From assembly GCA_008632985.1 (NCBI GenBank), contig QPGO01000072.1, positions 62,001 to 126,000 on the forward strand: a DNA stretch of 64,000 nt, given 5' to 3'. The DNA comes from Psammoneis japonica (taxonomy: Eukaryota). Below, piece by piece: positions 1 to 64,000 of the stretch. Numbering within the stretch: the first letter of the stretch is position 1; the number at the start of each line of letters is the position of its first letter. The notes beneath the pieces were generated by a model that was given only the letters and a program-made list of their open reading frames with translations, did not search any database and had not been told where the DNA came from. Made by a program: the position numbers and the translations under genes.

Positions 1-1476
1 CTTGAGGCGTACAACGCTGGACATGAGGTTGCATTAATCATCGAGGATGACGCTGTCCTTACGCCTCTATTTCTAACTCATTGGAAGTCATACGTGAAAC
101 TAGCCCCGTCAGACTGGAAGGTCTTGCAGTGGTCGACGAACAACGAGGCCGTGACGAAGCATAATCATAATATGGAAGGTGATGCGTGGACGGATTGGCA
201 TGCAGACCACTATGCTACTACCGGATACATGATCAATAGAGACGGTATGAAAGAGATACTTCAACATACGTACTCTCAAGGAGTCAACGGTGAAGCGTAC
301 TAGCATGTCGATGCGCAAGAAATGGTTGTTTCCGATGAAGTTGTCTACTACCTCGGAAGAAGGTCTTACACGTCCACAGTTCCATGGATTGGTACGTCAG
401 GACTCACCAGCACGTTCGAAAAAGGTCATTCGGCATTCAAAATTGATCTGGGCAACCGGGACGATTTCGCTAGGATGAACGCTTCGCCACGAACTGAAAG
501 TATTCTTGTCCTCACGAGCTGCCGGTTGGAGAACGAGAACGCCATTGCGACGGAGTTACAACGACTCGAAATCGACGTAAAGGCGCTTTCTTATTGGCAG
601 CCCAAGTCGTCCTGGATTGTCAATGTTGTTGTCGTGAACGACCAACTAAAGGAGACGTTTTTACGCTCTTCCATTGGCCTACCCAGCTCTGTCAATATTC
701 GAGTTCACGTCAAGGAGGATACATTCAACAAGTATTCCTTCGTTGTGGATTCCATGAATGACTTTCTTCTGTATGACTACGTCCTCCTCAAAGACAACGA
801 TATGAGAGTCGCTGGATTTCCTTGGAATACATTCATGGAGCGCAAACAAAACTCCATTATTTCGGGTCCCCTTCACGAAGCAATTGAAGAGTCTCTGTAC
901 AGAAGTGTTGGCAAACCCAAACGTCAGTGGTATCAGTTCCACGAAGCCCAGCTTTGGAGGAAGCTTCAGCTTCCAGAATATGTTGACATTACTCCGATCC
1001 CTGCAATGTTCATTGAACAAGCTTTCACTTTGATGAGAGGAGATTTCGCCCACTGGTTCTTCGAGCAGGTTTTGACGCCTTGGTTCGTTAAACAGCCCAC
1101 CGACTGGGGAGTGGACAAGCTCTGGTGTGCAGCTGCTAGAGAGTTCCGCCCTGAAGAGACGTCGTGCTTGATTGTGCCAGTCGTCACCATGCACGAAGAT
1201 ACAAGGCAGATCACGGTTGGCGATGAATACACGGGTCAGGGCCGAGAAGTTGTGAAAAGGTTCCGAAAAGACCGTCGGTTTAGAGCTTGGCTCGACGCCA
1301 CCATTGAATGGGAAAAGTTGCTCGATGACTCGGCTGACGTCCTTACGGTGTTGGAGCGTTGTGGGCGCCTTCTGGCATCCGAGAAGCCCAGCTTAAAGAA
1401 GTGCGCAACTCTGGTCATCTCTGGCTTGTTGGAAGAACTCAACACGCCCCAGTCCGCTCCCACCAAGATTTCTTAG
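1..1476 (+). CDS. 5'-truncated glycosyltransferase-like protein (GT25-like N-terminal part plus a second GT-like domain), interrupted by one in-frame TAG at 301-303
   Basis: Frame 1 is open from base 1: ALIIEDDAVL...APSDWKVLQW...TTGYMINRDG, with a GT25-like EDD motif. After the TAG it continues in the same frame into ORF 322..1476 (YDYVLLKDNDM, DWGVDKLWC). Confidence 0.55.
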
Positions 1477-1922
1477 AATCGTTGAATAGAGTACAGTAGA
1501 GAGTTAAAACGACGATACATTGACAAATAGAAATCAATTACAAGTCTCACTACTTTTGTGGCGCACTCTTTAGGTTGATGTAGGAGTAGAATCGCGCTAC
1601 GGTAGGCAATCGAAGTTGGAGATGACTCGACGCGTCTATTATCTGCCATCTACCGGTACTCGGCAAAAAAATTGACGCTACTAGACTACTGCGATCTGAC
1701 CACCACAGCACTCTAGTAGAGAGAAGTAGGCACTCGAAGGAGGAGATGATCTCTCCCACTCCGTACTCAAAACTCACGCACATTTTATATTTATGTTAAT
1801 TTAAAATCCCTATGCAAGCTGGCGACGTCTACTCCGCAACAATTTGACGCAACAACCGCGATCTGAACACCACAGCAATCGCACACCCCATTGCTTCTTT
1901 CTTGACCGACTAATATCCTGTT

Positions 1923-2905
1923 CTACTTGGCCAAGAAACTTAGCCACTCATTCTTGGTCCATTCACTGGAAACATCTTTAGATTCTCTACCATTGACCAT
2001 TACAGTCGGCGTTGAATGAACTCCCTTTGAGCGGTGAAACGTGGTAATTCGTTTGAGCTCCTCTGTCATAGCATTACCCTCATTACCACCCTTTCCAGAT
2101 GGTTCCAGCAATGCCTTGACCGCAGCCTTATCTACACTTCCAGGCAAATATGCCAGCAAGTCATCGTAGATTTCCATGCGAGACTTGGCCCACGTTTTGT
2201 CGTCTTGGAACTGGCCTTTCGACGTGAATGCCTTGTAAATAGAGTTGATGTAACCGAGGTAAGCATCAGGTGCTACCCGTTTTACCGCAAGCGTGGCCTC
2301 CGTAACCATTGTTCCTTGCGGATGCCACTGCAATTTTTAAAAGGAGAGGTATAGAAATCTGAGTTAGCAAATCGAGTAAGGGAAAAGCCATCAACAATAC
2401 ACGCGCAAGCGGTAGTACTTACAGGCTGAATCACTTGATGCAGAACCAGTGATACTTCCTTGAAATCGTTTACTTCTGGCAACACATCATTGTAAAGAAT
2501 GATGAACATTTTGCTCGATTGAGGGCATACCAAGTCCAGATATAGTTCAATGTCGACCTTTTTTCTGCTTGGCCCGTTCTTTGCTTTCGACGGCGGGCCG
2601 CGGCCTTTACTCAGCGAGGTACTCTTCTCCACGCCCTTCTTGATCGAAACAGCGAGAGAACGGGAGCGAGTACCACCTGAGCTTGAAACCGAACGAGGAC
2701 TTGAAATGACCCGTCCAGGCTTATTCTGAAACCCCACGACGAAGACAAACACGCTGAACAAGAAGAAGAACAGCAGGAAGGCCAACATCATCGAGGTGTG
2801 AACAATCTCATCGTTCGACGGGGTTTTTATCGCTCTTGCTTTCACAGGAAACTCTTTAAAGCCGAATATCACCCCAAGAAGCGGACTGTCCGATATGTTA
2901 TTCAT
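1923..2905 (-). CDS. Thioredoxin-fold/DsbA-like protein, paralog 1 (exons 2905-2423, 2327-1923)
   Basis: LYLDLVCPQS (CxxS) motif and a cis-Pro-type STPTVMVNG. A GTAAGT...TGCAG intron at 2422-2328 restores VIQP|WHPQ, as in the other paralogs. Hydrophobic N-terminal segment. Confidence 0.8.
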
Positions 2906-3071
2906 TGTTTGAGCACGAGTTTAATGAGAGAAGGATAATAGAGCAACTCCGGTGTCGTACAATCGCTACCCCTTCGTGACAACACTTGCACAAAGGCAAA
3001 CAACAGCAACAACAACACGAGCGAGTAGGGGCCTAGCGAGTTTAGTTTTGGAGGGAGTTTTGCGTTCTCCC

Positions 3072-3256
3072 TGACGTGTCTTGCATCTGACGTAGAAGCT
3101 ACGGTGTCTCCTGGTACAAGATGGGAGAGGCGAACGTCACCATGATGTCAATCGCCAAGAAGGACATACGTCATCGCGTCCGTAGAGGATGATTTCAGAG
3201 AATATGATTGGCTGATCGCCAACACGTCAGGGCTTCCTTTATTTCGGCGATGACGT
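3072..3256. promoter_or_regulatory. Cluster of six TGACGT/ACGTCA bZIP (aureochrome-type) motifs upstream of DsbA paralog 1
   Basis: Motifs at 3072, 3088, 3134, 3168, 3224 and 3251, within 185 bp. Confidence 0.45.
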
Positions 3257-3479
3257 CGGAGTCGCCGGACACATCAACGCGCGCCGCGAATGCGCATGCT
3301 ACATCCCGCTCTCAGCTGCGTCGCCATCTTGTCCTCGACTTTTGCACCGTGCATCAAAGAGACATGCAGAGAATCCTTTCAACCAACAGGCTGGTTTCAG
3401 CAAGAAATGCACCACATTGACACGTTCTTCATGTCACACATAATGTCCACTTGACATTGTCAGTTGGTGAAACACTTCT

Positions 3480-6400
3480 CTGCAGTTGCGCCAAAAAACA
3501 AAAAAAAAGTTGTCAAGAACAGCCATGCAGCATCATGAGTGGGTCTGGAGGTTGTGCCACCTGAGGTTGAAAGCAGTTGTTGTTTTGCAAACTGTGCATG
3601 TGTGTGCCATGTCATTGATTTGAACATGTTTTGGGCAGGCTTGTTTTGTTGACAACCCCAGGAGCACTCTTCTTGTTGCAATTGCTGGCTGGCACTTGTG
3701 CAAAATGTGGCACGACAAAGATGCTTTTGATCTGGTGGGGCGTTGGAGCAACAAGCTGGGCTCCATTCTCCATCCCACATGGGATGGTGCTGACTCATCT
3801 GGCTGGGTGAATTTTGTGACTGCTGAGGCAGGGTGAGCAGAGCACACTGTCATGCACAATGCTTGTGCAAGCATTGTTTTGACAAAGCCGCGCACCTTGG
3901 AGCACGACCTCTTTGCTGCCACTTGTCTGAGAGCTTGGCAGCTGTTGCCTGCAGTGTGGCTTTGACTTTTTGCCATTTGCTGACCAGTCTGTCACAGGAC
4001 ACCACATTTGGAGCAAAGCGAGACACCATTGCTCAAGATCCCAAGCCTTGAGATGCTCTCACTTCTTCTCCTTTTCATGAGATTCCATGGATTTCTCTGG
4101 GTCACAGCTTGGCATCCATGTCCGCCACTTGAGGAGCATTGCATGTGGTGCCAGCCCATCTTTCTCACCAACCACACACCACCTGAGTGTTGCCCTCGCC
4201 ATGCCATCTTTTGACCTCCTGAGGTTTCTGGTGGCAACTTTGTCTGTTGAGATCTTTGTGTCATGGCTGCAGCTGGGGGGCTGATTGGAGGTTTTCCACA
4301 CATCAAAGAGAGCTTGGCAGATTTGCCGAAAAGTCAGCAAGCTCATCACAAACTCCATCAGGCCACGACCAGGCCACTTTTTTACATTCCAGTGCATGCA
4401 ACACACAGCACAAAAAAATTTGCCAACACCCAGCACACCACACTCTTCCAGCAGCCACATGTGGAGAGAGCATGTCATGGAATTCTCAACGTGCGCTGGC
4501 CCTGTGCATTGTTTGTGATCACAAAGTTCGCACTTTTCTCGCTGTCGTCTGTTGAGCTCTTTGTGTCATGGCTGCTGGGGGGGCTGATCAGAGGTTTTCC
4601 ACACATCAAAGAGAGCTTGGTGGATTTGCCAAAAAGTCAGCAAGCTCATCACAAACCCCGTCAGGCCATGACCAGGCCACTTTCATGCACTCCACCATTG
4701 CGTGTGCCGCGTGGCACAAAAAACCTTTTCCCACATCCAGCATCACACTTTTTCAGCAGCCACATGCAGAGAGCATGTCATGGAATTCTCAGTGTGTGCT
4801 GGCCCTGTGCATTGTTTGTGATCACAAAGTTTGCACTTTTTTCATTGTCGTCTGTTGAGCTCTTTGTGTCATGGCTGCTGGGGGGGGGGGGGGGCTGATT
4901 GGAGGTTTTCCACACATCAAAGAGAGCTTGGTGGATTTGCCAAAAAGTCAGCAAGCTCATCACAAACCCCATCAGGCCATGACCAGGCCACTTTTTTTAC
5001 ATTCCAGTGCATGCGCACTGCATGGCACAAAAAAATTTTACCCACATCCAGCACCACACTCTTCCAGCACATGTGGAGAGCATGCCATGGAATTCTCAAT
5101 GTGCGCTGGCCCTGTGCATCATTTGAGATCACAAAGTTTGCACTTGCTTGTGATTTTCTTGTCCTCTAGAACAGAGTTGACTTGCCTTCCTTCTTGGTGG
5201 TGTTTTGGCAAACCACCGCCACATGACCACACAGGAGCAAGTCAACTGTGTGAGCAATCATGACGAGAGTGCTCAGTTGACAGCTTTCTGAGCAGACTCT
5301 GAGGGACAAGAAGGGAGACAGAAAGTCCCACGCTGCATCCAATGGGGGGCGGACAGAGGGTGATCCTGGGGTCATCTTGGCCTGGCCGCGAGTCATCCAA
5401 AAGTGCAGGCAGGAAATGACGCATGTGATCACTTCCTTTGCAATGGCAAACGAGTCTCTGCAGTCACTTGCCATGCACATTGGGCACATTGCCACTCATG
5501 CTGCAAAGAGTTCTTTTGCATCCCTGTGCCCCCTTCTTGGAGACTTCTCATCCACCCCCTGCTTCCAAAATTCCATTTCTTTCCCGCCGACAAAACCAGC
5601 AAGGTGTCTTCTTCTTCCAGCGGCAACAGCAAAACCAAGTTCACTGAAGCAATGCTTTGCTGCCTCCAGTCAAGTTGTGGCTTGTGACAGCCAAGATGTT
5701 CTTCTTTTTGCTGTTGGTTGGAAAACACCCTGCTCATTGACCTGGCTCTCTCACACGTGTGCAGAAAAAATCATGGAGATTCTTCAAACCTTCCAGTGGC
5801 TGCCAAGTTCATGGGGAGCAAAGACATCAGGGCCTGCAAGCAGCCACAACAAGCAGCAAGTGGGAGGAATGCCATGCCAAAGAGCCCTTGGGCTGCTGGA
5901 GTGCTTCAGCACTTGCAGCAGTTGAGCACAAGCCAGGCACATGCTGGGGGGGGGGGGGGGGCAGACACATGGTGTCTGATGCTGCGGGGTGCTGGGGTCC
6001 TGTTTGCTTCATTGAAGCAGTTGAAGGCATCAATGAAGAGGAGCCCAAATGCATCTTCATGTTTGATCTGTTTCCAAAGCAGGTTCTCACGGCATTGTGA
6101 ACTCCTCTTTTGGCGCCTTCTTTCAAGACAAGCACAAAGCCAGTCAGCTCCGCAAGCATCTTTGGCTTCCGAGCCAGTGCATCAAGCGACCATCACAGGG
6201 CTTTGGCTGTGATCCACTGCACCAGACATTGCCAACACTGCTGACCAGATGAACAACTGGATTTCGTGGTGGAATTTGAGTGGGTGTTTGGTCCTGAGAA
6301 GAAGAGTGATGCTGCACATGGCAAGCGGGGCCAAGCGGAGAATCCATTTGCAGCCCAGTCAGCGAATCTCCCAAGTGCCTCTCTTGGGAGTCCACTGGAG

Positions 6401-6480
6401 TCTCCATGAGACTGAGGAGCCACAAAGTGCACATGGAAAAATGCAGCATTGCACAGTCTTGTGAGGAGCGATTGCATCAC
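3480..6480 (-). mobile_element. Degenerate CRE-clade-like non-LTR retrotransposon (RT plus restriction-like endonuclease), TpA/CpG-depleted
   Basis: Minus-strand fragments: GLLFIDAFNCFNEANR and PACAWLVLNCCK (~6050-5910; cf. RT LIDAxNAFNExNR...PSGARFxFNCY); GMQKNSLQHEWQ and FLPALL (~5530-5400); DPEKSMESHEKEKK, FAPNVVSCD, LSDKW and KVRGFVK (~4105-3870; C-terminal endonuclease region). Many stops and frameshifts. Confidence 0.65.
4245..5143. repeat. Three tandem copies of a ~303-305 bp unit inside the non-LTR relic
   Basis: ctgttgag(a/c)tctttgtgtcatggctgc...ggttttccacacatcaaagagagcttgg...acaaagtt(c/t)gcact recurs at ~4245, ~4550 and ~4852. Confidence 0.9.
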
Positions 6481-7318
6481 GAGATGTCTCGTGTTGACGC
6501 AGTTGAAGCATCTGCTTTGTTAGTCTACTGGGCCCTACACGGCAAAGCACGCACGCGAAAACGAACTGCCACAAAAATTTGAAATCCATGCGTGTTGAAC
6601 TCGAAAAATTAACGGTATTGCCATAATGCATTTGTGCATGAATATGTCAATAATTCTTATGGCTAATACTGGGGATTCATAGACGTTTTTTTTTTTCAAC
6701 TGCCGTGGACACCCATCCTCTCCAAGCTTGGGGGGCGACTTTGGAAGTGAGATCGTCGAAGGCGGTCTGATCGCCAGTGCGTTTGGGGGTTTTCCCAGTA
6801 CAATTTGTACGCACAAGAAGACACGTAGGATCTGTCCAGAGGTCCCAAATACCAATCGCACTGATTGACAGACTGTTTTAGTACAAATTCTACGTAACTT
6901 TCTTCGACAGTCTCACTTCCGAAGACGTCCCAAGCTCGCAAGCGGAGACTGGAGATCTGAGATTTGAGAATGAACAATGAACAGAAGGAATGAAGAGTGG
7001 CAGCAAGTTTCAACAAAGTTGCACCATCGAACGACTGAATTAATGTGAACCCTTCGCATTGGTGTCACCCGTTCCATTGGTGTGCGACTCTTTAGAGTAG
7101 GGGTAGCTAAGTAAATCACAAATCACAATCTTTGGGGATTCTCACCTCTTGGTTGCATCGCGCGATCTTTACACAACTCCATCATCTATTACGGTTTCAT
7201 CAGTGAGTAGCAACCGGATTCTTTCTTTCTTCTTACGTACCCAAAACAAGCAAAAGCCTTGTTTTCCAAACCGCTGCTGCTAATGTAATGATTTGCTTCT
7301 CCTCCTTTCGTCTTGCAG

Positions 7319-9118
7319 ATGACTCTTCTCCACGCAATCACGCTTGCTTTCACTCTTGCCGTTTTGGTGCTTGCGTTGCTCGCATTCGACGGGGTGTTTC
7401 CCCCGGCCGTTTCGGTCAAGCTCCGACCCTGGACGCGTGAGAAGCGCCGATCCCTTAAAGGATGTCAGGACAATCCATCGTGGAAGCTGAATTCTGAAGG
7501 GGTTCTCGTCTCCTGTTACGCGTTGTCGCATCTCCCGGGCTCCATAATAGCGGAAACCTGCGAATCCCAAGCTCAAACCCTCCAGAACTGCCCCAGAACG
7601 TGCGGTGTGTGCGACCGCGTCCTATCGTCGGTTCCAGACGATTCACTTGGAAAATGGGTCGAAGAGTTCGACATGGGAATAATCCCAATTCACGTCATGA
7701 TTCTACCTCCCGATGGAAAAGTACTTGCGTATGGGGCCAACAAGGCAGGAAGCAGCAGGAATCCCGAAGGCTATTATGAAGTCTGGGACACAACCACTGG
7801 CAAACATACGGTGGGGATCAATCACGTCCGGTACTCACAGAACTCGGACGTCAATATCTTTTGCGCGACGCTGTCCATGGATGTGACAACAGGCAATGTT
7901 CTGATCATTGGTGGCACGGCAGCACCCATCGTCGTTGGCGATAGGGAGTTTGATAACATTGGCTCAAACGGCGTTTTGGAGTTTGACACCAAAACCTACG
8001 AGATCCGTAAACACCCCCTGGGGGACATGAAATATGCACGTTGGTACGGCACTAGTATCAACATGCCAGATGGACGTATCTTTGTTGCGGGTGGCCGAAA
8101 CGATTGTCTCATTCCACTCGCTAGTCCCATTCCTGAAATCTGGAGTCCCAAAACTGGATGGCGCACTTTGCCGCTTGCGACTGTTCCAGCCATGGCACGC
8201 ATAATCCAACAAGCTCGAACACGACAGCAGGCATGGTGGTATCCTCATCTGTCGGTGAACTCGAGTGGGGACATCTTTCTCATGATTGCCGACAAGATTA
8301 ACGCCGACGTTTACCGCATATGCGTGGATGGACTTGGATCGATTAAGAGGGTGGCAACCCGACCATTCGACTCTCACAAACTTGGACCGTCCATTATGTA
8401 CGACGTGGATCAGCTTGTTGTGTTGGATCTGTATGCCAATCTCTGGACTGTGGATATTTCCGACGCATCCAAGCCCGTTTTCAAGAAGAGGGCGAGTCTC
8501 TCCAAGAAACGAATCAATGCCGCCATGTCCCTCCTGCCGGATGGTCGCGTCATGATCAACGGTGGCTCAGAAGAGGAGTACTATGACGATGCGGGCTCCA
8601 CCGATTTTTCGTTAGAACGGGCCGTGCGCTTCGTTGAAATATGGGATCCAGTTCAAGACACTGTGTTTAAGGGACCGGAACAAGCGAAAGCGCGCCTCTA
8701 CCATTCATCTGGTCTCATCTTGCCCGATGGGTCGGTGTGTTCGGCGGGCGGAGGAGCACCAGGCCCCATACAGAATTCGAATGGACAGATCTACGATCCG
8801 GGCTACTTAGAGGCGTCACGTCCTCTGATCGAAACGTGGCCCGAGACAATTCTAGCTAGCAACTCATTTGACATCACGGTCGCTGTTTCGTCAGCTATTG
8901 CCAAGGTGACTGCTACGAAGCCTGGTTCAATGACGCATGCACGTAATTCCGACGCTCGGTGGCTCAATCTAGACTTCCAGATTGTCGATGGAACGAGGAT
9001 AAGAGTGTCCACTCCTGGTCCGAACATCATGATCGTTGGTGTATGGTATTTGAACGTGATCGACACGAGCGGAGTTCCGTCTCCTGCACGTCTCTTTATG
9101 GTGCCGCTACCGGAATGA
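7319..9118 (+). CDS. Copper radical oxidase (AA5, galactose/glyoxal oxidase family) with an N-terminal signal/anchor and a small ShK-like Cys module
   Basis: IFCA (Cys), ARWYG (Tyr), RLYHSS (Tyr-His) and MTHA (His) match the galactose oxidase active-site motifs. Kelch repeats, a C-terminal DUF1929-like domain (GVPS), and CQDNPSW...CPRTCGVC at the N-terminus. Confidence 0.88.
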   Translation: MTLLHAITLAFTLAVLVLALLAFDGVFPPAVSVKLRPWTREKRRSLKGCQDNPSWKLNSEGVLVSCYALSHLPGSIIAETCESQAQTLQNCPRTCGVCDRVLSSVPDDSLGKWVEEFDMGIIPIHVMILPPDGKVLAYGANKAGSSRNPEGYYEVWDTTTGKHTVGINHVRYSQNSDVNIFCATLSMDVTTGNVLIIGGTAAPIVVGDREFDNIGSNGVLEFDTKTYEIRKHPLGDMKYARWYGTSINMPDGRIFVAGGRNDCLIPLASPIPEIWSPKTGWRTLPLATVPAMARIIQQARTRQQAWWYPHLSVNSSGDIFLMIADKINADVYRICVDGLGSIKRVATRPFDSHKLGPSIMYDVDQLVVLDLYANLWTVDISDASKPVFKKRASLSKKRINAAMSLLPDGRVMINGGSEEEYYDDAGSTDFSLERAVRFVEIWDPVQDTVFKGPEQAKARLYHSSGLILPDGSVCSAGGGAPGPIQNSNGQIYDPGYLEASRPLIETWPETILASNSFDITVAVSSAIAKVTATKPGSMTHARNSDARWLNLDFQIVDGTRIRVSTPGPNIMIVGVWYLNVIDTSGVPSPARLFMVPLPE

Positions 9119-9674
9119 GCCGGAAGCTAGCTAGGTAATAGAAGGAAAGTAGAGCCGTAGGCTACTATACCAACTTGCTGGTTATTTACTTGGGTCCTAT
9201 TCATAGTCATAAAAAGCTCGTAGTCACCATGAGCTGTACCTGGTACGGCCGTAGAGAGTTTACAGTTGCGGTATTCATAGCATGGACCTTGCTTTTTGGT
9301 CGTATCCAATTTGATCTATCTGCATCTCTTACTGAAACATGTAAATGCTGACAGGGCATTAACGGTCGCCTGCCTGTAACCATGACAATTCTCTCCCGCA
9401 CTTCGTAGCATGTACAAAATATAGATGATTGATCTTTCCAGGCTTTGAACAGTCCATCAGACTTGCTCTCATCTAAGTCGAGTGCCTATCAAGATCGTTA
9501 GTTGTCCACGAAAGAATATGTACACCGTAGTGACGCAGAGAGGTTCCGCACTTCAGTCACGTGGTTGATCGATGCCGCCCCCTTCAGCAACTCACTTGCT
9601 ACAGCAGTCTGATTTAAAGTGCCTACATTTTAAAAGCATGAGCCTCTTGTAACTCCTAAAATAATTCATCTGTG

Positions 9675-10375
9675 TCATCCTTGAAACATGTCTTCGCCTT
9701 TCTTGGAAAGGAAATTTAGCCATTCATCCTTTTTCCACCCGCTAGAAACAATGTTTGCTTCTAAACCATTGACAAATACTGTGGGCGTAACGTGAACACC
9801 CCGAGTTCGATGATACTTGGTTGCCCACTTTAGGTCTTGCGTCATTGCGTTACCTTCGTTACCACCCTTGCCGGTTGGCATCAGCAGGGCCTTTACCGCC
9901 GCCTTGTCTAGTTGTAAGTCATCTGTCAACGCCAAGAGCTCATCATAGATTTCCATACGGGTCTTGGTCCAAGTTTTTTCATCCTTAAACTCACCAGTGG
10001 CAGTGAAAGCATTGTAAACGGAATTGATGTACGCCAGATAGGCATCCGGTGCGACTTTTTTGACAGCGAGAGCAGCTTCGTGAACCATGGTGCTTTGTGG
10101 ATGCCACTGATAGGAAGGAGTTCAAATTGCTGTGAATAAGGCCGTAAAAGTTCACATTAGGAACCATTCATCATACTTACAGGTTGAATCACGTGGTTGA
10201 GAACAAACGAAATATCGTTATCGCCCGTGAATTCAGGCAACACGTCGTTGTAAAGAGTCGTAAACATCTTGCAAGAAAAGGGACAAATCAAGTCTAAAAA
10301 AAGCTCGATTTCAATCTTGCAGCGACTACCAGTTATTCCATTTCCACAACGTGTCGGTGGCAACGGCGGGCCCAT
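9675..10375 (-). CDS. Thioredoxin-fold/DsbA-like protein, paralog 2 (exons 10375-10181, 10106-9675; start could extend to 10522)
   Basis: LFLDLICPFSCK and VHVTPTVFVNG motifs; intron 10180-10107 at VIQP|WHPQ. Confidence 0.85.
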
Positions 10376-10656
10376 GGCGAGAAATGTGTTTTTCCTTGCG
10401 CGGCTGACTGAAAAAGTGGCGGGAAACGTGTGCGATGGAACTGGAAGCCAAAAACACACCAAACAGCTAGCTGCCGGTAGCAAAGAGAAGATATGAACAA
10501 GAAATGAGGCTGTCATGGGCATCTCAGTCGCTTTCCTTTTGCGGGAAACAATCTTGTTAGCAACAACAATGCCCGAGCCAAGGATTTAGACCTACGTACT
10601 CTTCAGCACGAGCAAGATTCTTCGTAGCATCTATCTTATCCAGACATGAAGACATA

Positions 10657-12105
10657 TTATAGAGCGATAGTTCCCTCCGAGACCAACTTTCCGTGCTCCG
10701 AGAAATACTCATCACGGATTTCATCTTGTTCTCTCTTTTTGAGGAACGCGATCCATTCAGCCATGTGCCACTCGCCAATAGTTGAATCGTCAACTCGCAC
10801 GCCATTGACAAACAAGGTAGGAGTCAAATGAATCCCACGTCGACGTGCATACTCAGTCGCCATTTTGATCTGTTCCGACATGAGGTTGCCAGAGTGCTTT
10901 CCTTTTCGGATTGGAGCCAAAAACAACTTGAGAGCAGTCAAGTCGACTGTTTTACTCTTTTCCATCTCCTCTAGTACTGACAAAAGCTCCTCGTAGATTT
11001 CGCTTCGACTCTTGGACCACGTGTCGTTATCATTGAACTTTCCGTCCTCCACGAAAGCGCTACAAACGGCGTAAACGTAGTCAAGATACAGTTCCTTAAA
11101 AAGTTGTTTCACAGCAAGCGCAACTTCATGGACCAAGGTACTTTGCTGTGATGAGAAACATGTATGTGAGTTGGAGCGTCTTTACAAACAAGCATCGTTC
11201 AGAGTGACACGAAACCGGACCGTAGAGTACTTACAGGATGCCACTGCATGATGTAGAGACATGAAAGAGCTCAAAGTCGGCCAACAAGAACAATATAAGG
11301 GACCCAAAACACACGCATAAACACTTACCGGCTGAATGACATGATACAGAATGAACGTAATTTCATTTTTACGCTTCAATGCATGTGCTACTTGTTTGTA
11401 CAGAGTCATAAACACCTTACAAGACGCTGGACAAACCAAATCCATATAAAGCTCCAATTGAAGCGGTCTTTTCGCTGTTCTGGACTCGGGAGGTGGGCCA
11501 ATCGATGGTCCAGGGAGGCAAGGAACGGCAAAAAAGTCCGACTCTGTTTTCAACACCCGCTTTTTCGTCGCTGGATCCACAAATTCATACTTGTATGTTT
11601 TCTGTACGGGTTCGAGTTTATGTGCGGCGCATATCCGAAATTCCTTCCTCTTGCTCCGTGGGTCGTTCCCTGCAACCCCAAGACGTTCCAGAAATGTGGA
11701 ATGCGCCATTTTCTTTCTGGCAAAGGTCCTCCAACGAGCGGCAGAAATAATCTCTCCTGCTTTTTTTATCGCTGGTTTGGGAGGAAATGAAGGAGATGTT
11801 CTACTCCGATTTTCTGCATTCAAGTACTTGCCACAATTGTAATACATGCACATTCTTCGACTTCCCCGCTTCCTTCTCCTTTCCTCGTACGACTCATCTC
11901 TCTCTGCATCTCTGGCTGCAACAGCCGCAGCAGCCGTCGAGATGCGTGCTGGGGCAGCAGAGGAAGCTACTGCCGCCGTGGTGTTTTGGCTTGGAGCGTC
12001 AGAGGAAGCTGCCGCCTGGGTCCCACTGTTACTTGTCTGATGGCTGTTGTTTGCAGATGAAGCAGCTGTTAGAATGCCCAACGAGCTGTTTGTCGACCCT
12101 GCCAT
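10657..12105 (-). CDS. DsbA-like paralog 3 with an N-terminal THAP-like C2CH zinc-finger region (exons 12105-11329, 11243-11235, 11145-10657)
   Basis: CMYYNC...FPPKP...W...RICAAH, followed by LYMDLVCPASCK. Introns 11328-11244 and 11234-11146 flank a 9-nt exon encoding WHP. Confidence 0.75.
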
Positions 12106-12529
12106 GGTGGACGTTGCGGTACGGCTGCAAAGTGCGTGTTTTCAGTGTGGCGAAGCTGCGGAAAGCGTGCCAAGCACAAGTTATCGTCGTCGCATGTCGT
12201 CGCTTGTTTCGCGCTCCGATGTCTTTTAGGCTCTTGACCTGACGGTTGACGATGAGCCATGGCGTCTCGTCAAAGCGCATCGGACCACATTAACATTGCA
12301 CTTCCGAATCTGCCTCGCTTAGAGGGAGCATTGTAGAGGCAAGGAAAAGAATCAACGAAGTGGGCTGCTGATTCTGCTGTGGAAGACGAGTGGTGGCGCC
12401 GGACTTTTCAGAAAGAATTCAAGAAGCATCACAAAGACCCGAGAAAACCCACGTGATTGATGCCAATGTTGGCACAAGCATCTTGCAAGCAAAATTGAAG
12501 AAAGTTGCTTCAGAAGAGCATGCGTAATG

Positions 12530-13483
12530 TCAGTGGATTGATGCATGTTTTATACGCAAGAAGCGCAATGACGTCGACACACCCGACATGACAGACTTCC
12601 CGTGCTGTTGTCGCAATGAGTGAAATCTTGTTGTGTTCGGTGCGCAGAGTCTAGTGCTGTTTGTCCGCATGTAGACGAGCACTGTGCACCGCACTTTTGG
12701 AAAGTGCACCACTCCATTCTCTGCAAAGAATGCTTCCATGCGGGCAATGTCCTTCTGTTCCTCGGTGAGGCTGTCTGCCAGCGCCTTTCTCTCCGATTCT
12801 TCCTTCTTTGCTGCCTTTTCGGCCTTCTTTTTCTTCTTTTTCGCTCGAAACTTGCACGTCATTTTGTGAATCTGCCAATGTTGTTTTTGACAGTGTTCGG
12901 AACAATGCGTCACTTCCTGGCAAGGGCAACGCAACTTTCAACGGCTGTGCGGGCAACCAGCTTTCCCATCCATGACGCAAACCTTCTTGCTGACATGGAC
13001 ACCGTTGTTCCATTGCCATTCCTTGGTGATCTCATCAAACTCCTCGTCTCTCAGCACACGTCCAAGTGCATTTCTCTTCCGTTGAAATTGATTGGGGAGC
13101 AAAAAGTCCATCATGCAAATGTCACATTCTTCCTTGGAATGACCAGCGCAGACAATGGTTTCATCCGGCAGTTCCTTCGTTCCTGTCGTCGAAGCATCGC
13201 CCGTGCTGCTCAAGATCTCTCCAGAAAACTTGTCGCGGCAAGGATGACACATGGCCTTGTCTCCCTTGCTCCATTGACAGACATCAAATTCAATTCGTGG
13301 CTTTCGCACATGGCACTTGCCGCAGACGTGGAACTTGGCTTGCGAGTGCTTGGTGCATTCTCCACAGAGGCGGCAGAAAGGATTGGGTTTCTTCCACTGT
13401 TTTGCGGCAAACTCATCCTTGGTGAACTCCTTTTCACACTGAATGCAGGTCTTTGTCCTGGCCTGCTGCTGGTTTGAGCTCAT
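12530..13483 (-). pseudogene. Stc1-like zinc finger plus MYND zinc finger gene, hypermutated
   Basis: KTCIQCEKEFTKDEFAAKQWKK...CRLC; CGKCHVRKPRIEFDVCQWSKG...CHPC; MYND-like CPCQEVTHCSEHCQKQHWQIHKMTC (YCS->HCS). In-frame TGA at 12940-12938, probably from CGA. Confidence 0.7.
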
Positions 13484-13899
13484 GGCAAGTCTGTTGACAT
13501 GCGATGACTCCCATTCTTTGTGTCTGGATCTTGATCCATGCAAAGAAAAGTGTCGATCTTTTGTTGCTCTTGTCCCTTTCATGTGCACCAACTTTTCTCT
13601 TTCCTGCACCAACTGTGCACATTTGTGAGAACAAAAAAACTGCGCGCCGCACTGCATGATGCTGTGTGCCCATGACCTTGAGACAATTCCACGTGGATGT
13701 GTGAATGAACGCCGCAGCCACCCACAGCCTTGAACGGACCGAATGCCAATGGCAATCTTGTTGCAACTCGTCCCCCGCCTGACAAGGCAGCAGCAGCAGC
13801 TGTAATTTTGAGAAAGCGAGCAACATGCACCGTGCTCCAATGGCTGCTGTCCCTCCTCCTGTTGCTCCTGGTGGGGCTGGAGCACCTCTCCAGCAGTTC

Positions 13900-16800
13900 C
13901 AGCAGCAGCACCACCCCCAATGAAGACCTGTCAAGACTCAAGACAGGTGGGTGACCGAGAGGATGGCAATCATTTGGGCGGCCAATGTGCCAACCCACTG
14001 AATCAGTTCTCCACAGCTGGGACAGCTTGCTTGTCCCAAGTGGATTTGTTTGAACACCTCTTGGCCTCCAGCAGCAACGTTGCACACCAAAGGTGCTCTC
14101 CAGCCAGCCTTGGTCTGCCGTCAACAATGGTGGGTGCTGCTGACTGCCAAGTTGCACAACTCCTCCATCACCCCTCTGTGCATGTTCATGACCCAGTGAC
14201 CACATCACCTTGGGATGGTGGGTTGTTCTGTTTCCAAGGCAACACGCACCTGGGAAACTTGCCAACATTCTGAGGTTCCCGGTCGACCCCTTTGGCACCA
14301 TTGTGGGCACTCAAGTCGCACCCACAGCAGCCAAGTGACATGGCCACCTTGGAGGGGGCTTGCTCATGCCTGCACAAACCAATGGTGCTGCCAATGTGAA
14401 AACTGTCCAGGTCCATTGCATGGTGGTGCAAGAAGCACCCCACACCTGCGTGCATCTTGTGCTCAACCGGTGTGACCTCACCCCGTTGCAAGCATGTGGC
14501 AGGAAGGAGCAGCGGGAGCTGTTCATGATGACAGCTGAGCCACCAGAGATGTGGAGCTGCTTGTCAACTGGCTGTGCATCCTTCAGATCTGGCACATTGC
14601 CTTGGCAATCAAGCCACAGCACATTTCCTCCACTGGCAGTGGACACCACAGTGCCATGTGCAACACTGACTGCATGCTGGCATTTTCCAATGTTGTCCCC
14701 AAGCTCTGCATTTGTGGGCCACAACAGTGCAAAAGCAGAGCAGTGCATCTGCTTTGCTTGCATGTTGAAAAAGCGCAAGCACAAGAACCAGATGCAGCTG
14801 CCTGCGTGGCACCCATCATGTCCAAGGAACTCTTTGAGATGGCCTTTCAAGGGAATGTGGCACCCCACATTCACCAACCATGGGTGTTTCTCCCTTTCAC
14901 TGCTTGTGGCTTCTTCATGGGAGACAAGGGGTCCACAATCCAAGTGAGGGCTGAGCAGACCTTGCACCCTCCATTTTGCAGAACAAGAGCAGCTCTGCAC
15001 TGAGGACATGCCTTTGCCAACCACCACCTGCGCCACTCTGTGGCAGCATGTTGCAAGGCATGAGCATTGTCCTTGATGCCATTCAAGGAACCAACATCTG
15101 TGTGCAGTGGTCTGTTGCAACTTCTGCACCAATGACTGGCATGACATTGTTGATTTGCTTTTGAGCAGTCTGGCACCCTGGTGTCCAAAGGGAATGTGTG
15201 CTGCTGCACATCTGCCATGAGATCCAAATCATGATGGGCGTGTGTGTTTGTGCACTCCCACATGTCCTGGAGCATTCAGTGGTGGCTGCCAAGGTGTTGT
15301 GCCATCAGTTTTTGCTGCTCACACACTTGCAGCACCATCCAATTAGCCTGGGCAGCACCAAGACCATGGGTGTGACCCACATGCAGGCAGAGACTGATGG
15401 CAGTGCTGATGGACATGGAGCTCCAGGTGGTGGTCCACAACATGATCCTGGTGCCACCGCAACAAACTCATCACCTGTGCAGACTTGGTTGAATGCTTTC
15501 ACCCTGGCAAAAGTGTGTTTGGCAACCATCAGGTGCTTTGCTTCTAAAACTGCTGACAGTGCCAGAGCCACCATGTGCAAAACTGTGCCTCTCCCACCAC
15601 TCAAAAGGGACATGCTTCTGAGCACTGCAGCACACATCACAGTCTTGCTTGCACTCTGTGAACACACAGACATGAGCACCTTTGTGCACACACACTTGCC
15701 AAACCCACAAGAAGGTGGAGGTGCAGCACCAGCTCCAGCGCTGGCAGCACAGGCCACCTGAGATGTTGGGTGGGTGAGACATTGGACCCACCTGCAGCCC
15801 TCAGCTGCTGATGCACCTGATCCAGGCTGCACCAGCAGCATCCGCTGAGTGACAAACCATGTGAGTTGGCAGCTGAGAATGATGCACTCTTGCAGAAGTT
15901 GGGCTGGACCCAGTTCATGAGTTGCTTTTGCACAGGGAACCTTGTCTGGTGGAATTGGCTGGTGATCTGCCACACCCAGCCACTGGGCCATTGCAAAGCC
16001 TCTGCAACAATGGAGCACCAGTCTCCAATTCAGTGCTGACAACTGGATGACCACCAGCATGATTGAGAAGGCTGTCAACCAAGGCAGCTGTTCATCTGCA
16101 AGAGACCATCTGGGACTCCTTGAAGAAGATGGAATGACCAACATGATCTGCCATTGCTGCTGGGTGGTGCTCCCACATGAGACCGCCAAGCACCTTCCAC
16201 ACCTCCAAATCTCACCCATGGATGTGGTTCCCCACCAATGAGAATGTGGTGACCATGCACCATCGTCTGTCTCAACAATGAAATTGTCAAGCTGCCACCA
16301 CCAAAGCATGCAGTTCAGATGACCACTTGAACAAGTCCTCTGCCAGATCTTCCAAGCAGATCCCACGTTCAGTCTGGCACACATGACAAAGCTCGACCCA
16401 TGTGATGGCTTTTGCCAGGCAGGTTTGTGCCCACATGACATCCCAAAGCTTGGTGTGGCAGCCCCAGTTGGGCCTGGAGAGGATCCTCTTGTCTCACCAA
16501 ACCCAGTGCATCCAATGGCTTGGACCAAAAGCCCACACGGTGGACCTGGCCAATCCCCATGCCAGCCCACCCAGGAAGTGACAGCCTCCACAAAGCAGCA
16601 CCACCATCTGAGAGCATTTGCATTGATGATCCTTGTCTGAACCATCAAGTGCAGACTGCCACCTGGACCAGCTGCCTGATCAACAAACTGTGCACAGCAA
16701 GTGGTGGCGGGGACCACACACTCTGTCCAAGCAACATCACACATTTTCCAGCAAGGAAGCAAAGTGCACCTCAACCATCTCTGGTGGTGCTTGTTCTACA

Positions 16801-17370
16801 TCAACAGCTGGGTGTGCTGACCAAACACCACCAAGGACCAGCCCAGGCATCATGGAGCCATGTCCTTGAACAAGCTCTTCAAGGGCAACAACACCTCGTG
16901 GTCCACGATCAAATCTGTCCTGGAATGGATCATCAACTCCCTTGCTGGCGCCATCTAACTGCTGCCACCACACTGCCAAGAGCGCCTCCTTGTCCATCCT
17001 CAACACCTCCACCAAGTTCCCAAGCAGCATTGGCGGCATTGGCCATTTCAGCTGAAAGGGAGAAGGACAGATGCCACAGCTGCCAACAGCCTCTTGAATG
17101 GGCCAAATGCCAGGCACAGCATTCTTGTTGCAACTCGTCACCACCTGATGAGGACACAGCAGCAGTTGTAATTTTGAACCCCCTCTCTCCCTCCCTGGGC
17201 TGCCTGGCAGCAGTTCTGGGCCAACTGGGGAGTTTGTCACCCCAGCAAAGCCTGAAGCCACCAAAACCGCCACCACATGCTGCAGACAAAGTGGAGCCAA
17301 CTCCCTTGGTGGCATCAGCTCTGCACAGCACCTCCTGCAGCCACATCATTCACCTCTCAGAGAATTGAGT
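13900..17370 (+). mobile_element. Degenerate DIRS/Ngaro-like retrotransposon (gag-like region plus RT), TpA/CpG-depleted
   Basis: RT remnants WVVLPHETAKHLPHLQISPMDVVP, SMQF, ADPTFSLAHMTKLDPCDGFCQ...DIPKLGVAAP...GEDPLV...PMAWTKSP, and ICIDD in place of VYVDD (~16050-16630). Gag-like PHTCVHLVLNRCDLTPLQA at ~14440. Boundaries are approximate and no tyrosine recombinase was confidently seen. Confidence 0.7.
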
Positions 17371-19600
17371 GCATCATCTTTTGTGCATGAATGTCATTCA
17401 ACATTTCACATCCTGTCGCCCATTGCCGCAATGCCCTCACTGTGCTCATGGAAGGTGTTCACAGTTCATTTTTGGGGGGTCAATTTTTCTGGTGCAAATT
17501 TGTCATAGCTCCTGCGACTGTGCTTTGCCGTGCAATGATGATGCACCAAACACATCAACCTGGGACATCACAACATCTCGCATTGCAAACACTCTTCAAG
17601 ACTGTGCATTGCTGCTTTTCTCCATTTGCTGCACGTCGTTCTGCTCACGATTTTTTCTCTGCAATTCCCTGCGGTGGTGGTTTTGGGTCATTGAAACACA
17701 TCAAATGCTTGCTGGTTGTTGCATGAGTCGCCAGCTGTTGTGATGGCACTTTGTTTGCCCAGCAGATTCACTGCAGTTCTCCAGCAATTCAAGAAGAGTT
17801 GTGTTAGACTCAAGCACAGGGGGGCTTTCACCAGAATCTTGAGTCAGCTGGATGACATCATCTTGCAGGGTGTCATTTCCATTGTGCACCAATCACCATT
17901 TTCTGCTGTCTCACATGGACTCAACACTTTCATGTGCATTGTGCACCAGCTGGAGGCTGCTGGCCTGCATTGGACAGAAACTTGCGCATCTCAGATTCAT
18001 CTTTGTCATGCACCGAACCAGATGTAGACTCACACATGCAAGGGACACACAAGAGATGGTCTCCCTCCAAGTCGTCCAGATCTGACTCCTTCATCTGGCA
18101 GAATGGACAGAGTTTGGCTTTGCAATTGTGCACTCATCAACTCCTTCAGCAGCAAGAAATGAGTGAGGTGTCTCTGTGGTGGGCCCATCAACAATGCTTG
18201 CATCTTCATCTGTGCAAATGTCTCCAAATGTTTTTCAAGCATTGGTGGCCACTCATGAACACATCCCGTTTTGGTCTTTTCACAAAGCATTGCACATGCC
18301 AGGCAGGATGGAATCTTTGTTTTTGATGGCACTGCCACTGGCTTTGCTGATCTCAGTTGCCAAAGCCTCATGCAGTTCCAGATCTGGTGGGTTTTGATGC
18401 TTTGCTGGAAGGTCTGCAGCTGCCTTTGGGCCACAACCTGTGACCCCCCCAGGATGCACGTCACAACCGAGCATCAGCGCTGACAACACACATGTCATTG
18501 GATGTTGTGCCCTGCTGAACACTGGGCAATTGGGAATGTGTCCTTTGTTTGTTGGAAGAAATGGGCACCTCTCCAATTTTGGACAGAGCATTTTGCCAAG
18601 AAGATCTGCAACTGGTTTTTGACCCATGTGTGTTCTGAACGAACGAATCTGTTGCTGCTCGAGTCTCATGGCAATTTTGATGTCTTTTGCCATGACATCA
18701 GCAAGTTCTCCATTCAATTTCCCACTTTGGCCAACATGCATGACGAAGTCAGAATTGCCCAAGACAATGAATTGCACATCCCCATCTGCTGTCATCTTCA
18801 CAATCCACGGATCTGCTTGAGTCGGGGCTGTTTCAATGCTGATGTTCCCCTTTCCAGCTGAATCACATTCTTCAACAAATTTTTCCAGCTTTGCAGAGAA
18901 GTCAGGTGGCAGTTGCTGATGCTTTGTGCAGTTCTTAAGACTTCGAATCTTCTTCTACACTCAACTGATTTGGGCAGCATGCTCGATCGTGTTGCACTGT
19001 TGTTGCGCAAGGAGCGACTGCAATTCTGTTCTCACAGCAATGAGCCAAATGCTCTTCTTCTCTGCATCAGCCTGTCTGAAACAAGATGTCCACTTTGATG
19101 GATGCCTGTTTGCTGGGTGGTTGCAGATGACATGCATGTCAATCAAAGACTCGGAGCAGGCACGAGCAATGTGCTGTGCTGCACCATGATCTGGCGCAAA
19201 CATGATGGCCGATCGTGCACGTGTTTGTGGCAAAGAAGGTTGGCATCAATGACTCCTTTTAACCGTCTTTGCTCGGGTTGCTGTGTGGCATCACCGACTT
19301 GTTGCTCAGCAGACATGCCACTTGATGGTTGACAAGACTGCTCCAGTGCCACACGTTCCAATGCATGAGTTCCGACATCGAAAATGGCAGCTCTTCCGTC
19401 TGCCAAGAGCACTTATCTTGACCACTTGTTCCCATTGTTGTGAAAAGAGCTGGAAGATGTTTTGAAGGTGACGCTCGTATTGAAGGTGTCGCTTGCGTTA
19501 ACTGCGTTGCCGAGCCGTTCGTTGACCGTCCAAGTCATTGCAGACCTCAAACCGGTGCGGTGCGATGCACATCATGATGCGACGGATGCGGCATGGCTGT
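17370..19600. mobile_element. Unidentified degenerate coding-like sequence continuing the TpA-depleted block
   Basis: Same dinucleotide signature with fragmented ORFs (e.g. 18280..18801 minus); no recognisable domain. Confidence 0.35.
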
Positions 19601-19794
19601 CTCACTTCAACACGACAAAGTACGTACGTAATTTCTACGTATTTTTTGCATGCCCCCCCACTCTCAAATCTATGATCTATGAACACCTTCCTCTTGCGTT
19701 TTCATTTTTTGTGATGGGCACCGTTAGTTGCCGTCCACATTCCACATCTCCGGTTGCGATGCTGATTGCAAACAGGAGACCAAGAACGGACACG

Positions 19795-21255
19795 ATGCGT
19801 CCCCCGATATGTACAATAATGTGGATGATAGCATTCGGGGCTTGTAATTCGTTTGCTTTTGTCGTTCAACATCAACCACGGTTCACACAACATCACGCAA
19901 CAATATCACGAGGCTCATCATCACATCATATTGCATTCATGTTACCGGAACAATTGTCGATATTATCCATTCACGAGTCTTCGACCAATGCAAATTATTT
20001 TGAACTTCTGTCACATCAGCTTCCATCTGTTTTATTGGGAAGAAGCAACGCCGTGTTGGAGTCGATTCAGTCAGAAGAACGCCCCTTTCAATATCTATTT
20101 ATGCTTCCAACCATGACTTTGGTGGCAACTTGGTACGTGTGTTTTCATCAGGATTGTCTAAAACGCATCCAGACCAGGGCATGCTGTGACGATGGATGAT
20201 TCAGATTCAAGAAAAAGTGCTAGACTATTGCATCTTACCCATTTCCGAGCAACGACGAGGGATCAGTGTTGATTCTTATCCGTGTCGACATTGTCCTCTT
20301 CCAACCCACCTATGTTGCTTTACGTGTCATTCTTTCTTATCACAGCTGTCAATTAGCTGGTATTGGTGGTGCGGCATTGCTGTCGCCCATCTTTTTATTG
20401 ATTTTCCCCGTGTTGGGTCCGTCCTATCCGTTGCCAACCGCGGCATCTGCTATTGCATCTGCCCTCTTGACGGAAGTCTTTGGATTTGCCTCTGGCCTAA
20501 GTGGCTACGCACGTCGAGGTTTGGTAGATTGGACCGTGGCGTTACAATTCATGGTACTGAGTGTCCCCAGCGCCCTTGCCGGAGCCGTTTGTGCCTCGAC
20601 GGTAGCATCCAATCCAACCTTGTTGCGTGGTGTGTACTCGTTGCTCATGCTGGGCCTATCGTATTATCTAATTACAAGTGAACCTCCAGACAAAATTGCC
20701 TTGTTGGAAGATGAATGTAATGTACAAGATATTGAGAACGCTAGTAGTTTGCGTCAATTGACGGCATCCGATGGGACGGAGTTTACGTACTTGCCACAGC
20801 CACAGGGCGATATCAAGGGCAGCAGTGTCACATTGGCCGGAAGTGCCTTGACGGGCCTCTTGGGTGTGGGAGTGGGTGAAGTGATTTTACCACAATTGGT
20901 ACGAAAGTGTTGCATGCCACTACCCGTGGCTGCGGGAACGTCTGTGGCTATTGTCGTGGTGACAGCCTTGACGGCAGCGCTCGTTCAATTCTTGAGTTTG
21001 GCATCGCAGGTTGTCGGAGACACGTTGTCACCGGCGTTTGATTCTAATTATATTGGAGCGGTATGGAATGGACTGATTCAGGTTGTTCCGTGGAGTCTTG
21101 TTCAATACACGGTTCCTGGGGCTTTGATTGGCGGTCAATTGGCCCCGTACTTGGCGAGTCGACAAGTGTTTTCCGACGAAACTATTGAGACTTTTACAGC
21201 AACCCTCTTTGGTATAGTCGGGATTGCATTTGGAATAAAGTTTCTAGTTGGATAA
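19795..21255 (+). CDS. TauE/SafE (sulfite exporter-like) membrane protein with an N-terminal targeting extension (exons 19795-20132, 20346-21255)
   Basis: Spliced VATCCQLAGIGGAALLSP, second repeat GLLGVGVGEVILP, and AAGTS. Multiple TM segments; GTACGT...CACAG intron. Confidence 0.82.
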
Positions 21256-21317
21256 ACAAAGAAAAAACGCAAATAAAAAGATCTTAAACACAAAGTTGTT
21301 TCTCTAGAGTATAGTAT

Positions 21318-22364
21318 CTATAGTTTTGAAATGTAAAGGGCATTCGTCCCTGATTGAAAGCCCACGGGGTGCTTGGTTTCGACAAACATGGGCTGGTCTT
21401 GTGACGCTGCTGCAATCATGGCGTCGTTGAGTTCCTTGTAGAGTGGAGATATTTGCCACGCCTCTTGTGACGCATACTCCTCCATGGGCATCCACGCCAC
21501 CTCTGCAATTTCCTCGGCTTGAGCTACGTGTGCATCATGATGATCGTCATTCTCCAGCTCCAACAAGCAAACAAAAAACAAGTCGGACACACCATTGAAT
21601 CGATGCGCTTGTCGAAAGGCTAGAATGCCCTTGAAGGTTGCCTTGAGTCCCGTTTCTTCGTGCAATTCCCGAATGGCCGCTTGTGCAATGTCTTCTCCCA
21701 TGTCGGCGAGTCCCGTTGGCATTTTCCAAAGCTTCTTGGCCGCCGCCGGACCCGTCTTTTCTTGTACCACCAGCATTTTCTTCTTGTCATGTGGATGGAC
21801 TACCATGGCACCGATGCCAACTTGATGCGACGGTCCGTTCGGTAATCGATTCTCAATATGTGTTGGTAGCCACTGTCTCAACACAACACGTCCCGGCCGA
21901 GCTGCGTGATAATCAAAACCCAAATCGACACATGTAGGGATCAAGTATGAAAACTCGGTCGGCACATGAATCCAAATTCCCTTTCGACCTTCCGCTTTCC
22001 AAATCTCCAATGCTTTTGATAAGGCTTCTAGAAAAAGTGTTGGATCCATGGTGTGCTCTGGCAAAAGCTCATCCACCTTGATTGTAACGCCATTGTAGTG
22101 ATCGTAGTGTAGCACGTCTTGTGAAAAGGGCATGACGTTAATTTCCTCATCTTGTAATGACTCCTCATCGCAATAGGCTGGAGACATTGTCGAATGTGAA
22201 TAATTGGTTGCTCCAGCCGCCAATGCCAGTGCAGTCGATGTCGTAGTAGTAGCAAAGACGCCGCATCGAGGTGACCGCGAGACAAACGACACGGCTCGTG
22301 TCGAAAATGCTGCAGCAAAGCCCGAGCGGAGAACCGATGATAGAAAAAGCGATACGGTTCTCAT
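21318..22364 (-). CDS. Nudix hydrolase (NUDT6/plant NUDT2-like) with an organelle-targeting N-terminus
   Basis: Nudix box GLADMGEDIAQAAIRELHEETGL; pre-Nudix WKAEGRKGIW; HQVGIGA; FRQAH...SDLFF. Confidence 0.9.
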   Translation of the reverse strand: MRTVSLFLSSVLRSGFAAAFSTRAVSFVSRSPRCGVFATTTTSTALALAAGATNYSHSTMSPAYCDEESLQDEEINVMPFSQDVLHYDHYNGVTIKVDELLPEHTMDPTLFLEALSKALEIWKAEGRKGIWIHVPTEFSYLIPTCVDLGFDYHAARPGRVVLRQWLPTHIENRLPNGPSHQVGIGAMVVHPHDKKKMLVVQEKTGPAAAKKLWKMPTGLADMGEDIAQAAIRELHEETGLKATFKGILAFRQAHRFNGVSDLFFVCLLELENDDHHDAHVAQAEEIAEVAWMPMEEYASQEAWQISPLYKELNDAMIAAASQDQPMFVETKHPVGFQSGTNALYISKL

Positions 22365-22519
22365 GGTTTCTTTAGCTCTCTAGTCGTTTCTTTCGATTAT
22401 ATGCAGTATGGATGGCAAACGGCGACATCTCCAATCTCCAACGACATCACCTCGTCGTTGTTCTCGACAGATGCAATGAGAAAGAAAGACGTGGGCAAAA
22501 TTTGACGCCGATAAAAAGG

Positions 22520-22527
22520 TGACGTCA
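22520..22527. promoter_or_regulatory. CRE-like TGACGTCA palindrome upstream of the Nudix gene
   Basis: Perfect palindrome about 155 bp upstream of the ATG. Confidence 0.3.
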
Positions 22528-23151
22528 TTTCCCGCGCGCGATCGCGATTACATAGGCCTACATACTGTATGACTGCGCATCCTTTCGCTCTATGGAATAA
22601 AGGCGAATGAACCTTTTTGAAATGAAAAAATTGAACGAAAAACGGGCAAGTTGGGAACAATAGAAACACAAAGGTTACTCTAGAGGGTGATGATTAAATC
22701 TGAACACTTCACTAAAGTGTGCTGAAAACATCTGGACGAGTGCCGGCCACACTCAACCCGGCGTCGTCGTCGTAATAGTGTGTGTGTGTGTGGCTCTGCT
22801 TGATTGCGTAGTGATCTCTCTATTCTCACGCAACAACTGGTCCAATGTACTTGAAACAGTGTCCACCACAACAATAGATAACCTCTTCAAACCAAAAGAG
22901 ACCTCATGAGGCAAACAATCACAGACAAAACGGATCCACCATTTCCCCTCACACACAACATGATGATTCAACTTCTGTATACCGCGTATTATTTTCAGCC
23001 CCGCTCCCTCTCGTCACCTTGTATCAACTTCGCGAGGCGATGATTTGTGTGGCACAGAAACGTGTTGCTTTCAAAAAAAGTCAGAATAGCTGTCATCTGT
23101 GCTACTCTTTGCTTGGGTGAGATGGCAAAGTCCAGAGCCTAACCGCATACG

Positions 23152-25959
23152 TCATATTGGCTTGTATTGGTATGCGTCCAACACATCTGGGTCAAGTCCA
23201 TCTTGTTCCATCGCACTTCTGACGTCCGCCATTATAACACCTCTTCCTAACATGTTGAAGTACTGCAAAAAAATTCATAGAAAACGATAAGAATATGCCC
23301 CTCATAAGTTTCATTTCATTGCCCCGCTTACGACTAAAACTCACCTTTGCATACTTTGTGTCTTCTTCACTTCGCAAACTCTCCACATTCGCTTGATGTC
23401 GTAACTTTTTCTTTGCTTTATGGTACAACTCAACGTCAAGACTATCCGGATCCCAGCCTTCAATACGCATTCGTTGTTGCACGCCTTCGATAGGTACGCC
23501 GGCAGATAACATTTTGTAGTACTGAAATGAGGCAGAAAATCCTGTTAGACGTGAACAGCGGAGAATGCGCACCAACACAAAAACATACCTTTGCAAAGTC
23601 TCCCTCCCAAATCCGATCGCATTCGTCGTCTTCGTCAACATCATCTTCAGTCACTTCCCAATCCAATCGTTCGTATTGATAATGGTGAAGGTCATCTGGG
23701 TCAAAGCCATCTTGATACGCGCTTTGCTTGACTGCCTGCATGGGAACTCCAATCGACAACATCATAAAGTACTGTAGCAACAAAAAGTAGTGGGTAAGAA
23801 CGGCACGGGAGAGACGACAAGTGCGATGCTCGGCGGGTACGTACCTTTCCCAGTCCCATTGTAGCTTCTTCTTCCTCTTCATCCCACTCCTCCTCATCGT
23901 CTTCTTGAATGGTTTCAATCATGGACTCTCGACCATTCTCATCTACCTTTTTGTACTGGTAGTTGTCGAGGATGTTTGGATCTAATCCATCCTTTGCCAT
24001 TTCCTCCCTGACATCCTTCATGACCATGTTTCTGGCGAGCATATTGAAGTACTACGGAACGGCATGGTGAAAGCCTTTGTTAGAACACGGGCTTCAACCT
24101 TAACCACGAAACAGTACTATGAACCTCTCGACAGACGCACGTACCTTTGCATACTGCTCGTCTTCATCACCCTCGTCGTATTGATCGCCCTCGGCAGCTC
24201 TCAGTTTGCTTTTCGTTTTCTGATACAATTCCATGTCAAGCGTGGACGGATCAAGGCCTTCAAATTCCATTCGCTGCTGCACCGCTTCGAGCGGAACACC
24301 CGCACTGAGCATTTTGTAGTAGGTTGCATGATCGGTCTGCAAAATATCACTGTACACCACACTCTTTTCACTGGACCGCTGCCACTTTAATCTGTGATAA
24401 CGATAATTGTCCAGAATGGATGGATCTAAATAGTCCAATGCCATATTGTTCTTTGCTGCTCGTAGGGGGATACCAACGGAAAGCATCTTGAAATACTTGG
24501 CATACAGAGCCCCGTCGTCTTCGTCCGCTCGTTTCCTTGGTCTTGTAGGATGCACAACACTCTCCCCAGAGCTTGGCAATCGAAACGACTGCAAGCCACC
24601 CACTTCCTTGAGTGTCTGCTTTCGCTGGGGTTGTCGCGGTCGCTCCACTTCCTCTCGAGCCGACGGATCCAAGGAGATGTCCGAGTGATGACGACGAAGT
24701 GGTGTGCCGGTTGGAGCGAGAAATGCGGGAGGAGCACTCTTTTGATTGTTCCTTGTGCTTTCATCCTCGTCGCTGTGTGCCTTTTCATCGTCAAACGAAA
24801 CAATCGATCTGCTGCTCTTTTCCTTTTTACTGCTCCTCCGTCTAGACAGGCCCTTGGCAGGAACCGGTCGATCACGCCTACTATTGCTCTCGGCAGATTC
24901 GATGCGAGACTTTCTCATGGAGCTGTACAATTTCTGTTCTGCTGCATTCGACGCCACCAGGAATCGAGCCGCGCACACTCGCTCGTCTCGGAGCGGTTCT
25001 GAAAAGTAAAATTGCGGTTGTGGAATAGGCTCGACAACAACATTGCTTCGACTGGATTCTTTCTTTTCCGTAGGAAGAGATCTGCTGCTTGAAATGGATG
25101 GTGCTGAACTCCGGCGCCGATCACTGCTTAAACGGCTAGGCCTTTTGCTTTCGGTGGCGTGTCGATCGGCCTGAAGAAAGAGAGATCCCGACTGTGTTTG
25201 TTGACTGGGTTTCCGTTCTTGTTGTCGCGGCGACCGTTGCAATACAAATTCCTGATGAGAAGACGATCGTCGAGATGTATCAACTGACGGACTCTTTCTT
25301 GCTACCTCAATATCAGCAGTGTCTCTGCTTTTCTTTTTTGATTCTTTCTTTCGTGGCTTGAACTCAATGTCTGCCTCTTGGGGCTGAAATCGAATATCCT
25401 CGTTTTTGTCGAATGAGTTTTTGTTTTCAAAGTATCTTTGCGCTGAAACACAAGATCATCCACTTGGATTCGGAGGATGGCACGCGTTGTGGCTTTTTCT
25501 TCTTTTTGGAAGAACCCTCCTTCTTTTTGCTTTCTTTGCCTTTTTCGGCGGCTCAAACACAATGTCGTTTTCCTGAACCGCAGAAACTTCTTTAGGGGTA
25601 CTGGTGGCTTGTATGTAATATCAGTTTTAGGCCGAGATGTCGGTATTTCATCATTGAAAGGAACGGTTGTTGGTGTTGTTTTCTTTTTTCCCGGTTGAAA
25701 CTCGATATCCGTCTGAGGACGCGCAGCACGTCTTGCAGGTTCATGCGGCTGCCGTATGACTCCCATGGTTTCTTTTCTGGTTGGTACGCTCTTTTGAAAT
25801 TCTTGTGGAATCGCAGGCCGCGCATGTCGTTTTGGAACTGTAGGCTTTATATCTCCCAAAGTTACTTTTCGATTCGGCCGTTGTGGTTGTCCGACTCCAT
25901 CGTCAGTTCAATTCCTCTGTCTGCTGGTTTCCTAGTCCGTCTCGCTCCTCCCGCGACAT
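23152..25959 (-). CDS. Protein with a low-complexity basic N-terminus and six KY(F/Y)xML..G(V/I)P...M..DG.DP..LD repeats (CCDC53/WASH-C-terminal-like motif)
   Basis: Repeats at about 24500, 24320, 24050, 23770, 23520 and 23260. GT-AG introns 24144-24052, 23844-23772, 23588-23522 and 23344-23263; stop at 23154-23152. The 5' part (25.4-25.96 kb) is frameshifted and the start is uncertain. Confidence 0.7.
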
Positions 25960-26554
25960 TGTGTTATTATAGCCCATGGAGGATGTTCCCGTTCTTCTGT
26001 ATGGCTGTTGGCTACTCATTGTTGTTGCCGCACATGTCGATCGTGCCGCTGTTGCTGTGAGAAAGCGGCAGAAAAAAAATCACAAAGCAGTCCACCAAGC
26101 TTCAGCGCACGTCGTATCTCCACGTACAGCCTGGTACAAAAATCTCGAGGGGTCGCTATGATGTTTCGATAAGCAGACAGACAGTGAAGAGATTGGCACA
26201 GACGGACGTGCAATCGTACACCAAAAACGGTATGTTCGGATAAGCTTACATTTTTGTATTGTATTAATCAAATTATTCATACTCTATAACGCATAAATTT
26301 TATTTAGAGAACGCGTTTTACTGAATTTCTCAATTTTAATTAAGGACGCGTCGGTAGTGATAGCATTTCGTTAATTAGCGAGTCGTGGAAAATCTTATTT
26401 ATGAATCGCAGATAATTTTTTTAGGGACGTTTTCCGTTGCGACATGTCTTGGTCATTGCGGAGAAAAACTAGAATTGGCAGTCCTCACAAAAAAAAAGTG
26501 GGCATGTTGGCAACGGCGACAACAACTCGAGACAACCGTCGGCTCGGATTCTTC

Positions 26555-27230
26555 ATGCAACGTTTCATCAATCGTGAGAGCCGCACCAATGATATAACCG
26601 AGTCGCAAGAAGCTCGCGCTCATGCTAGCCGTCCTCCTCCTAGTATTCCGATTCAACTGCAAATCAACGACGTGCTCCTCGGTCGAGGTAGTATCATTGA
26701 CTCTTTCCCAGGCAACGAACGTTTTCGTCGCATAGTACAAAGCCGCAAAGACCTATACATAGCGCACCCAAGGCAGAAAAGGAGAAAATTGCTCTGGATA
26801 TCATTGAGGACCTGTCCAAGTTGAATCCACCAGGTCGATTTTTGGAACGACGCAACGCCATGTACATGATCGTGTCGCACAACGAGCCATTCACAAAACA
26901 ATGCAAGCTTGCGAGAACGATGGGGAAGGTCTCCCGTGTCGTACTCCAAGTCTTGTGATGAAACTCACAATGCACTTTGTAATGCAGAGCGTGTCTTGTC
27001 CTCGCAAAGCAAAGCGTCGTCGTCGTCATCTGGCAACACGACGACAAGGCCAGCAAACAGCAGCCACCGCCGCCACCACCACCACCGCCGCCACATCACG
27101 AAGATTTCTTGGGGAGAAATGCTCTCGTCAACAATCACATTACCAACGACCATAGGCTCCTTCCACTTTATACCGAGACTGCGGGCTTTGGGACACTCTA
27201 TCAATATGGTTTGGCAGCTAGCGGCATGAG
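26555..27230 (+). CDS. DUF6824-type diatom protein, frameshifted (pseudogene or consensus errors)
   Basis: NDVLLGRGSIIDSFPGNERFRRIV...Y, then in another frame EKEKIALDIIEDLSKLNPPGRFLE, then remnants of KTMQA.LRE. The 3' end is uncertain. Confidence 0.65.
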
Positions 27231-27718
27231 GAATCATCCGTCACTTGCTGCCCCCTCGTCCTCGTTTTTGTCACCAGTAGCAATTTTCAATCCAAGGACG
27301 CTGAACCGCCACTATCCTGCTGGTTATCACTTTGATATCGCTTTTACCTTTGCTCCAATCTATCAAGATGAACAATTCTGCGATGCTTACGAGCCATACA
27401 TTTCTACCTCATTTGAAATCTTTTACTACTACATGATTGCCGAGTATCGTCAGAAGCAACCACAAAGAAAGACATTCCGACTTGATCCTTGGAATCCCAG
27501 GGCCCGATACAACTAACAGCACAAACAAGTTGCAACAATAGCTCCAACAGCTGGTCGTGAAGCAAAAGGTAAACAACAGCGCGACTCGTAATTTCGAAAC
27601 ATGTTTTAAATCTCAAGCTTTACCAAATACTGTGGAGTATGTATGAGACGTGAACACATAGAAATATATACTCGCAAAAGAAACCTTCTGAAATCATCAC
27701 GATGCCCTGCAGTGTCTA

Positions 27719-29465
27719 CTACTCGTCGACGGGATCCAACTCTTCACTACTATTCTGATGCTGCTGCTGCTGACTCATTTCCCATGCACGGGTTAGCTCC
27801 GCATTTCCAAAGTATTGCTCAACCGCTTGGATCATCACCGCCAGTTCAAAGTCAAGCTTGATAGTGTCCAATCCGGGCATTAGGTTATTGTAGTCTGCCA
27901 AGAATGGGTCTTCCAATCCTTGCTGCGCTGTCAATCTGACATGATAAATGGCAAAAGTAACACACAATAAAAGAGGCCGTGAGAGTGATGACATGGTTAT
28001 CCATACAAGTGACAGAAACAAGCAAGAGACGAACGAGTTCATAAGCAATGCGTGCCGAACAACTTGACCCGCACAAGAGATGTAAGCACCCATTAGATTC
28101 TGTTGACTCACAATCCAAACAGCACAACCGAAGTAAAGACTGAGCTAAGAATCGCAAAAACCTCGGTTGTTCCGGCTGCCATCCATGCCCAGTACGGACC
28201 CGTCATCCATGGAAGCAGCAAAATGTAGACACGTCCGTAGGAACGTGTCGCCTGTGGTGTTCGATAATATTTGAACCGACGAAGATGCTCCCAGCGTTGC
28301 TGCATATATTGGTGGTATTGATGGAGACGCGAGGCTTCGCCGGCGGGAAAGCCGTGTTTCTTCATTTCTTCAGTGTGCATGCCAAAGTCGAACATGTAAT
28401 CGTTAATGTCTTGCACAATGCCATTCTGGAGTGCGTGGACCCGCTTTGTGTTTTGTTGCTTGTGCCAAAAGACGTGATTGCGAGCATGAGCCACTTGAGG
28501 CATGCTAAGATACTCATAAATGAGTTTGAGAAACTCACGAAAGTCCTTGGTGACTCGAGAATTAAAGGTCGCTGCAAGCTGCAGACGGCCTCCGGAGGTT
28601 TCTCCTTTATCATTGGGCCAGTCAATCGATAGCGTCATCAGCGCTGCAGTCAAGACACTGGACTTAAAGTCGGCAAGAAACGAAAGAGCTTGTTCTCGAC
28701 GAGTAAAGGTAGACTGGATCAAAAATGTTAAAGGAAAGACGACGGCAAAAGCCAAGAATGCAAAGTCCAGCTTCAATGCCCTGGTGATACGAAAACGTGA
28801 TTGCAAGAAGTGTGTGAGAAAATGTGTCTTGCAGTGTAGGAAGCAAAAGGAAACAAATGAGATTTTGTTCTTTCTTTGAAGCGAATCTTACCAGTCTTCT
28901 TTACGTTCTGCAAAGAAAGAAGCCGCTCCGGCGGCATTTAAAACGACAAAGATGGTTTCCAGGTTAATCATGTTGATGAACCAAATGAAGAATGCGGCCA
29001 CGATATTCAGAACAAGTTCCGCAACCATGTGACAAGGATTAAAAGCTCGTTTCTTGTATCGTTCTGCTTCCTCATTGCGTAGATAGCTCTGACATTCCAA
29101 AAGAGATGGTATGCGCACTTTTTTGACACCTTCAGCTTCAAGAACCAACACATTGTGGTCCTCACGTAAATCATAAAAGGGATCATCATGTCTTCCGCTG
29201 CGTTTTCTTGCCTGCGCCTTGGCCTTCTCTAGCAACGTCTTGTGCCTTCCGGTTTGAGTGACTGACGACGACGAATAATGTGAGGACCACCATAATCTTC
29301 ATCGGCAAAGCTCTCTTCGGTGGCCAAGACGCTGAATTCAAACCGTTCCGCTCGCTGCCGGAGAAAATCCTGGGGTCTTTGAGTAGGCATAGGAGAGAAA
29401 CCTCCCGTCTCCAACGCATCATCATCTGGGGGGGACTGTTGCTCTTCTTTCGACACCTGACTCAT
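27719..29465 (-). CDS. Multi-exon membrane protein, bestrophin-like family (tentative)
   Basis: FAVVFPLTFLIQSTFTRREQAL, KYYRTPQATRSYGRVYILLLPW and QQGLEDPF. Introns at about 28890-28781 and 28110-27936; one apparent frameshift near 29240. Confidence 0.6.
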
Positions 29466-29763
29466 TGTATGGAAAATTATCAAGAGAAGTATCAAATAAC
29501 ACGGCCGTTGAGATGATTCGGTAGGTGTCAAGTGTCAACTTTTTACTTTTTGTGATGGGGTTCGGGTCGTGCGTTCCTTCCACGCACGGCGCGCAACCTC
29601 AGCATATAAAATTTCACGGATTTTGATGATTCAACTGCCAAAACTACTCTACTAGGCTACTAGAGAGTAGACCTACTACCGGTAACGCTTAGCTAGGTAG
29701 GAGAAGCACGAGTGCACATCATTGAATTCTTCACTAAGTATTATTGCTCTATTCAGAGCGAGG

Positions 29764-32700
29764 TCAAATGGAGCTGGCTGCGGTTTCAATGGCCAAACTC
29801 ACATATTCGTCCACCAAACTAAAATCACTCTGAAGTAGCTTTCCGAGTATTTCGGCACTTTCTTTGTCGTTCGTTGCACGTAGCCTTGCCTTCAACTCGT
29901 TCAAAACAAGCTGCGCGCCAGTCTTGGAATTTACTGCCAAAGTATTAATGGCGAGCCGTTTCACATCAAGAAGGTCCTTGCTGACTTTAGACGGATCTAC
30001 AAACAGGGCTCTCACAAACTCTTTCGTGATGCTACCTTCCATGTCTGCCATGTCAACTCGCATCATCTCGATGATCAGAACTAACAAATGAAACGTCACG
30101 GGTTCTGCACAAGTCCCACAACGTGTTGGCGTGAACGGAACTTCGGATTTGACGGATCCCAAGTCCAACAACGCATCATGTTGTAGCCTTACCCACGCGT
30201 CAATTCTTCGTCGAATTTCGTAGCATTCCCGCTCCGCCTCGCGCATTAGCCGGTACAGACGAGCGCACTCTTCCGACAGTTTCTTAGGCGATTGTTCTTC
30301 ATCCTTTTCCTTACCACCACCGCTATTGCCGCTCCCCCCACCACCTCCTCCTTCCCCGGCACCACCATCTTCGGCATCACCAACTCTTCCACTTTGTCCT
30401 CGAGACCGGGATTGAATACTAGCTACCAAACGACTGAGAGAATCCGAAGAGTCGAGTGGTAGGACGTCCACTCCATCAGCGCCGCTGAAGAAACCAAGCA
30501 CGTCCCCGTCCTCTTCCATATCTTCCACAAGCAGACCTGTGCTGCTAGAATTCAATAGCGTTTGGCGAAGCAACAAGTCACCACTTCTTCGATCAGAATC
30601 GCTCCCACGTAGTTGACGGGCCAAGCGAATCAAAGATCGTGCTCTGTTTGCAGACGAACCGCGACTGCCAGACGACGGACGTCGCGATGCGATTGACGCA
30701 ACGGCCGATTCTCGTACACCACTGCCGCTCCGCCCGCTTCTTCCTTCACCCCCCTTTCCGCCGGTAGAAGGTGGAGGCTTCCCAAGAAAGGCACGTTTTA
30801 GCGATGGCCCGTGCGAAGAGAGAGCCTCAAACTCTTCGAAATCTCCCCAACGAGGGCGTTTCTTCGTTCCACAAGACAAAACCTTTTCCTTCAGCTTTGA
30901 CCGGAGATCACCATGCAGTTTTGTCGCAACGCGCAAGATTTTTGTCGCTCTCGCATATGAATCCTCATCAACAACAGCCACGGCATTCGAAGCAATGCCC
31001 GCGGTAAGTTCATAGTCAAAGCCTCCGCAGGAGCAATAGCCGCATTCAACACACAAGAAGGCATCCAAACGGTCGTAATTGATATGTCGACATTTCCTGC
31101 ATTGAAAAGCAACTTCTCCACAGTTTCCGCACACTCCGTGAGCATTCGTGACAAGCCTCGTACACCTCGGACAATGGAGTACAAGCGAGCCGTCTGAGGA
31201 CCTACTCGTGCTCCCCGGCCTGTCGTGGAACTCCAAATATTCAAATTTCAAGTTTGCAGCTACAACGGGCTCAGGCAGAGTACAGGAAAAACGAGAAGCA
31301 CCGCGTGATAGAGTAAGCGTAGCGCATCGCTGCCACATGGAAGAATACTCCTCACTCTTGAGAGTGTTGACGTCGACAACTTGCCGCGGCGTGAAGTAAA
31401 CAGCAATGGTTTTGACGTATCGAGCACGTGGATCGGTTACCGTCAGGTGAATATTTGACACCGCAAGTCGGTACTTTAGCTGGACAAAGTTCGAAAAATC
31501 CGTGCTCACTGTCGCATCGGTCGATGACTCCAGGCTGCCTCGAACGAAGGGTTTGACCTGGTCGGGAAGCCACGGTGTTTCAATCGGTTGGTCGCGCGAG
31601 GTGCCGTGTTCGCAATGATCGGCGTCTTGAGACTCTTTCGGCAAAGAGTCTGACAGTGATTGTCTATGGCAATAGCTACAACATGCCAGATTGAATCGAG
31701 TCTCTGACGATTCGCCATCCGCAGTTTTCGTTTCTAGAACGACGAAGTCCTCTCCCACACCACCGCTCGAATCTTGGTATAATGTTTGCATCTGCAGAGT
31801 GAAACTTCGGATGATTTTGTTGGCAGCGCGTTGTAGCGCCTGGGATCCTTTACAGCGACGAACGAGGGTTTGGACAAAATCCAGAAATTCAACAGAACTC
31901 TCTCCTATTGCGCTGATTTCACCGAGAGGCGTATCGACCATTTTGTCCAGCAGCGAAGTCGAATCTTCCGGCGACAAATTTTCACACAGCCTCTCTGCCA
32001 CTTGACTGACCACTTTGCGAAGCTCGTGCGTTCTGCCTTTGAGGACAAACTGGACGACGAGGGCGTGAATTTCTTCAACATTTAGACCTCTTTGGCCACC
32101 AAGTATAGCGTCTTCTGGCTTAGCGTTGGTGTCGCCGTTGTAGAAAGGGTTTGTCTGTGCAATCCCAACAGTGGCAACCTCGCTTTCGAGTCCACCATCG
32201 GAACTCAACCCTTCCCCGCCGTCCTGAAAAGCATCGTCGATCCAATCGTCCGGAGGATTCAAAGCATTTTCAAGAAGCGTAAACGCTTTTATCTGATTTG
32301 AGCCCGTCAGCGAGCATGCCACCCAGAGAAGGGATACCATGGGAGGGCAAGAAGCAGTTACATTGACCTCCTGAGACGTCTCGTCCTCTGTCGATTTTAC
32401 CGAACTTTTTTGTCCTCCGGCAGAAACCACTGAGAGAAACTGTCGCCAATTTTTACATCGGCTGCGGGCTACTTCAAGTAACTCATCTAGCACCGCTGAT
32501 ATCTTCTTACTTGATTCAACAGCGACACAACCTTCGGAAAGCAAGTCTTGAGTCCCAATCAAGCCGCCAGCTCGCAGGTTCGTCCAAGCAACCCGCTCAG
32601 CTTTTTTCCAGCTAGTACCGCAGCGTCTGGCTTGCTCTTTCCTGACGATAGCTTCCTCTAAACAGCCAAGGGAGCACTTGATGAGGTTGTCATACTCAAA

Positions 32701-35700
32701 CCCAAATACGTAGTGATCCCGTACATTTTGATAAACCGCCCGTCGCATACCACAAAACCGTTTCAATGCGTTTTTGGCTAGCAAGCGAAAAGGACTCGAT
32801 GAACCAGGGCTGATGATCTGACATAACAGGGAAAACCAATTTAGAATAGATTCGTCGTTCGGGACCACTTGGGTAGAGTCCTCCGCAACGAGAGAGAACA
32901 ATTCAAGCACAGCGTCAATTGATGACCCTTCGCCTTTCGGCAACTCCACTGGTTCGCTCGAGTGTGTGTGGTCATGCGGTCCTTGTCCAGGCTTACGTCT
33001 CCGGGAAAAGGCAGGGCTATTGGAATATGACAGTTTCTCCTTGCTGCAGAAAACGCCATCTTTCAGGTCATTGTAGGCAGCCTCGCTGTCATACTCACTG
33101 TCTAATCGAGCAATTCCACCAACTTTGGCGTCGCCTGTAGATTTCACCTCCGAAGGGCGACACACTTGTGGCTCGCGCGAAACCTCGAAGCTGGAGAACT
33201 CTCTTGCTAGAAAGTCGCATAGTTGAGCGTGGAGGGGCACGGAGCCAGGCAGAAGAGGGGCGGTGAGTAACTTCCAAATGAATTGGGGCATCTCGGCCAC
33301 ATACAACATGTTTGGATCCGAAGCGTCGTCTAAGCCAGCATCATCAAGGTCTGCCCACTTGAAGTAGTTGCATCGCGACTTTCTCTCCAAACCGCAGACA
33401 TAAAACCTTCGATTTTTGTTGACACCACTGGAGCATCTACGTCTCACTGCCGGAACACCATGAGCTTCACAAACAAACCTTGGATCTGTCTTTTCTTTTG
33501 ATCTCTCTGGTACACCGACATGGCTTTCACATGGCGCGAGATTGTCAGGAAATGCGATTTTGTCAGAGATTGATGATAGATCGTTTTTCTGGCGGACAAG
33601 GCAAATAAGGCACCGCAGGCACACCACAAGATCCATTATCGTCTGCCCCGAAGCCTTGCCATGGGTCTCGCCACCGCCGCATGATCGCAACAGTTCTGAT
33701 ACTTTGGCTGCCAGTTTCTTTGCAAATCGCTTTCCTCTCTCAAGTTTTATCTCATCCAGATCAGAACTAACTATCACACCAAGGACCATCTGAAAGATGG
33801 GCACGGATTTTGTCACAGCTTCTTTACTGTTCGAGGGAAACACGACATTAAGGATTTTCGTGAAGATCATGTCGTTGAAAGTACCTCGTCGTGACAATTG
33901 AGCGTCGACCTCAACTTGTTCGTCCATTGGTAGCAGGCCTGTCTGACTATTAGAGATCCCCCCAATTGCTTGCCGAGCCTGTTCCACCTGCTCTTGGATG
34001 TTCCCCGCGATAGAAACTGGCTGCATTTGCTTTATTTGTGCGCAGGTTAGGCTCGACCCTGTCCCTAGTCTCAAGGTCCTTCCACGTATCAAAACTTCAG
34101 TTCCCGAATCATAGCCATGTAGAGACGAGATTTGATCCCCAATCTGAAAGCATTGCGCACAAAGGTCGATGTCATGACCACCTTCAAGAAGCGTGAAGCG
34201 CTTATCCGTGATAGGAAACAACGAGCAACTGTCGCATTTATATGCAATGGGGGCAGAAGATTCGTCTCTATCCACCGGGGTTGGCGAGTTACGGCGGTGC
34301 AACGCTTCGTCGTCAGTACGTGCTTCCCGCAAGAAAGACAACATCGACGTGCAGGCGCTTTCCACTACTGTCAAATCGTCATCTTGCAGTAGCCTCGATA
34401 GGATCTCAAAATCAGCGAATCCCTCGGTGCTATCACCTCCCGACTTCCACGGCACTGACATTTCGGCAAGTATCAGTTTGACCAGGCATGGAACAACAAC
34501 CCTGCAATCCACGAAAGAATTTCTTCCGCTTTCCACCAGCTTCCACGCATTTATCGCCAGAGATAAGGAGGACGGGTCATCGGTAAATATCTTTAGGATT
34601 GACCGCAAATATATTTGAGGATGCTGCGTCGCAATTCTGGTGCCAATAGTACAGCAGTCAGTCAGCACAGTTTCTACTTGCGACCATGCATCAGCGAGGG
34701 GCGAACGAGCTTCCGAATCGCTTGAACCGACGTGTTCATCGGTAGATAATTTGGATTCGAAAGCTACTTGAGCACGATTCAAAGCCCGCGACAAGCCGAA
34801 AATTATGTTCTCGTCCAAAAAAACTTGGCGCCTGCCTGGGTCGTCTTCAACAGCTTCAAACAGACCCACCACGCCATCCCAGACATCTCGGTTCTCCTTG
34901 GAAGTCGTTGCCGTAGCGTGAATTATTCGACTCAATGTCTTTTTGCATGCCACAATGTCGGAATCATCTTTTTCAAGGAAGTTGCATGCATTTGTTGCAG
35001 CGGCGATACTCAGAACTAGAGCTCGCTGAGCATCTGGCTGTTTCATCTCGATTCCTAAGTTCTCCTTTGTCTGCTGAACCACTTTTTCGTTTTCAGATTC
35101 CAGTCCTTTCGGGAGCCATGAATCAATATACTTCCTCTCCGTCACGTACACTTCTACAGCATCAACTATCGGACTATTCCCGCTCTCGGACGAGCGGCCA
35201 ATACCAAGCGACACAAATCCGTTCCGAATCGACAGCGCCACCTCCTCGTGCGATAGAGGTAGGTCGTACCAACGCTTGGACTCGGCCTTCAGCTCAACTA
35301 TTCGACCCTCGACCATCAATTTTCTGGGAATAAAATCAGATCTCTTCGACCCAACCAGCACCCTGAGCGCAACAATTGCGTAGCGTTCTTGGTCCACGAC
35401 TTCCGATTCATGCGTTTCCCGGGGAATATGCTGTCCGAAACTGCACTCGGCTTCGTGATTTCGCAGGCGGCGGGGGAGTGAGATTGTGATTGTGCATCCC
35501 TCCTGTGAAGGCGCCATAAAAAATGCGCTGCTCTTAGTGGATAGCTTAGATTTTACCCCTCGAGAGTCAGAACCAACCCCGTCCGTACTGAAAGACAGTT
35601 CGTCCCAGTCGCTTGCATTGATCAATTTTTCGAAGACGGTCAAAGGAAAGCACGGCTTTGCATCCTGAGAAAGCGGGGCGCTGCTCGGTTGGTTAGAATC

Positions 35701-38700
35701 CCTCGCCACTCCTTCGGCGAAAATGAGCATTGCTCCATTCGATGTGACAGCAACGAGGAACGCGCGTTCGCACCAGGGTGTGTCGCCACAAAATTTTGTT
35801 AAATCGCAGGCGTCGCTCGAGATGAGAGGAGCAGTGAATGCCGCCACACCTTCAAAACACTCAGAAAGACTTAGACCAAGCCCCATTGAAACCCCTGAAG
35901 GCCAAGACAAATGCTTGACTTTGGAAGTTCTTTCGTTGTACTGAATACACAGGACTTTGGGTTGACCGGTTGTAGATGACTGCCCGACGCAAGCCACTCG
36001 AAAGTACATATCGCCGTCTTCCATCACTACACCTAGCTCTGTCCAATGGGCGAACGGGCCCTTGATAGCAAAACCACCCGCCCCTGTTCCAAGCATTTCG
36101 GATGATACAACGTTCGGCAACATTTCAAAACTTCCAGAAATCCTACCATCCGAGTCAAATACTAAAGCCAGCACACAAGATGACAAGCAACTATAGAGCA
36201 ACAATCCACTTTGAGACAGATAGACCAGCCCGCATGTGGAGCCTTCACCGAGGCTGCGAACAGCTGACGGCGCATCAGACGGAGTGGTTAAACCAACTCC
36301 AGCAACGGGAATAGAGACGCTGTCTTCATAATCCAGATATCGCTCTCCCTCATCTTCTAAATCCCCCCGACTATCAGCTTTGACATCTACCACATGAGTG
36401 CGACCGGAGTCAAGGAGCAGGAAGAGCTTGACAAAGGTTTCCTTTCGAAGCTCCATTGCATCAGAAGCTTCTTCGCTGGTCCGATGGACCGGCACAAGTG
36501 CTATGTCTCGTATCATCGCTTCGAATGCTAGATTGTAACAAATCACCGGCAGCAAGCGTGCATCGTTCTCCGCTCTTTGAACAGAAAATATTTTTACGAA
36601 AGGGCCGCATGCAACGGCTAACAACGTTTGCGATCCTGGCAGCCATTCGCATTTCAGCAAGTAGTCAGACTCGCATTCTTCAGGCTCCAAATCAAAGATG
36701 AGTTCATAAGTCTTCTCAACTCGATTGCACATCGAATTCAATACCACTATGCAGGCCTCAGCAGTACCCCACACGGCAAGATGGCGCTCATTTTCCCCAC
36801 AGAGTTGCATCCCGACGATATTGAATTTTAAAGGAGACGAGCCCAAAATGCACAACTCGGCTCTGCGTTCAAAAGGAGCGTTGCAGGGTTCTTTGATGTG
36901 TCGCACATTGACAGCTGGTAAACCACTGCAGAATAGAAGGGAGCATGGTTCAGCGATAATCAGCCTTCCTCGGCTGTCTGCTGCAATTGCCCGTCGTTTG
37001 ATTTGATTTCTTGACAGCATCGATCTCTTGAGTTGATTTGTTGTGGAGTCCGCGGAAAGTGCCATCTTCAGCGAATTCGACTTCGCCGCCCTGACAATCA
37101 ACAAATAATGAACAAATACTGGAAACCGTTAGAAGCAAGAGGCGTAAATTGGGAGATGTCGCGAAGACAACTTACCTCAGTGGTAGCATCGCAGTGGCTT
37201 CAAGGGATTGCAGTTCCAGAGCCTGTCCTCGTCGGGCGGCGATAGATCTTCTCAAGGATTCAAAGATATCTTCTGAGCTACGAGCTCCCGAGGCGAGATT
37301 AGCATTCCTACCAACAGGTGGTCCAGAAGTTTCGAATGCGCAGGCATTGTATTGATGAAGAATCAAGCCAAAGAGGGACTTGATCCACGACGACTCGATG
37401 GAGGCTTCTTTCAGATCCGCAATTGACGATTCTGCCTCGCTTCTGAACGATTGGCAAATAAGTTCTAGCCAACGAGGCTCGATCGTTCTACTTTCGCTCG
37501 AGGACGATGGTTTCGGATTCTCCATTTTTATCTCGGGGCTTGCCAATTCGTAAATATTGCGCTCCGACGGCGCCGAAGGACCCAAGGCGTCAGACGAAAC
37601 AGGTGTCATACATTTGCACGAGATGCGGTCTCCCTCGTCCTCGGAAGGACAGTCGCAGTAAAAATTACTGAAATTCAAGGTAAGATAGTACATGTGAAAG
37701 CAGAAGTGAAGAGAGCACCATAGAACTCACCTATGGCGCGAATAGCCGACATCATGCCCATTATGACAAACTCTTGCGCAAACTGAACAGCAACCACGGT
37801 CCCATACAAGTCCGCAAGTGTAGCAATTATACCAGTGTTGATCTTGGAAACCCTTGTCGCGCACATATGAACACACCAGAGCGCCACTCCCGGTTTGTGT
37901 GGTCTTCGAGAAAGTCTTGGCGTTGCTCGTGCCCTTCGTCCCCGGATCTACAAGAACGACACCATCTTCGGGCATTCGTTGGAGCGCCTCGACAACTTCA
38001 ACGACAAACCGGAAGAAACGTTCGAGCGAATGAAGGTCGGGACCAGATGTCGAGTGTATATCAGGGGGGTCTGAAACCAATTTCGAGCCGACGTCTTTCA
38101 GACGACCTATACGCGTTCCCAGCAGGAATAGGAGGTCCAAAACATGATTGACGGGTTGATCGCCGCAACACAACTTGTCGATTCCATCGAGAAGGATCGA
38201 AAACACACGCTGGGTGATGTTTCTGCATCTGTCGCCCGGTCGGGCAAATATAAAACACAACATGTGACTGATCATTTTGCTTTTCTCAATATTTGCTTTG
38301 GATTCGGAAGCAGTCGTCGATTTTGACGGTATCAAACAAATATCTTCCAGTAAGACTATAGAGAGTCGAGCATCATCGAGTCTTTCGAAAACAGAAGCCA
38401 TGGAGTCTGCTAGCTCGGTTATGCCAAGACATGACAGTCCCGAGAGCGTGCGAGCCAAACAAGCGTTCGCGTCAGAATTCAATTTCGCCTGGTCATGGAA
38501 CAGCAGCGACACCATTTCCGTTATCGCTCGTCGCCGCGTTGCTTCAGATCGCCACTCAAGAACAAGAAGCTTGCATTCGAGAGGTAAAGGCGTTTTGAGG
38601 AATGTCCCAGTACACTCCACTGAACCAACGATACACTTTAGCAGGAGACCAGTCGGGTAACCGAGGAAACCGGCTGTTTTCAGGTACCCGTCCTCAACCT

Positions 38701-41700
38701 TCAGACTTTCTTCGCCTCCGGTAGGTGACGAGGACAATAAAAGAGCACCGCTTTTCTCGTCAAAGACATCTTCCACTCGGTTTGCTTCGATTGCTTGGAT
38801 TAGACCTTCGAGAATAATATTCGAAGCAGTTACATCCTGCTGTGCCATCTTTTTCGCAGTCAACATGTCCCCAATCACAATCATAGAGGACACGGCAGTG
38901 CGTAGGAACTGCATATGCTCCAAATCCATCATGAGCTCTGAATCAATTGATAGATTTGCTGCCACCGCATAGCAAGTCAGTGTACAGTCATTGCTGCGAA
39001 GACTCGTTGATGACATTGCTGGTAAAAGAGACAAAAATCGCCAAACGGACGCCTTAGTGCTGTCCGCAACAGAGGAAGCGACTTTCAAATCTTCGACAAA
39101 TCGAAGTGGTTTTATATAATCAACTACTCCGTCGTCGTCTGTTTCAAGTTGATTAAGAGCGTGACGACCGCGCCCAACTGCTCCACTCAATCCAAAGCGC
39201 AAAAGAGCTGCCGCCGGCATGGCGTTTGACACAGTTGTTTCGTACACTCGCCTCCAGCGTTCGGCGCCCAACATAAAGTCATTTGTCTCCTTATTTGAAG
39301 GATTGTGCAGCAAGTTTTCTGATTTCAGTTCGAGAGAAGATCCAAGAAGCGCGACCGACAGTAGTAACTCCCACTCCCCAGCAGCACGGAGCTCGCCTAG
39401 AGTTGGCTCCCAATCATCAAAAGTAATGGTTCGAGTTCCGAACATTCCGTTTATTCTTTGCACCGAATTGGGACACCAAGCACCCAATGCAAATGCTTTG
39501 CTATCCCTGGAAGGAACACCAAGCACACCTTTCAACACCTCCTTGTCCACTTTACAGATCCGAGAGATCACGTTCACATAGTCCGGAAAAAGTTTCAGTA
39601 CCAACTCTTCGGGTTTCTTCCGGATCATAAAACACAGCTGAAGTGCAAGCGCAGATCGTCGATCCGCGTCTGGACCATGTTTGACACTAGACTTTATGCC
39701 TTCGAACCAGCATTGCACGTAGCGAGTGTGTGCGTACTGAGCTAACTTGTTGTAGCATGTAATAGCCCTCTCCGCCACAGCTACAGTCTCGCTTGCATTC
39801 ATTCCGCTGCGAATCTCGCAGCTCGTATCTAGCCAATCAGGATGCAATGGAGCCGCACCAAATGCGAGGGAAGCTTCATGAAGTCGGTTGATTCCGTCCA
39901 TTCTTGCGTCCTCGTCAGACTCAGAATCATTCTCGGAATCGCATTTGTCGTCATAAGAATCCATGTCTCTGGCGTTGCTTCGCTTCAGTGGTTTACGACC
40001 CTGTGTGCTCTGGAAGAAGGAGTCGTTACCCGCTGTAGTGTACTGTGACACAATAAAGGCGACATAGACCGACAGGGCCTCAAATAGCGCGAAACCACCC
40101 AAGGAAAGAGAATCAAGTTCCTCGCTAACAAGAGCCTCGACCAATGCATCCGCCTTATCCATCATGGTCTTCAGCGTGTGTTTAATCTGAAATGTCGAAG
40201 CCTTTTTTCCTTTGTCGCGTTTCCTCAAAACACTCGAGAGCAGGGAATGAGAGGTGGCGCTGTCGTCACCATGGATTTCGCGGTTGGCACGACACATGTC
40301 GTCCCGCAGCTCAATGAGAAGCTCAGGTGCAACACCAGAAACTGAATCTGAGCGGGTTTTTTTAATCGTGAGTTTAGCGGTGTCCCATGCGCTGGCCTTA
40401 CCCGATGCATTCCAAGCTGCAAATAGAAGGTGGCATTTATCATTGGGCGCCGACGACATTCCAAGCTCGAGCGACGCTCGAAAGATCAAAGTCAATTTCT
40501 TTTTCAAATCGCCATCTAACGGCTTTGCCCGGTCCGGAAGGCTAACCTCTGGAATCAACGGTGACTCCCAATATAAGAAAAGTCCCATGAAGCATTGTTC
40601 GCTAGTGTACCAATCGTCATTAGGGTGCAAAGTTCCTCCCACGTCGTTGCGCGTTGAGATTGTCGGAAGACTATAGTGGCTCTGACCGACATGCCTAAAC
40701 AGAGAATCCCGGAGGCTTGGCGCAACATAAACAGTGTGAACAACCGTCACAGAAACAGTTATAAGTCGAGCAAGAAACCTTGAAACTGCGCTTGTACTGC
40801 AAAGTAGAGTCCTGTGCGGTTCGTTTGAATCAAGGGAAGACAGGCAAGCGAAAAGCATATTGACGAGATTCGACAAGCACGTTTCTTGTTCCTTCACTGG
40901 GAGGCGACAAAGTGCCGTCACGAAAAGCATTGAATCTCGAAGAGACAGTGGCACGCATCCACTTGGTAGAGCTCTTCCATTACCATACGGAAAAGTCCAT
41001 TCTGCAATGATGGTGAGGTCCTGAAGCGCCATCTCGATTGAAGTCAGATATGCGTTAACGATGAAGCGCTCTGGTGACGCGTCATCGCCATCTTTCAAAG
41101 GTTCACTCGCGAGATTAGAGGATACCAAGGCATGATGGATCGCTGGAAGGAAGAGAGGCCAGCTGTCTCTTCCTTCTTTCCCCCCGGATGCACTATCATC
41201 AATGGCAGCCACGGCGCGGAAAACAGCAAGGCGAGTAGACGAATCTCCAAGTATCGGGCCATTCGTGGCTTCGCGCCGTTGGGAGTCGTATGATGTTGTC
41301 TCCCGTCCGAGAACTATGCAAAGGTTGGTATGAGCAGTCCTACATCCACCAGCAACGAAATATTGGTAAACAGGGCAGACGTAACGTCGAAAGAATGCAA
41401 GGACGCAGAGCAACCTACCATAAAATCCTTTCGGCGTGGGTAAACCCCCCACCGCTAGAGCCACCGAAAACAAAGGGGCCCTTCTTTGTCCCATCACTTC
41501 TGGTCTGAATGCGAGTTCGTACCAACGTCTGGTCAAGCATTACTCCGAGTTGGACAAAGTCACACATGTGATGACACTTAAAGGATCCACGCAACGAAAT
41601 GCGAAGAGGGGACCGAGCGGACGCATGTGGCTGTGGCTGAAAACACATTCGAATCACATTCAAGACATCCGCCGCGAGTGCCGAGCGGGTTGAATTGATA

Positions 41701-43905
41701 TCTCTGCAACACCAAAGAGAAAGAATAACAGTGAGGCTTATGTATCCAAGCGACAATCTCTGATCACTATTCGCCTAGACTCACTTTTTCATGGGAGTAG
41801 ACGCCGATTCTTCCGTGTCAGCAACCGCTTGAGCTGTCGCGTCCTCCTTGCTCGTTCCCACCTTTCGCCGCTTGCTCTTGGTGGCGGGCGATTTCTTGCG
41901 CTTGCCACGTTTCTTGGGTGCTTCTTTGGGTGGCTCGCTAACGGTTTCTTCTAGAGGTGTATCGTAACAACAGCGAACAATACCCAGCAGTCTTGAAAAC
42001 AAATTCTCTGCAGCAGGCCCATCACTCGCGACGGCACGAAGATACAAGGACAATAGTTCATCCGGGGACACTGATCTTTGATCCTTGGCGCCTCGCGATG
42101 ATTCACTAAAGACTCCACCAAAGGTACACGCGTCGTTGTGCGTGGCTCCCTTCTTTTTACGACCACCAGCTCTTGTCTTTGCCGGCATGGTTGGCACTGG
42201 CAAATCGACGTCCAGATGAAACTGCTTCGTCAGATCTTCTGAATCGCCTCCTCCTCCTGCTGCTGCTTGGCTACTGCTTCTACTTGAGGATGCGGCATCT
42301 TCTTCTGCATTTAGTGAATTGCGAAGACATTCTTGTAAATTCACGATACCAAACGAGATCAGCTTGGAATCCACCACTTGGTTCGTGCCACCCACCAAGC
42401 AACAGGCAGAGGCAAACCCCAAGAGTCGACGGACCGAATCGGACACGTCGACACTGGCAGACTTCACGACACTCGATGCCGCCGCACGGCACAACGAATC
42501 GAGTGCCTTGTTGCAAAAGGGGTAGAATCGTGCCATTTTGACATTTTCTGCGGTAGTAACGACGGAACGTGAGTCTTGGTCTCCCACCAACTGTTCTTCC
42601 TTGCAGTGTTCTTGTACACACGTCGTGTGTGCCTGAATGAGCCAATACGACGCGACAGTAGCAGCATCACGAATATCGGGCCGTTCCCATGCATGCTTTT
42701 TCGCCGCAGGCTTGCTGCGCTTGGAAGAAGGCAAGAGCGTGGCTGCGTATGCATCCAAACCACACGTTGGGGCTCGGACACCACAGGCATTGCCACTTTC
42801 CGACAAGACATCCAAAAATCTCGATACCAACGCCACGAGGGCAACATTGCCCGGAACTTGCACCATGGTCGGTGCGGCCGCTGCGGCGGCGGCGGTCGTG
42901 CGTTTCTTGCCACGGCCTGGACTGCTGGTCACCTTGGGAGTAGGAGCTTGCGCGGCTGGACAGTCTAGCACGTCTGCCCAATGCTCGACGTTGGATAGCA
43001 TTTGAATCACTCCCTCTAAAAGCACTTCTTGTCCACGACACAGCCATACAAAAGCCATGGACGCCCATCGACGGATCGAGACACGACCCTCCATGACGAT
43101 TGCATTGGCTTCGTGTAATTGTTCCAATTCCTGAAACCGCTGTACCAACAAGGCCGCACCCTTTTTGGTGGCCTTTTTTGGCGCCAGCGCCGCAAGACAC
43201 GCGTCTTCTGCTTGTTTGAAAACCGCCGTCGAAATGGCAGCACACGCGTCCGCAATGTCTTGTTCATGAGGCTCGTCTTGAACAAGACGTCCCTGTGCTG
43301 CCGCCGTCCACGACTCGTCTCCGGAATGAGACTTGGGCGGTGTCGAGTTGGACAAGTGCACCACGGCCTCGAGAGATTGTAAACACGCCCAGAGTGCGTG
43401 GCGTCGCAAGGGAGAATCATCATTCTTGGATTCCACAATACCCGTCAGAGCCGTGGTGGATCCAATCGTGACGGCGCAAATGGCTCGGCCCGCAACGCTC
43501 CGAGCCACCTTGCTGTTCGCAGCAGCGTGGGCGCATTTTTCCAACTTGACTCTGTCGCTAAGCAGAATGAGAGAAAGATATCGACATGTGATTGCCAAGA
43601 CGCAAGCGTCCTTTTGGAGGACCGTCAATCGGTGAATCACGTGCGTGGCTAGCAAAATCCAGTATCCATCTGCTGCGATATCATTGTCAATCAAGGACTG
43701 AAGAGCTTCGGAACAACGCTTGGGGTTCTTGGATAAAGACAAAAGCTCTTGTACAAGCGTCACGAGACTGCGCGGCTTTTTCTTTTTGGGAGAAGCCGCG
43801 GCGCTGCATCAAAAACGAAACGTGTAAGAACATACCGATGAAACGTGAACAGAAGCAGCAGCAGCACGTTTCCACTTACTCTCCGCGCTTGCGTTTCGGT
43901 GCCAT
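29764..43905 (-). CDS. UBR4: UBR4/BIG/p600 N-terminal part, ~4585 aa (exons 43905-43880, 43803-41785, 41703-41419, 41339-37731, 37667-37176, 37090-29764)
   Basis: UBR box CSYVRDKGFQDQHWYNCYTCGL...[27 protein letters not shown] (across an intron); WD-like region; DOC-like RWYDLPL; ZZ finger CDSCSLFPITDKRF..DIDLCAQCF; GRF-like CEAHG...NKNRRFYVC...CNYFKW; Cys-rich [33 protein letters not shown]...FLCVECGYC. Five GT-AG introns give a 13758-nt in-frame CDS ending in TGA. Confidence 0.88.
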
Positions 43906-44551
43906 TGTCACTGGCGCTTACAGTATGATGAATTAATCAATCAGTTCACTGTCTATCAACTCTGTCGAATACTAGAGAGTGTCGGTGTTGAAAATGATGG
44001 CTGTCGCACTCGGCATGGTCTGTGTCGCGAGGAGCCTTGATAGCTTTTCACGAAATATTCCGCGCGTGGATTTCCCCTGCGAGCAAAATCAAAATCGCGC
44101 ATCAGGAGGATTTTCTCGCGCACGTTTGCGCGGTTATTAGACTGTGTAGGCGTGCGTACGTGTGTGAGGTGTAAGTAGAATATACGTAGAATTACTACTG
44201 AGTGAGTTGACATGCGGTGGATTTTCCGCTGGTACACAATCTACGTGGTCTACTTGGAAGATAAATTTATGTTTATCTCCGATGCTTTTACATATCATTA
44301 AAATTTCTTTTTTCTTTAAAATATATATACCGCAATTCAAAAATCTTACAGAACACCCCGAAAGAACTCTGGAATCTGGATAAAAAAAAATTCTATTTAA
44401 TGGTGCGAACAGGGTTGTCGCGAAGCGCTTCTCAAAATAACTTCAGATTGGATATAGTGAAACATCTACTATTACCAAAACACAGTGACTATCGGATAAA
44501 TAGATCCCGTGTTCTTCGCGCGCAAACAACACGATAACGCACAACAACACC

Positions 44552-44878
44552 ATGGCGAGAAACGCGAACGCCGTCCCCTCATCTACAAGCTGGGAATACG
44601 AGATACTATTGAAGTGGTTGGACAATATGTATGCGCTGTACTCATGGGTCAAGTTGGGTTTCTTCTCGCTGCTTGTTGTTGCGTCATTTTACAACGTTTT
44701 GACCCACGCCGTGTTCTTTGCTTTGTCGCTTCTAATTCTGCTCGCGCTCAACCAACAGCTCTTCCTGCAGGGTATGGCTAGTTGCACGGCTGCATCGAAC
44801 CCAAACGTGCGCGACCAACTAGCCCTACCCCGGCTAACTCATACTTATATATCCATTCTTGGAGGTTGGAATGAATGA
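44552..44878 (+). CDS. Possible small hydrophobic membrane protein
   Basis: ATG in an ACCATGG context, two hydrophobic stretches, divergent from UBR4-N; no homology recognised. Confidence 0.3.
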   Translation: MARNANAVPSSTSWEYEILLKWLDNMYALYSWVKLGFFSLLVVASFYNVLTHAVFFALSLLILLALNQQLFLQGMASCTAASNPNVRDQLALPRLTHTYISILGGWNE

Positions 44879-44929
44879 GTATTTGCCAAAAAATTCAAAA
44901 ATGAAGTTTCTCCCGATCGCTTTTTCTCT

Positions 44930-45330
44930 TGTCTTATGCATCCCATTGTTAAGCTTCTAACGAATTACTTTGTTGTCGGATGCATCCCACTGTACTTGTA
45001 TAGCATCTTAAAAGAATTTGTGGGTCACAGCGTTAAATGGGATCACGACCAGGTTGCTTTATTTATCATACAGCATTTGTTGTCGGATGCATCCCACTGT
45101 GTAAATGGGATCACCAAGTTGCTCTATTTAATATACAGCATTTGGTGTCGGATGCATCCCACAGTATGGCTTCTAAACAATTTACGGGTCACAATGTTAA
45201 ATGGGATCACGAGTTGCTTTATTTATCATACAGCAGCATTTGCTGTCGGATGCATCCCACAGTATGGCTTCTAAACAATTTACGGGTCACAACGTTAAAT
45301 GGGATCGCCACGTTGCTCTATTTATCATAT
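44930..45330. repeat. Degenerate tandem repeat (units of ~65-107 bp) carrying a GGATGCATCC palindrome
   Basis: tgtcggatgcatcccac at about 44973, 45080, 45146 and 45244; gggtcaca...gttaaatgggatc recurs three times. Confidence 0.8.
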
Positions 45331-45477
45331 CGCAGCGCTATTGCCTACTAAATATTGAAGGGATGCAGTATTCGGAAGAGGAAGCAAATAACGATATCCT
45401 TTCACTTTTTTTCACAACGGGGACAACAATCTCCTCACAAAATTGTGTCTGCGGCAGCTGTCAAGATCCCTTGCAAG

Positions 45478-46486
45478 ATGAAACTACTAGTCAAAGGTCT
45501 TCTTTGTATTTTGCCGCTAGCGTTCAGTGGAGCAGCAGGTACGAAACTCGAAACTCCGAACTTACAATGGGAGCGTATAACGTGCTGTTTGATTTCGTTG
45601 AACCATTGCGTGGCCATAATCCGTGTTCCTTTCTTTTTCACATTCTTCCTCAGACTATTACCCTTCACCCACCCCAAAGCCCAGTAAGCAAAAGGGGGCG
45701 TGTTGTTTGCCATATGGGGATTGCAAAACCGTTCATTCCGAGCGTAAATGTGTCAAAAAGCTGGATGGTGTATTTCTTGGATTCAATAAGAAGTGCAAGG
45801 ACGTGACCTGCCCTGCGCCGACGCCGTCGCCTACGTCAAAGCCCACGAAGAAACGTGGAGCATGCTGTGTCCCACATGGAAAGTGCCGTCGCGTTCCCGA
45901 ACCTGTATGCCTAGACAAGTTGGGAGGCTCTTTCAAAGGCTTGGGCACCAAATGTAAAGATTCTTGTCCGGTATCTCCAATGCCGAAGCGCGGAGCGTGT
46001 TGCTTGCCAGATGGAGCGTGCAAAAGCGTTCCTTCCGAAAAAGTGTGTGAGGACAAGTTCTATGGTTGGTTTCAGGGTGTCTCAACCAAGTGCAAGCAAG
46101 TTTCTTGCGGAGCTCCAAGCAGTTCCAGTGGAAGCAAGGGTGGCTCCTCTGGCTCAAGCAGCAAGAGTAAGGGTGGCTCCTCTGGCTCAAGCAGCAAGAG
46201 CAAGGGCGGCTCCTCTGGTTCAAGCAGCAAGAGCAAGGGCGGCTCCTCTGGTTCAAGCAGCAAGAGCAAGGGCGGCTCCTCTGGCACAAGCAGAAAGAGC
46301 AAGGGTGGCTCCTCTGGCACAAGCAGAAAGAGCAAGGGCGGCTCCTCTGGCTCAAGTAGAAAGAGCAAGGGCGGCTCCTCTGGCTCGAGCGGTAAGAGCA
46401 AGGGCGGCTCCTCTGGCTCGAGCGGTAAGAGCAAGGGTGGCTCCTCTGGCTCGAGCGGTAGCAGCAAAGACAAGTATTATTACTAG
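45478..46486 (+). CDS. Secreted silaffin-like/cell-wall candidate: three GACC Cys-rich modules plus a Gly/Ser/Lys tandem repeat (exons 45478-45538, 45654-46486)
   Basis: Signal peptide MKLLVKGLLCILPLAFSGAA; GTACGA...CAG intron giving D-YYPSPTPKP; 3x KxGACC(L/V)PxGxC...C...G.F.G...KC; 10x GGSSG(S/T)S(S/R/G)KSK; C-terminal YYY. Confidence 0.8.
46133..46465 (+). repeat. Coding minisatellite, 33-bp unit, about 10 copies
   Basis: agcaaggg(c/t)ggctcctctgg... repeats in frame. Confidence 0.95.
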
Positions 46487-47141
46487 TAGCTGGTACGGCT
46501 GCGAATAGTGAAAGGGTGGCAAATTAGTTTAAGAATCATATCGACCAACAACCACGTCCGCATTGTATCTGATGTGCAAAACTTGTTCAGCTAGCTATAT
46601 GCGTACGAATCGATTCCTTCATCATCTCACCGATTCGAAACGAGGAGCAGACACACGTCGTTGTTCGTGGAAACCTTACCGTACACGCGCTGCTTGATTG
46701 CGCGTCTTGCGGTTCTCCAGTAACGAATTGTTCCATGGATAGCATTCGAATTCCTTCTTCGTGCTCGTCAACCACGCCAATGACGGATTTGTCTCATTCG
46801 ACAAGGTGGACTGAGTTCTATCTCTTCCGAGCAAGGCCGAGTATAGAAATCGCCCTCTTCCACGACACTTGATGTTCTCGATTACCTTCATCACATACCT
46901 TATTCATGGTGTTTGAGGAAACAGCCTTGCCGTCGGTAGTGGATAAGTTCAACTTGTACAAGACTGTTTTCCTTATCCAGGTCCCAAACATACCAGTAGC
47001 GTTCCTCCATCGTCGTCAGAAGAACACTCTGCTCGTGTCGCTACTAAAAGTAGAGTGATCCTTGGCTCAGGTTGACTTGTCTTCATAGTTGTTGCTCTTG
47101 AAAAGATACTTTTCTACTTTTTGGGTGGGTCTAATCTTGTG

Positions 47142-47795
47142 CTAGTCCATTTCATCCAGAATCGCTGTGAGTATGACCATGAGGACTTGATCCGTTCCTG
47201 GATTGATCTTGAGTATCGAGGAATTGTGCGTTCCACGTTTGATGTAATTGCACTGACGGCCTTTTCTGTACACATACGAGGTAAAGTCATTGTCTCGTCG
47301 CGTCGCGTAGGTTGGTTTTTCGTCTGGTTGCTGGTTATCCAACATGACGGTGACGGTAGTCGAACTAACTTTCTCATAGACCTTGGCGTATAGGTACAGA
47401 ACTATGCCTCCCTCGTATTTAAGTGTAGATTCTTGGCCTTCATAGAGTGGCACGGGTGTGTAAATTTTGAATTTATCCTTGGCCGAAAGGACATCGTTAC
47501 GAATCATGAGCGCCACAAGGTTTCCACTTGCATCCTTCATGTCCATTTGATCGCCTTTTAGAATTCCACGCTTGCCTTTGATTGTTAAACCATAAAAACT
47601 GCTTTGATCGCAATATTTCAGGATATAACTGTTTCCTCCTTTTCCTTGAAAGGATTGTTTATACATGACAACTTCGGAAACTGAATCGGTCGATATCTTT
47701 GCACCTTGCTTGGCGCCAATCACCGGAATGTTGGGATCCACTGGATGGACATATTCGAAGACTTCTTCCACCGGACGAGAATCAGCGCAGCCCAT
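47142..47795 (-). CDS. Tubby-C/LURP-one-like protein with an MGC N-terminus (possible lipidation)
   Basis: 217-aa ORF; MKDASGNLVALM, FKIYTPVP and a C-terminal INPGTDQVLMVILTAILDEM helix typical of this fold. Confidence 0.65.
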   Translation of the reverse strand: MGCADSRPVEEVFEYVHPVDPNIPVIGAKQGAKISTDSVSEVVMYKQSFQGKGGNSYILKYCDQSSFYGLTIKGKRGILKGDQMDMKDASGNLVALMIRNDVLSAKDKFKIYTPVPLYEGQESTLKYEGGIVLYLYAKVYEKVSSTTVTVMLDNQQPDEKPTYATRRDNDFTSYVYRKGRQCNYIKRGTHNSSILKINPGTDQVLMVILTAILDEMD

Positions 47796-48130
47796 TTCTT
47801 ACCTCAGTAGAAGGTAAGAGGACTGTTGCAAGTGAGATTGTTCTTGTCGCCGTCGACTTCTCGACTTCATCCAACGTTTGGTTTACGGTCAAAAAAAAGT
47901 TCCGTGCGCCCAAGTTCAAAAGTTGGGAAGTTGAAGTGCCGGCGCGGAATCAAAAGTGCGCGAAACGCGCGGAAATTTTTTGAAATTGAGTGAGCGAGGC
48001 ATGCAACGTTGGTCCGCGCTGAGGTGGCGGGAACATCATGATCAACAACTGCATCACGAATCATCACAAGAACATCACCTCGATAACTCATTCATAATTT
48101 CCATTCATCTCTTCAAAAGAATAACCATCC

Positions 48131-49651
48131 ATGTGCAAGCCTACTCTTGTCGACGACACAACTATTCGTCGCGTTGTGATTTCGGGTGCAGGTCCCGCCG
48201 GTTTGCTCTTGGCTTTGTTGTTACTCCAGCGCAATGCCACATCACCTAATACAAAATATCATGTGACGCTTGTCGATGCACGGCAAGATTATGGTGTGTT
48301 GGACGAAACGGAACTCAAGAGATTTCGTTCTTGGATGATTGGTCTAGCGGGAAATGGTCTGTTTGCTCTTGATGAGGTACCAAATTTGCTGGATGACTAC
48401 GTGATACCCGTGGCGGTGCCGACCGAAAAGATTGCCTTGCACATTGGTTCCAAAGAAATCAATGTCGGAGGAACCGATATTGCTGAACAGTTGGAACTGG
48501 GAAATCGAGCCTTCACGGTGGATCGTAACTTTGTCGTGGCGGCGATTGCGCGTTGCTTGCACGACCAATACGGCGAGAATCACGACATGCTGGACAAGCG
48601 ATTCGAAACCAAACTCATGTATGTCGATTACGAGAATCAACGAGTTTTGTTGCGAAATGACGACGAGTCAGAACAGTACATTGACTATGATTTGTTGGTG
48701 GGATGTGATGGGATCCGGTCGGTCGTGAGAGAAGCCTTGGTCAAGAAGCACGTCGACTTTGAAATGGACGTTGGCGACATTTTTCAAAAGTTCAAGGCGG
48801 TTCACGTCCAGTGCCCTCCAGATGTTCATGACAAAACCATGCACATCTTGCCCAGTGTTTTTCCAAACATGAATGGCATTGCCTTGCCCGAAACAGGAGG
48901 CATGCTGAATATATCGATTGGCGGCGCTCGACACGATTTTGATAATTTCCCCGCCGAGCTGAAGAGCTCGGATCCCAAGGTGGTGGCGGCGTACGTCAAG
49001 GAAAATTTCAAAGCTTTTGAGTTGGTGGATTACATGGACTTTGCTCAAAAGTGGGTTGCGCTGAAACGGTGGAATCGAACGGGGTGTTGTCATTGCAACT
49101 TTTATCACTCGACCGAACTCAAGATTTGCATCATGGGCGACGCGGCGCACGCAACGTCTCCATCTATTGGACAGGGCATGAACAATGCCTTTGTTGATGC
49201 TCGTACCTTTGTACAATTGTTGGATCAACACAAGGATAACTTGGACGAAACGCTCGAGGCGTTTTCTCAAGAGCGTGTCAAGGAAGGAAACGCGTTGACG
49301 GATTTGGCCATGCACTTGTCCTGTCTCGATACCAAGCATCAAGCTATTGAATTGGCACACACCATGATTCGTACCATCGCATCTTCCATCATGCCACGAT
49401 TGGTCGACCGCCATCCCCAAACCATGATTGGTGAAGTGCAACACAAGTTGTCGGATATTTATGATTTGGCCAGCAAGCAGGGAATCGTTGCAAAACACCG
49501 ATACATCAACGACAAAATTCGTCGAGACTGTTTTGAACGAACCGTCGGCATGGTCAAGGACCAATCGGGATTGAGCGTGACGACCAAAGCTACCATGTTG
49601 GCGGCCCTTGTCGGGTTAACGGCTGCAGCTGCAAGGTATTATTTTGCCTGA
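48131..49651 (+). CDS. FAD-dependent monooxygenase (kynurenine 3-monooxygenase-like)
   Basis: GAGPAG Rossmann motif, DLLVGCDGIRS, MGDAAHATSPSIGQGMN, and a C-terminal hydrophobic tail. Confidence 0.88.
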   Translation: MCKPTLVDDTTIRRVVISGAGPAGLLLALLLLQRNATSPNTKYHVTLVDARQDYGVLDETELKRFRSWMIGLAGNGLFALDEVPNLLDDYVIPVAVPTEKIALHIGSKEINVGGTDIAEQLELGNRAFTVDRNFVVAAIARCLHDQYGENHDMLDKRFETKLMYVDYENQRVLLRNDDESEQYIDYDLLVGCDGIRSVVREALVKKHVDFEMDVGDIFQKFKAVHVQCPPDVHDKTMHILPSVFPNMNGIALPETGGMLNISIGGARHDFDNFPAELKSSDPKVVAAYVKENFKAFELVDYMDFAQKWVALKRWNRTGCCHCNFYHSTELKICIMGDAAHATSPSIGQGMNNAFVDARTFVQLLDQHKDNLDETLEAFSQERVKEGNALTDLAMHLSCLDTKHQAIELAHTMIRTIASSIMPRLVDRHPQTMIGEVQHKLSDIYDLASKQGIVAKHRYINDKIRRDCFERTVGMVKDQSGLSVTTKATMLAALVGLTAAAARYYFA

Positions 49652-49963
49652 GGAGACATTAAAAATTGAGTCACAACTAAAGAAATCAACTTAATTCTAT
49701 GGAGTTTCTGCGTCGTAGTTTCGCACTGCCATGGACTTTGTTGGTGGGATCTACCAATGGCTAGAAGCCACATAGGATGGTCTATCCGTCCGATTGCCCC
49801 CTATTGACCCGCGGTTTGGATGATTTGTCCGATTCAGGCACACACACTGAAGCCGCTATCGACTAGAGTCAAGAGGCAGTTTGCACCGTTTAGTGTCTAT
49901 GCCTCTGAGTGCAGTGCCTCTGCTCGGGTCAATCATGGCTCATTCTGCTGTAGCAAAAATCAG

Positions 49964-52459
49964 TTACAGAGTGTATCCAAAGTTTTTGAAATCCACACTG
50001 TACACTTCTTTAATGATGCTGTTGGTCTGTTCATTCTTGGTAAAAAGCTCATAGTCTGGATACGACGGTGTTTCATTCATGTGAACCATTTCCTCGTCTT
50101 CTTCTTGACTGGTAGCAATTCCTGGTTCTTCGTGGAGACAAGGAATCACGCGAGTCAGCTTGCTCATGTCCTTGCTCAAATTCTCGAGATGAAAAATATG
50201 TTGAACGACAATTTCGTCATTCTCGTCCACCAACCAGCTCGTTTGCGTAGCGTTAAAGGATGAAAATTCCTCATTACCGTGACCCCTGGAACCAAAGAGG
50301 TAGTTCTTTCTGGATCCCGGTGGATACATTTCATATAGTTTGAACACGTAGTCGTGAAAGAGCTCCACCATTGTCTCGTCACTTAGCTTTCGTAAATCCA
50401 CACTTGTAGGTATAAGCCGGTCGTCGCAAAATGACCTGGGCATGTTGGTGCATTGTTCCATCAAAAAGAAGAAACAAGAAACTTGTCGTGCTAGGGGGTG
50501 TCGCACAACGGCAAATGATGCAGCATTGTCCCACTCTTCTTTTCCTACGTAATCGATAAACGACGTGGCCGAGGCATGAAAACTGCGATGACTCTCGCCC
50601 CAATGCCCTGAGACATACTGCTCGGGACATCGTTCCTGCAACATTCTTATCATACTTGTGCCACCCGCTTTGTTAATGTGAACAAAGAATAATGGTTTTT
50701 GTCTCTCGTCCGAAGAGTCCTCACTATCATCATAGTAGTACCCCTCCTCCTTGGCACGCTCGGACAACAACGCATCATTGTCTTTAGTTTCTGGACTAAC
50801 GTATTGCTGCATCTCGGGAGGTAAAATCACGGCGGCACCAATTGCAAAACCCCGATTCAATGTCATGTGTCCCCAGTCATCTGGGATATACATCATGTCT
50901 CCAGGTTTTTGCGTACATCGGAGAGTGTAGGTATCCTGCAACAACTTGGTAACATCTCGTGCCGGCATGCCTGTATAGCCTCTGTAGAAAGGTGGAGTCA
51001 AGGCCCATTCCTTCATGCCGGTAAAGAGGGCATTAAAGGCGGCTGGGTGCCAATGAAGCGTGGCACCAGAATCGTCACCACCAAAGAATAGTTGCCACCT
51101 TGGATTGTGATCTTGAGGAATTGTGTCGAAAAAGTCGGTAATCAAATGCCAACTCGATCTGGGGTGGTACACATCACCGTCGTACATCGGATAAATTTCT
51201 TTCCAATCCCAATGGTGGGGATGACGAGCATGCAGCATGGGAACACCCGGTTGTTCCCTGCATTCTTTCAAGTCTTCAATTTCTTGAATGGACATTTTAG
51301 CCTCACAACTCTCTTGTCCCGTCAGAAAGGGGTAGGCTGTAGGTCCAACCTTGACTTTAACTGCGGAATTGAAGCTTTCAGTAGTTTCCCAACGTGACTT
51401 GTCAAACTTTGCCAACTCTTCATCGGAAACATGCCGCTTGATCACAAAGGGCCGTCCAGGCAACCAATAGTCATTGTAAAAGGTTTCAGGAGACATGGTA
51501 CCATAAGTGACATCAATGTCACAACGGTTGTCAGGAACATAGTCGGGTTTCTTATACCAACCCGAATCTCGTATTGGTTCTTCTTCTTTTGGTGACTGCT
51601 TGGGTAGAGGTTGCCTGACTTTGATATTGAGATATTTCTTTGCATCATGTGGTAGAATAGGAGAAGCTTTCATGTTGACCCAATCCTTGACTGTCCGACC
51701 GAGATGATCAACGACGAAATTAACATTGTTGTCGGAAAGAATGGAAACTATTTCGGCATAGCCTCCACGGAGAGCCGCTTGAATGGCATTTAGCCTAGGA
51801 AGATCTTCAAAGTCGGCCTCTGCTAATGGATCGAGTCCGTACTTGGTCTTGAGCTTCTTGACAACCTCGGTCAAACCCATGGTGGCGGCCGCGACCAAGA
51901 GCGTGTCGCTCATTTCATTCTTATCCAGTAGATCAATGCAGTGCAAAAAGCACCTTTCCCGTTCTTCGATATCCTTGCGCATGAAATAAAAGTCAATGCC
52001 GCCAAGGAATGGGTTCTTGTGGTCGTTTTTGGGAGGAAATCGATTGGGATAAAAGTAGGTACAACGACCCAACGTCAGCTTATCCCCCCTCTGGGGCCCA
52101 TTTTCCGTATGACGCCTTGGAGCTATGATTTTTGCTCCTGGATTTTTGTGCATCAATTCGCAATTTTCATTTTCAAATGGATCCACCAGTTCTGGTTGAG
52201 CGAGATCCTGTGGTACGGAAATGATTTCGCCTTGTTGCGATACCATTTCTCGCACCGCCAAGTTTGTTTGTTGTGATTCAATCATGATGTAAAAGAGTGC
52301 AAAGGAAGTAAGTATGGTGAAAGTAAATCCACCTAGTCTGAAGATTTTGCCTTTGTGGAGGTGAAAGATTTTGCGACGAGATTTCCTTTTGTCGTCATCG
52401 TGGTTGTCCGCATGCGGTATTTCGTCATCCTTTGCTTTGCTGTTACGGCTCTCCAACAT
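49964..52459 (-). CDS. Type II membrane protein: ankyrin-like region, JMJD8-like JmjC domain and C-terminal sulfotransferase
   Basis: TM segment LGGFTFTILTSFALFYIMI; NAIQAALRGGYAEIVSIL; GDDSGATLHWH...KEW...CTQKPGDMMYIPDDWGH; FVHINKAGGTS (5'-PSB) and VRHPLARQVS (3'-PB); YSVDFKNFGY end. Confidence 0.85.
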   Translation of the reverse strand: MLESRNSKAKDDEIPHADNHDDDKRKSRRKIFHLHKGKIFRLGGFTFTILTSFALFYIMIESQQTNLAVREMVSQQGEIISVPQDLAQPELVDPFENENCELMHKNPGAKIIAPRRHTENGPQRGDKLTLGRCTYFYPNRFPPKNDHKNPFLGGIDFYFMRKDIEERERCFLHCIDLLDKNEMSDTLLVAAATMGLTEVVKKLKTKYGLDPLAEADFEDLPRLNAIQAALRGGYAEIVSILSDNNVNFVVDHLGRTVKDWVNMKASPILPHDAKKYLNIKVRQPLPKQSPKEEEPIRDSGWYKKPDYVPDNRCDIDVTYGTMSPETFYNDYWLPGRPFVIKRHVSDEELAKFDKSRWETTESFNSAVKVKVGPTAYPFLTGQESCEAKMSIQEIEDLKECREQPGVPMLHARHPHHWDWKEIYPMYDGDVYHPRSSWHLITDFFDTIPQDHNPRWQLFFGGDDSGATLHWHPAAFNALFTGMKEWALTPPFYRGYTGMPARDVTKLLQDTYTLRCTQKPGDMMYIPDDWGHMTLNRGFAIGAAVILPPEMQQYVSPETKDNDALLSERAKEEGYYYDDSEDSSDERQKPLFFVHINKAGGTSMIRMLQERCPEQYVSGHWGESHRSFHASATSFIDYVGKEEWDNAASFAVVRHPLARQVSCFFFLMEQCTNMPRSFCDDRLIPTSVDLRKLSDETMVELFHDYVFKLYEMYPPGSRKNYLFGSRGHGNEEFSSFNATQTSWLVDENDEIVVQHIFHLENLSKDMSKLTRVIPCLHEEPGIATSQEEDEEMVHMNETPSYPDYELFTKNEQTNSIIKEVYSVDFKNFGYTL

Positions 52460-52759
52460 GGTAGAAAGAACCAGCTTTTGAAACAACAATGCCTTGCGTT
52501 GACCTGTCTCAGTTATCAATTCACCACCCTGGGCAGGGTTCTGTGGAGGTAGGGCCCTAGAGAAAATACGAATAGATTTACAAAGAAAGCTGGAGCTGCC
52601 TGTCGTCCACTTTGGATGTTTTTGTGAGCAAGAAGTGATGGCTCCTTGCTCTTGCCTTTACTAGCCGTTGAACGCTCTTTTCGCTCGCGAAAAACGCATC
52701 CAACGCACGACCCCAACGGACAATCGTTAATTGTAGCCTAAATTGCATTTATTTTTTTG

Positions 52760-53755
52760 TAAAACTTCAAGGCAAATCAGTACATTCAGACATGAAGATT
52801 TTGTAAACGCAAGCCGTGACCGTTTTTCCAAGATTGATGCTTCTTGAAGTTGAGAGACAGTGGCTGGTCTGTGGCCGGCACCCCCTTGTGTGAGCGCGGG
52901 GGTGCTGGACCTGTGTGCGGGGCCAAGCTCTGCTCTTTTGCACAATTGTTTGACAGCACACCCCATTGTACAAGCCAAAAAATGAGTTTCATTGTGGCTG
53001 TTTCTGAAAACAGAGTTGGGCTGAGATGTTTGAAAAAGGTGCCTTTGAGCAAACACTCTCTGGAGATGACTCGCACACTTCAAGCAGTCATGACAGGGGG
53101 GGCACGCCACTTCTCAAGTCAGTTGGAAAATTGCATTTTTCTGTGAGAGGCTGCCAGCTTGTTTGTTGCCCAAGAAACAGCTCTTTTGCTGCAGAGCTTG
53201 GCGCGCACTGCATTTTGCAGGCTGAACATTGCACGTGCTGTTGCATGTGGGGGGCTGGAGCACATGGTCACTTTTGTGGTTTTTGCCAGCTGCTGGTTGT
53301 TGCTGCTTGGGCACAGCGTGCCAGAGCGTGAGCTGGGGGGGTGTCGCGGGCACCTCCTTGGCATGACTGTTGGGTGCCCAACTTGCTGTTGTTGCGTGCA
53401 GGATGTCTTGGACTCCATTGTGCAAGAAGGGAAGTTGTGTGGGCAGGGCGGGGGACAACAAGCTGGCGGAGACTGGCTTTTCAGAGCAACAACCCAGCCA
53501 AACACTCTTTGATGTTCCCACAAACAATCATGGAGAGTTTTGCACATTGTGGCACTGACCATGTCTTTGTGCAGTGCAAAACATGTTTGGCAGACATCAG
53601 CCAGCAGAACCAGAGCTGGTCTTGTTGTGAAAACAAAAAAGGCTCCTCTCCACACTCCACACAGTGTTACTCCACAGCTCTTTGCTGCGAAAGTGGGTGA
53701 AGTGTGAACAACAACAATGACTTCCAGACAGAATTTGGCTTTCCAAAAAGTTGTT

Positions 53756-53795
<40 letters not shown>

Positions 53796-53950
53796 GCCCA
53801 TTGGGGCATCACGACCAGATGGCTGTGAGAGCTGTTGTGACAAAAAATGAGACACACCCTTCCACGAATTGAACTTGCGGGCGCTGGCCAGACGACGGGG
53901 TCTGGAGGTCTTGCGTGATGCGATGATTCGCGTGATTGATTGAGTGCATG
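52760..53950. mobile_element. Unidentified TpA-depleted repeat relic directly upstream of the UBR4 C-terminal gene
   Basis: No TA between 52971 and 53667, with CA/TG excess; no intact ORF or recognisable domain. Confidence 0.45.
53757..53794. repeat. (CT)n microsatellite
   Basis: About 19 CT units. Confidence 0.95.
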
Positions 53951-53956
53951 TGATGA

Positions 53957-53964
53957 TGACGTCA
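53957..53964. promoter_or_regulatory. CRE-like TGACGTCA palindrome ~110 bp upstream of the UBR4-C ATG
   Basis: Perfect palindrome followed by a CA-rich leader and ACCATGG. Confidence 0.35.
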
Positions 53965-54075
53965 TGTGTCAATAAGTAAACACACGCGCGTAGCCATCAT
54001 ACTGACCCCTACGTGACACAGAATTTGGGAGAGACACACAAAAAACTCACAACGAGCGACGCACAACACTACACC

Positions 54076-57000
54076 ATGGACGCTTCCGTCTCCTTGTTGC
54101 CCCTCATGGAGGGCCTTTATCACAAGCAAGCCGCGGCACAAGCTATTTGTAACGATGCATACGAGCGTCACATGGCGGCGACACGAATTGCATCGTGGGC
54201 GGGACGACAATGGCGGGGTCGTTCGATACCGCAACGAGGTGGCAACGCCCGCAAGCGACGCAAAGTAGTAGTGAAAAAGACAAGAGCAGCAAAACGCAAC
54301 ACTACGACGCTCGTGTCTACTGTTTCTAAAACACAGTCGTCGCCAAGTTGGCAGCATTGGATCTTTCAAGCACTCCGTTCGGATTCGAAACGAGTCCGAC
54401 AAGTGTCTTATGCGATTCTTCTGCGGTGTATGCGTCCGCGTCTCGGACACGTGTTGTTGGATCAAGCCAATTTTATGCTGACGGAGCCACCGCTTGCTCT
54501 AGAAGGCAACGATTACGGAATACAGCTTGTGGTCATGTTGACTCACTTGCAAGTACAAGAGCCGACCGATTTGGTAGCGTTTTGTGCCTCGGGAGGCCTC
54601 CGATGGATCTCGAGCTCGATTCTCAAGCTTGCGGCCGAGCTTGTTCCTACCGTTCAAGCGGCTTGTACCACTACCAATCAAACACAAGAATTCATGACTC
54701 TACCACATGGAAGTTTGGTGACGATTCAAGCACGAATCATTCTGCTGGTGGATTTGTGTTATCGACTGGTGCTTTACGCTTCGGCTCCGAGCAAGCAGAA
54801 CAACAAGAGTTCTGAAAAGAAAGAAGCCACTACTACTACTACTACGGAATCATCATCTCCGTCCAAACGAAAACGCAGCAAGAGTCAAGACGAAACCATG
54901 GACGAAGCTCAAAAGGAAGCTTTGAACCAGAGGGTCGTGGCGTTGCGAAAAGTGCACAATGTGCTATGGACCTCTCAGCTCCCCGCCGTCACGTGGAATG
55001 ACGCGTCCTTGACTCCGCTGGCGTGTCTGATTTGTGTCCACGAAGTACTCAAGGCCAATGTCTTTGCCAGAAGTACCGGTATGGACAAGTGTTTGAGCAT
55101 GCTGAATCGTTTGGTCGATCCCAAAACACAAGTCATTGTCACGTACAAGGACGACACAAATGGGAAGAACAAGAAGAGGGACAAGCGCAAGAAACCGAAA
55201 TTGCGCCGTCGAACCGCAGCACCGTCCTTTATGTTTGGATCGGATAGCAGCAATGAGAGATCGACGTCTGCCGCGGCGGAAATGGCTCGGGCCGTGTCGG
55301 ATGCCATGGATCTCATGGACAATGATAACAATGAGAGTAGTCAAGAAACGAATGATGTTGTTATGCAAGACGTGGATGAAAACAACAATGATGAGGATGA
55401 AGAGTGGGGGGCGGTAGGCTTTCGCAAAGAAAAAGAAGACGACGACGAGGATGACAATGACGAGGAGTTGGAGGGACTTGACGACGACGAAGAGGAGGAG
55501 GAGGAGGAGGACGCGATTGATAGCGACGAATGCGATGAGTGCGAAGAGGAGGCTGAAGATGAAGCGGAACAAAAGGAGGATGAGGAGCAGGATTTGGAAA
55601 ATGCCGACGAAGAAGAGGAAGAAGATTTGACCCAGGAGACGGACGACGGGATGTTTGAAACGTCATCGCCGCTGGAGCAAGCCGACAAGAGCGAATTGGC
55701 GCTTGAAAAAGAGTCTCAGAGAAAGCACGCATACGTGGATGCTTGTATGCAAGTACTAGCGGCACACTACCCGCACAGTAGTCACAATGCTGTTTCTGGC
55801 GGAGCACCCGTGTCGGAGCCGTCTGGATCGAGCCGAGGCATGAAGCGAATGCTGACGAACGCTGCCGAGCAGTCGTTGCTCAAGTCTGTCTGTGACGTTG
55901 TTAAGCCTCCTCGCAGGCGTGTCAATTTCAAGATTTACATGAAGCGTGCTCCGACGCAGGAGGAATTTTTCCGCGGGTCTATTTCACGCAATCCAATGTC
56001 CTTTTCTTCTCTGGCCAAGCACGGAGCTCAAGGGGAAGGCGCCTCCGGACACGAACCCACAGTTCGCGATTTGCGTCAACACATTGCCAATGACCTGCAA
56101 ATGTCTGACAGCGCAGAGTTGCTGGAACTTTTGGTCGCCAACAAGATTCTCGACATGAATCTGAAGCTACGGGTGGTTCATCAGGTATTGTGGAAGAACC
56201 ATCTCATTGAAGATCCCTCTTCGTCCTTTGCGTCATCGTTGCTGTCGGGTCACTCTGGGCACACGTTTTTGACATCTGGAACAAGCATATCCGTGGTATT
56301 GAATGCAACAATGGGTCGAGATGGTAGTGGAGGTCGTCGAAGTGTCACGGCAGATACACCTGCGTCCGCGCTTCCTCCAATGGTGGTTACCTATCGCTTG
56401 GCCGGTGTCGATGGTGAAGCAACAGAGGATCACGTGGACGAAGCGAATCTGGTTGATCCGGAGCCCCATCGCCTATGGAGTCCGCGGAAGCAAAAGAGCT
56501 GAAATGGAGAAGGAGTATGGCATCACTCGACTCGTTGTAAAAGGACGAGGTATCAACCTGCTGCTCCGATCCGTTGAAGCTAACATTATGGATGTTCTTC
56601 GTCGGATTCGAAGAGACGATGCTGTGGCACAGCGAGCGGCGGCAGGAAGAAATCCTGTTCGTGACAAGTTTCTACATTCAGCACCGAGTACTGGGCTGAT
56701 GCTGCTCTCTCATTGTTCAAAACTCTCTCATAATCGGAAGAAACTGCTGGAAGCGCGTGCACCAACTCTTTTACTCCGCTTGTTGCTTGACGTGCTCAGC
56801 GCGTTGGAAGGACCGTCTGAAGCTTGTGCCGCTACGGTATCCGATGGGGTATCAAACGCTAAATCGCACACTGTGAGTAACCCAACGGCAGATGCTCTCA
56901 AGGAACTAATTGAAATGCTTTCTTCGGACATATCTCCAAGCACACTCTTGAGTTCTACAAGCGCCTGCGCCGACGACGATCTTGGACTGGAGGAGCAAGA

Positions 57001-59584
57001 TGCGAGCACTCTTCCGTTGCTTCTATCTTCGCTCAAGACAACCTATCTGAGCCCTCCGTTACGCAAGGTTATTGGGAAGCTTCTGCCTTTCTTGACTTAT
57101 GGGCAAGTGAGTTTGTCAAGAGACCTCGCTCAACATATTGCGGAACAACTGACCGTCGAGAACCTCCTTGCATTCATCATGGACGAAGCGTCGTCAAGCC
57201 AGTCTTCTGTCATGATGGACACTTTGATACAAGCAACCATCCATCTACCTCCTAGTGACATCTGTAGCTCGCTTCGTACGGAGTTGCTGGATTGTGGCTT
57301 TGTGGAGCGGCTATGTTCGTTTTGTATCAAGGACATTCCTTCGCAGCCCCCTCCGTGGTCTCCGGCGTTGTGGTCAAAGGAGCAGTCAAGCGATCTTTCT
57401 AAGCGCTCCGAGCAACGAAAATCACTCGAAGATAAATGGCGTGCTTATTTTGATCGCATTGGTCTCCAAATAGGGTTCAAAATGCTAACAGGTTTGTGTT
57501 CTTGCCACGAGGCTACACAGATTCTAATTAGCTCAGCTGCTGTATGCACACCTGACAAGAGCGAAAACGGCGAGACATCGTTATTGGCCGCTTGTCATTG
57601 GATCGAAAGTACCTCCGACAACTCCGCTTCAAAAGTAAATATGAACGGCATGGGTATTCTGGCGGAGACGCTTCTTGATGAGCTCAAGGATGGCAACAAA
57701 AGTGTCAGCGAAAAAGTCTCTAATCTGAGAAGCATGAGCCGAGAACGAAAGAAAGAAATCGCAACGGAGCGGCGCAGCAGGGCGTTGGTCAGTATGAACT
57801 CGTTTGGCGCAGGCGGTGCAGTTGGCGTAGCCTCGAGTGCACGGGCGGAGTCAGATCGAAGTTCCACCGGAGGCGTCATGGATGTTGCTTCCTCGATTTT
57901 GGCACCGGTGCTTGGATTTTTCCAGAGTAGCAGCTCTGCGGAAGGTGAGAATGTCCCAACTTCTGCTTCACAGGCTGGCGCATCGGAAACGGGAGCCGCC
58001 AGAACTGGACCAGCTCGTGAAGAAAACAAGCCCAAGGTACCAAAACCAGCATGGCTTGCGGAAATGGAAGCAATGGAAGACGAAACCGGTTTGACATGTG
58101 CGGTATGTCAGGAAGGGCGAAAATTGCAACCTACAGAGCTGCTTGGTCTATATACTTTTGTAAAAAAAGTTTCACCGCCAAGCCAGTCAGGAGGACCGGC
58201 ACAAATTGACGGAAGTATGCTTCTTTCTTCGTTGCCCTTGAAGTTGCCTTCTTCGTTGCGAGGAACTCACGTGGATCACGAGTATTTCACGCCAGCCAAA
58301 GAAGTTGCGAGATCATTGAGGACCAGTCGGTACTCCAGCGCGTCGTCAATGTCGCAAAGCAAGCGCCCGAATCATTTTGTCACCACGGTCTCCGCAGGAA
58401 ACGCTATTCACTGTACCTGCCACGCCAGGGCGCGATCTGCGGATCGCAATCACCCCAAGGCTCCAAAAAGTACGTGCTTCCCATAGAGCAAGTTTCTTCG
58501 TGTTTCCCGTTGCCGCCTTACCCAATGTACTTGTTTTTCTTTGAAACTAGGTGAGTGGGAAGGGGCGGCGCTTCGAAATTCTCGAGTTTCATGCAATGCA
58601 ATCATGCCACTTGTATCGTCAAAGAGTTCAAAGGTGCATCTTGCGGCCGTGGAGATTGCATTGACAGATTATCAAACTGTAATCTCGAACTTGCTTGGCA
58701 GCAGGCCAAAATCGATGCTGTGGACGATACTTCATGACATACGCTTCCTATTGCTGAGAATGGCGTACGGAGAAGCATTGAATACGGACTGCGGAGGCGG
58801 ATCGTTGTCTTCAAATTCTATGCTGCTGTTTCATGAAATGTTCATGGTAGATATGTTTGCTAATGACGCAGAACACGATTCTCCCGAAACAGCTCAGCAT
58901 GCGCGTTTCCTTAGTGGTGGGTTTATCGCGGCATACGAAATCGTGAATGCGGAAGACTTTGATAAAGGTGGATCATCTACCGCGTCTTCGCTTGCGCGAA
59001 ATATCGCAGATGCAGCGCCGATGGCCGCGCTTTGTTGCGTCTTATTCAACAATGACAAAGATGACGATGCGACGGTTCCTGGAAAGGAGCGCCGATGGGA
59101 AATGCACAAGGAAAAGTTTCTCTGTGGACTTATCAGTTGTGCGGGTCGTCGTCATGCATTGGGCATTGATGAAAGTGGATGCCTAGCCTCCCGTGGCTCG
59201 AGGCCTGCCACAAGAATGCGTTCTAGCTCCTTTGCTGACTGGGACGTGATGGAAACTGAGGAATCGCCGAAGGATCCATCATTATCATCAAGCAAGAGGA
59301 AACCAAAGTCGGTTCTCGGTAAACGCGGTCTCCCGGAAATAGATGATTTCGCAGCGGCTCTCCGTCCATTCATAACTTTTTACGCGGTGATTGACCAGTT
59401 GTCGGATGTGTTCAAGGTTGAGATGGATGACGACGCAGTTGAAGAAGGGTGTACACGACTTGTCGCGATGGTAGAAAGCTGTCAGAGATCGAAAAGTATT
59501 CATGAGCTCCTGCAGAAAGCAAAGGTGACTCTTGACCACGAACGGATTATTGAAGAATTGCAAAAGGGAATCGTTTCGGCGTAA
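54076..59584 (+). CDS. UBR4: UBR4/BIG C-terminal part, ~1800 aa (UBL-like region, hemiRING and downstream domain); intron 58470-58550; apparent frameshift at ~56463-56503
   Basis: QEEFFRGSISRNP...PTVRDLRQHIA...LELLVANKILDMNL...PPMVVTYRLAGVDGEATED; GLTCAVCQEG...LGLYTF...TTVSAGNAIHCTCHARARSADR; spliced PKSEWEGAALRNSRVSCNAIMP; TDCGGGSLSSN. Confidence 0.87.
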
Positions 59585-59935
59585 GTAATAACTAGAGAAC
59601 AACCGATTCATTGTATTGAAAAAATTTAAGTAGTACATGGCAAAATATCCATTATTTTCTATGCCCAAGAAGCGGCAACGGCTCCAAACAGCTGGTTGGA
59701 ACCGAGAGTCTTTTTTGAATGGTCTTTAAAATGCGTATGGCACGTGAGGTTCGCTGTGCGATGATCCGTCTTTCTTTTGAAGGTCGTCTATTTCGGCGTA
59801 TCCCACTTTGCGTACAACTCACACGCACAAGTACGAAGGCGCCCAGAATCTTTCATGATCACTATAATTATTAGCTCTTTCGTTTTCCGGCGCTTCGTAA
59901 GTGTGATCGGTCACTGATTCTTCGATTGAGAGTGT

Positions 59936-60012
59936 CAGATTCTCACTCTTCGACTTAGTAGGAGACGGCCCTCAGATCTCACTCTTCGACTTAGTAGGAG
60001 ACGGCCCTCAGA
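59936..60012. repeat. Local tandem duplication of a 36-37 bp unit
   Basis: caga(t)tctcactcttcgacttagtaggagacggccct occurs twice. Confidence 0.9.
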
Positions 60013-60388
60013 GCTCGCAGGCGACTTATCTCGACAAGAAAACGTGAATGACTGCGGTGACAAAGGGGACTTCAGATATTCACCTGTTAAGTATCAGGTA
60101 ATAGCTTTAAAAGTCTAGGCTTCCAAAGTGACAGGTTCACTTTCCTAAACTGACGGAGCAAACAAAAACACATTGTGCGGATAGTTTATGACTTCATCTC
60201 TACTAGAGTTGGCGGGCCTGCTACCGTTTCTGATAATCACATGAACATACACCGTGGGTCACTCGCTGTAGTTTCCTGCTTCTGCTTTACGCGAATCAAT
60301 TTCCAGTATCCCTCTTCTGTTGACCCGCAAAACAGCCTCTCAGCGTCCCGAAGCGAATTGATTTTTTTTTGTTGCAGTAGCTCAATTT

Positions 60389-60982
60389 CTAAATGTCTGG
60401 AGATTCACGCCGTGTCTTTCTTAACGTATCCAGCCACTCTTTCCCATCTGTGGTACCAGTGACTGCATGTGTCTCCGCAGATGGAACAGGCACCGCGGTA
60501 TGCTCAGTCGACAGCACCGCCAATGGATAAATTATCCCACCCTTCTCAATGTACGTTGCCCAGTCCAACAGCTCACGTCCACGCAATCCCTCTGGAGGCG
60601 GCAAGAGATTCTTTTGTTGAAGCGCATCTACACTTAACCATGCCGCTCTAAGACTTTCCGAGTCTGCAACTTGTTTCGGATGCTCGTCGGGATTTCGCGG
60701 CTCTGCATAAAAGATGACACGCTGCCGTCCGCCATAGGTTGACATTTCATTCTCGACTCGCAGGATTCCCTTTAGCTCCACCGTAATGCCGGCTTCTTCT
60801 CGCGTCTCCTTGATTGCTGTCGTAAAGTGATTGTCGCCGTTTTCTACAAATCCCCCAGGTAACCACCATCCTCTATTCTTGCTTTCTTCTACAGCCAGCC
60901 AAAGCTTTGTAATTGGATGACGACATACCACCAGCGAGAAGGCGTGCATGGGGCATCCTGAATCTCTATTCCACTTTGCCAT
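60389..60982 (-). CDS. Nudix hydrolase (5' end close to the assembly gap)
   Basis: WWLPGGFVENGDNHFTTAIKETREEAGI Nudix box; LKGILRVE; DSESLRAAW. Confidence 0.82.
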   Translation of the reverse strand: MAKWNRDSGCPMHAFSLVVCRHPITKLWLAVEESKNRGWWLPGGFVENGDNHFTTAIKETREEAGITVELKGILRVENEMSTYGGRQRVIFYAEPRNPDEHPKQVADSESLRAAWLSVDALQQKNLLPPPEGLRGRELLDWATYIEKGGIIYPLAVLSTEHTAVPVPSAETHAVTGTTDGKEWLDTLRKTRRESPDI

Positions 60983-61037
60983 TATCGATTCAAAACGAAG
61001 TAAAAAACTGACAGAGCTAGCAGGTGGACAAGCAATT

Positions 61038-61088
61038 NNNNNNNNNNNNNNNNNNNNNNNNNNNNNNNNNNNNNNNNNNNNNNNNNNN
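61038..61088. other. Assembly gap (51 N)
   Basis: Run of N. Confidence 1.
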
Positions 61089-62572
61089 GATTTTGGGGGG
61101 GTTAGTGACTCCACGAGAGGGGGGGAGGGGAGAGGAGAAAGAAGGAGGAAGAGGAGAGAAAGGAAGGAGAGAGGAAGGGGTTGCGAGGGCAGCGAGCTTG
61201 ATCTAAATTGCGGAAGTGGTTTGAAGAGCGATCCTCACTTCTTTCTCCCTTTTCACCACCCGATGTGTCAGATCTCCGGGTGCTCGCATGTTGAAGTAAT
61301 TTGGCGTGGTGACACCGATGAGACATTGTAGTGTTGAAGTATCTCTAGTATGAATTTTACGTAGAAATCTACGCAATTCAGGAGTTTCCCTCCGACACCA
61401 AACAAAAAATCGACCATGACAGCTGCAAGAGCCGGTAGTTGAAATTGTCGCCGTCACTTGTGATACTGCCGTGACAACAAAGCACGCATTAAAACTCTCT
61501 CTGACAAACGAATATACGAAAAGAGAGGTATGAAAAACGTGAAAAATGGATAAGAAATGCGTTGGTACTTTTGCCATTTTAGAACTCGTCTCTCACTCTT
61601 GCGTTGCAATTTCTGTTCGTTCTTGACAGATTGAAGAGCCCTCCTTTAAGTATTGAGCATTAATGGCGTCTCGTACGCTGATGTTTCGTATTGCAATCGT
61701 TGTGGTTCCAGTCGACTCTTCTCCAGTCGTCAATGAGGGTTTGCTAGTCATCGGGGTGGCGTTTCAGGATTTTTGCAGTATCGCTGCTTGCGGCGCTGCC
61801 TCAGGTGCCATTGACACGCTACTTGAAGAGACTGATGGCCATACATTGATTGTGGGTGCGGTTTGTGTCGTTTTTTTATCTACAATCTACCACTTTGGCT
61901 GGAAAAGTCCGCGTATAAGCGGCAGACGAGGTTGCCCTCGTCTTTAAATAACACGGGCCACTGCCGAGGTTGCTGACTGCAGCAGCGCCTCGGTAATTTT
62001 TTTCTGCAATAATATTCATGTGGCCCCACCTCTGAATATTGAGACGGCTGACGAGAGCCAAGGGGTTGCTCCCCGGTAAGGCGTTGACTGGTACTTCCAA
62101 GGACGGGAGTGCCTTCAATCGCCGCAGACCCGAATCTCCGTTGCGATAGGGTTCACCTGCCCTCAAAGGTGGTTTGGATTGTTAAAGTTTTGCAGCTGGG
62201 TGGCACAGGGAGCAGGTGGCACTGGATCAGTTGTGCAGGAGCATGGGAGTCTACGGTGTTGGAGCAGCTGGTCGTGGTTCTGTTGCATTGCAAACGTTAC
62301 TTTTGTCCTAGAGCTCATCTCTGTGGCATTGTTTCTGACTTCAGTCATTAACAGCGTGTTCCATAGGGCACGCAAGAACGACGGCTGCTTCAGCTCTTAC
62401 GACCACTGCTGCAACTCTTGTGACTACTGCTGTTGTTGCGACTACTGCAACTCTTGCGAACCCGGCTAAAAACAAAGGTTGTTGATACTGTTGGAGTGTA
62501 GGAATCGGCAGCGTTGAAATAAAATAGTGAATCAAAAACTCATGCATAAAATATACCTAGTAATGATAACAT

Positions 62573-64000
62573 CTACCTTCTTGACTGCTGTCTCTTTGGG
62601 CAATCCTTAGAATGCGCTGGTCGACCTCTTGGTCGGCACCCCGTCACGCTGTAGCTTTGCTGCAGCTTGTATTGTAGGAAAGCAGGACAACAGTACGGAT
62701 CAATGTCTCGCTTCCTTTGATCTCGTATTGGATCATTAAGAGTTGAAAGAGCCGGTTGCACTTGATATGGAACAGATGGGAGGGCTGCACTCATGCTCGA
62801 TGCAAAAGCAAGCTGTTGCGAGAGGGTGCTTCTCATGGCTTGCAACATGTTGAACTGCTCCTCGACTTGAACGTGAGCTGCATTAAGCAATGGAGTGGCA
62901 TCCATGCACATAGGTTCAACCGTCACCTCGGGAGCCATCGCAATTTCGGCAATGCCGCTTGTAGGTTCAACGGTTGGCGCCGCTGCAGTTTCCCCATCGT
63001 CACGGTTTCCAACTTCTGATCTTGTTGTTCGCTTGTATGGATTTTGCACCGGTTTCGTCCCACAGAGATTGCACATGCATCGATCTGTCTCGGGGTGTGG
63101 AGCAATCGTTTCATTTCTTGCATTCTGCTCCAGCAGGTACTGGGACAAGAAACGCTCGCCGGTGTCCTCCTCGAGTTCCCTTACATTCGGATATGGCGCT
63201 TTCTTCCCCTTTTTTATTGCAAGGTTATTGATTTCAATTAGATCAAGTACATTCCGATGAGTAACCACGCCCCGAAAGTCGTATGGAATCTTGGCTCGCG
63301 CCGTTGCATCCATTTTCTCGATTCGCTCCTTCTCTTCGATTGTTTCATTGTACAAAACTAATCCTTCCAACGTAAGCAAGTCCATCAATGAATGTCTCAT
63401 TCCGCAATTTCCATAATGTGCCAGTGAATCGTGTGCCTTCTCCAATTTGGATTCTGGTCCTAGCAGCGTTCGCCACTTTACTAGTTTTGCTTTCGACCGC
63501 AGGGACGGCGCTACTGGCCAGTACTGCTCCGACTTCGGCACTGGAGTGTCTAATCCCTTAGAGGTTTCTTTCGCATTCAAAATTGCATCCTTTGTGTCGG
63601 TTGTAAACAGTGTTAGTCCACTGTCTGGATCTAGCCGTCCTCCGGCAGCGGGGGCTCCGTCGGAGGCAGTGCACTTGTATCGAGCAAACCAATCCTCAAG
63701 CAAAGTGAGCCTTTTCTCCAGCGGGTGCCTCCAGAGACGAATGTATTCCTGGTAGTGCTTCCACCTTGAAGAGTGGATGATATCTTGTATCTCCTCGTCA
63801 GAATGCTTTTTGTTGTTTAGAGTGCCATCCTTCAGGGCTTGTATCACAGCTTGGCGGTCGGACCACTCGGCATACGATACGGTCGCCTTAAGATCACTTA
63901 CAGCTTGCCAATAATCAGCATGCTCTTTTCGGAGCGTTCTTACAATTCGATGCATCCAATGAAAGAGCCCGAGCAGACAGATTAGGTTCATTCCGAAAAT
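62573..64000 (-). mobile_element. Partial (5'-truncated by the window edge) transposase-like ORF, Zisupton/KDZ-related (tentative)
   Basis: LFHWMHRI...H.DY...L and SKLEKAHDSLAH resemble the D.WHFMRR...H..Y and SLESFH motifs of Zisupton-like transposases. Cys/His tail DPYCC...GRPAHSKDC. Open frame with normal TA/CG content. Confidence 0.5.

What the first reader, a model, noticed from the sequence alone, without database searches (positions are those of the whole stretch)
3443..6520. Second TpA-free block, in an unrelated element class (CRE-like LINE)
Seen: no TA at 3443-4382 or 5169-6520. Motif changes NCY->NCC and KYL->EHL are consistent with Tyr loss. Inference: the same signature in a non-LTR element and in a DIRS-like element argues for a host process rather than an element-specific RT bias.
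Basis: partly seen in the sequence, partly recalled or inferred. Interest (0 to 1): 0.7.

Follow-up and report, generated by a model that had tools for sequence, protein, structure and literature searches.

The report
TA-erased mobile-DNA relic in a diatom
A 3-kb stretch of dead, probably transposon-derived DNA in a diatom genome has had nearly every TA step and most CG steps rewritten to CA or TG on both strands, the footprint of a DNA-mutating process reported so far only once, in an unrelated alga.

Summary
Window 3443-4382 and 5169-6520 contain no TA. The whole 3,078-bp block keeps 4 TAs where about 103 are expected (P about 1e-38). CG is also down to about a quarter, and CA plus TG rise by exactly the amount lost. 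The change is strand-symmetric (CA 358, TG 329). Three internal tandem copies turned the same ancestral steps into CA in one copy and TG in another (6 sites, 0.34 expected). A neighbouring high-copy inverted-repeat MITE, which needs no reverse transcriptase, varies among its copies only at TpA for A:T>G:C changes (7 of 7). The label "CRE-like LINE" is not verified. Pfam, HMMER against 1.84 billion proteins, PDB and word searches are blank, and only a language-model lead points to a reverse transcriptase. The host is a diatom. The same signature was shown experimentally in Bigelowiella natans (bioRxiv 10.64898/2026.01.13.699255). This scan had already noted it on other DNA of this genome. This block is a further, saturated instance.

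The parts
3350..3442 (.). Probable left margin of the converted tract
   Evidence: The CpG-rich flank ends at 3348. From 3349 to 3442 there is one CG (3423) and one TA (3441), and the CA+TG share of pyrimidine-purine steps rises from 0.45 (3200-3299) through 0.75 to 0.90. A TA-free gap of this length is not unusual by itself, since the background has gaps up to 290.
3443..4235 (.). TA-free left part, unclassified sequence
   Evidence: 0 TA, 11.3 CG per kb, CA 104.7 and TG 132.4 per kb. No meaningful Pfam hit in the three minus frames at E<=10: only chance-level ZZ finger (E 0.024) and DUF3619 (E 0.05), both below their cut-offs. None in six frames at E<=1.
4236..5168 (.). Tandem array of three copies of about 305 bp, holding the 4 surviving TAs (4383, 4998, 5039, 5167)
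   Evidence: Self-BLAST gives 85-86.5% identity between copies; alignment A1. Six dinucleotides read CA in one copy and TG in another, one of them with CG kept in the third copy. The simulated expectation is 0.34, with a maximum of 3 in 20,000 runs. One column reads TA/TG/TA directly.
5169..6520 (-). TA-free right part with a weak reverse-transcriptase-like relic on the minus strand
   Evidence: 0 TA in 1,352 bp, CG 19.2 per kb, CA 149 vs TG 134. Motif-like strings were read by eye in the minus frames and compared only with recalled RT motifs. There is no profile support.
5909..6181 (-). Stop-free 91-aa ORF carrying the RT motif-A-like string (..LLFIDAFNCFNEANR..)
   Evidence: ESM Atlas: 25 of 30 named hits are clusters in which PF00078 RVT_1 occurs (on 17-43% of members in the three rows shown). 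Best score 0.92, 145 of 256 features shared, recognition 2856. The tool's own caveats make this a lead only. Pfam, PDB and HMMER searches covering it are blank.
6729..6931 (.). Unconverted copy of a high-copy TIR-MITE beside the block (not part of the block, but the control for non-retro elements)
   Evidence: Inverted arms 6732-6761 / 6902-6931, 30 nt, 83% complementary. Family similarity starts at 6729 and stops at 6931 (loose ends). AAGCT lies on both flanks (6724-6728, 6932-6936). Summed word depth reaches 15,284 against about 60 for single-copy DNA. This copy keeps 8 TA (o/e 0.61) and 13 CG (o/e 1.06).
12672..19260 (.).
   Evidence: TA 1.8, CG 17.6, CA 119.1 and TG 112.0 per kb. No Pfam family in six frames at E<=0.1. 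No similarity to 3443-6520 above shuffled controls after purine/pyrimidine recoding.
52969..53668 (.). Third, short TA-free tract
   Evidence: TA-free gap of 699 bp. 100-bp profile shows 0 TA from 53000 to 53599 with CA and TG high.

Best explanation
The block is a dead piece of mobile or foreign DNA lying between two diatom genes. It is composite: a weak reverse-transcriptase-like relic on the minus strand, a 3 x 305-bp tandem array, and 0.8 kb of unclassified sequence. While it sat in the chromosome, two transition processes aimed at the two self-complementary pyrimidine-purine steps rewrote it. (1) A TpA-directed A:T>G:C mutator changed TA into TG (hit on one strand) or CA (hit on the other). 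One hit destroys the site on both strands, so the process runs to saturation and leaves a TA-free fossil. (2) Ordinary decay of methylated CpG changed CG into TG or CA. Shown here: the saturation, the exact mass balance, the strand symmetry, the in-place divergence of the tandem copies, the sharp right edge, and the same TA-specific spectrum in a non-retro MITE family. Inferred: the two processes coincide because the tract was silenced, methylated chromatin. Also inferred: the TpA chemistry is adenine deamination to inosine by an ADAT2/TadA-type deaminase acting on DNA, whose natural tRNA substrate is also a U-A step. I put the in-genome host process at about 0.7 and the deaminase identity at about 0.35.
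For: Saturation: 4 TAs observed against 102.6 expected. Mass balance per kb, block minus background: TA -35.1, CG -44.7, CA +43.2, TG +36.2. Total pyrimidine-purine steps are 240.4 vs 240.9. Symmetry: CA 358 vs TG 329, with no strand-coherent runs outside the tandem array (z +0.78 and -0.25 in the two flanking parts). In-place conversion: 6 CA-vs-TG dinucleotides among the tandem copies against 0.34 expected, plus a direct TA/TG/TA column. Non-retro control: 16 variant places are listed in the MITE. All 7 A:T>G:C changes fall on TpA, touching 6 of its 8 TAs, where only 16 of 103 A/T sites are in TpA (P = 5.8e-7). Four more are CpG transitions, and the majority state is TA, which gives the direction. 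Genes are spared: TA o/e is 0.38-0.87 and CG o/e about 1 in the 1-kb windows lying wholly outside the three blocks (background 0.552 and 1.031). Precedent: mutation-accumulation lines of Bigelowiella natans gained 230 of 231 A>G/T>C changes, all on TpA, in integrated viral DNA, and RT and DDE Pfams were enriched among TpA-depleted CDS (bioRxiv 10.64898/2026.01.13.699255; abstract, passages, sections 11-12 read). Diatom retrotransposons are cytosine-methylated, by preliminary data in a CpG context (PMC2806351, passages). The host is a diatom: 12 of 12 organism-bearing names among the best 120 Nudix homologues are diatom genera, with best identity 60%.
Against: The block is single copy today. 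Word depth is 37.8-89 in 25 of 26 bins from 3000 to 6483 and 186 in one, against 62 in the flank. There is therefore no unmutated sister copy, and the ancestral state of the block itself is inferred, not seen. CA/TG that came from TA cannot be told apart from CA/TG that came from CG, so the symmetry figure mixes both processes. 16 of the 39 transitions among the tandem copies are outside a pyrimidine-purine context, so ordinary divergence also contributed. The MITE copy 208 bp from the tract is untouched despite its high copy number, so repeat number alone does not explain targeting. No enzyme, no methylation data and no RNA data were available, because no whole genome is held. The read set that confirms the sequence may be the assembly's own. 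The mobile-element origin of the block rests on a weak lead.
Confidence: 0.7

Rival explanations
1. Editing before integration. The element's RNA or first-strand cDNA was hyper-edited (ADAR-like A>I on RNA, or a deaminase on cDNA) or miscopied by its own reverse transcriptase, and the edited copy then integrated.
For: The tract's right edge is sharp, with 3 TAs within 16 bp after 1,354 TA-free bases, as expected if a pre-mutated element was inserted. An RT-like relic may be present. ADAR usually favours a U upstream of the edited A (as stated in the preprint's discussion).
Against: Both outcomes occur on the same strand in near-equal numbers (CA 149 vs TG 134 in the RT-like part), whereas sense-strand editing gives only one. 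The tract also covers a tandem array and unclassified DNA. Tandem copies were hit independently on either strand. A TIR-MITE family shows the same TA-specific changes. In B. natans the changes arise in chromosomal DNA during culture.
Confidence: 0.06
2. Same host process, different chemistry. The thymine of TpA is enzymatically modified (for example oxidised by a TET/JBP-type enzyme to 5-hydroxymethyl- or 5-formyl-uracil) and mispairs with G, giving T>C instead of A>G.
For: Sequence alone cannot tell T>C on one strand from A>G on the other. All the data fit both. That modified thymines can mispair is recalled knowledge, not tested here.
Against: No evidence here for thymine modification in diatoms. 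The only published proposal for this signature is adenine deamination by an ADAT2 homologue. An ADAT/TadA enzyme has a built-in U-A context, which explains the strict TpA rule without extra assumptions (recalled knowledge of tRNA position 33-34).
Confidence: 0.1
3. Error-prone repair. T:G mismatches from 5-methylcytosine deamination recruit non-canonical mismatch repair, and a polymerase-eta-like enzyme resynthesises the patch and makes A>G errors at nearby A:T pairs.
For: TA loss and CG loss coincide in the same tracts, so a causal link between them is conceivable. The polymerase-eta WA-motif spectrum is recalled from the somatic-hypermutation literature, not from a call.
Against: That spectrum includes AA as well as TA. 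Here 7 of 7 A:T>G:C variants in the MITE are at TpA and none at ApA. AA and TT are not erased in the block: AA 61.4 vs 75.9 per kb, TT 86.7 vs 79.3. TA loss is more complete (3.6% left) than CG loss (26% left), which is hard to explain if CG decay were the trigger. None of the passages or sections of the B. natans preprint that I read mentions CpG.
Confidence: 0.07
4. Native composition or selection. The sequence never had TA, for example as a satellite-like or horizontally acquired sequence with its own dinucleotide bias, or under selection against TA-targeting transposons or nucleases.
For: No unmutated relative of the block was found, so the ancestral state is not directly seen.
Against: The exact mass balance with the host background is what conversion predicts and would be a coincidence otherwise. 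The tandem copies show TA vs TG and CA vs TG at homologous positions. MITE copies show majority TA and minority CA/TG. Three mutually unrelated sequences in one window share the bias.
Confidence: 0.03
5. Artefact. Base modifications in silenced DNA cause systematic base-calling or polishing errors that read TA and CG as CA/TG.
For: The library type of the confirming run is not on record and it may be the assembly's own data.
Against: Contigs of 31-letter words at depth 50-62 reproduce the block with 4 differing letters and one 8-base homopolymer difference, all inside the tandem array. The pattern changes amino-acid-level signal so far that no profile recognises the relic. The same signature was validated by resequencing in B. 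natans.
Confidence: 0.02

Closest known systems
TpA-restricted hypermutation of integrated giant-virus and virophage DNA in Bigelowiella natans (Mettrop et al., bioRxiv 10.64898/2026.01.13.699255; abstract, passages and sections 11-12 read)
   Same: TA>TG / TA>CA only, on either strand. TpA depletion is coupled to CpA+TpG enrichment in clustered 1-kb windows. Targets are foreign or mobile DNA (RT and DDE Pfams enriched among TpA-depleted CDS) while ordinary genes are spared. Many depleted sequences are too degraded to annotate.
   Different: The host is a diatom (Stramenopila), not a chlorarachniophyte (Rhizaria). Here the tract is saturated (3.6% of expected TA left), whereas the B. natans NCLDV region still has 3.3% TpA dinucleotides, only 1.8-fold below its genome. 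Here CpG is lost in the same tract, which none of the passages or sections I read reports for B. natans. Here the evidence is a fossil pattern, not observed de novo mutation. A MITE family is also affected.
Repeat-induced point mutation (RIP) of Neurospora and other ascomycetes (PMC7296669 and PMC2621366: search listing and abstract starts only)
   Same: Dense, dinucleotide-specific transition mutation confined to mobile or repeated DNA, with sharp edges, which destroys coding capacity.
   Different: The chemistry and direction are opposite. RIP makes C:G>T:A, mostly CpA>TpA, and so enriches TA. Here TA is erased and CA/TG gained. The block is single copy now, and a roughly hundred-fold repeated MITE copy beside it is untouched, so a repeat trigger is not shown.
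CpG decay by deamination of 5-methylcytosine in methylated transposons (diatom TE methylation: PMC2806351, passages)
   Same: CG observed/expected of 0.22-0.24 with matching CA/TG gain inside the tract and about 1.0 outside.
   Different: It explains only about 56% of the CA/TG gain (44.7 of 79.8 per kb). It cannot remove TA.
ADAR or APOBEC editing footprints in retroelements of animals (PMC4866542: listing only; ADAR context as stated in the preprint)
   Same: Deaminase-type clustered transitions in mobile elements, with an upstream U/T favoured for ADAR.
   Different: Those act on RNA or on cDNA before integration, are strand-polarised and limited to retroelements. Here the pattern is strand-symmetric, extends over a tandem array and is seen in a TIR-MITE family.
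CRE-clade and other restriction-like-endonuclease non-LTR retrotransposons
   Same: On the minus strand, strings that resemble RT motifs follow each other in the right order when read by eye, and one ORF has an RVT_1 lead.
   Different: No RT, endonuclease or zinc-knuckle profile match, no homologue, no spliced-leader or other RNA gene at the site. Clade not testable here.

Membership tests
TpA hypermutation of foreign DNA (as defined in bioRxiv 10.64898/2026.01.13.699255) | [quoted passage not shown] | tested here: met
   Windows 3001-4000, 4001-5000 and 5001-6000 have TA o/e 0.20, 0.03 and 0.04, CA o/e 1.76, 2.06 and 1.82, and TG o/e 1.58, 1.51 and 1.64. Thresholds are quoted.
TpA hypermutation of foreign DNA | A:T>G:C changes fall only on TpA, giving TpG or CpA depending on the strand | tested here: met
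   MITE family: 7 of 7 A:T>G:C variant places are on TpA (P = 5.8e-7). Tandem copies: TA/TG column and 6 CA-vs-TG dinucleotides. For the block itself this is inferred from mass balance.
TpA hypermutation of foreign DNA | Targets are integrated foreign or mobile DNA; host genes are spared | tested here: inconclusive
   Genes are spared. The mobile origin of the block rests on an RVT_1 lead for one ORF against blank profile and homology searches. The MITE is clearly mobile.
TpA hypermutation of foreign DNA | Mutations arise de novo in chromosomal DNA during culture | not testable with these tools
   Needs mutation-accumulation or resequencing data from this diatom. Only one sample's contigs were available.
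Repeat-induced point mutation (RIP) | C:G>T:A transitions, chiefly CpA>TpA, so TpA rises and CpA/TpG fall | tested here: not met
   The opposite holds: TA 1.3 vs 36.4 per kb, CA 116.3 vs 73.1, TG 106.9 vs 70.7.
Repeat-induced point mutation (RIP) | Acts on duplicated sequence | tested here: inconclusive
   The block is single copy today but could have been repeated when mutated. A high-copy MITE copy beside it is unconverted.
CRE-clade non-LTR retrotransposon | Reverse-transcriptase domain | tested here: inconclusive
   Pfam RVT_1 is not found at E<=10. HMMER against 1.84 billion proteins gave 1 hit, a repetitive non-RT protein. ESM Atlas gave 25 of 30 hits in RVT_1-bearing clusters for ORF 5909-6181(-) and no usable hit for ORF 6196-6519(-).
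CRE-clade non-LTR retrotransposon | C-terminal restriction-like endonuclease with zinc knuckle (feature recalled) | tested here: not met
   No Pfam family in the three minus frames of 5169-5620 at E<=10. The decay may hide it.
CRE-clade non-LTR retrotransposon | Placement of the RT within the CRE clade by phylogeny; site-specific insertion (spliced-leader genes in the founding members; recalled) | not testable with these tools
   No alignable RT and no reference RT set could be obtained. Rfam finds no RNA gene in the window.
ADAR-type RNA hyper-editing fixed by retrotransposition | A>G on the transcribed strand only; retroelements only | tested here: not met
   CA 149 vs TG 134 in the RT-like part. 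The same spectrum occurs in a TIR-MITE family.
Methylated-CpG decay | CpG depletion with matching TpG/CpA gain, confined to silenced DNA | tested here: met
   CG is 15.9 vs 60.6 per kb; o/e is 0.22-0.24 inside and 1.03 outside. Methylation itself was not measured.

The most novel reading that the evidence does not exclude
Diatoms and chlorarachniophytes share a natural, TpA-specific A:T>G:C editor of chromosomal DNA, most simply an ADAT2/TadA-type adenine deaminase recruited to silenced chromatin. It erases TA from any mobile or foreign DNA whatever its mode of transposition: RT-bearing relic, tandem array and TIR-MITE here, giant virus and virophage in B. natans. It works alongside CpG methylation. 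The unannotatable TA-free, CA/TG-rich 'dark matter' of these genomes is its fossil record.
Probability: 0.35. Interest if true: 0.9.

Novelty: new member of a known kind. Interest (0 to 1): 0.6.

Why it matters
If the reading is right, three things follow. (1) A mutational genome defence with the reverse chemistry of RIP is not a peculiarity of one chlorarachniophyte. It also operates in diatoms, a major group of marine primary producers, which makes a wider distribution in the SAR supergroup directly testable. (2) To my knowledge no natural adenine deaminase is established as a TpA-specific editor of chromosomal DNA; the preprint itself cites BjADAT2 of amphioxus as editing DNA, and the adenine base editors I recall were evolved from TadA. 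A natural TpA-specific editor would therefore interest enzymology and genome engineering. (3) There is a practical consequence. The process destroys protein signal so thoroughly that Pfam and HMMER against 1.84 billion proteins see nothing in this block. Transposon content of such genomes is therefore underestimated unless searches tolerate TA/CG>CA/TG conversion, for example by purine/pyrimidine-aware or ambiguity-aware profiles. This block adds a saturated example with exact mass balance, an internal tandem-repeat clock, and a non-retro MITE control a few hundred bases away.

Tried and rejected
Classification of the relic:
- Pfam on all six frames of 3201-6802 with X at stops gave only chance-level hits (Gyro_capsid, DUF3619, Dscam_C; E 0.07-0.28).
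- Pfam at E<=10 on eight shorter minus-strand pieces gave only ZZ (E 0.024) and DUF3619 (E 0.05).
- Word-indexed protein searches with 5429-6181(-), at near and longer lengths, scored nothing among 1,397 and 4,734 candidates.
- PDB sequences matched none at E<=10.
- HMMER of 5621-6088(-) against 1.84 billion representatives gave 1 protein (E 2.5e-5, 11 stretches). It is a repetitive 1,412-aa protein without RT, matching the Pro/Cys-rich part of the query, and I rejected it as spurious.
- The metagenome scan with the 91-aa ORF matched 277 pattern stretches. One locus (L001) was confirmed, and it lies in a bacterial-looking contig inside a membrane-protein ORF, so I rejected it.
- ESM Atlas gave no usable hit for ORF 6196-6519(-).

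Other searches:
- Rfam found no family in the window.
- Pfam on six frames of the second block 12601-19301 found none at E<=0.1.
- No whole genome is held. Genome-wide spectra, sister copies and a search for deaminase genes were therefore impossible.
- Sequencing runs: no RNA holder listed. Runs X2 and X3 laid almost nothing on the block.
- No other copy of the block at 80% likeness or more appeared in run X1, so no before/after pair for the block itself.

Tests that gave nothing:
- A runs test for strand-coherent patches of CA vs TG found nothing outside the tandem array (z +0.78 and -0.25). The z of -3.74 inside it reflects the repeat's own periodic composition.
- Purine/pyrimidine-recoded BLAST of the block against the window gave a best score of 56 bits, against 56-70 for 20 shuffled queries, so no hidden homology.
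- BLAST of the MITE against the window found no second copy.
- I did not search systematically for target-site duplications of the block.
- Earlier-notes look-ups by words and by place near the finding returned nothing.

Literature: four searches listed no paper other than the B. natans preprint that describes TpA-erasing hypermutation. None concerned diatoms. I judged this from titles and abstract starts only.

Full report
**Observation**

I read 3000-7000 and listed every TA in the window. Inside 3443-6520 the only TAs start at 4383, 4998, 5039 and 5167. The neighbours outside are at 3441 and 6521.

The 3,078-bp block would hold 186.0 TAs under base independence. It would hold 102.6 at the TA observed/expected ratio of the rest of the window (0.552, measured on 53,540 bp). 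Four are seen, Poisson P = 1.3e-38, and the longest TA-free gap in the background is 290 bp.

CA and TG are both raised 1.5- to 2-fold.

The book-keeping is exact. Per kb, TA falls by 35.1 and CG by 44.7, while CA rises by 43.2 and TG by 36.2. The sum of the four pyrimidine-purine steps is 240.4 in the block and 240.9 in the background. This is what conversion of TA and CG into CA/TG by single transitions predicts.

**Is the sequence real?**

One public run (X1, coded; library not on record) holds 92% of the block's sampled words. Its contigs reproduce the block. The only differences are 4 letters and one 8-base difference in a G run, all inside the tandem array.

A 6,148-base contig runs from the left flank to 4317, and a 388-base contig crosses the right edge (6369-6756). 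Word depth is 37.8-89 in 25 of 26 bins between 3000 and 6483 (186 in the bin 6350-6483), the same as the flank at 62.2. So the block is single copy and its junctions are supported. The run may be the assembly's own data, however.

No copy at 80% likeness or more exists in that run, so the block has no less-mutated sister.

**Host**

No whole genome is held. The window carries long intron-poor ORFs with ordinary eukaryotic domains: galactose-oxidase-like, TauE, Nudix, WASH CCDC53 and UBR4. For the Nudix ORF, all 12 organism-bearing names among the best 120 homologues are diatom genera (Cylindrotheca, Odontella, Seminavis, Thalassiosira, Entomoneis, Corethron, Attheya, Nitzschia). The best identity is 60%. 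This agrees with the earlier notes of this scan that call the genome a diatom.

**Anatomy**

The block lies between genes and has three parts.

- 3443-4235 is unclassified.
- 4236-5168 is a tandem array of three copies of about 305 bp, 85-86.5% identical. All four surviving TAs lie in it or at its edge. Three of them stand after a T run (TTTTAC).
- 5169-6520 holds, on the minus strand, strings that I read by eye as a reverse-transcriptase motif chain. An example is ..LLFIDAFNCFNEANR.. in the stop-free ORF 5909-6181. I compared them only with recalled motifs.

The left margin is gradual. The CpG-rich flank ends at 3348, and one CG and one TA lie between there and 3442. The right edge is sharp, with TAs at 6521, 6526 and 6536 after 1,354 TA-free bases.

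**Is it a CRE-like LINE?**

I could not confirm it.

- Pfam finds no RT, endonuclease or zinc-knuckle family in any frame, at E<=1 on whole frames or at E<=10 on eight shorter pieces.
- Two word-indexed protein searches, at near and longer lengths, find nothing.
- The PDB sequence search finds nothing.
- HMMER against 1.84 billion representatives returns one protein. It is repetitive, lacks RT, and matches the Pro/Cys-rich segment, so it is spurious.
- A metagenome scan returns one spurious bacterial locus.

The only positive sign is the ESM Atlas. For ORF 5909-6181(-), 25 of 30 named hits are clusters in which RVT_1 occurs, with best score 0.92 and 145 of 256 features shared. By the tool's own figures, shuffled proteins reach 0.9 in 4-10 of 100 cases, so this is a lead. 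The upstream ORF 6196-6519(-) gave no usable hit.

An RT-bearing origin is therefore plausible, and the clade is untested. The cited motif changes add nothing. Without TA no frame can encode Tyr, and K>E is not a TpA change.

**Host process or element-specific bias?**

Four results bear on this, and all point to a process acting on chromosomal DNA.

1. Strand symmetry. There are 358 CA against 329 TG in the block, and 149 against 134 in the RT-like part. Editing of a sense RNA or of one cDNA strand would give one product only.
2. In-place conversion. In the core of the alignment of the three tandem copies (284 ungapped columns), six dinucleotides read CA in one copy and TG in another. One of them keeps CG in the third copy. 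Throwing the same number of transitions at random gives 0.34 such sites on average and never more than 3 in 20,000 trials. Another column reads TA/TG/TA. The copies were therefore hit independently, on either strand, after the array existed. As a caveat, 16 of the 39 transitions among the copies lie outside a pyrimidine-purine context, so ordinary divergence is present too.
3. A non-retro control. A 203-bp element lies 208 bp right of the block, at 6729-6931. It has 30-nt inverted ends and AAGCT on both flanks. Its summed word depth reaches 15,284 against about 60 (depth is not an exact copy number). It is a MITE of a DNA-transposon type. Of the 16 places where other copies differ from this one at 5% or more, all 7 A:T>G:C changes fall on TpA, hitting 6 of its 8 TAs. 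Only 16 of its 103 A/T sites are in TpA, so P = 5.8e-7. Four more are CpG transitions and five are other changes. The majority state is TA, which fixes the direction as TA>CA/TG.
4. Unrelated sequences share the signature. The window has two more TA-poor tracts, 12672-19260 and 52969-53668. After purine/pyrimidine recoding, which neutralises transitions, the block matches nothing in the window better than shuffled controls do (56 bits against 56-70).

It is not met.

**Mechanism**

What is shown is a saturating, strand-symmetric, TA-specific A:T>G:C conversion plus CpG decay. Both are confined to a tract of non-genic DNA, with the genes beside it untouched. TA is self-complementary, so a hit on either strand destroys the site for both. 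That explains the one-for-one mass balance and the run to completion: 3.6% of expected TA is left, against 26% of CG.

The CpG part is what methylated transposons are expected to show. Diatom retrotransposons are cytosine-methylated, and preliminary data place that methylation in a CpG context (PMC2806351, passages).

For the TpA part, I infer adenine deamination to inosine on DNA by an ADAT2/TadA-type enzyme. Its natural tRNA substrate is also a U-A step (positions 33-34; recalled). This is the hypothesis of the only paper that describes the signature. In mutation-accumulation lines of Bigelowiella natans, integrated giant-virus and virophage DNA gained 230 of 231 A>G/T>C changes, all on TpA, at about 1000 times the background rate and in some lines only. 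RT and DDE domains were enriched among TpA-depleted CDS, and an ADAT2 homologue was named as candidate.

Targeting is not explained by copy number. The block is single copy now, and the high-copy MITE copy beside it is untouched (TA o/e 0.61, CG o/e 1.06). Chromatin state, element length or time of insertion may decide. I could not test these.

**Rivals**

- Pre-integration RNA or cDNA editing is disfavoured by points 1-3 above.
- A polymerase-eta-type repair spectrum, triggered by T:G mismatches, should also hit ApA. None of the 7 MITE changes is at ApA, and AA/TT are not erased.
- Thymine modification at TpA giving T>C cannot be excluded from sequence.
- Native composition is contradicted by the mass balance and the TA-vs-TG/CA polymorphisms.
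- A base-calling artefact is unlikely given the 31-mer contigs at depth 50-62, but wants an independent library.

**Comparison and novelty**

The block works like the B. natans system and meets its published window criteria. It is the chemical reverse of fungal RIP, whose defining TpA gain is not met.

Four literature searches (titles and abstract starts) listed no other description and none for diatoms.

This scan had already recorded the same signature on other pieces of this genome: LTR pairs, MITE pairs and gene pseudocopies. This finding is therefore a further instance, not a discovery of its own.

What it adds is a saturated tract with exact mass balance, an internal tandem-array test of in-place conversion, a MITE control, and a demonstration that the decay defeats standard profile annotation.

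I rate it a new member of a kind known from one preprint, interest 0.6.

Noticed in passing
window 6729-6931: High-copy TIR-MITE: 30-nt inverted ends, AAGCT on both flanks, summed word depth up to 15,284 against about 60. This copy is unconverted although it lies 208 bp from a saturated tract. A minority of sister copies carry TA>CA/TG at 6 of its 8 TAs (5-33% of depth per site).
   Followed up: partly
window 12672-19260: Largest TA-poor block of the window (TA 1.8 per kb, CG 17.6 per kb). No transition-neutral similarity to 3443-6520.
   Followed up: partly
window 52969-53668: Short TA-free tract (699-bp gap) just upstream of the UBR4-like gene that starts near 53980. The ORF 53119-53808(-) inside it has no Pfam family.
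   Followed up: no
window 4383, 4998, 5039, 5167: The four surviving TAs all lie in or at the edge of the tandem array. Three stand after a T run (TTTTAC), two of them at homologous positions of copies 1 and 3. Either they escaped by context or the TA was regenerated later.
   Followed up: no
window 4873-4890 and 5947-5962: Long G runs inside the block. The first differs by 8 bases between the assembly and the read-derived contig, so homopolymer lengths here are uncertain.
   Followed up: no
window 6350-6483: This bin has word depth 186 against 50-62 around it. Contigs join 4230>6368 and 6220>6354. A short piece here is probably repeated elsewhere. A 59-bp match (79.7%) to 17573-17629 on the opposite strand was seen.
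   Followed up: no
window 29764-43808 (-) and 53980-59584 (+): Very long intron-poor ORFs. Those of 2,454, 184, 1,270 and 675 aa lie in a row on the minus strand, with GRF and UBR-box zinc fingers. A UBR4-like gene on the plus strand is split into three ORFs. Both have normal TA and CG content.
   Followed up: no
window 61038-61088: Run of 51 N (assembly gap).
   Followed up: no

Follow-up and report, generated by a model that had tools for sequence, protein, structure and literature searches.

A TpA-depleted island around a putative DIRS-like retroelement remnant in the diatom Psammoneis japonica

The window analysed here is a 64,000-nt stretch of the Psammoneis japonica genome (contig QPGO01000072.1, positions 62,001 to 126,000). 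It contains three sharp-edged islands poor in the dinucleotide TA, which together make up 10708 nt (17% of the window). The largest, the block at 12674–19600, contains a fragment of a host gene and the remnant of a retroelement, and the genes flanking it are diatom genes. The features are as follows (o/e, observed/expected).

3441..6521, no strand: second TA- and CpG-depleted island, 5 TA in 3081 nt
4242-5145: tandem repeat of three 303-nt units inside the island 3441-6521
12518..12673, no strand: partly mutated left edge of the block, part of a repeat family with many copies (word depth 400-3400 vs about 61); 5 TA survive
12674..19600, no strand: TA-depleted domain, 15 TA in 6927 nt, right edge graded at about 18900-19600
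12713..13483, minus strand: truncated dead copy of a conserved MYND zinc-finger gene, matching residues 1-256 of the 352-aa P0001; 0 TA, CpG o/e 0.72
12938..12940, minus strand: in-frame TGA of the MYND copy; Arg in 8/13 homologues, consistent with CGA>TGA
13711..13811, plus strand: left member of the direct repeat (about 110 nt) found on either side of the retroelement remnant; 5 CpG kept where the right copy has TG or CA
13800..19000, no strand: core with CpG depleted as well (CG o/e 0.17, TA o/e 0.04)
13902..15615, plus strand: ORF1 remnant of the retroelement family, with a profile match at 13902-14261 (E 0.0035, whole window) and weak colinear matches beyond it
15934..16991, plus strand: reverse-transcriptase (RT) remnant with stops and frameshifts; Tyr71His, Tyr97His, Tyr150Cys and 11 CpG-type changes
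17073..17177, plus strand: right copy of the direct repeat, from self-comparison
17178..19500, no strand: 2.3 kb of TA-depleted DNA with no link to the retroelement; 9 TA, CG o/e 0.33
52969..53668, no strand: third, small TA- and CpG-depleted island between two genes, 1 TA in 700 nt

The preliminary description of this DNA had reported that TA is absent from 12674–13802 and 13805–15343, scattered in the rest of the block and routine outside it, and the TA positions are exactly as it gave them. TA dinucleotides at 12672, 13803, 15344, 15545 and 16797 delimit TA-free runs of 1131, 1541 and 1252 nt. Outside the three islands TA makes up 3.66% of the dinucleotides in the window (1946/53236), a rate at which a TA-free run of 1539 nt has a probability of about 3e-26; at the flanking TA rate the runs (up to 1541 nt) have probabilities of about 1e-19 to 1e-26. 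The 15 TA of the block compare with 403.5 predicted by its base composition (o/e 0.037), and CG is also reduced (138 vs 459 expected, o/e 0.30). CA (811 vs 445, o/e 1.82) and TG (779 vs 417, o/e 1.87) are raised in balance, their joint surplus of 729 being about equal to the joint shortfall of TA and CG (710), and the remaining 12 dinucleotides have o/e values of 0.89–1.22. The TA depletion of the block is thus confirmed as real and extreme. A search for flanking-base preference at TA sites, based on 4-mer excesses and the 21 surviving TA, gave no clear rule, and an apparent G-YR-A asymmetry in the 4-mers was near the flank ratio.

The MYND copy is a host gene fragment and accounts for about 0.8 kb of the block. 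It is colinear with P0001, the closest homologue in the family set (P0001–P0015), at 72% identity (E 2e-116), and its zf-MYND domain (PF01753) passes the cut-off of 22.7 bits with a score of 24.1; this was the only domain above cut-off in a Pfam search of 74 stop-to-stop ORFs from the three islands. The C-terminal 96 or so residues are missing from the window, and the frame is also broken by the TGA. The changed residues comprise Tyr192Cys, Tyr218Cys, Tyr312His, Tyr342His, Arg201His and Arg328His. All four Tyr of P0001 are replaced by Cys or His through TAY>TGY or TAY>CAY, one of them being conserved in 13/13 homologues, and over the MYND columns the 13 homologues have 2–6 Tyr vs 0 in the window. 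Among the single-step differences from P0001 are 10 A>G that lie outside TpA, compared with 1 T>C, 1 C>T and 2 G>A. The 10 non-TpA A>G changes may reflect ordinary divergence at 72% identity or a looser context rule; the RT remnant, unlike the MYND copy, has no excess of A>G outside TpA.

The RT remnant gave 492 phmmer matches (best E 8.6e-25), and the profile of the retroelement family matches the window at 15964–16946 with E down to 4e-18, although RVT_1 is below threshold in the RT homologues themselves (14.6–26.5 bits vs a cut-off of 29.6). The remnant contains no Tyr, whereas its homologues have 2–8; it has 17 His (homologue median 8) and 11 Cys (median 2). In the three well-conserved Tyr columns it now has His, His and Cys (Tyr in 18/27, 24/27 and 27/27 homologues, respectively). 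Four motif changes had been proposed for this region. VLPY to VLPH, with Tyr in 18/27 homologues, and GFYR to GFCQ, with Tyr in 27/27 and Arg in 21/27, are borne out. For VYM to AHM the Val to Ala change stands but not the Tyr to His change, since the next column holds His in 7, Tyr in 6 and Phe in 5 homologues; VYVDD to ICIDD is plausible only, the homologue box being DV[F or Y]VDD with Phe in 9 and Tyr in 8.

Intact relatives of the element carry a third, overlapping ORF (about 390 aa), for which sequence searches of Pfam and PDB gave no match. Its predicted structure (pLDDT 72.6) resembles Cre, lambda Int and XerD (Foldseek E 1e-6, probability 1.00, TM 0.37–0.45). Neither tblastn nor profile search detected a remnant of this ORF in the window, and, the direct repeat aside, neither inverted repeats nor LTRs were found in the islands by blastn or in purine/pyrimidine space. 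The element is predicted to be a tyrosine-recombinase (DIRS-like) retrotransposon truncated at both its 5' and 3' ends, the putative recombinase being that of the intact relatives. Its two direct-repeat copies differ by CA/TG swaps of post-insertion origin. The relatives are not equally TA-free, in agreement with the proposal under examination: at 80 metagenome loci of the family, picked by a peptide pattern requiring an intact GFY and hence biased to intact copies, TA o/e is 0.39–1.02, with a lowest 1-kb window of 0.29.

Because all seven well-placed ancestral Tyr codons (4/4 in the MYND copy and 3/3 in the RT remnant) now encode His or Cys, the loss of TA is the mutation of once-functional sequence by TA>CA and TA>TG, and not a native composition. 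Both the TG and the CA outcomes occur on the sense strands of the MYND copy and the RT remnant, which lie on opposite strands. The preliminary description had further set this loss apart from the decay of methylated CpG, and the zone at 12674–13400 agrees with it: within these 727 bp no TA is present where 27 are expected, and CG is largely kept (o/e 0.77). Deamination of 5-methylcytosine, as in silenced transposons, is present as the CG loss of the island cores but cannot remove TA, and since TA is gone also where CpG is kept, CpG decay is not its explanation; it is a second, separable process. The two nevertheless share locations. Loss of the CpG-decay type accompanies TA loss in all three islands, and at most edges of the islands TA depletion reaches farther out than CpG depletion. 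Of the 11 listed sites inside the islands at which read contigs of the same depth depart from the window, 7 are CpG vs TpG/CpA. Such co-location makes a mechanism through methylation-linked repair conceivable.

The depletion extends beyond both gene remnants. The best ORF of the 2.3-kb segment at 17178–19500 (18283–18954, minus strand) has no relative among viral contigs and no homologue in a search of 5.8 billion proteins, and a PHROGs search with 11 island ORFs gave no match. No relation among the three islands was detected by blastn or in purine/pyrimidine space. The three units of the tandem repeat have mixed CA/TG at 5 sites and keep CG in some unit at 9 sites; they share states and so were not mutated independently, which makes TA ancestry inseparable there from CG ancestry. 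At the left edge, all eight of the listed differences from other copies of the repeat are TA in the copies vs CA or TG in the window, although several copies carry each state and the comparison alone gives no direction.

No RNA sample is listed as containing the stretch. It is present in one sequencing sample only, in the form of contigs (run X1), which may be the sample from which the window was assembled. With this qualification the reads support the bases, as the proposal required: contigs over the block have a word depth of about 62–66 vs about 61 in the flanks, and one contig of 3542 nt differs from the window at only 4 letters. In another run, X2, the flanking genes show intron-like skips and the islands have almost no cover; this was not taken as evidence of expression. 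All of the evidence is a historical footprint in sequence, as distinct from de novo mutation. We take it as established for the window that TA was lost, in which direction and symmetrically on the two strands, that the loss keeps within bounded domains, and that it is independent of the loss of CpG. The suggestion that the loss is repeat-targeted found no support: the block has single-copy depth at a likeness of at least 90% in the X1 contigs and includes the host MYND fragment, and the islands are unrelated to one another, a result to be read with the left edge being multi-copy and with the fact that copies mutated to saturation would be unrecognisable.

The preliminary description was aware of no account of the process, but the same spectrum has been measured in mutation-accumulation lines of Bigelowiella natans. 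This 2026 preprint on a single chlorarachniophyte, which in its available parts gives no mechanism, is the sole description of TpA-directed hypermutation and concerns integrated NCLDV and virophage sequences (Mettrop et al., bioRxiv 10.64898/2026.01.13.699255). As far as its available text goes, i) 230 of 231 mutations in two viral regions were A>G or T>C, all of those at TpA, ii) the de novo rate in the lines was about 1000-fold over background, iii) the hypermutation was switched on in 11 of 15 lines, iv) the main target was single-copy, and v) the genome contains 124 clusters depleted in TpA and enriched in CpA+TpG, the TpA-poor CDS being enriched in RT and DDE domains (10.64898/2026.01.13.699255). 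The two cases are alike in that TpA undergoes transitions to TpG or CpA on both strands, within limited domains and on a foreign or mobile, single-copy target, here the retroelement remnant at 13902–16991; the block, with rho values of 0.037 and 1.85, lies far inside the cluster cut-offs given there (≤0.43 and ≥1.52). They differ in 1) the host, a chlorarachniophyte there and a diatom (stramenopile) here; 2) the degree, since TA is saturated here (0.2% TA) and the B. natans NCLDV region as reported still has 3.3% TpA; 3) the strong CpG decay that runs alongside here, the term 'CpG' being nowhere in the available text of that preprint (10.64898/2026.01.13.699255); and 4) the spread of TA loss into a host gene fragment here. 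No report of TA loss in diatoms was found in the literature, including the available parts of PMC2806351, PMC4504042 and 10.1101/2025.10.24.684338. The block is probably a diatom instance of a very recently described kind of process, not of an undescribed one.

Fungal RIP offers a further comparison: there too, dinucleotide-specific transitions wreck mobile DNA in place, leak into neighbouring sequence and leave copies that vary among themselves at a single type of site. RIP works in the opposite direction, turning CpA into TpA, and its signature (C>T at CpA, with TpA raised and CpA/TpG lowered) is not seen in the block, where TpA is removed and CpA/TpG is up 1.8-fold. RIP also acts on duplicated sequence only and requires a sexual cycle and a methyltransferase of the RID type.

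The block is probably best explained as a silent island of a diatom chromosome around a DIRS-like remnant, altered in place by CpG decay and by a TpA process of the B. natans kind. The TpA process would convert TA specifically to TG or CA on either strand and would have run to saturation, extending 0.2–1 kb past the element and destroying the adjoining MYND gene copy. The CpG decay would be the ordinary change of methylated CpG to TpG/CpA, acting mostly in the element core and still polymorphic. We would expect the TpA process to be enzymatic and directed at silenced or foreign chromatin, with a per-site rate about 100 times that of CA/TG to TA if (CA+TG)/TA (2436/21) is taken to be at equilibrium. 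Adenine and thymine chemistry are inseparable from sequence alone, since TA is its own complement. As a tentative leading guess, the adenine of 5'-TpA-3' may be deaminated to inosine by a polynucleotide deaminase of the ADAT2/TadA type; such enzymes naturally act on A34 of tRNA, a base always preceded by U33.

Among the alternatives, an over-correcting repair enzyme for T:G mismatches, whose proper task is the recovery of C where 5mC has been deaminated, could be recruited to methylated DNA and remove the correct T before A from T:G replication errors, thus fixing TA>CA (TA>TG on the other strand). Thymine DNA glycosylase has a secondary preference for T before A. This reading accords with the co-location of TA loss and CpG-methylation-type decay in the three islands and with the 727-nt MYND zone, where loss of TA with CpG largely kept is what strong repair of T:G to C:G predicts. 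A side effect of this kind occurs in Escherichia coli, where over-correction of CTAGG to CCAGG by very-short-patch repair, which defends methylated cytosines, results in TA>CA; however, as described there, a bacterial endonuclease is at work and acts in a 5-nt context, whereas any TpA is affected here (PMC2715241). We consider the repair reading unlikely, since most CpG is gone from the island cores, which speaks against efficient T:G repair in them, polymerase errors would limit the rate, and activity in only 11 of 15 B. natans lines, as reported, is more like a regulated enzyme attack.

A modified thymine of TpA in silenced DNA, for example one oxidised to 5-hydroxymethyluracil (5hmU) by an enzyme of the TET/JBP type and then misread or misrepaired as C, would leave a footprint identical to that of adenine deamination, TA being self-complementary. 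In dinoflagellate DNA, 5hmU is found preferentially at TpA. Nothing in the sequence points to a modified thymine, however, and 5hmU pairs with A, so that a high yield of T>C needs an extra step of misrepair; this reading appears quite improbable.

Inactivation of invading nucleic acid by deaminases is known from APOBEC and ADAR hyper-editing of viruses and retroelements (RNA or cDNA) in animals, and ADAR prefers U before the edited A. With an RT remnant in the core, the retroelement RNA could have been edited from A to I by an ADAR- or ADAT-like enzyme before reverse transcription and the copy inserted already mutated. Editing of this kind acts before integration and is strand-asymmetric, whereas the changes here are chromosomal, strand-symmetric and reach into host DNA. 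The sense strand shows TA>TG and TA>CA alike, and the loss spans a host gene fragment on the opposite strand, a graded edge in a different repeat, 2.3 kb unlinked to the element and two unrelated islands; moreover, the CA/TG swaps between the direct repeats post-date insertion. We give this origin very little weight.

Selected avoidance of TA and CG in foreign (e.g. viral) DNA, with no mutation involved, is about as hard to sustain. Some phages and viruses do avoid short palindromes, and the island edges are sharp, but no viral family was matched, TA is normal in the relatives, Tyr codons are entirely missing with the conserved Tyr replaced in 7/7 cases, invariant Arg has become His or stop, and the RT frame is shifted. 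Native composition is refuted for the MYND and RT parts, a verdict whose scope excludes 17178–19500 and the islands 3441–6521 and 52969–53668. Least credible is a sequencing or assembly artefact such as systematic miscalls at modified bases, which CG and TA could both bear: X1 is possibly the assembly's own sample, but contigs built from reads at about 62x match the window, and the same read set carries TA in other copies of the left-edge repeat.

If the TpA process in this diatom is that of B. natans, it is more than the peculiarity of a single alga; retrotransposons would be targeted as well as integrated viruses, TpA hypermutation would be separable from the decay of methylated CpG, and the question would move to a group with genetic tools. 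Since every Tyr, TAA and TAG codon vanishes from such islands, they are liable to be mishandled by gene finders and repeat maskers, and TA-free windows could serve as a simple marker of old foreign DNA. It is quite possible, though we would not yet call it probable, that an old, chromatin-aimed and TpA-specific DNA mutator is a genome defence common to the distant SAR lineages Rhizaria and stramenopiles, a 'reverse RIP' with its own enzyme that needs neither repeats nor cytosine methylation. Such a defence would saturate transposon islands, spill into and kill host genes, and shape the composition of diatom genomes.

The block at 12674–19600 contains 15 TA dinucleotides where 403.5 are expected from base composition (observed/expected ratio, o/e, 0.037), and CG is reduced as well (138 vs. 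459 expected, o/e 0.30). CA (811 vs. 445 expected) and TG (779 vs. 417) are both up about 1.8-fold, their joint surplus of 729 being close to the joint shortfall of TA and CG (710), and the remaining twelve dinucleotides have o/e values of 0.89–1.22. TA sites at 12672, 13803, 15344, 15545 and 16797 delimit long TA-free runs, confirming the TA depletion reported in the preliminary description at the positions given there. In the window DNA outside the TA-poor islands, TA makes up 3.66% of dinucleotides, and at that rate a TA-free run of 1539 nt has p ~3e-26. The other two islands are island 1 (3441–6521, 5 TA per 3081 nt) and island 3 (52969–53668, 1 TA per 700 nt); together the three occupy 17% of the window. 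The features in and beside the block are as follows:

12518–12673: multi-copy repeat at the left edge of the block, word depth 400–3400
13483–12713, minus strand: dead copy of a conserved MYND zinc-finger gene (15 homologues)
13711–13811 and 17073–17177: direct repeat of ~110 nt, bracketing the retroelement remnant
13902–14261, plus strand: ORF1 remnant found by profile, with weak colinear matches up to 15615
15934–16991, plus strand: reverse-transcriptase (RT) remnant with stops and frameshifts
15964–16946, plus strand: ORF2 match found by profile
17178–19500: further TA-depleted stretch of the block

In a phmmer search with 15966–16637, for which TGA was read as X, 492 proteins reached E ≤1e-3, the best of them E 8.6e-25. 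Among metagenome relatives of the retroelement, 80 loci were retained from 302 confirmed; they share a plan of three ORFs of ~700, 860 and 390 aa, with ORF3 overlapping ORF2. Using profiles built from 39 (ORF1), 50 of 59 (ORF2) and 50 of 51 (ORF3) ORFs, no match was found past 16946 and none to the ORF3 profile in the window copy, which is truncated. Pfam and PDB sequence searches with ORF3 gave no match. A structure model of ORF3, based on an alignment from 8 of the 80 loci (pLDDT 72.6), resembles Cre, lambda integrase and XerD (Foldseek E 1e-6, probability 1.00, TM 0.37–0.45). This likeness and the three-ORF plan suggest that the family consists of tyrosine-recombinase (DIRS-like) retrotransposons, in agreement with the earlier guess from the RT remnant. 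Two metagenome contigs (L010/L011 and L029/L030) each carry two copies of the family, ~5–6 kb apart, perhaps as tandem or nested insertions. Between the left and right copies of the ~110-nt direct repeat, 20 of 103 columns are different, five of these being CG vs. TG/CA and six (at three sites) CA vs. TG. Both copies keep the same TA (in TGTAATTTTGA), at 13803 and 17169, while ~94% of the expected TA in the block was lost; the shared survival could be coincidental, or reflect a context that resists the change or a site under protection.

The direction of change can be read from conserved codons. The MYND copy is 72% identical (E 2e-116) to its closest homologue, P0001 (352 aa), but aligns to residues 1–256 only, and the conserved last ~96 residues are absent from the whole window. 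It has an in-frame TGA at a position occupied by Arg in 8 of 13 homologues (13 of the 15 matches were used, two partial ones being excluded). All four P0001 tyrosines are lost (Y192C, Y218C, Y312H and Y342H, the last at a position with Tyr in 13/13 homologues), each by one TAY>TGY or TAY>CAY step; over the compared columns, the homologues have 2–6 Tyr and the window none. Other single-step differences from P0001 on the coding strand include 10 A>G outside TpA, one of them the invariant Ile319Val, against a single T>C, a single C>T and two G>A; unlike the MYND copy, the RT remnant has no excess of A>G outside TpA.

The RT remnant was aligned with 27 of the 150 matches listed, taken from the top 35 after exclusion of eight shorter ones. 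Three well-conserved Tyr columns (18/27, 24/27 and 27/27) read His, His and Cys, and the remnant has 17 His and 11 Cys against homologue medians of 8 and 2. The window agrees at 59 and differs at 58 of the 117 columns conserved at ≥60%; 20 of the disagreements need several steps, and the 38 single-step changes comprise 11 CpG-type, 6 TpA-type, 4 other transitions and 17 transversions. At the left-edge repeat, all 8 differences listed (50 further rows belong to the same table) have TA in other copies and TG (3) or CA (5) in the window. Since both states are present in several copies, this comparison shows that, among the differences listed, the family varies at such sites only, and it is because of the Tyr codon replacements that the direction is taken to be TA>CA/TG. 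The preliminary description had asked whether intact copies are equally TA-free: among the 80 related loci, TA o/e spans 0.39–1.02 (median 0.65; lowest 1-kb window 0.29), in a set skewed towards intact copies as the search pattern needed an intact GFY. These values and the Tyr replacements argue against a natively TA-poor composition, and the TA loss is mutational.

CpG decay is also real, as indicated by the 11 CpG-type changes in the RT remnant and by two invariant MYND residues (Arg201 and Arg328, 13/13) changed to His via CGC>CAC. The region 12674–13400 has 0 TA vs. 27 expected, yet its CG o/e is 0.77; that of the core (13800–19000) is 0.17. The TA-poor zone extends 200–1100 nt further than the CpG-poor zone at most of the island edges. 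For read contigs of the same depth, 11 differences from the window are listed inside the islands, and 7 of them are CpG vs. TpG/CpA; CpG decay is therefore still segregating, whereas TA is exhausted. With these different extents, TA loss and CpG decay are two separate processes.

The stretch was found in one public sample. Contigs from X1, the DNA run of this sample, cover the block at a word depth of 62–66 (flanks ~61), and one of 3542 nt differs from the window at 4 letters. The block bases are therefore present in reads, as the earlier account had wished to see checked, which argues against an artefact; the assembly could have been made from X1, in which case this support is not fully independent. 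At ≥90% likeness, the block has a single copy. The initial interpretation is supported in part: TA>CA/TG mutation distinct from CpG decay stands, repeat targeting is conjectural, and the process is not undescribed (see below).

TA changes to TG as well as to CA, and two oppositely oriented genes each show both products on their sense strand; CA and TG are nearly balanced overall. The loss is domain-limited, with edges of 150–700 nt, and extends past the element into a fragment of a host gene and a different repeat. The process would act in place on chromosomal DNA, its target possibly being silenced or foreign chromatin; assuming equilibrium, a (CA+TG)/TA ratio of 2436/21 would put the TA loss rate at ~100 times that of CA/TG to TA. 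Adenine deamination at TpA is our leading, though tentative, candidate. ADAT/TadA enzymes edit A34, which is always preceded by U33, and we favour deamination because this order is the same in TpA. One rival is a repair enzyme, tied to methylated DNA, that over-corrects T:G mismatches, for which bacterial Vsr offers a precedent (CTAGG>CCAGG; PMC2715241); another is a modified thymine at TpA. RNA editing before reverse transcription is disfavoured by the strand, domain and spill-over data.

Several observations concern the surrounding DNA. Island 1 includes a tandem repeat (4242–5145, 3 units of 303 nt, 84% matches) between whose units CA and TG are swapped at several sites. Directly to the right of island 1 is a very high-copy repeat (6728–6931, summed word depth ~5600 vs. 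61), the listed differences of which from other copies are not TA-type. Island 3 is directly followed by a UBR4-type E3 ligase gene (53980–59584, plus strand) that reads as three ORFs in succession (840, 727 and 365 aa). Tandem-repeat arrays lie in DNA of normal composition at 44969–45336 and 46126–46473, the second with direct matches at 33- and 66-nt offsets; an uninterrupted 2454-aa ORF (29764–37128, minus strand) has a GRF zinc finger as its sole Pfam match, and 51 N at 61038–61088 mark an assembly gap. Contigs of another run, X2 (labelled "DNA?"), leave out stretches of 74, 183 and 213 nt, bounded by CT..AC or GT..AG, at 9619–12122 and 19722–20345; X2 looks RNA-like, and the stretches it skips in the flanking genes intron-like.

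A TpA hypermutation has been described in a preprint on Bigelowiella natans (bioRxiv 10.64898/2026.01.13.699255). [quoted passage not shown] B. natans has a reported 6.0% TA, compared with 3.66% in the window flanks. All 10 organism-named matches of the flanking kynurenine-3-monooxygenase-like gene are diatoms (47–58% identity), one MYND homologue is from a Chaetoceros curvisetus transcriptome, and the flanks contain long intron-poor ORFs. The diatom matches, the intron-poor ORFs and the TA content show that the window is diatom DNA and not from B. natans. Literature searches, and term searches within three diatom papers, gave no diatom report of TpA loss. The block matches the one described case. 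What is new, as far as these searches reach, is that the process is present in a diatom, that it has gone to saturation on a retrotransposon island, that it can be told apart from CpG decay and that it has spilled over into a gene.

Follow-up and report, generated by a model that had tools for sequence, protein, structure and literature searches.

We identified two divergently oriented genes in the window (the whole stretch of 64,000 nucleotides analyzed) that together encode the parts of a UBR4/BIG-like giant E3 ubiquitin ligase in Psammoneis japonica. Sequence comparisons support the interpretation that a single ancestral UBR4/BIG gene gave rise to both, each being the complement of the other. 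The end points of the fission are equal across the diatoms, and the fission therefore long predates the Psammoneis japonica genome. We favor the hypothesis, with a probability of about one half, that the gene was split by an ancient fission and that the divergent layout was inherited from an old head-to-head arrangement, possibly generated by one inversion that flipped the promoter. A previous, sequence-only reading of this DNA explained the layout by a single inversion of about 24 kb with breakpoints at 29.7 and 54.0 kb, or by a misassembly. Since the split is old and common to the diatoms, we consider the layout to be inherited rather than the outcome of a recent private flip, and an assembly error to be unlikely.

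The N half is located on the minus strand at positions 29764..43905 and encodes a protein of about 4500 amino acids in at least four exons, corresponding to the scaffold and the substrate-recognition part. Its start codon is at 43905-43903 and its stop codon at 29764-29766. A first exon of 26 bases is followed by an intron that starts with GTAAGT, and the open reading frames (ORFs) thereafter cover, in order, 43808-41781, 41539-37727, 37726-37172 and 37128-29764. The encoded protein contains a UBR box, a ZZ-like motif, a GRF zinc ribbon identified with Pfam, and a Cys-rich domain. The zf-UBR profile (PF02207) was matched with an E-value of 0.0015 and a score of 19 bits, which is below the Pfam cut-off of 25.2 because the UBR box is split by an intron; the match on the ORF piece comprises the first 44 of 69 profile positions. 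The same ORF piece matched the UBR box of six of eight fused UBR4 proteins at 46-67% identity in BLASTP searches (E-values from 2e-12 to 7e-19), and PF02207 is present in the homologs P0001, P0004, P0006, P0008, P0012 and P0014. The Cys-rich region corresponds to residues 3557-3730 of human UBR4 and 3322-3500 of Arabidopsis BIG (phmmer against the Protein Data Bank, E-values from 2e-27 to 4e-29), and the cysteines of the domain are invariant across our alignment (A3).

The C half is located on the plus strand at positions 54076..59584 and encodes about 1800 amino acids in at least three exons, with a head of about 600 residues followed by the E3 module (PF13764, E3_UbLigase_R4). Starting from the ATG at 54076, the gene runs through the ORFs 53980-56502, 56303-58486 and 58487-59584 to a stop codon at 59582-59584. 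PF13764 was identified in all three ORFs (E-values of 6e-12, 1e-43 and 7e-20), and the matches extend from position 12 to position 785 of the 809 positions in the profile. A match to residues 4121-4232 of Arabidopsis BIG was obtained in the Protein Data Bank search. The C-terminus, ELQKGIVSA, agrees with those of P0016 and P0022. Near the N-terminus is the motif SLLPLMEGL, which in the relatives is of the type LPLLxGL and was located near the start in 18 of the 22 C halves checked, the present gene included. Some other C halves contain UBA-like domains (PF22566, PF14555) near the start, whereas none was identified with Pfam in the C half of Psammoneis japonica.

The closest known counterparts are human UBR4 and Arabidopsis BIG (PDB entries 9nwd, 9d9z, 9qws, 9hxw; 9qt9), both giant E3 ligases. 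Like the diatom halves taken together, these proteins contain a UBR box, a Cys-rich domain, a long helical linker and a C-terminal E3 module (PF13764), in that order. The UBR box and the central Cys-rich domain, which are features of the UBR4/BIG family, are found in the N half and the C-terminal E3 module in the C half. However, human UBR4 and Arabidopsis BIG are single chains, whereas all diatom relatives found consist of two genes with a start and a stop of their own, the N half being about 4400-4975 amino acids long and the C half about 1300-2800. The family feature that is absent here is the placement of all parts on one polypeptide, as the parts are encoded by separate genes on opposite strands. 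The relatives likewise have separate N and C proteins, the ends of which are conserved, and the pair represents a two-gene variant of the UBR4/BIG family.

That the two genes are complementary is seen in comparisons with proteins in which the parts are fused. Three outgroup loci contain one ORF that covers both parts (L051, 4368 amino acids; L057, 4531; L058, 2477), and in BLASTP searches against eight fused UBR4 proteins the pieces of the N half aligned only upstream of the pieces of the C half and never overlapped with them. A profile of the tail of the N half matched an internal segment in four fused proteins (independent E-values from 6.5e-8 to 2.5e-5), about 380-460 amino acids before the start of the E3 module. 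The profile of the C-half head gave no credible match to the fused outgroups, the best independent E-value being 0.015 and at a misplaced position, and in the four fused proteins the segment that follows the N-tail match showed no start motif of the C half. There are also hints in the sequence that the protein P0144 from the red alga Gracilaria domingensis (2872 amino acids) may be fused, with a weak match to the N-tail profile (independent E-value of 0.09) upstream of the E3 match.

The split is not a peculiarity of the genome studied here. In the search with the N-half tail, 14 of 15 matches were diatom or metagenome proteins of 4401-4975 amino acids without PF13764. These 14 homologs cover 96-100% of the last 755 residues, and the ends of all 14 lie no more than a few residues from the position of the Psammoneis japonica stop codon. 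Likewise, all 61 representatives related to the C-half head at an E-value of at most 1e-30 are stand-alone proteins, none of them longer than 2386 amino acids, and proteins longer than 3000 amino acids appear only from an E-value of 3.7e-20 onward (nine among the 150 matches listed). The 120 matches listed in the search with the E3 module are 1278-2802 amino acids long; every one contains PF13764 and none contains a UBR or GRF domain. The homolog searches covered proteins of up to 5000 (N tail), 3635 (E3 module) and 4040 (another search) amino acids, and very long fused forms are addressed only by the 150 matches listed for the C-half head. Furthermore, MMETSP transcripts labelled “type:complete” exist for both halves.

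In the window, the two start codons, at 43905 on the minus strand and 54076 on the plus strand, are divergent, 10,171 bp apart and separated by four ORF-genes. The first of these (45201..46486, plus strand) consists of Cys-rich modules and a Ser/Gly-rich tail, the latter encoded by 9.8 copies of a 33-bp repeat (46133-46456), and the second (47142..47798, minus strand) is an ORF of 218 amino acids; no Pfam family was identified in either. The third (48125..49651, plus strand) is an FAD-dependent monooxygenase (PF01494, FAD_binding_3, E-value of 1.2e-17). The fourth (49964..52459, minus strand), with an ATG at 52459-52457 that faces the C half, had been labelled a JmjC-sulfotransferase; a fusion of a JmjC/cupin domain and a sulfotransferase agrees with a match to PF03567 (E-value of 4.6e-10) and with matches to JmjC, Cupin_8 and Ank_2 (ankyrin) that are all below their cut-offs. 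The gene on the other side of the N half (27719..29468, minus strand, ATG at 29468-29466) had been described as bestrophin-like, a label that found no support in Pfam, to which none of its four ORF pieces gave a match at an E-value of at most 1. None of 13 neighboring ORFs in the window matched any of 64 related loci in tblastn searches (E-values of at most 1e-5). The lack of counterparts to the four intervening ORF-genes in the 64 loci fits both with a later insertion and with their carriage by an inversion.

The observation behind the proposed 24-kb inversion, that the two halves stand back to back and would become tandem by a flip, was confirmed by the ORFs, the Pfam matches and simple arithmetic: a flip of positions 29540-54075 would place the N-half stop about 225 bp before the ATG of the C half. 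Such a flip would change the relative orientation of the genes, as in repeat-mediated inversions. But since any divergent gene pair turns tandem after one flip, the geometry alone proves nothing. It is without statistical weight, and what goes beyond chance is that the UBR4 halves are linked at all.

Repeat-mediated inversions have a repeat pair at both ends, whereas the junctions examined here are without one. The left junction is a spacer of 295 bp (29469..29763) that separates the stop codon of the N half from the start codon of its minus-strand neighbor, with a TpA content near expectation (observed/expected 1.01 in 29467-29763). A scan of 29000-54500 identified nine inverted pairs of 18-25 nucleotides with 76-89% complementarity, none of which joins 29469-29763 with 52460-54075, and neither junction gave a blastn match to the whole window at a word size of 9. 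The sequence-only reading had likewise found no inverted repeat matching at the left junction. Nor were remnants of UBR4 seen at the junctions, the best E-value outside both genes being 0.013 when the N tails and C heads were searched against the window with tblastn, and the sole run of N in the window (61038-61088) is located away from both junctions. Thus, neither a repeat pair nor a UBR4 remnant nor an assembly gap marks 29.7 and 54.0 kb as the breakpoints of a single inversion of about 24 kb.

We also considered the possibility that a 24-kb segment was flipped during assembly and that the N half directly precedes the C half in the true genome. A wrongly oriented contig would give an identical picture. 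However, the junctions contain neither a run of N nor a shared repeat, independent assemblies of other diatoms have the halves in the same divergent order, among them two contigs from different samples (L032 and L033), and the split is present in every diatom relative. As many species provide complete transcripts and gene models that bear out the split, an assembly error would explain nothing that needs an explanation, and we regard it as highly improbable.

At the right junction, the presence of a TpA-depleted relic and a (CT)n tract was corroborated, with 6 TpA observed against 71 expected in 52760-53950. The TpA-free block itself (52805..53973) is CpG-poor and CA/TG-rich, contains only 3 TA in 1169 bp (observed/expected 0.04; CG 0.40, CA 1.72, TG 1.65) and includes a (CT)19 microsatellite at 53757..53794 (19 copies with 100% matches in Tandem Repeats Finder). 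It is located upstream of the C half: the start codons of the JmjC-sulfotransferase gene and the C half are separated by a spacer of 1616 bp, of which the block occupies 72%, and 102 bases remain from its end to the C-half ATG. The same signature of near-zero TpA, low CpG and an excess of CA/TG is seen in two other blocks of the window, 3442-6521 and 12673-19414 (TA 0.02-0.03, CG 0.25-0.28, CA/TG 1.64-1.95), both of which are unrelated to UBR4. By contrast, the UBR4 coding DNA has TA values of 0.42-0.50 and CG values of 1.05-1.16. None of the 11 ORFs in the TpA-free block and none of the 22 ORFs in the other two blocks reached a Pfam cut-off, and blastn searches with the TpA-free block gave no match elsewhere in the window. 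The TpA-free block is better read as candidate mutated repeat DNA between genes than as the scar of a breakpoint.

The arrangement of the two halves varies among the relatives. They are head-to-head with 359 bp between the starts in one locus (L035), and with starts less than 713 bp apart in L032 and L033, the contigs from two samples, which are identical in layout. They are also divergent in L047, with three ORFs in between, and tandem in L018, where a VKOR gene and an amine-oxidase gene separate them. Hence, with the Psammoneis japonica window counted, the orientation is divergent in four of the five lineages in which it could be read. Locus tags, accession order and contig sizes, in Seminavis together with coordinates in the protein names, further indicate that the halves are adjacent in Epithemia clementina (ACA910_012973 and ACA910_012974), 5-8 genes apart in Cyclotella cryptica (HJC23_002067 and HJC23_002076, from locus tags and a contig of the same size) and on different contigs in Thalassiosira profunda and Seminavis robusta. 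No N half was found within 5.7-7.5 kb upstream of the C half in four other organisms (L007/8/9, L022, L038, L041), which together with the separate contigs in two species indicates that the linkage has often been lost. The relatives thus include both species with unlinked halves and loci with an equally divergent order (L032/L033, L035 and L047), and both patterns speak against a private inversion. What stands from the suggestion that an inversion either caused or followed the fission is that an inversion is a reasonable route to the divergent layout at some time, but there is no mark of a single 24-kb event.

In a quick tree, which was rooted at the midpoint and in which the outgroups have long branches, the Psammoneis japonica window, L047 and L032 belong to a pennate clade supported by an SH-aLRT of 99, with L035 placed elsewhere, so the divergent order is not confined to one small group. 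The tandem locus L018 is the sister of the head-to-head locus L035 (SH-aLRT 91). Either layout could therefore be the older one, and at least one change of orientation must have followed the fission.

These patterns bear on an alternative hypothesis, according to which the gene was first split in place into a tandem pair, by a stop codon and a new internal promoter and start, and the orientation was changed independently later, including a private inversion of about 24 kb that carried the N half and four upstream neighbors, as in the version of the sequence-only reading that puts the inversion after the fission. The tandem layout does exist in L018, the genes in the spacer differ among the window, L047 and L018 as expected of independent rearrangements, and the flip geometry of 29540-54075 is compatible with it. 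However, the two genes between the halves in L018 mean that this is not a pristine tandem pair, the divergent order predominates both inside and outside the pennates, and the compact head-to-head form in two unrelated lineages is more readily explained by inheritance than by repeated origin, which would require breakpoints very near both starts. The proposed breakpoints also show neither an inverted repeat nor a remnant or gap, and we consider a fission in tandem to be possible but rather doubtful.

Genes are classically split by duplication and complementary degeneration, and an inverted head-to-head duplication of the whole gene with subsequent complementary decay, one copy losing the C part and the other the N part, would yield a head-to-head pair directly, with no need for a breakpoint inside the gene. 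However, in tblastn searches of the window, remnants resembling the N half were absent upstream of the C half, as were remnants resembling the C half downstream of the N half, and no second, fused paralog at diatom range was present among the C-head matches listed. Moreover, a distance of 359 to less than 713 bp between the starts leaves no room for a decayed 14-kb copy of the N half in the compact pairs. We find this explanation improbable.

Returning to the hypothesis of an ancient fission with an inherited divergent layout, the diatom UBR4/BIG is encoded by two genes, one for the UBR box, zinc fingers and Cys-rich scaffold and another for a head of 600-1400 amino acids and the E3 module. 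The cut is located in a linker of low conservation, some 400-600 residues ahead of the E3 module, and we infer the following order of events. As the cut is identical in all diatoms examined, the fission probably happened once, before the sampled lineages diverged. One old inversion may both have cut the gene and set up the arrangement, with one breakpoint in the linker and the other a short distance upstream of the promoter. In such a flip, the promoter would have moved with the N part and come to face the C part, so that both halves could be transcribed from one bidirectional promoter. The compact head-to-head form, with start codons 359 to less than 713 bp apart, would have persisted in some diatoms, while four ORF-genes and a putative mutated repeat may later have come between the halves in the lineage of Psammoneis japonica. 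The two proteins would reassemble without a covalent link.

Divergent starts a few hundred base pairs apart are the textbook layout of co-regulated gene pairs. L035 and L032/L033 resemble pairs with a bidirectional promoter, being on opposite strands with starts less than about 1 kb apart, whereas the Psammoneis japonica window does not: with 10,171 bp and four ORF-genes between the starts, a shared promoter is impossible here. A more far-reaching version of the hypothesis, which we put forward tentatively, is that the diatom UBR4 is an obligate two-subunit ligase that was born in one step by inversion and whose halves have been co-expressed from a bidirectional promoter ever since, with the LPLLxGL-type motif as a putative docking peptide that would re-attach the E3 module to the scaffold. 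Selection for co-regulation would then explain why the halves are still neighbors in several deeply separated diatom lineages.

Studies of UBR4/BIG have dealt with one polypeptide exceeding 5000 residues, with the E3 module on a flexible arm. In full-text searches of the literature, neither UBR4 nor BIG of diatoms or stramenopiles was the subject of any paper retrieved, nor was gene fission through an inversion that yields a bidirectional promoter; the single stramenopile paper retrieved lists the distribution of UBR boxes only. The window layout provides no evidence of a recent rearrangement or an assembly fault. A phylum that encodes the scaffold and the E3 module separately represents a natural experiment, indicating where the enzyme tolerates cutting and yet is kept, and the natural cut site can guide the design of split constructs for UBR4/BIG. 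Furthermore, since an inversion that carries the promoter along could supply both pieces with it, the fission could have been viable at once, and the compact head-to-head pairs offer a concrete and testable case of such an immediately viable gene fission.

The window DNA is eukaryotic, intron-poor and 49% G+C, and re-reading the gene ends and starts confirmed the observation of two divergent UBR4 halves as well as the coordinates and flip arithmetic of the sequence-only reading. The N half, a very long gene on the minus strand, begins at an ATG at 43905 in a short exon (MAPKRKRG), which precedes a GTAAGT intron, continues through ORFs at 43808-41781, 41539-37727, 37726-37172 and 37128-29764, and ends in a stop codon at 29764-29766. 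The UBR box is split by an intron, and Pfam identified its first part at the end of the second ORF; in the last ORF, a GRF zinc ribbon was identified. The C half, on the plus strand, starts at an ATG at 54076 and comprises ORFs at 53980-56502, 56303-58486 and 58487-59584, all three of which matched PF13764, the UBR4 C-terminal E3 module, covering profile positions 12-785 of 809. The two start codons are 10,171 bp apart, with four ORF-genes in between.

When the seven ORF pieces of both halves were compared by BLASTP with eight fused UBR4 proteins (3669-5385 aa), the N pieces were always located upstream of the C pieces, with no overlaps; in P0117, for example, the N pieces extend to residue 3380 and the C pieces begin at 4194. 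Against solved structures, the Cys-rich region of the N half matched residues 3557-3730 of human UBR4 and 3322-3500 of Arabidopsis BIG, and the C half matched residues 4121-4232 of the latter. Furthermore, a profile of 16 N tails matched an internal segment in four fused proteins (independent E-values 6.5e-8 to 2.5e-5) about 380-460 residues before the E3 start, and the cut thus falls in a weakly conserved linker, with no large part lost. Complementary halves within 25 kb of each other are not expected by chance.

The same division is found across the diatoms sampled. When proteins of 4296-5000 aa were searched with the C-terminal 755 aa of the N half, 15 matched, and 14 of these, all from diatoms or metagenomes and 4401-4975 aa long, lack PF13764 and cover 96-100% of the query. 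These include proteins from Thalassiosira profunda, Cylindrotheca closterium, Seminavis robusta, Cyclotella cryptica, Epithemia clementina and Nitzschia inconspicua, and one complete MMETSP transcript; all 14 terminate within a few residues of the stop of the N half in the window. The remaining match is an insect UBR4, which carries PF13764. A scan of 1.84 billion representatives of any length with the first C-half exon identified 61 proteins at E<=1e-30, all of at most 2386 aa. Proteins above 3000 aa appeared only from E 3.7e-20 on (9 among the 150 matches listed), and in these the matched segment is deep inside the protein. Likewise, among the 120 matches listed (1278-2802 aa) in a search with the E3 module confined to proteins of 1274-3635 aa, all contained PF13764 and none a UBR or GRF domain. 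Of the 22 C halves checked, including that of the window, 18 have an LPLLxGL-type motif close to their start. In C halves of Thalassiosirales-like relatives (P0018, P0019, P0023, P0025, P0204, P0212, P0232 and others), UBA-like domains (PF22566, PF14555) follow the conserved N-terminal motif, and no such domain was found in the C half of the window; they may be a ubiquitin-binding part that the detached E3 module gained in a lineage-specific manner.

Scanning metagenome contigs with an alignment covering the start of the E3 module (A1) gave 64 related loci with flanks of up to 10 kb, 12 of which were matched by N halves in tblastn searches at E<=1e-6. Seven of these belong to distant relatives in which the Cys-rich domain and the E3 module share a strand, the former 2-3 kb upstream. 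Among the four distant loci checked for ORF structure, both parts are within a single ORF in L051, L057 and L058, and not in L054. Since these outgroups are fused, the fused form is ancestral and the cut seen in diatoms was a single event. The fission took place before the sampled diatoms diverged from one another.

The other five matched loci are from close relatives in which N and C are separate genes. In L035 (N minus, C plus) the halves are head-to-head with putative ATGs 359 bp apart; head-to-head halves with less than 713 bp in between also occur in L032 and L033, whose contigs share one layout and come from two samples. In L047 the halves are divergent and separated by about 6.8 kb and three ORFs, one of them for an ankyrin protein. 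The halves of L018 are in tandem on the same strand, the N ORF ending at 4173 and the C ORF starting near 7868. The stretch between them (4567-7324) contains two genes unrelated to those in the spacer of the window, one of the VKOR family (E 3.6e-19) and one, with several exons, that resembles flavin amine oxidases or desaturases (E 6e-47). No N half was seen upstream of the C start in four other organisms (L007/8/9, L022, L038, L041), whose loci extend 5.7-7.5 kb in that direction; the flanks of the remaining loci are too short for a judgement. In four named diatoms, linkage was taken from protein names, accessions and contigs, which say nothing on orientation: the halves have consecutive locus tags and accessions on a same-sized contig in E. 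clementina, differ by 5 or 8 gene numbers, according to the annotation, on a contig of 647 kb in C. cryptica, and are on separate contigs in T. profunda (3.0 Mb and 209 kb) and on separate scaffolds in S. robusta (Sro367 and Sro461). Relatives thus display both the divergent order (L035, L032/L033, L047) and halves on separate contigs or scaffolds (T. profunda, Seminavis), and this comparison does not support a private 24-kb inversion.

In a tree of the E3 module from a quick maximum-likelihood search (32 rows, SH-aLRT, midpoint rooting, long outgroup branches), the C half of the window was placed inside a pennate clade (support 99) with Thalassionema nitzschioides (P0182, taxid 33649), Seminavis, Epithemia and Nitzschia. 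L047 was sister to Epithemia (support 84), L032 fell among the Bacillariaceae (support 97-100), and L018 and L035 were paired outside the pennates (support 91). Divergent order is therefore found both within and outside the pennates, and the sole tandem case, L018, adjoins a head-to-head case, L035. Tandem fission followed by repeated inversions remains an alternative, kept alive by L018, and either layout may be the older. The linked, divergent layout of the window is one of the recurring layouts and is thus most simply read as inherited.

No feature was found that connects the two junctions. The left junction, a 295-bp spacer between the N-half stop and the start codon of the neighbouring minus-strand gene, is ordinary in composition (TpA observed/expected 1.01), and the right junction is a 1616-bp spacer from the ATG of a JmjC-sulfotransferase gene (52459) to that of the C half. 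As had been reported, no inverted repeat matches between them: none of nine short inverted pairs in 29000-54500 connects left with right, and word-9 blastn of each junction against the window gave no match. The suspicion of misassembly, which would produce the same picture, is unlikely to be correct, because neither junction has a gap and the two share no repeat (the sole N run of the window is at 61038-61088), the same order is present in independent assemblies, and an assembly error is not needed to explain the split. No leftover UBR4 coding sequence was detected at either junction by tblastn. Inverted duplication with complementary decay is an unlikely alternative, without supporting remnants and with compact spacers too small for a decayed copy.

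The first of the four intervening genes, at 45620-46486 (plus), encodes a Cys-rich, Ser/Gly-repeat protein without a Pfam family, with four GACC(L/V)PxGxCK-type Cys-rich modules followed by a 33-bp unit repeated 9.8 times (46133-46456) that encodes SKGGSSGSSSK-like repeats; 65- and 98-bp tandem repeats (87-88% matches) are located just 5' of it at 45034-45336. The second is a 218-aa ORF with no family assigned, the third an FAD monooxygenase, and the fourth the JmjC-sulfotransferase fusion at 49964-52459 (minus), in which PF03567 was identified at E 4.6e-10 and JmjC, Cupin_8 and Ank_2 (ankyrin) all remained below their cut-offs. JmjC/cupin and sulfotransferase within one ORF is an unusual combination. 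The label "bestrophin-like" for the left neighbour gene found no Pfam confirmation (0 of 4 pieces), and none of the neighbour genes of the window recurs in any of the 64 related loci. Beyond the C half, a minus-strand ORF (60389-61234) contains a NUDIX domain (PF00293, E 5.7e-14 for 60389-61036), with the 51-base N run immediately upstream in gene sense, and a 475-aa, open-ended ORF at 62573-64000 (minus) has Cys/His-rich motifs near its end and no Pfam family.

A repeat relic had also been placed at the right breakpoint. The TpA-depleted signature is present at 52805-53973, 72% of the right spacer, with 3 TA in 1169 bp (observed/expected TA 0.04, CG 0.40, CA 1.72, TG 1.65), and the block includes a (CT)19 tract at 53757-53794. 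Larger blocks of like composition occur at 3442-6521 (4 TA in 3080 bp) and 12673-19414 (12 TA in 6742 bp), with TA 0.02-0.03, CG 0.25-0.28 and CA/TG 1.64-1.95 on both strands, compared to TA 0.42-0.50 in UBR4 coding DNA. These two blocks are full of overlapping ORFs. The relic may derive from a repeat, but this was not confirmed: none of the 33 ORFs in the three blocks (0 of 22 in the larger two) reached a Pfam cut-off, and no similarity of the relic to the rest of the window was found. The relic sits in the spacer, far from every UBR4-specific feature except the C-half start, and we take it to be inserted, mutated DNA 5' of the C half rather than the scar of an inversion. Since only 102 bases (53974-54075) separate its end from the C-half ATG, the present promoter of this conserved gene is probably within or at the edge of a heavily mutated block.

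Flipping the segment from 3' end to 5' end makes any divergent pair tandem, so the single-inversion geometry only restates the divergence and is no evidence for an inversion event. What was observed, a linked, divergent pair, stands, and that interpretation of it holds in part; on our reading no recent 24-kb inversion lies behind it, as the split is old and common to diatoms. The real feature is a conserved two-gene diatom UBR4, the halves of which are often still neighbours. Full-text literature searches found no work on a UBR4 or BIG split in diatoms or stramenopiles and none that combines gene fission, inversion and bidirectional promoter; PMC4506424 only lists where the UBR box occurs. The compact head-to-head pairs point to a way in which the fission may have been viable from the outset. 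We infer, as a possible fission-making step, one inversion with a breakpoint in the linker and another just upstream of the promoter, by which the N part would be flipped together with its promoter; turned towards the C part, this promoter could then serve both halves.

Follow-up and report, generated by a model that had tools for sequence, protein, structure and literature searches.

The UBR4/BIG ubiquitin ligase is encoded by two separately transcribed genes in the diatom Psammoneis japonica

Introduction

In the stretch of 64,000 nucleotides of Psammoneis japonica contig QPGO01000072.1 that was analysed (the window), parts of a UBR4/BIG ubiquitin ligase are found on opposite strands, with other reading frames between them. 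It must therefore be asked if the locus encodes one interrupted protein or the two products of a gene fission and, if the latter, whether these products still act together. The analysis reveals that UBR4/BIG is made from two separately transcribed genes in P. japonica and in all diatom sequences examined, and that the fission is ancient and conserved across the diatom lineage. Diatoms provide a natural two-piece form of an enzyme that is one chain in animals and plants. A literature search found no paper reporting a UBR4/BIG split in diatoms.

Results and Discussion

Locus organization and transcripts

The gene for the N-terminal part (N-part, 29764..43905, minus strand) and the gene for the C-terminal part (C-part, 54076..59584, plus strand) are arranged head-to-head, 10.2 kb apart. 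Between them lie four or five ORFs unrelated to UBR4, in line with the original prediction of at least four intervening genes. These comprise a FAD_binding_3 ORF (48131-49651, plus), an ORF with JmjC plus Sulfotransfer_2 (49964-52519, minus) and ORFs at 45620-46486 (plus), 47142-47795 (minus) and 53119-53655 (minus). The sole run of N letters in the window is at 61038-61088, so that the sequence is free of gaps over 29.7-59.6 kb.

Run X2 is taken as RNA because four joints in its contigs have GT..AG-type ends. The X2 contig of the N-part (record 9) measures 13,868 nt, against 13,758 nt for the predicted spliced coding sequence and a further 110 nt, and extends to approximately 44015, leaving a 5′ untranslated part at 43906..44015 (minus strand); ends of X2 contigs are not exact transcript starts. 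The X2 contigs of the C-part run from 54062 to 59602 and start 14 nt before the ATG. X2 cover is zero from 49876 to 54061, and the intervening ORFs are partly covered by X2 contigs, within 46.1-46.7 kb and 48.8-49.7 kb. The two halves are separate in promoter region, start, stop and mRNA.

The N-part gene

The N-part exons (43905-43880, 43803-41785, 41703-41419, 41339-37731, 37667-37176 and 37090-29764, minus strand) join into a coding sequence of 13,758 nt, which runs from the ATG at 43905 to the TGA at 29764 and encodes 4,585 aa plus the TGA, with zero internal stops in the spliced translation. The introns at 43879-43804, 41784-41704 and 41418-41340 follow from the joints of spliced X2 contigs, and those at 37730-37668 and 37175-37091 from their GT..AG ends and the homologue frame. 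The TGA (29764..29766, minus) is the stop that had been assigned to the N-part from the outset.

The N-part contains a UBR box, a propeller, a ZZ-like region, a GRF finger and a second β-sandwich, all on the minus strand. The UBR box (37640..37882) is split by the 63-nt intron 37730-37668; in phmmer searches it matches residues 1562-1611 of BIG (E 4e-12) and the human UBR4 UBR-box crystal chains 8j9r/8j9q (E 1e-10). Because the intron divides the box, Pfam zf-UBR scores 19 bits on the window ORF, below its cut-off of 25.2. The GRF zinc finger (33349..33474) is matched by PF06839 with E 1.7e-8 and 34.9 bits (cut-off 25.9). The second β-sandwich with zinc fingers (BS2/DOC2, 31000..31554), placed by phmmer and an AF2 model, corresponds to residues 3322-3500 of BIG (domain E 1.7e-28) and 3557-3730 of human UBR4. 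Its strands form residues 15-200 of the AF2 model of the N-part tail, and the model of BS2 plus scaffold is matched by Foldseek to 9d9z (E 8e-20). At its end the protein has helical armadillo-like repeats (29767..30288), which stop at the conserved C-terminus; they correspond to helices 432-604 of the AF2 model, with block pLDDT values of mostly 75-92 and a dip below 50 at residues 471-482. The UBR box and the GRF-like region that had been recognized in the original prediction are thus both present. Of the ZZ domain named alongside them there is only a weak alignment (34135..34251 to the BIG ZZ domain 2579-2629, i-E 3.5); Pfam ZZ gives no match in the window N-part protein at E <= 0.01, and the Cys/Asp columns C965, D966, C968, C990 and C993 are invariant in alignment A2.

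The C-part gene

The C-part gene was delineated from ORFs, Pfam matches, tblastn with homologues and X2 contigs. It extends from the ATG at 54076, which lies in the ACCATGG (54073-54079, plus) earlier put forward as its own start, to the stop at 59584. Its exons, 54076-58469 and 58551-59584, are separated by an intron (58470-58550) with GT..AG ends that is skipped in the X2 contigs. All three plus-strand ORFs contain PF13764 (E3_UbLigase_R4), with E-values of 6e-12, 1e-43 and 7e-20 and scores of 44.9, 150 and 71.3 bits (cut-off 23).

The protein begins with the armadillo repeats of the C head (54076..55155), the scaffold segment just past the cut (approximately human 4005-4300), for which residues 1-360 of the AF2 model show a median block pLDDT of ∼83, with values below 50 at residues 52-88 and 247-269. 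An acidic low-complexity linker (55327..55686, residues 418-537, pLDDT <50) leads to the pre-UBL and UBL-like region (55876..56445), which matches BIG 4121-4232 and 4237-4266 in phmmer and in which PF13764 begins. Further on, phmmer aligns the hemiRING segment (58019..58216) to residues 88-152 of 8b5w (E 7e-13) and 4812-4877 of human UBR4, and the UZI and C-terminal region (58553..59581; PF13764 profile positions 546-785) to residues 179-277 of 8b5w and 4903-4999 of human UBR4; the second match of the C-part to this isolated human E3 module has E 1.4e-8. The UBL-like region and hemiRING of the original prediction are borne out by these matches. The C-part is not purely catalytic, as it also carries ∼300 residues of scaffold armadillo repeats.

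In the assembled C-part two 1-nt frame breaks are present, at ∼56462 and ∼56504 (plus strand), which had escaped the original prediction; a homologue-guided reading passes from frame 1 to 0 to 2. An extra G after 56462 is found in an X1 contig, and an extra T after 56504 in minority contigs of both runs (X1 40.4/134.9, X2 11.8/57.6). For the X2 contig that is identical to the window, the extra G at 56462 occurs in 0 of depth 25.4, among the indel rows listed. The ∼1,000 codons past the breaks stay open and conserved, and with the two insertions found in reads the C-part counts ∼1,809 aa.

The TGACGTCA palindrome that had been pointed out upstream of the C-part is indeed present, 112 nt before the ATG (53957..53964). 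It occurs twice in the window, where 1.61 occurrences are expected, and two or more copies arise in 47 of 100 shuffles. Since this frequency is not above chance, the motif alone carries no weight.

Position of the cut in the UBR4 fold

Superposition of the predicted models with VIA-align relates the N-tail model (13..605) to human UBR4 3541..4001 (Z 16.1) and to BIG 3349..3789 (Z 14.9). The C-head model (1..610) corresponds to BIG 3791..4151 (Z 15.5, rmsd 3.1 over 227 residues) and to human UBR4 4005/4007..4342 (Z 13.3-14.9). For the C head the six top rows are all UBR4, and unrelated armadillo proteins reach Z-values of at most 11.1. The rmsd of the N-tail alignments is large (10.8-14.7 Å) because the model spans several domains. 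Weak profile matches to P0135, a fused protein, are collinear with the structural mapping, and matches to human UBR4 and Arabidopsis BIG in sequence and fold extend along both halves.

The models thus place the cut between residues 4001 and 4005 of human UBR4 (3789 and 3791 of BIG), and nothing appears to have been lost there, in accordance with the earlier expectation that little was; the two parts jointly cover the ancestral protein, the ranges being those of the first and last aligned residues only. In the superpositions the cut is located inside the armadillo scaffold, between two helices, shortly past the second β-sandwich, adjoining the C-terminal dimer interface and ∼300 residues ahead of the hinge (human Gly4301) to the catalytic arm. 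As described in the preprint on the solved UBR4 complex, the C-terminal interface is built from armadillo repeats and also takes a KCMF1 helix in trans (bioRxiv 10.1101/2024.12.18.629163).

Conservation of the split among diatoms

Centric and pennate diatoms alike keep the site where the N-part stops and the region where the C-part starts, and the two-gene form recurs in both groups. All 14 long diatom N-part proteins (4,401-4,975 aa) end in the same motif and none contains PF13764. The tail end is carried by 89 of the 163 proteins examined; each of these stops 1-34 residues past the tail, and C-part domains are found in 0 of the 89. Neither BS2 nor the N tail is present in any of the 118 diatom-type C-part proteins. 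Together with the non-diatom proteins P0119, P0120 and P0283 the latter make up the 121 proteins scanned in the C-part search, in 79 of which the C head region is matched. It starts within ∼60 residues of the first residue in 68 cases and 145-801 residues from the N-terminus in 11. MMETSP holds a 'type:complete' ORF for each half (N-part P0123, 4539 aa; C-part P0012, 1631 aa), and both halves are present in each of the four species looked up by name (Seminavis, Cyclotella cryptica, Thalassiosira profunda and Epithemia). One protein search took in proteins of up to 5,000 residues, so that a fused diatom protein of ∼6,400 aa could fall outside it; fragments of such a fusion would be expected among the 89 tail-bearing proteins, where none is seen. 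Independent stops, starts and transcripts of the two parts are thus kept among relatives, and gene fission with separate expression of the halves, as originally proposed, is well supported.

The linkage of the two genes is more variable. A head-to-head arrangement is also observed on other diatom contigs: in L034/L035, with 576 bp between the ATGs, in L038, where the genes are close, and in L046, where they are ∼5.8 kb apart. In L020 the N-part gene precedes the C-part gene in tandem, the two being separated by VKOR and amine-oxidase genes, and in Epithemia they are on one contig with consecutive locus tags. In T. profunda they reside on different contigs, and in L005-L007 and L044 the 7-10 kb upstream of the match lack an N-part, as does the remainder of the locus. 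As the halves are unlinked in some lineages, a shared promoter is not general.

Proposed assembly and alternative explanations

The fission probably took place in the diatom lineage, after its divergence from lineages like that of the pelagophyte Aureococcus, in which UBR4 is one chain; the tree of the family is a quick version with long branches. The N-part contributes the modules that face the substrate together with the ring scaffold, and the C-part an armadillo scaffold 'anchor' and the acidic linker, along with UBL and the hemiRING-UZI module for ubiquitin transfer. We infer that the two parts associate as a two-subunit ligase. The anchor repeats may stack on the last N-part repeats at the C-terminal dimer interface, which would restore the ligase ring with an N2C2 composition, and in head-to-head lineages a shared bidirectional promoter region may help to balance the two subunits. 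Taken as a whole, this account of fission and reassembly, with an ancient cut, separate mRNAs, a putative N2C2 ring and a head-to-head shared promoter, is probable. Its most specific form is offered tentatively, as a possibility rather than an expectation: diatom UBR4 would be an obligate N2C2 hetero-tetramer with a detachable ubiquitin-transfer arm, held at the C-terminal dimer interface through an armadillo-repeat stretch of ∼300 residues, and the ancestral genes a head-to-head pair, balanced by a bidirectional promoter of ∼0.6 kb. If so, the arm, as the product of its own gene, could be regulated in dosage, turnover and accessories apart from the substrate-binding ring.

One such accessory would be the UBA-like domains of Thalassiosirales. 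Several C-part proteins have N-terminal UBA-like domains (PF22566 and PF14555), an addition that is a feature of the Thalassiosirales C-parts and could confer some independent activity. These domains, together with the 11 displaced C heads, the unlinked halves of some diatoms and the reported activity of the isolated human E3 module with UBE2A (as given in PMC10873205), would also fit a real fission whose products work apart, with the N-part as a ligase-less scaffold or receptor and the C-part as a free-standing E3/E4 (UBL plus hemiRING-UZI) that in Thalassiosirales finds ubiquitin chains via its UBA-like domains. This is unlikely. The natural hinge is not the site of the cut, which falls ∼300 residues earlier, inside the scaffold. 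The two products are therefore left with exposed armadillo repeats at their end or beginning, which form a contiguous run in the solved UBR4. In addition, both halves are kept in all four species looked up by name, and one head-to-head pair has its ATGs 576 bp apart. The two-subunit ligase is accordingly preferred to independent products.

A false inversion introduced by the assembly, or decaying pseudogene halves with an intact single-chain gene elsewhere, would agree with the two frame breaks and with the coverage of the analysis, which took in part of this genome, and X1 and X2 may derive from the sample used for the window's assembly. This explanation is nevertheless highly improbable in view of the gap-free sequence, the identical stop and start points in dozens of independent assemblies and transcriptomes, the head-to-head layout on other contigs, the spliced transcript contigs over both halves, the open and conserved codons past the breaks and the frame-restoring letters in reads at both sites. 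Equally improbable is a single protein obtained by trans-splicing or joining of two mRNAs, which the original prediction already ranked lower and for which no supporting evidence was found (a rare chimera could be missed, since contigs drop rare forms), as opposed to the conserved N-part stop and C-part initiator region, the complete MMETSP ORFs, an X2 N-part contig that fits the N-part mRNA alone, a C-part contig that starts just before its ATG, and the different contigs in T. profunda.

Comparison with known UBR4 proteins

The diatom halves share with single-chain UBR4/BIG the order of the modules: UBR box, propeller, ZZ region, second β-sandwich with zinc fingers, scaffold armadillo repeats, UBL and hemiRING-UZI. 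The references are the human UBR4-KCMF1-calmodulin 'SIFI' complex (PDB entries 9d9z, 9nwe, 9hxw and 9qws) and the Arabidopsis BIG-DI19-calmodulin core (9qt9). The UBR box, the BS2/DOC2 domain with scaffold repeats and the PF13764 region with UBL, hemiRING and UZI are each present in the window. In contrast to the animal and plant proteins, in which all modules are in one chain of ∼5,000 aa, they are distributed over two genes and two mRNAs, with a summed length of ∼6,394 aa. Unlike the single-chain forms, the diatom halves also contain long acidic and Gly/Ser/Arg-rich inserts, and the N-part has the GRF finger, as an insertion that is missing from the human and plant matches.

Among the search matches are eight fused chains with BS2 and C-part domains from outside the diatoms, including P0120 of the cryptophyte Hanusia phi; a ninth is JL722_1923 of Aureococcus anophagefferens (P0283, 5,058 aa). 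In seven metagenome loci BS2 shares a strand with the UBL region, at a distance of 2.8-3.5 kb. The fused algal proteins (P0283, P0135, P0250 and P0120) are nearer in sequence to the diatom halves than the animal and plant proteins are, and the non-diatom P0135 and P0250 share the GRF finger and a ZZ domain. In these algal chains BS2 and UBL are 700-1,100 residues apart and there is no cut. Finally, the isolated human UBR4 E3 module (hemiRING-UZI, PDB 8b5w/8btl) has a direct match in the diatom C-part, which is far larger than the crystallised module and adds to it the UBL region and ∼360 residues of scaffold repeats.

Two separate UBR4/BIG genes in the window

The DNA of the window is eukaryotic, with a GC content of about 0.49, and its closest protein matches are from diatoms throughout. 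Four long open reading frames on the minus strand (43808 to 29764) belong to the N-part gene. They encode a UBR box (matching residues 1562-1611 of BIG, the Arabidopsis UBR4 homologue; E 4e-12), a propeller segment (BIG 1747-1913), a weakly matching ZZ-like cysteine pattern, a GRF zinc finger (33349-33474, minus strand; PF06839, E 1.7e-8), and the second beta-sandwich with zinc fingers, BS2, which matches BIG 3322-3500 and human UBR4 3557-3730. The GRF zinc finger is an insertion common to the fused non-diatom proteins P0135 and P0250, and is unmatched in human and Arabidopsis UBR4. The C-part gene, with three open reading frames on the plus strand (53980 to 59584), encodes PF13764, a UBL region (BIG 4121-4266) and a hemiRING-UZI module matching 8b5w and human UBR4 4812-4999. 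The coordinates of the original prediction are correct, including the TGA at 29764, the ACCATGG with its ATG at 54076 and the TGACGTCA motif at 53957-53964. The motif to which the prediction drew attention upstream of the C-part is present, but its occurrence is not above chance (2 seen versus 1.61 expected). A (CT)n microsatellite is located at 53758-53795, about 280 nt 5' of the C-part ATG. The sole run of N in the window is at 61038-61088.

Two public sequencing runs cover the stretch, X1, which is DNA-like, and X2, which is flagged 'DNA?'. The X2 contigs skip positions 41340-41418, 41704-41784, about 43802-43879 and 58470-58550, and because these gaps have GT..AG-type ends on the coding strand, the contigs are identified as spliced transcripts. 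Two further N-part introns are recognized from the sequence, at 37730-37668 (within the UBR box) and 37175-37091. With the introns spliced out, the N-part coding sequence starts at the ATG at 43905 and comprises 13,758 nt, encoding 4,585 residues with no internal stops. The N-part contig of X2 measures 13,868 nt, a length that agrees with an N-part mRNA alone. The C-part contigs of X2 extend from 54062, 14 nt 5' of the ATG, to 59602, and X2 shows no cover from 49876 to 54061.

As assembled, the C-part contains two 1-nt frame breaks within 56462-56504; guided by homologues, it is read in frame 1 to 56463, then in frame 0 ('APSPMESAEAKEL'), and in frame 2 from 56504. An additional G after 56462 is found in an X1 (DNA) contig, and an additional T after 56504 in minority contigs of X1 and X2, the main contigs of both runs ending at 56504. 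Among the indels listed for an X2 contig, seven others lying outside that list, there is no G at the exact 56462 site. With both letters added the C-part coding sequence is 5,430 nt, or 1,809 residues. The frame breaks may be consensus errors or reflect a single damaged allele.

DNA between the two genes

The DNA separating the halves contains several open reading frames. The first (45620-46486, plus strand) encodes three repeats rich in Cys and, after them, a long (SKGGSSGSS)n tract; it has no Pfam match and is covered in part by X2. It is followed by frames at 47142-47795 (minus), 48131-49651 (plus, FAD_binding_3), 49964-52519 (minus, JmjC and Sulfotransfer_2) and 53119-53655 (minus). The minus-strand stretch 49964-52657 combines a JmjC-like segment (23.5 bits, slightly below the cut-off) and a Sulfotransfer_2 domain in a single ORF, and has no X2 cover. 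Directly upstream of the N-part gene, positions 44170-45437 are a high-copy repeat, with a summed X1 depth of 1,066-6,215 versus about 59 elsewhere and many short contigs and joints. Inverted repeats flanking the region or marking the ends of an inversion were not found, the top pairs being 18-28 nt long (76-89%).

Conservation of the split among diatoms

The split is not confined to the window. A search for longer C-part relatives (1,274-3,635 residues) listed 120 proteins, 118 of which are diatom-type C-parts containing PF13764 without any N-part domain. They include proteins of Seminavis, Cyclotella cryptica, Fistulifera, Epithemia, Conticribra, Thalassiosira, Leptocylindrus and Odontella, as well as MMETSP transcripts of 'type:complete'. 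The C head, the armadillo-repeat start of the C-part, was sought in 121 proteins (the 118 plus P0119, P0120 and P0283, three non-diatom rows that were not separated from the rest). A conserved C head, with 'LP.LEGL' and, about 90 residues later, 'HW.F..L.S.S..VRQ', is present in 79 of them; it starts at most about 60 residues from the protein start in 68, and lies 145-801 residues in for the other 11, in some of these behind UBA-like domains. Such extra N-terminal domains (PF22566, PF14555) are observed before the C head of Thalassiosirales-type C-parts (P0047, P0065, P0066, P0069, P0077, P0080, P0087, P0100, P0107, P0117 and P0118).

The end of the N-part is conserved as well. PF13764 is absent from 14 of 15 long N-part relatives (4,401-4,975 residues), all 14 of which end with the tail '..SAEILGK.L..DF.L...(Y/F)..LA'. 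A scan of 1.84 billion representatives gave 585 matches, of which 150 were listed. The tail end occurs in 89 of the 163 proteins examined; all 89 stop 1-34 residues beyond it, and none contains C-part domains. BS2 and C-part domains are joined in 8 of the 163 chains, for example in P0120 of the cryptophyte Hanusia, versus none of the 89 tail-bearing proteins. A ninth fused chain is the 5,058-residue P0283 of Aureococcus anophagefferens, with BS2 at 2814-3005 and the UBL region at 3735-3858. Judged by sequence, the fused chains appear only among the more distant relatives. A quick tree, with long branches, was computed for the C-part core; it unites the split forms in one clade of 32 rows (SH-aLRT 97) that excludes the fused forms, and places the window among the pennates (support 98). 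Both halves are named within one species in Seminavis, C. cryptica, T. profunda and Epithemia.

Linkage of the two halves

A metagenome scan yielded 62 loci, with N-part sequence also present in 12. Seven of these are low-identity fused forms (L051, L053, L055-L059), in which BS2 and the UBL region share a strand, BS2 being 2.8-3.5 kb further upstream; the remaining five are of the diatom type. In L034/L035 the genes are head-to-head with their ATGs 576 bp apart (8535-9111 in the Pseudo-nitzschia-like L034), an interval that is a candidate bidirectional promoter. L038 is likewise head-to-head and close, and in L046 about 5.8 kb lie between the head-to-head genes. L020, a diatom-type contig that is not pennate, contains the genes in tandem, N-part then C-part, with VKOR and an opposite-strand amine-oxidase (phytoene-desaturase-like) gene between them (6204-9900); its C-part is an intronless single ORF of 1,911 codons. 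Loci L005-L007 and L044, in which 7-10 kb precede the match, contain no N-part sequence. The locus tags of the Epithemia pair are consecutive and belong to a single 2.7-Mb contig, and the T. profunda pair is on separate contigs. The quick tree groups L034 and L046 with the window in the clade of pennates, and places L020 and L038 outside it.

The simplest history would be a fission in place, with linkage kept in several lineages. A local inversion may then have converted the tandem arrangement into the head-to-head one, with insertions coming later, and linkage would have been lost in other diatom lineages.

Position of the cut

By sequence methods, neither the 400 residues that follow BS2 nor the initial 600 residues of the C-part can be aligned to BIG or human UBR4; phmmer and the C-part profile A1 match BIG from residue 4121 onward only. 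The C head gives weak profile matches with the fused P0135, at i-E values of 0.015 and 8.9e-4, and Foldseek alone gives E values of 0.12-0.17 against UBR4 chains. AlphaFold2 models were built with alignments A3 and A1, and placed by VIA-align. The model of the N tail, the C-terminal end of the N-part, begins with BS2 and a long helix; a disordered stretch rich in Gly, Ser and Arg separates these from helices at 432-604 (block pLDDT mostly 75-92, below 50 at residues 471-482). Residues 1-360 of the C head are modelled as armadillo-type helices; their block pLDDT has a median of about 83 but falls below 50 at 52-88 and 247-269. N tail residues 13-605 superimpose on human UBR4 3541-4001 (9nwe_A, Z 16.1) and BIG 3349-3789 (9qt9_A, Z 14.9), and C head residues 1-610 on human UBR4 4005/4007-4342 (Z 13.3-14.9) and BIG 3791-4151 (Z 15.5, rmsd 3.1 Å over 227 residues). 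A further match of the C head is to C. elegans 3119-3383 (Z 14.0), and unrelated armadillo proteins reach a Z of at most 11.1. Since both references map so, the N-part end and the C-part start are 2-6 residues apart, and the weak matches to P0135 are collinear with this mapping. In these models the cut is seamless, in agreement with the original expectation that little was lost. A search of a protein atlas gave best scores of 0.75-0.80, to unrelated IQ and USP clusters and below the usable level.

The C-terminal dimer interface is described, in a preprint (bioRxiv 10.1101/2024.12.18.629163), as formed by armadillo repeats that also accept a KCMF1 helix in trans. According to the models the diatom cut lies inside the scaffold, adjoining this interface and upstream of the hinge, and the C-part retains about 300 residue-equivalents of scaffold, a possible anchor.

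Interpretation

Each half has a gene and an mRNA of its own, the stop and the start are conserved, the cut is seamless, and both halves have long been retained. The gene fission originally proposed has almost certainly occurred in diatoms. The halves probably assemble into one ligase: the C head would stack on the N tail, in the manner of human UBR4 3,830-4,300, rebuilding the ring ligase as N2C2. The main rival, that two separately transcribed products function independently, is rather unlikely beside chain ends that adjoin in the models. An artefact or pseudogene, to which the C-part frame breaks might point, is highly improbable given the same split in many diatoms. Trans-splicing is just as improbable beside an N-part contig of N-part length.

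A literature search for split UBR4/BIG in diatoms or for UBR4 gene fission found nothing, most subscription journals being outside its coverage. The split is not reflected in database names ('Auxin transport protein BIG', 'hypothetical protein'), and diatom halves now called 'BIG/UBR4' or 'hypothetical' can be corrected. The conserved divergent gene pair offers a candidate bidirectional promoter. The split also shows where the UBR4 scaffold tolerates a break, suggests a natural design for making the enzyme as two manageable pieces, and provides a testable case for the modularisation of giant E3 ligases. UBR4 is a 1.3-MDa quality-control ligase, the architecture of which was solved in 2024-2025 as a single-chain dimer; the two-polypeptide UBR4 of diatoms predates the centric/pennate divergence.
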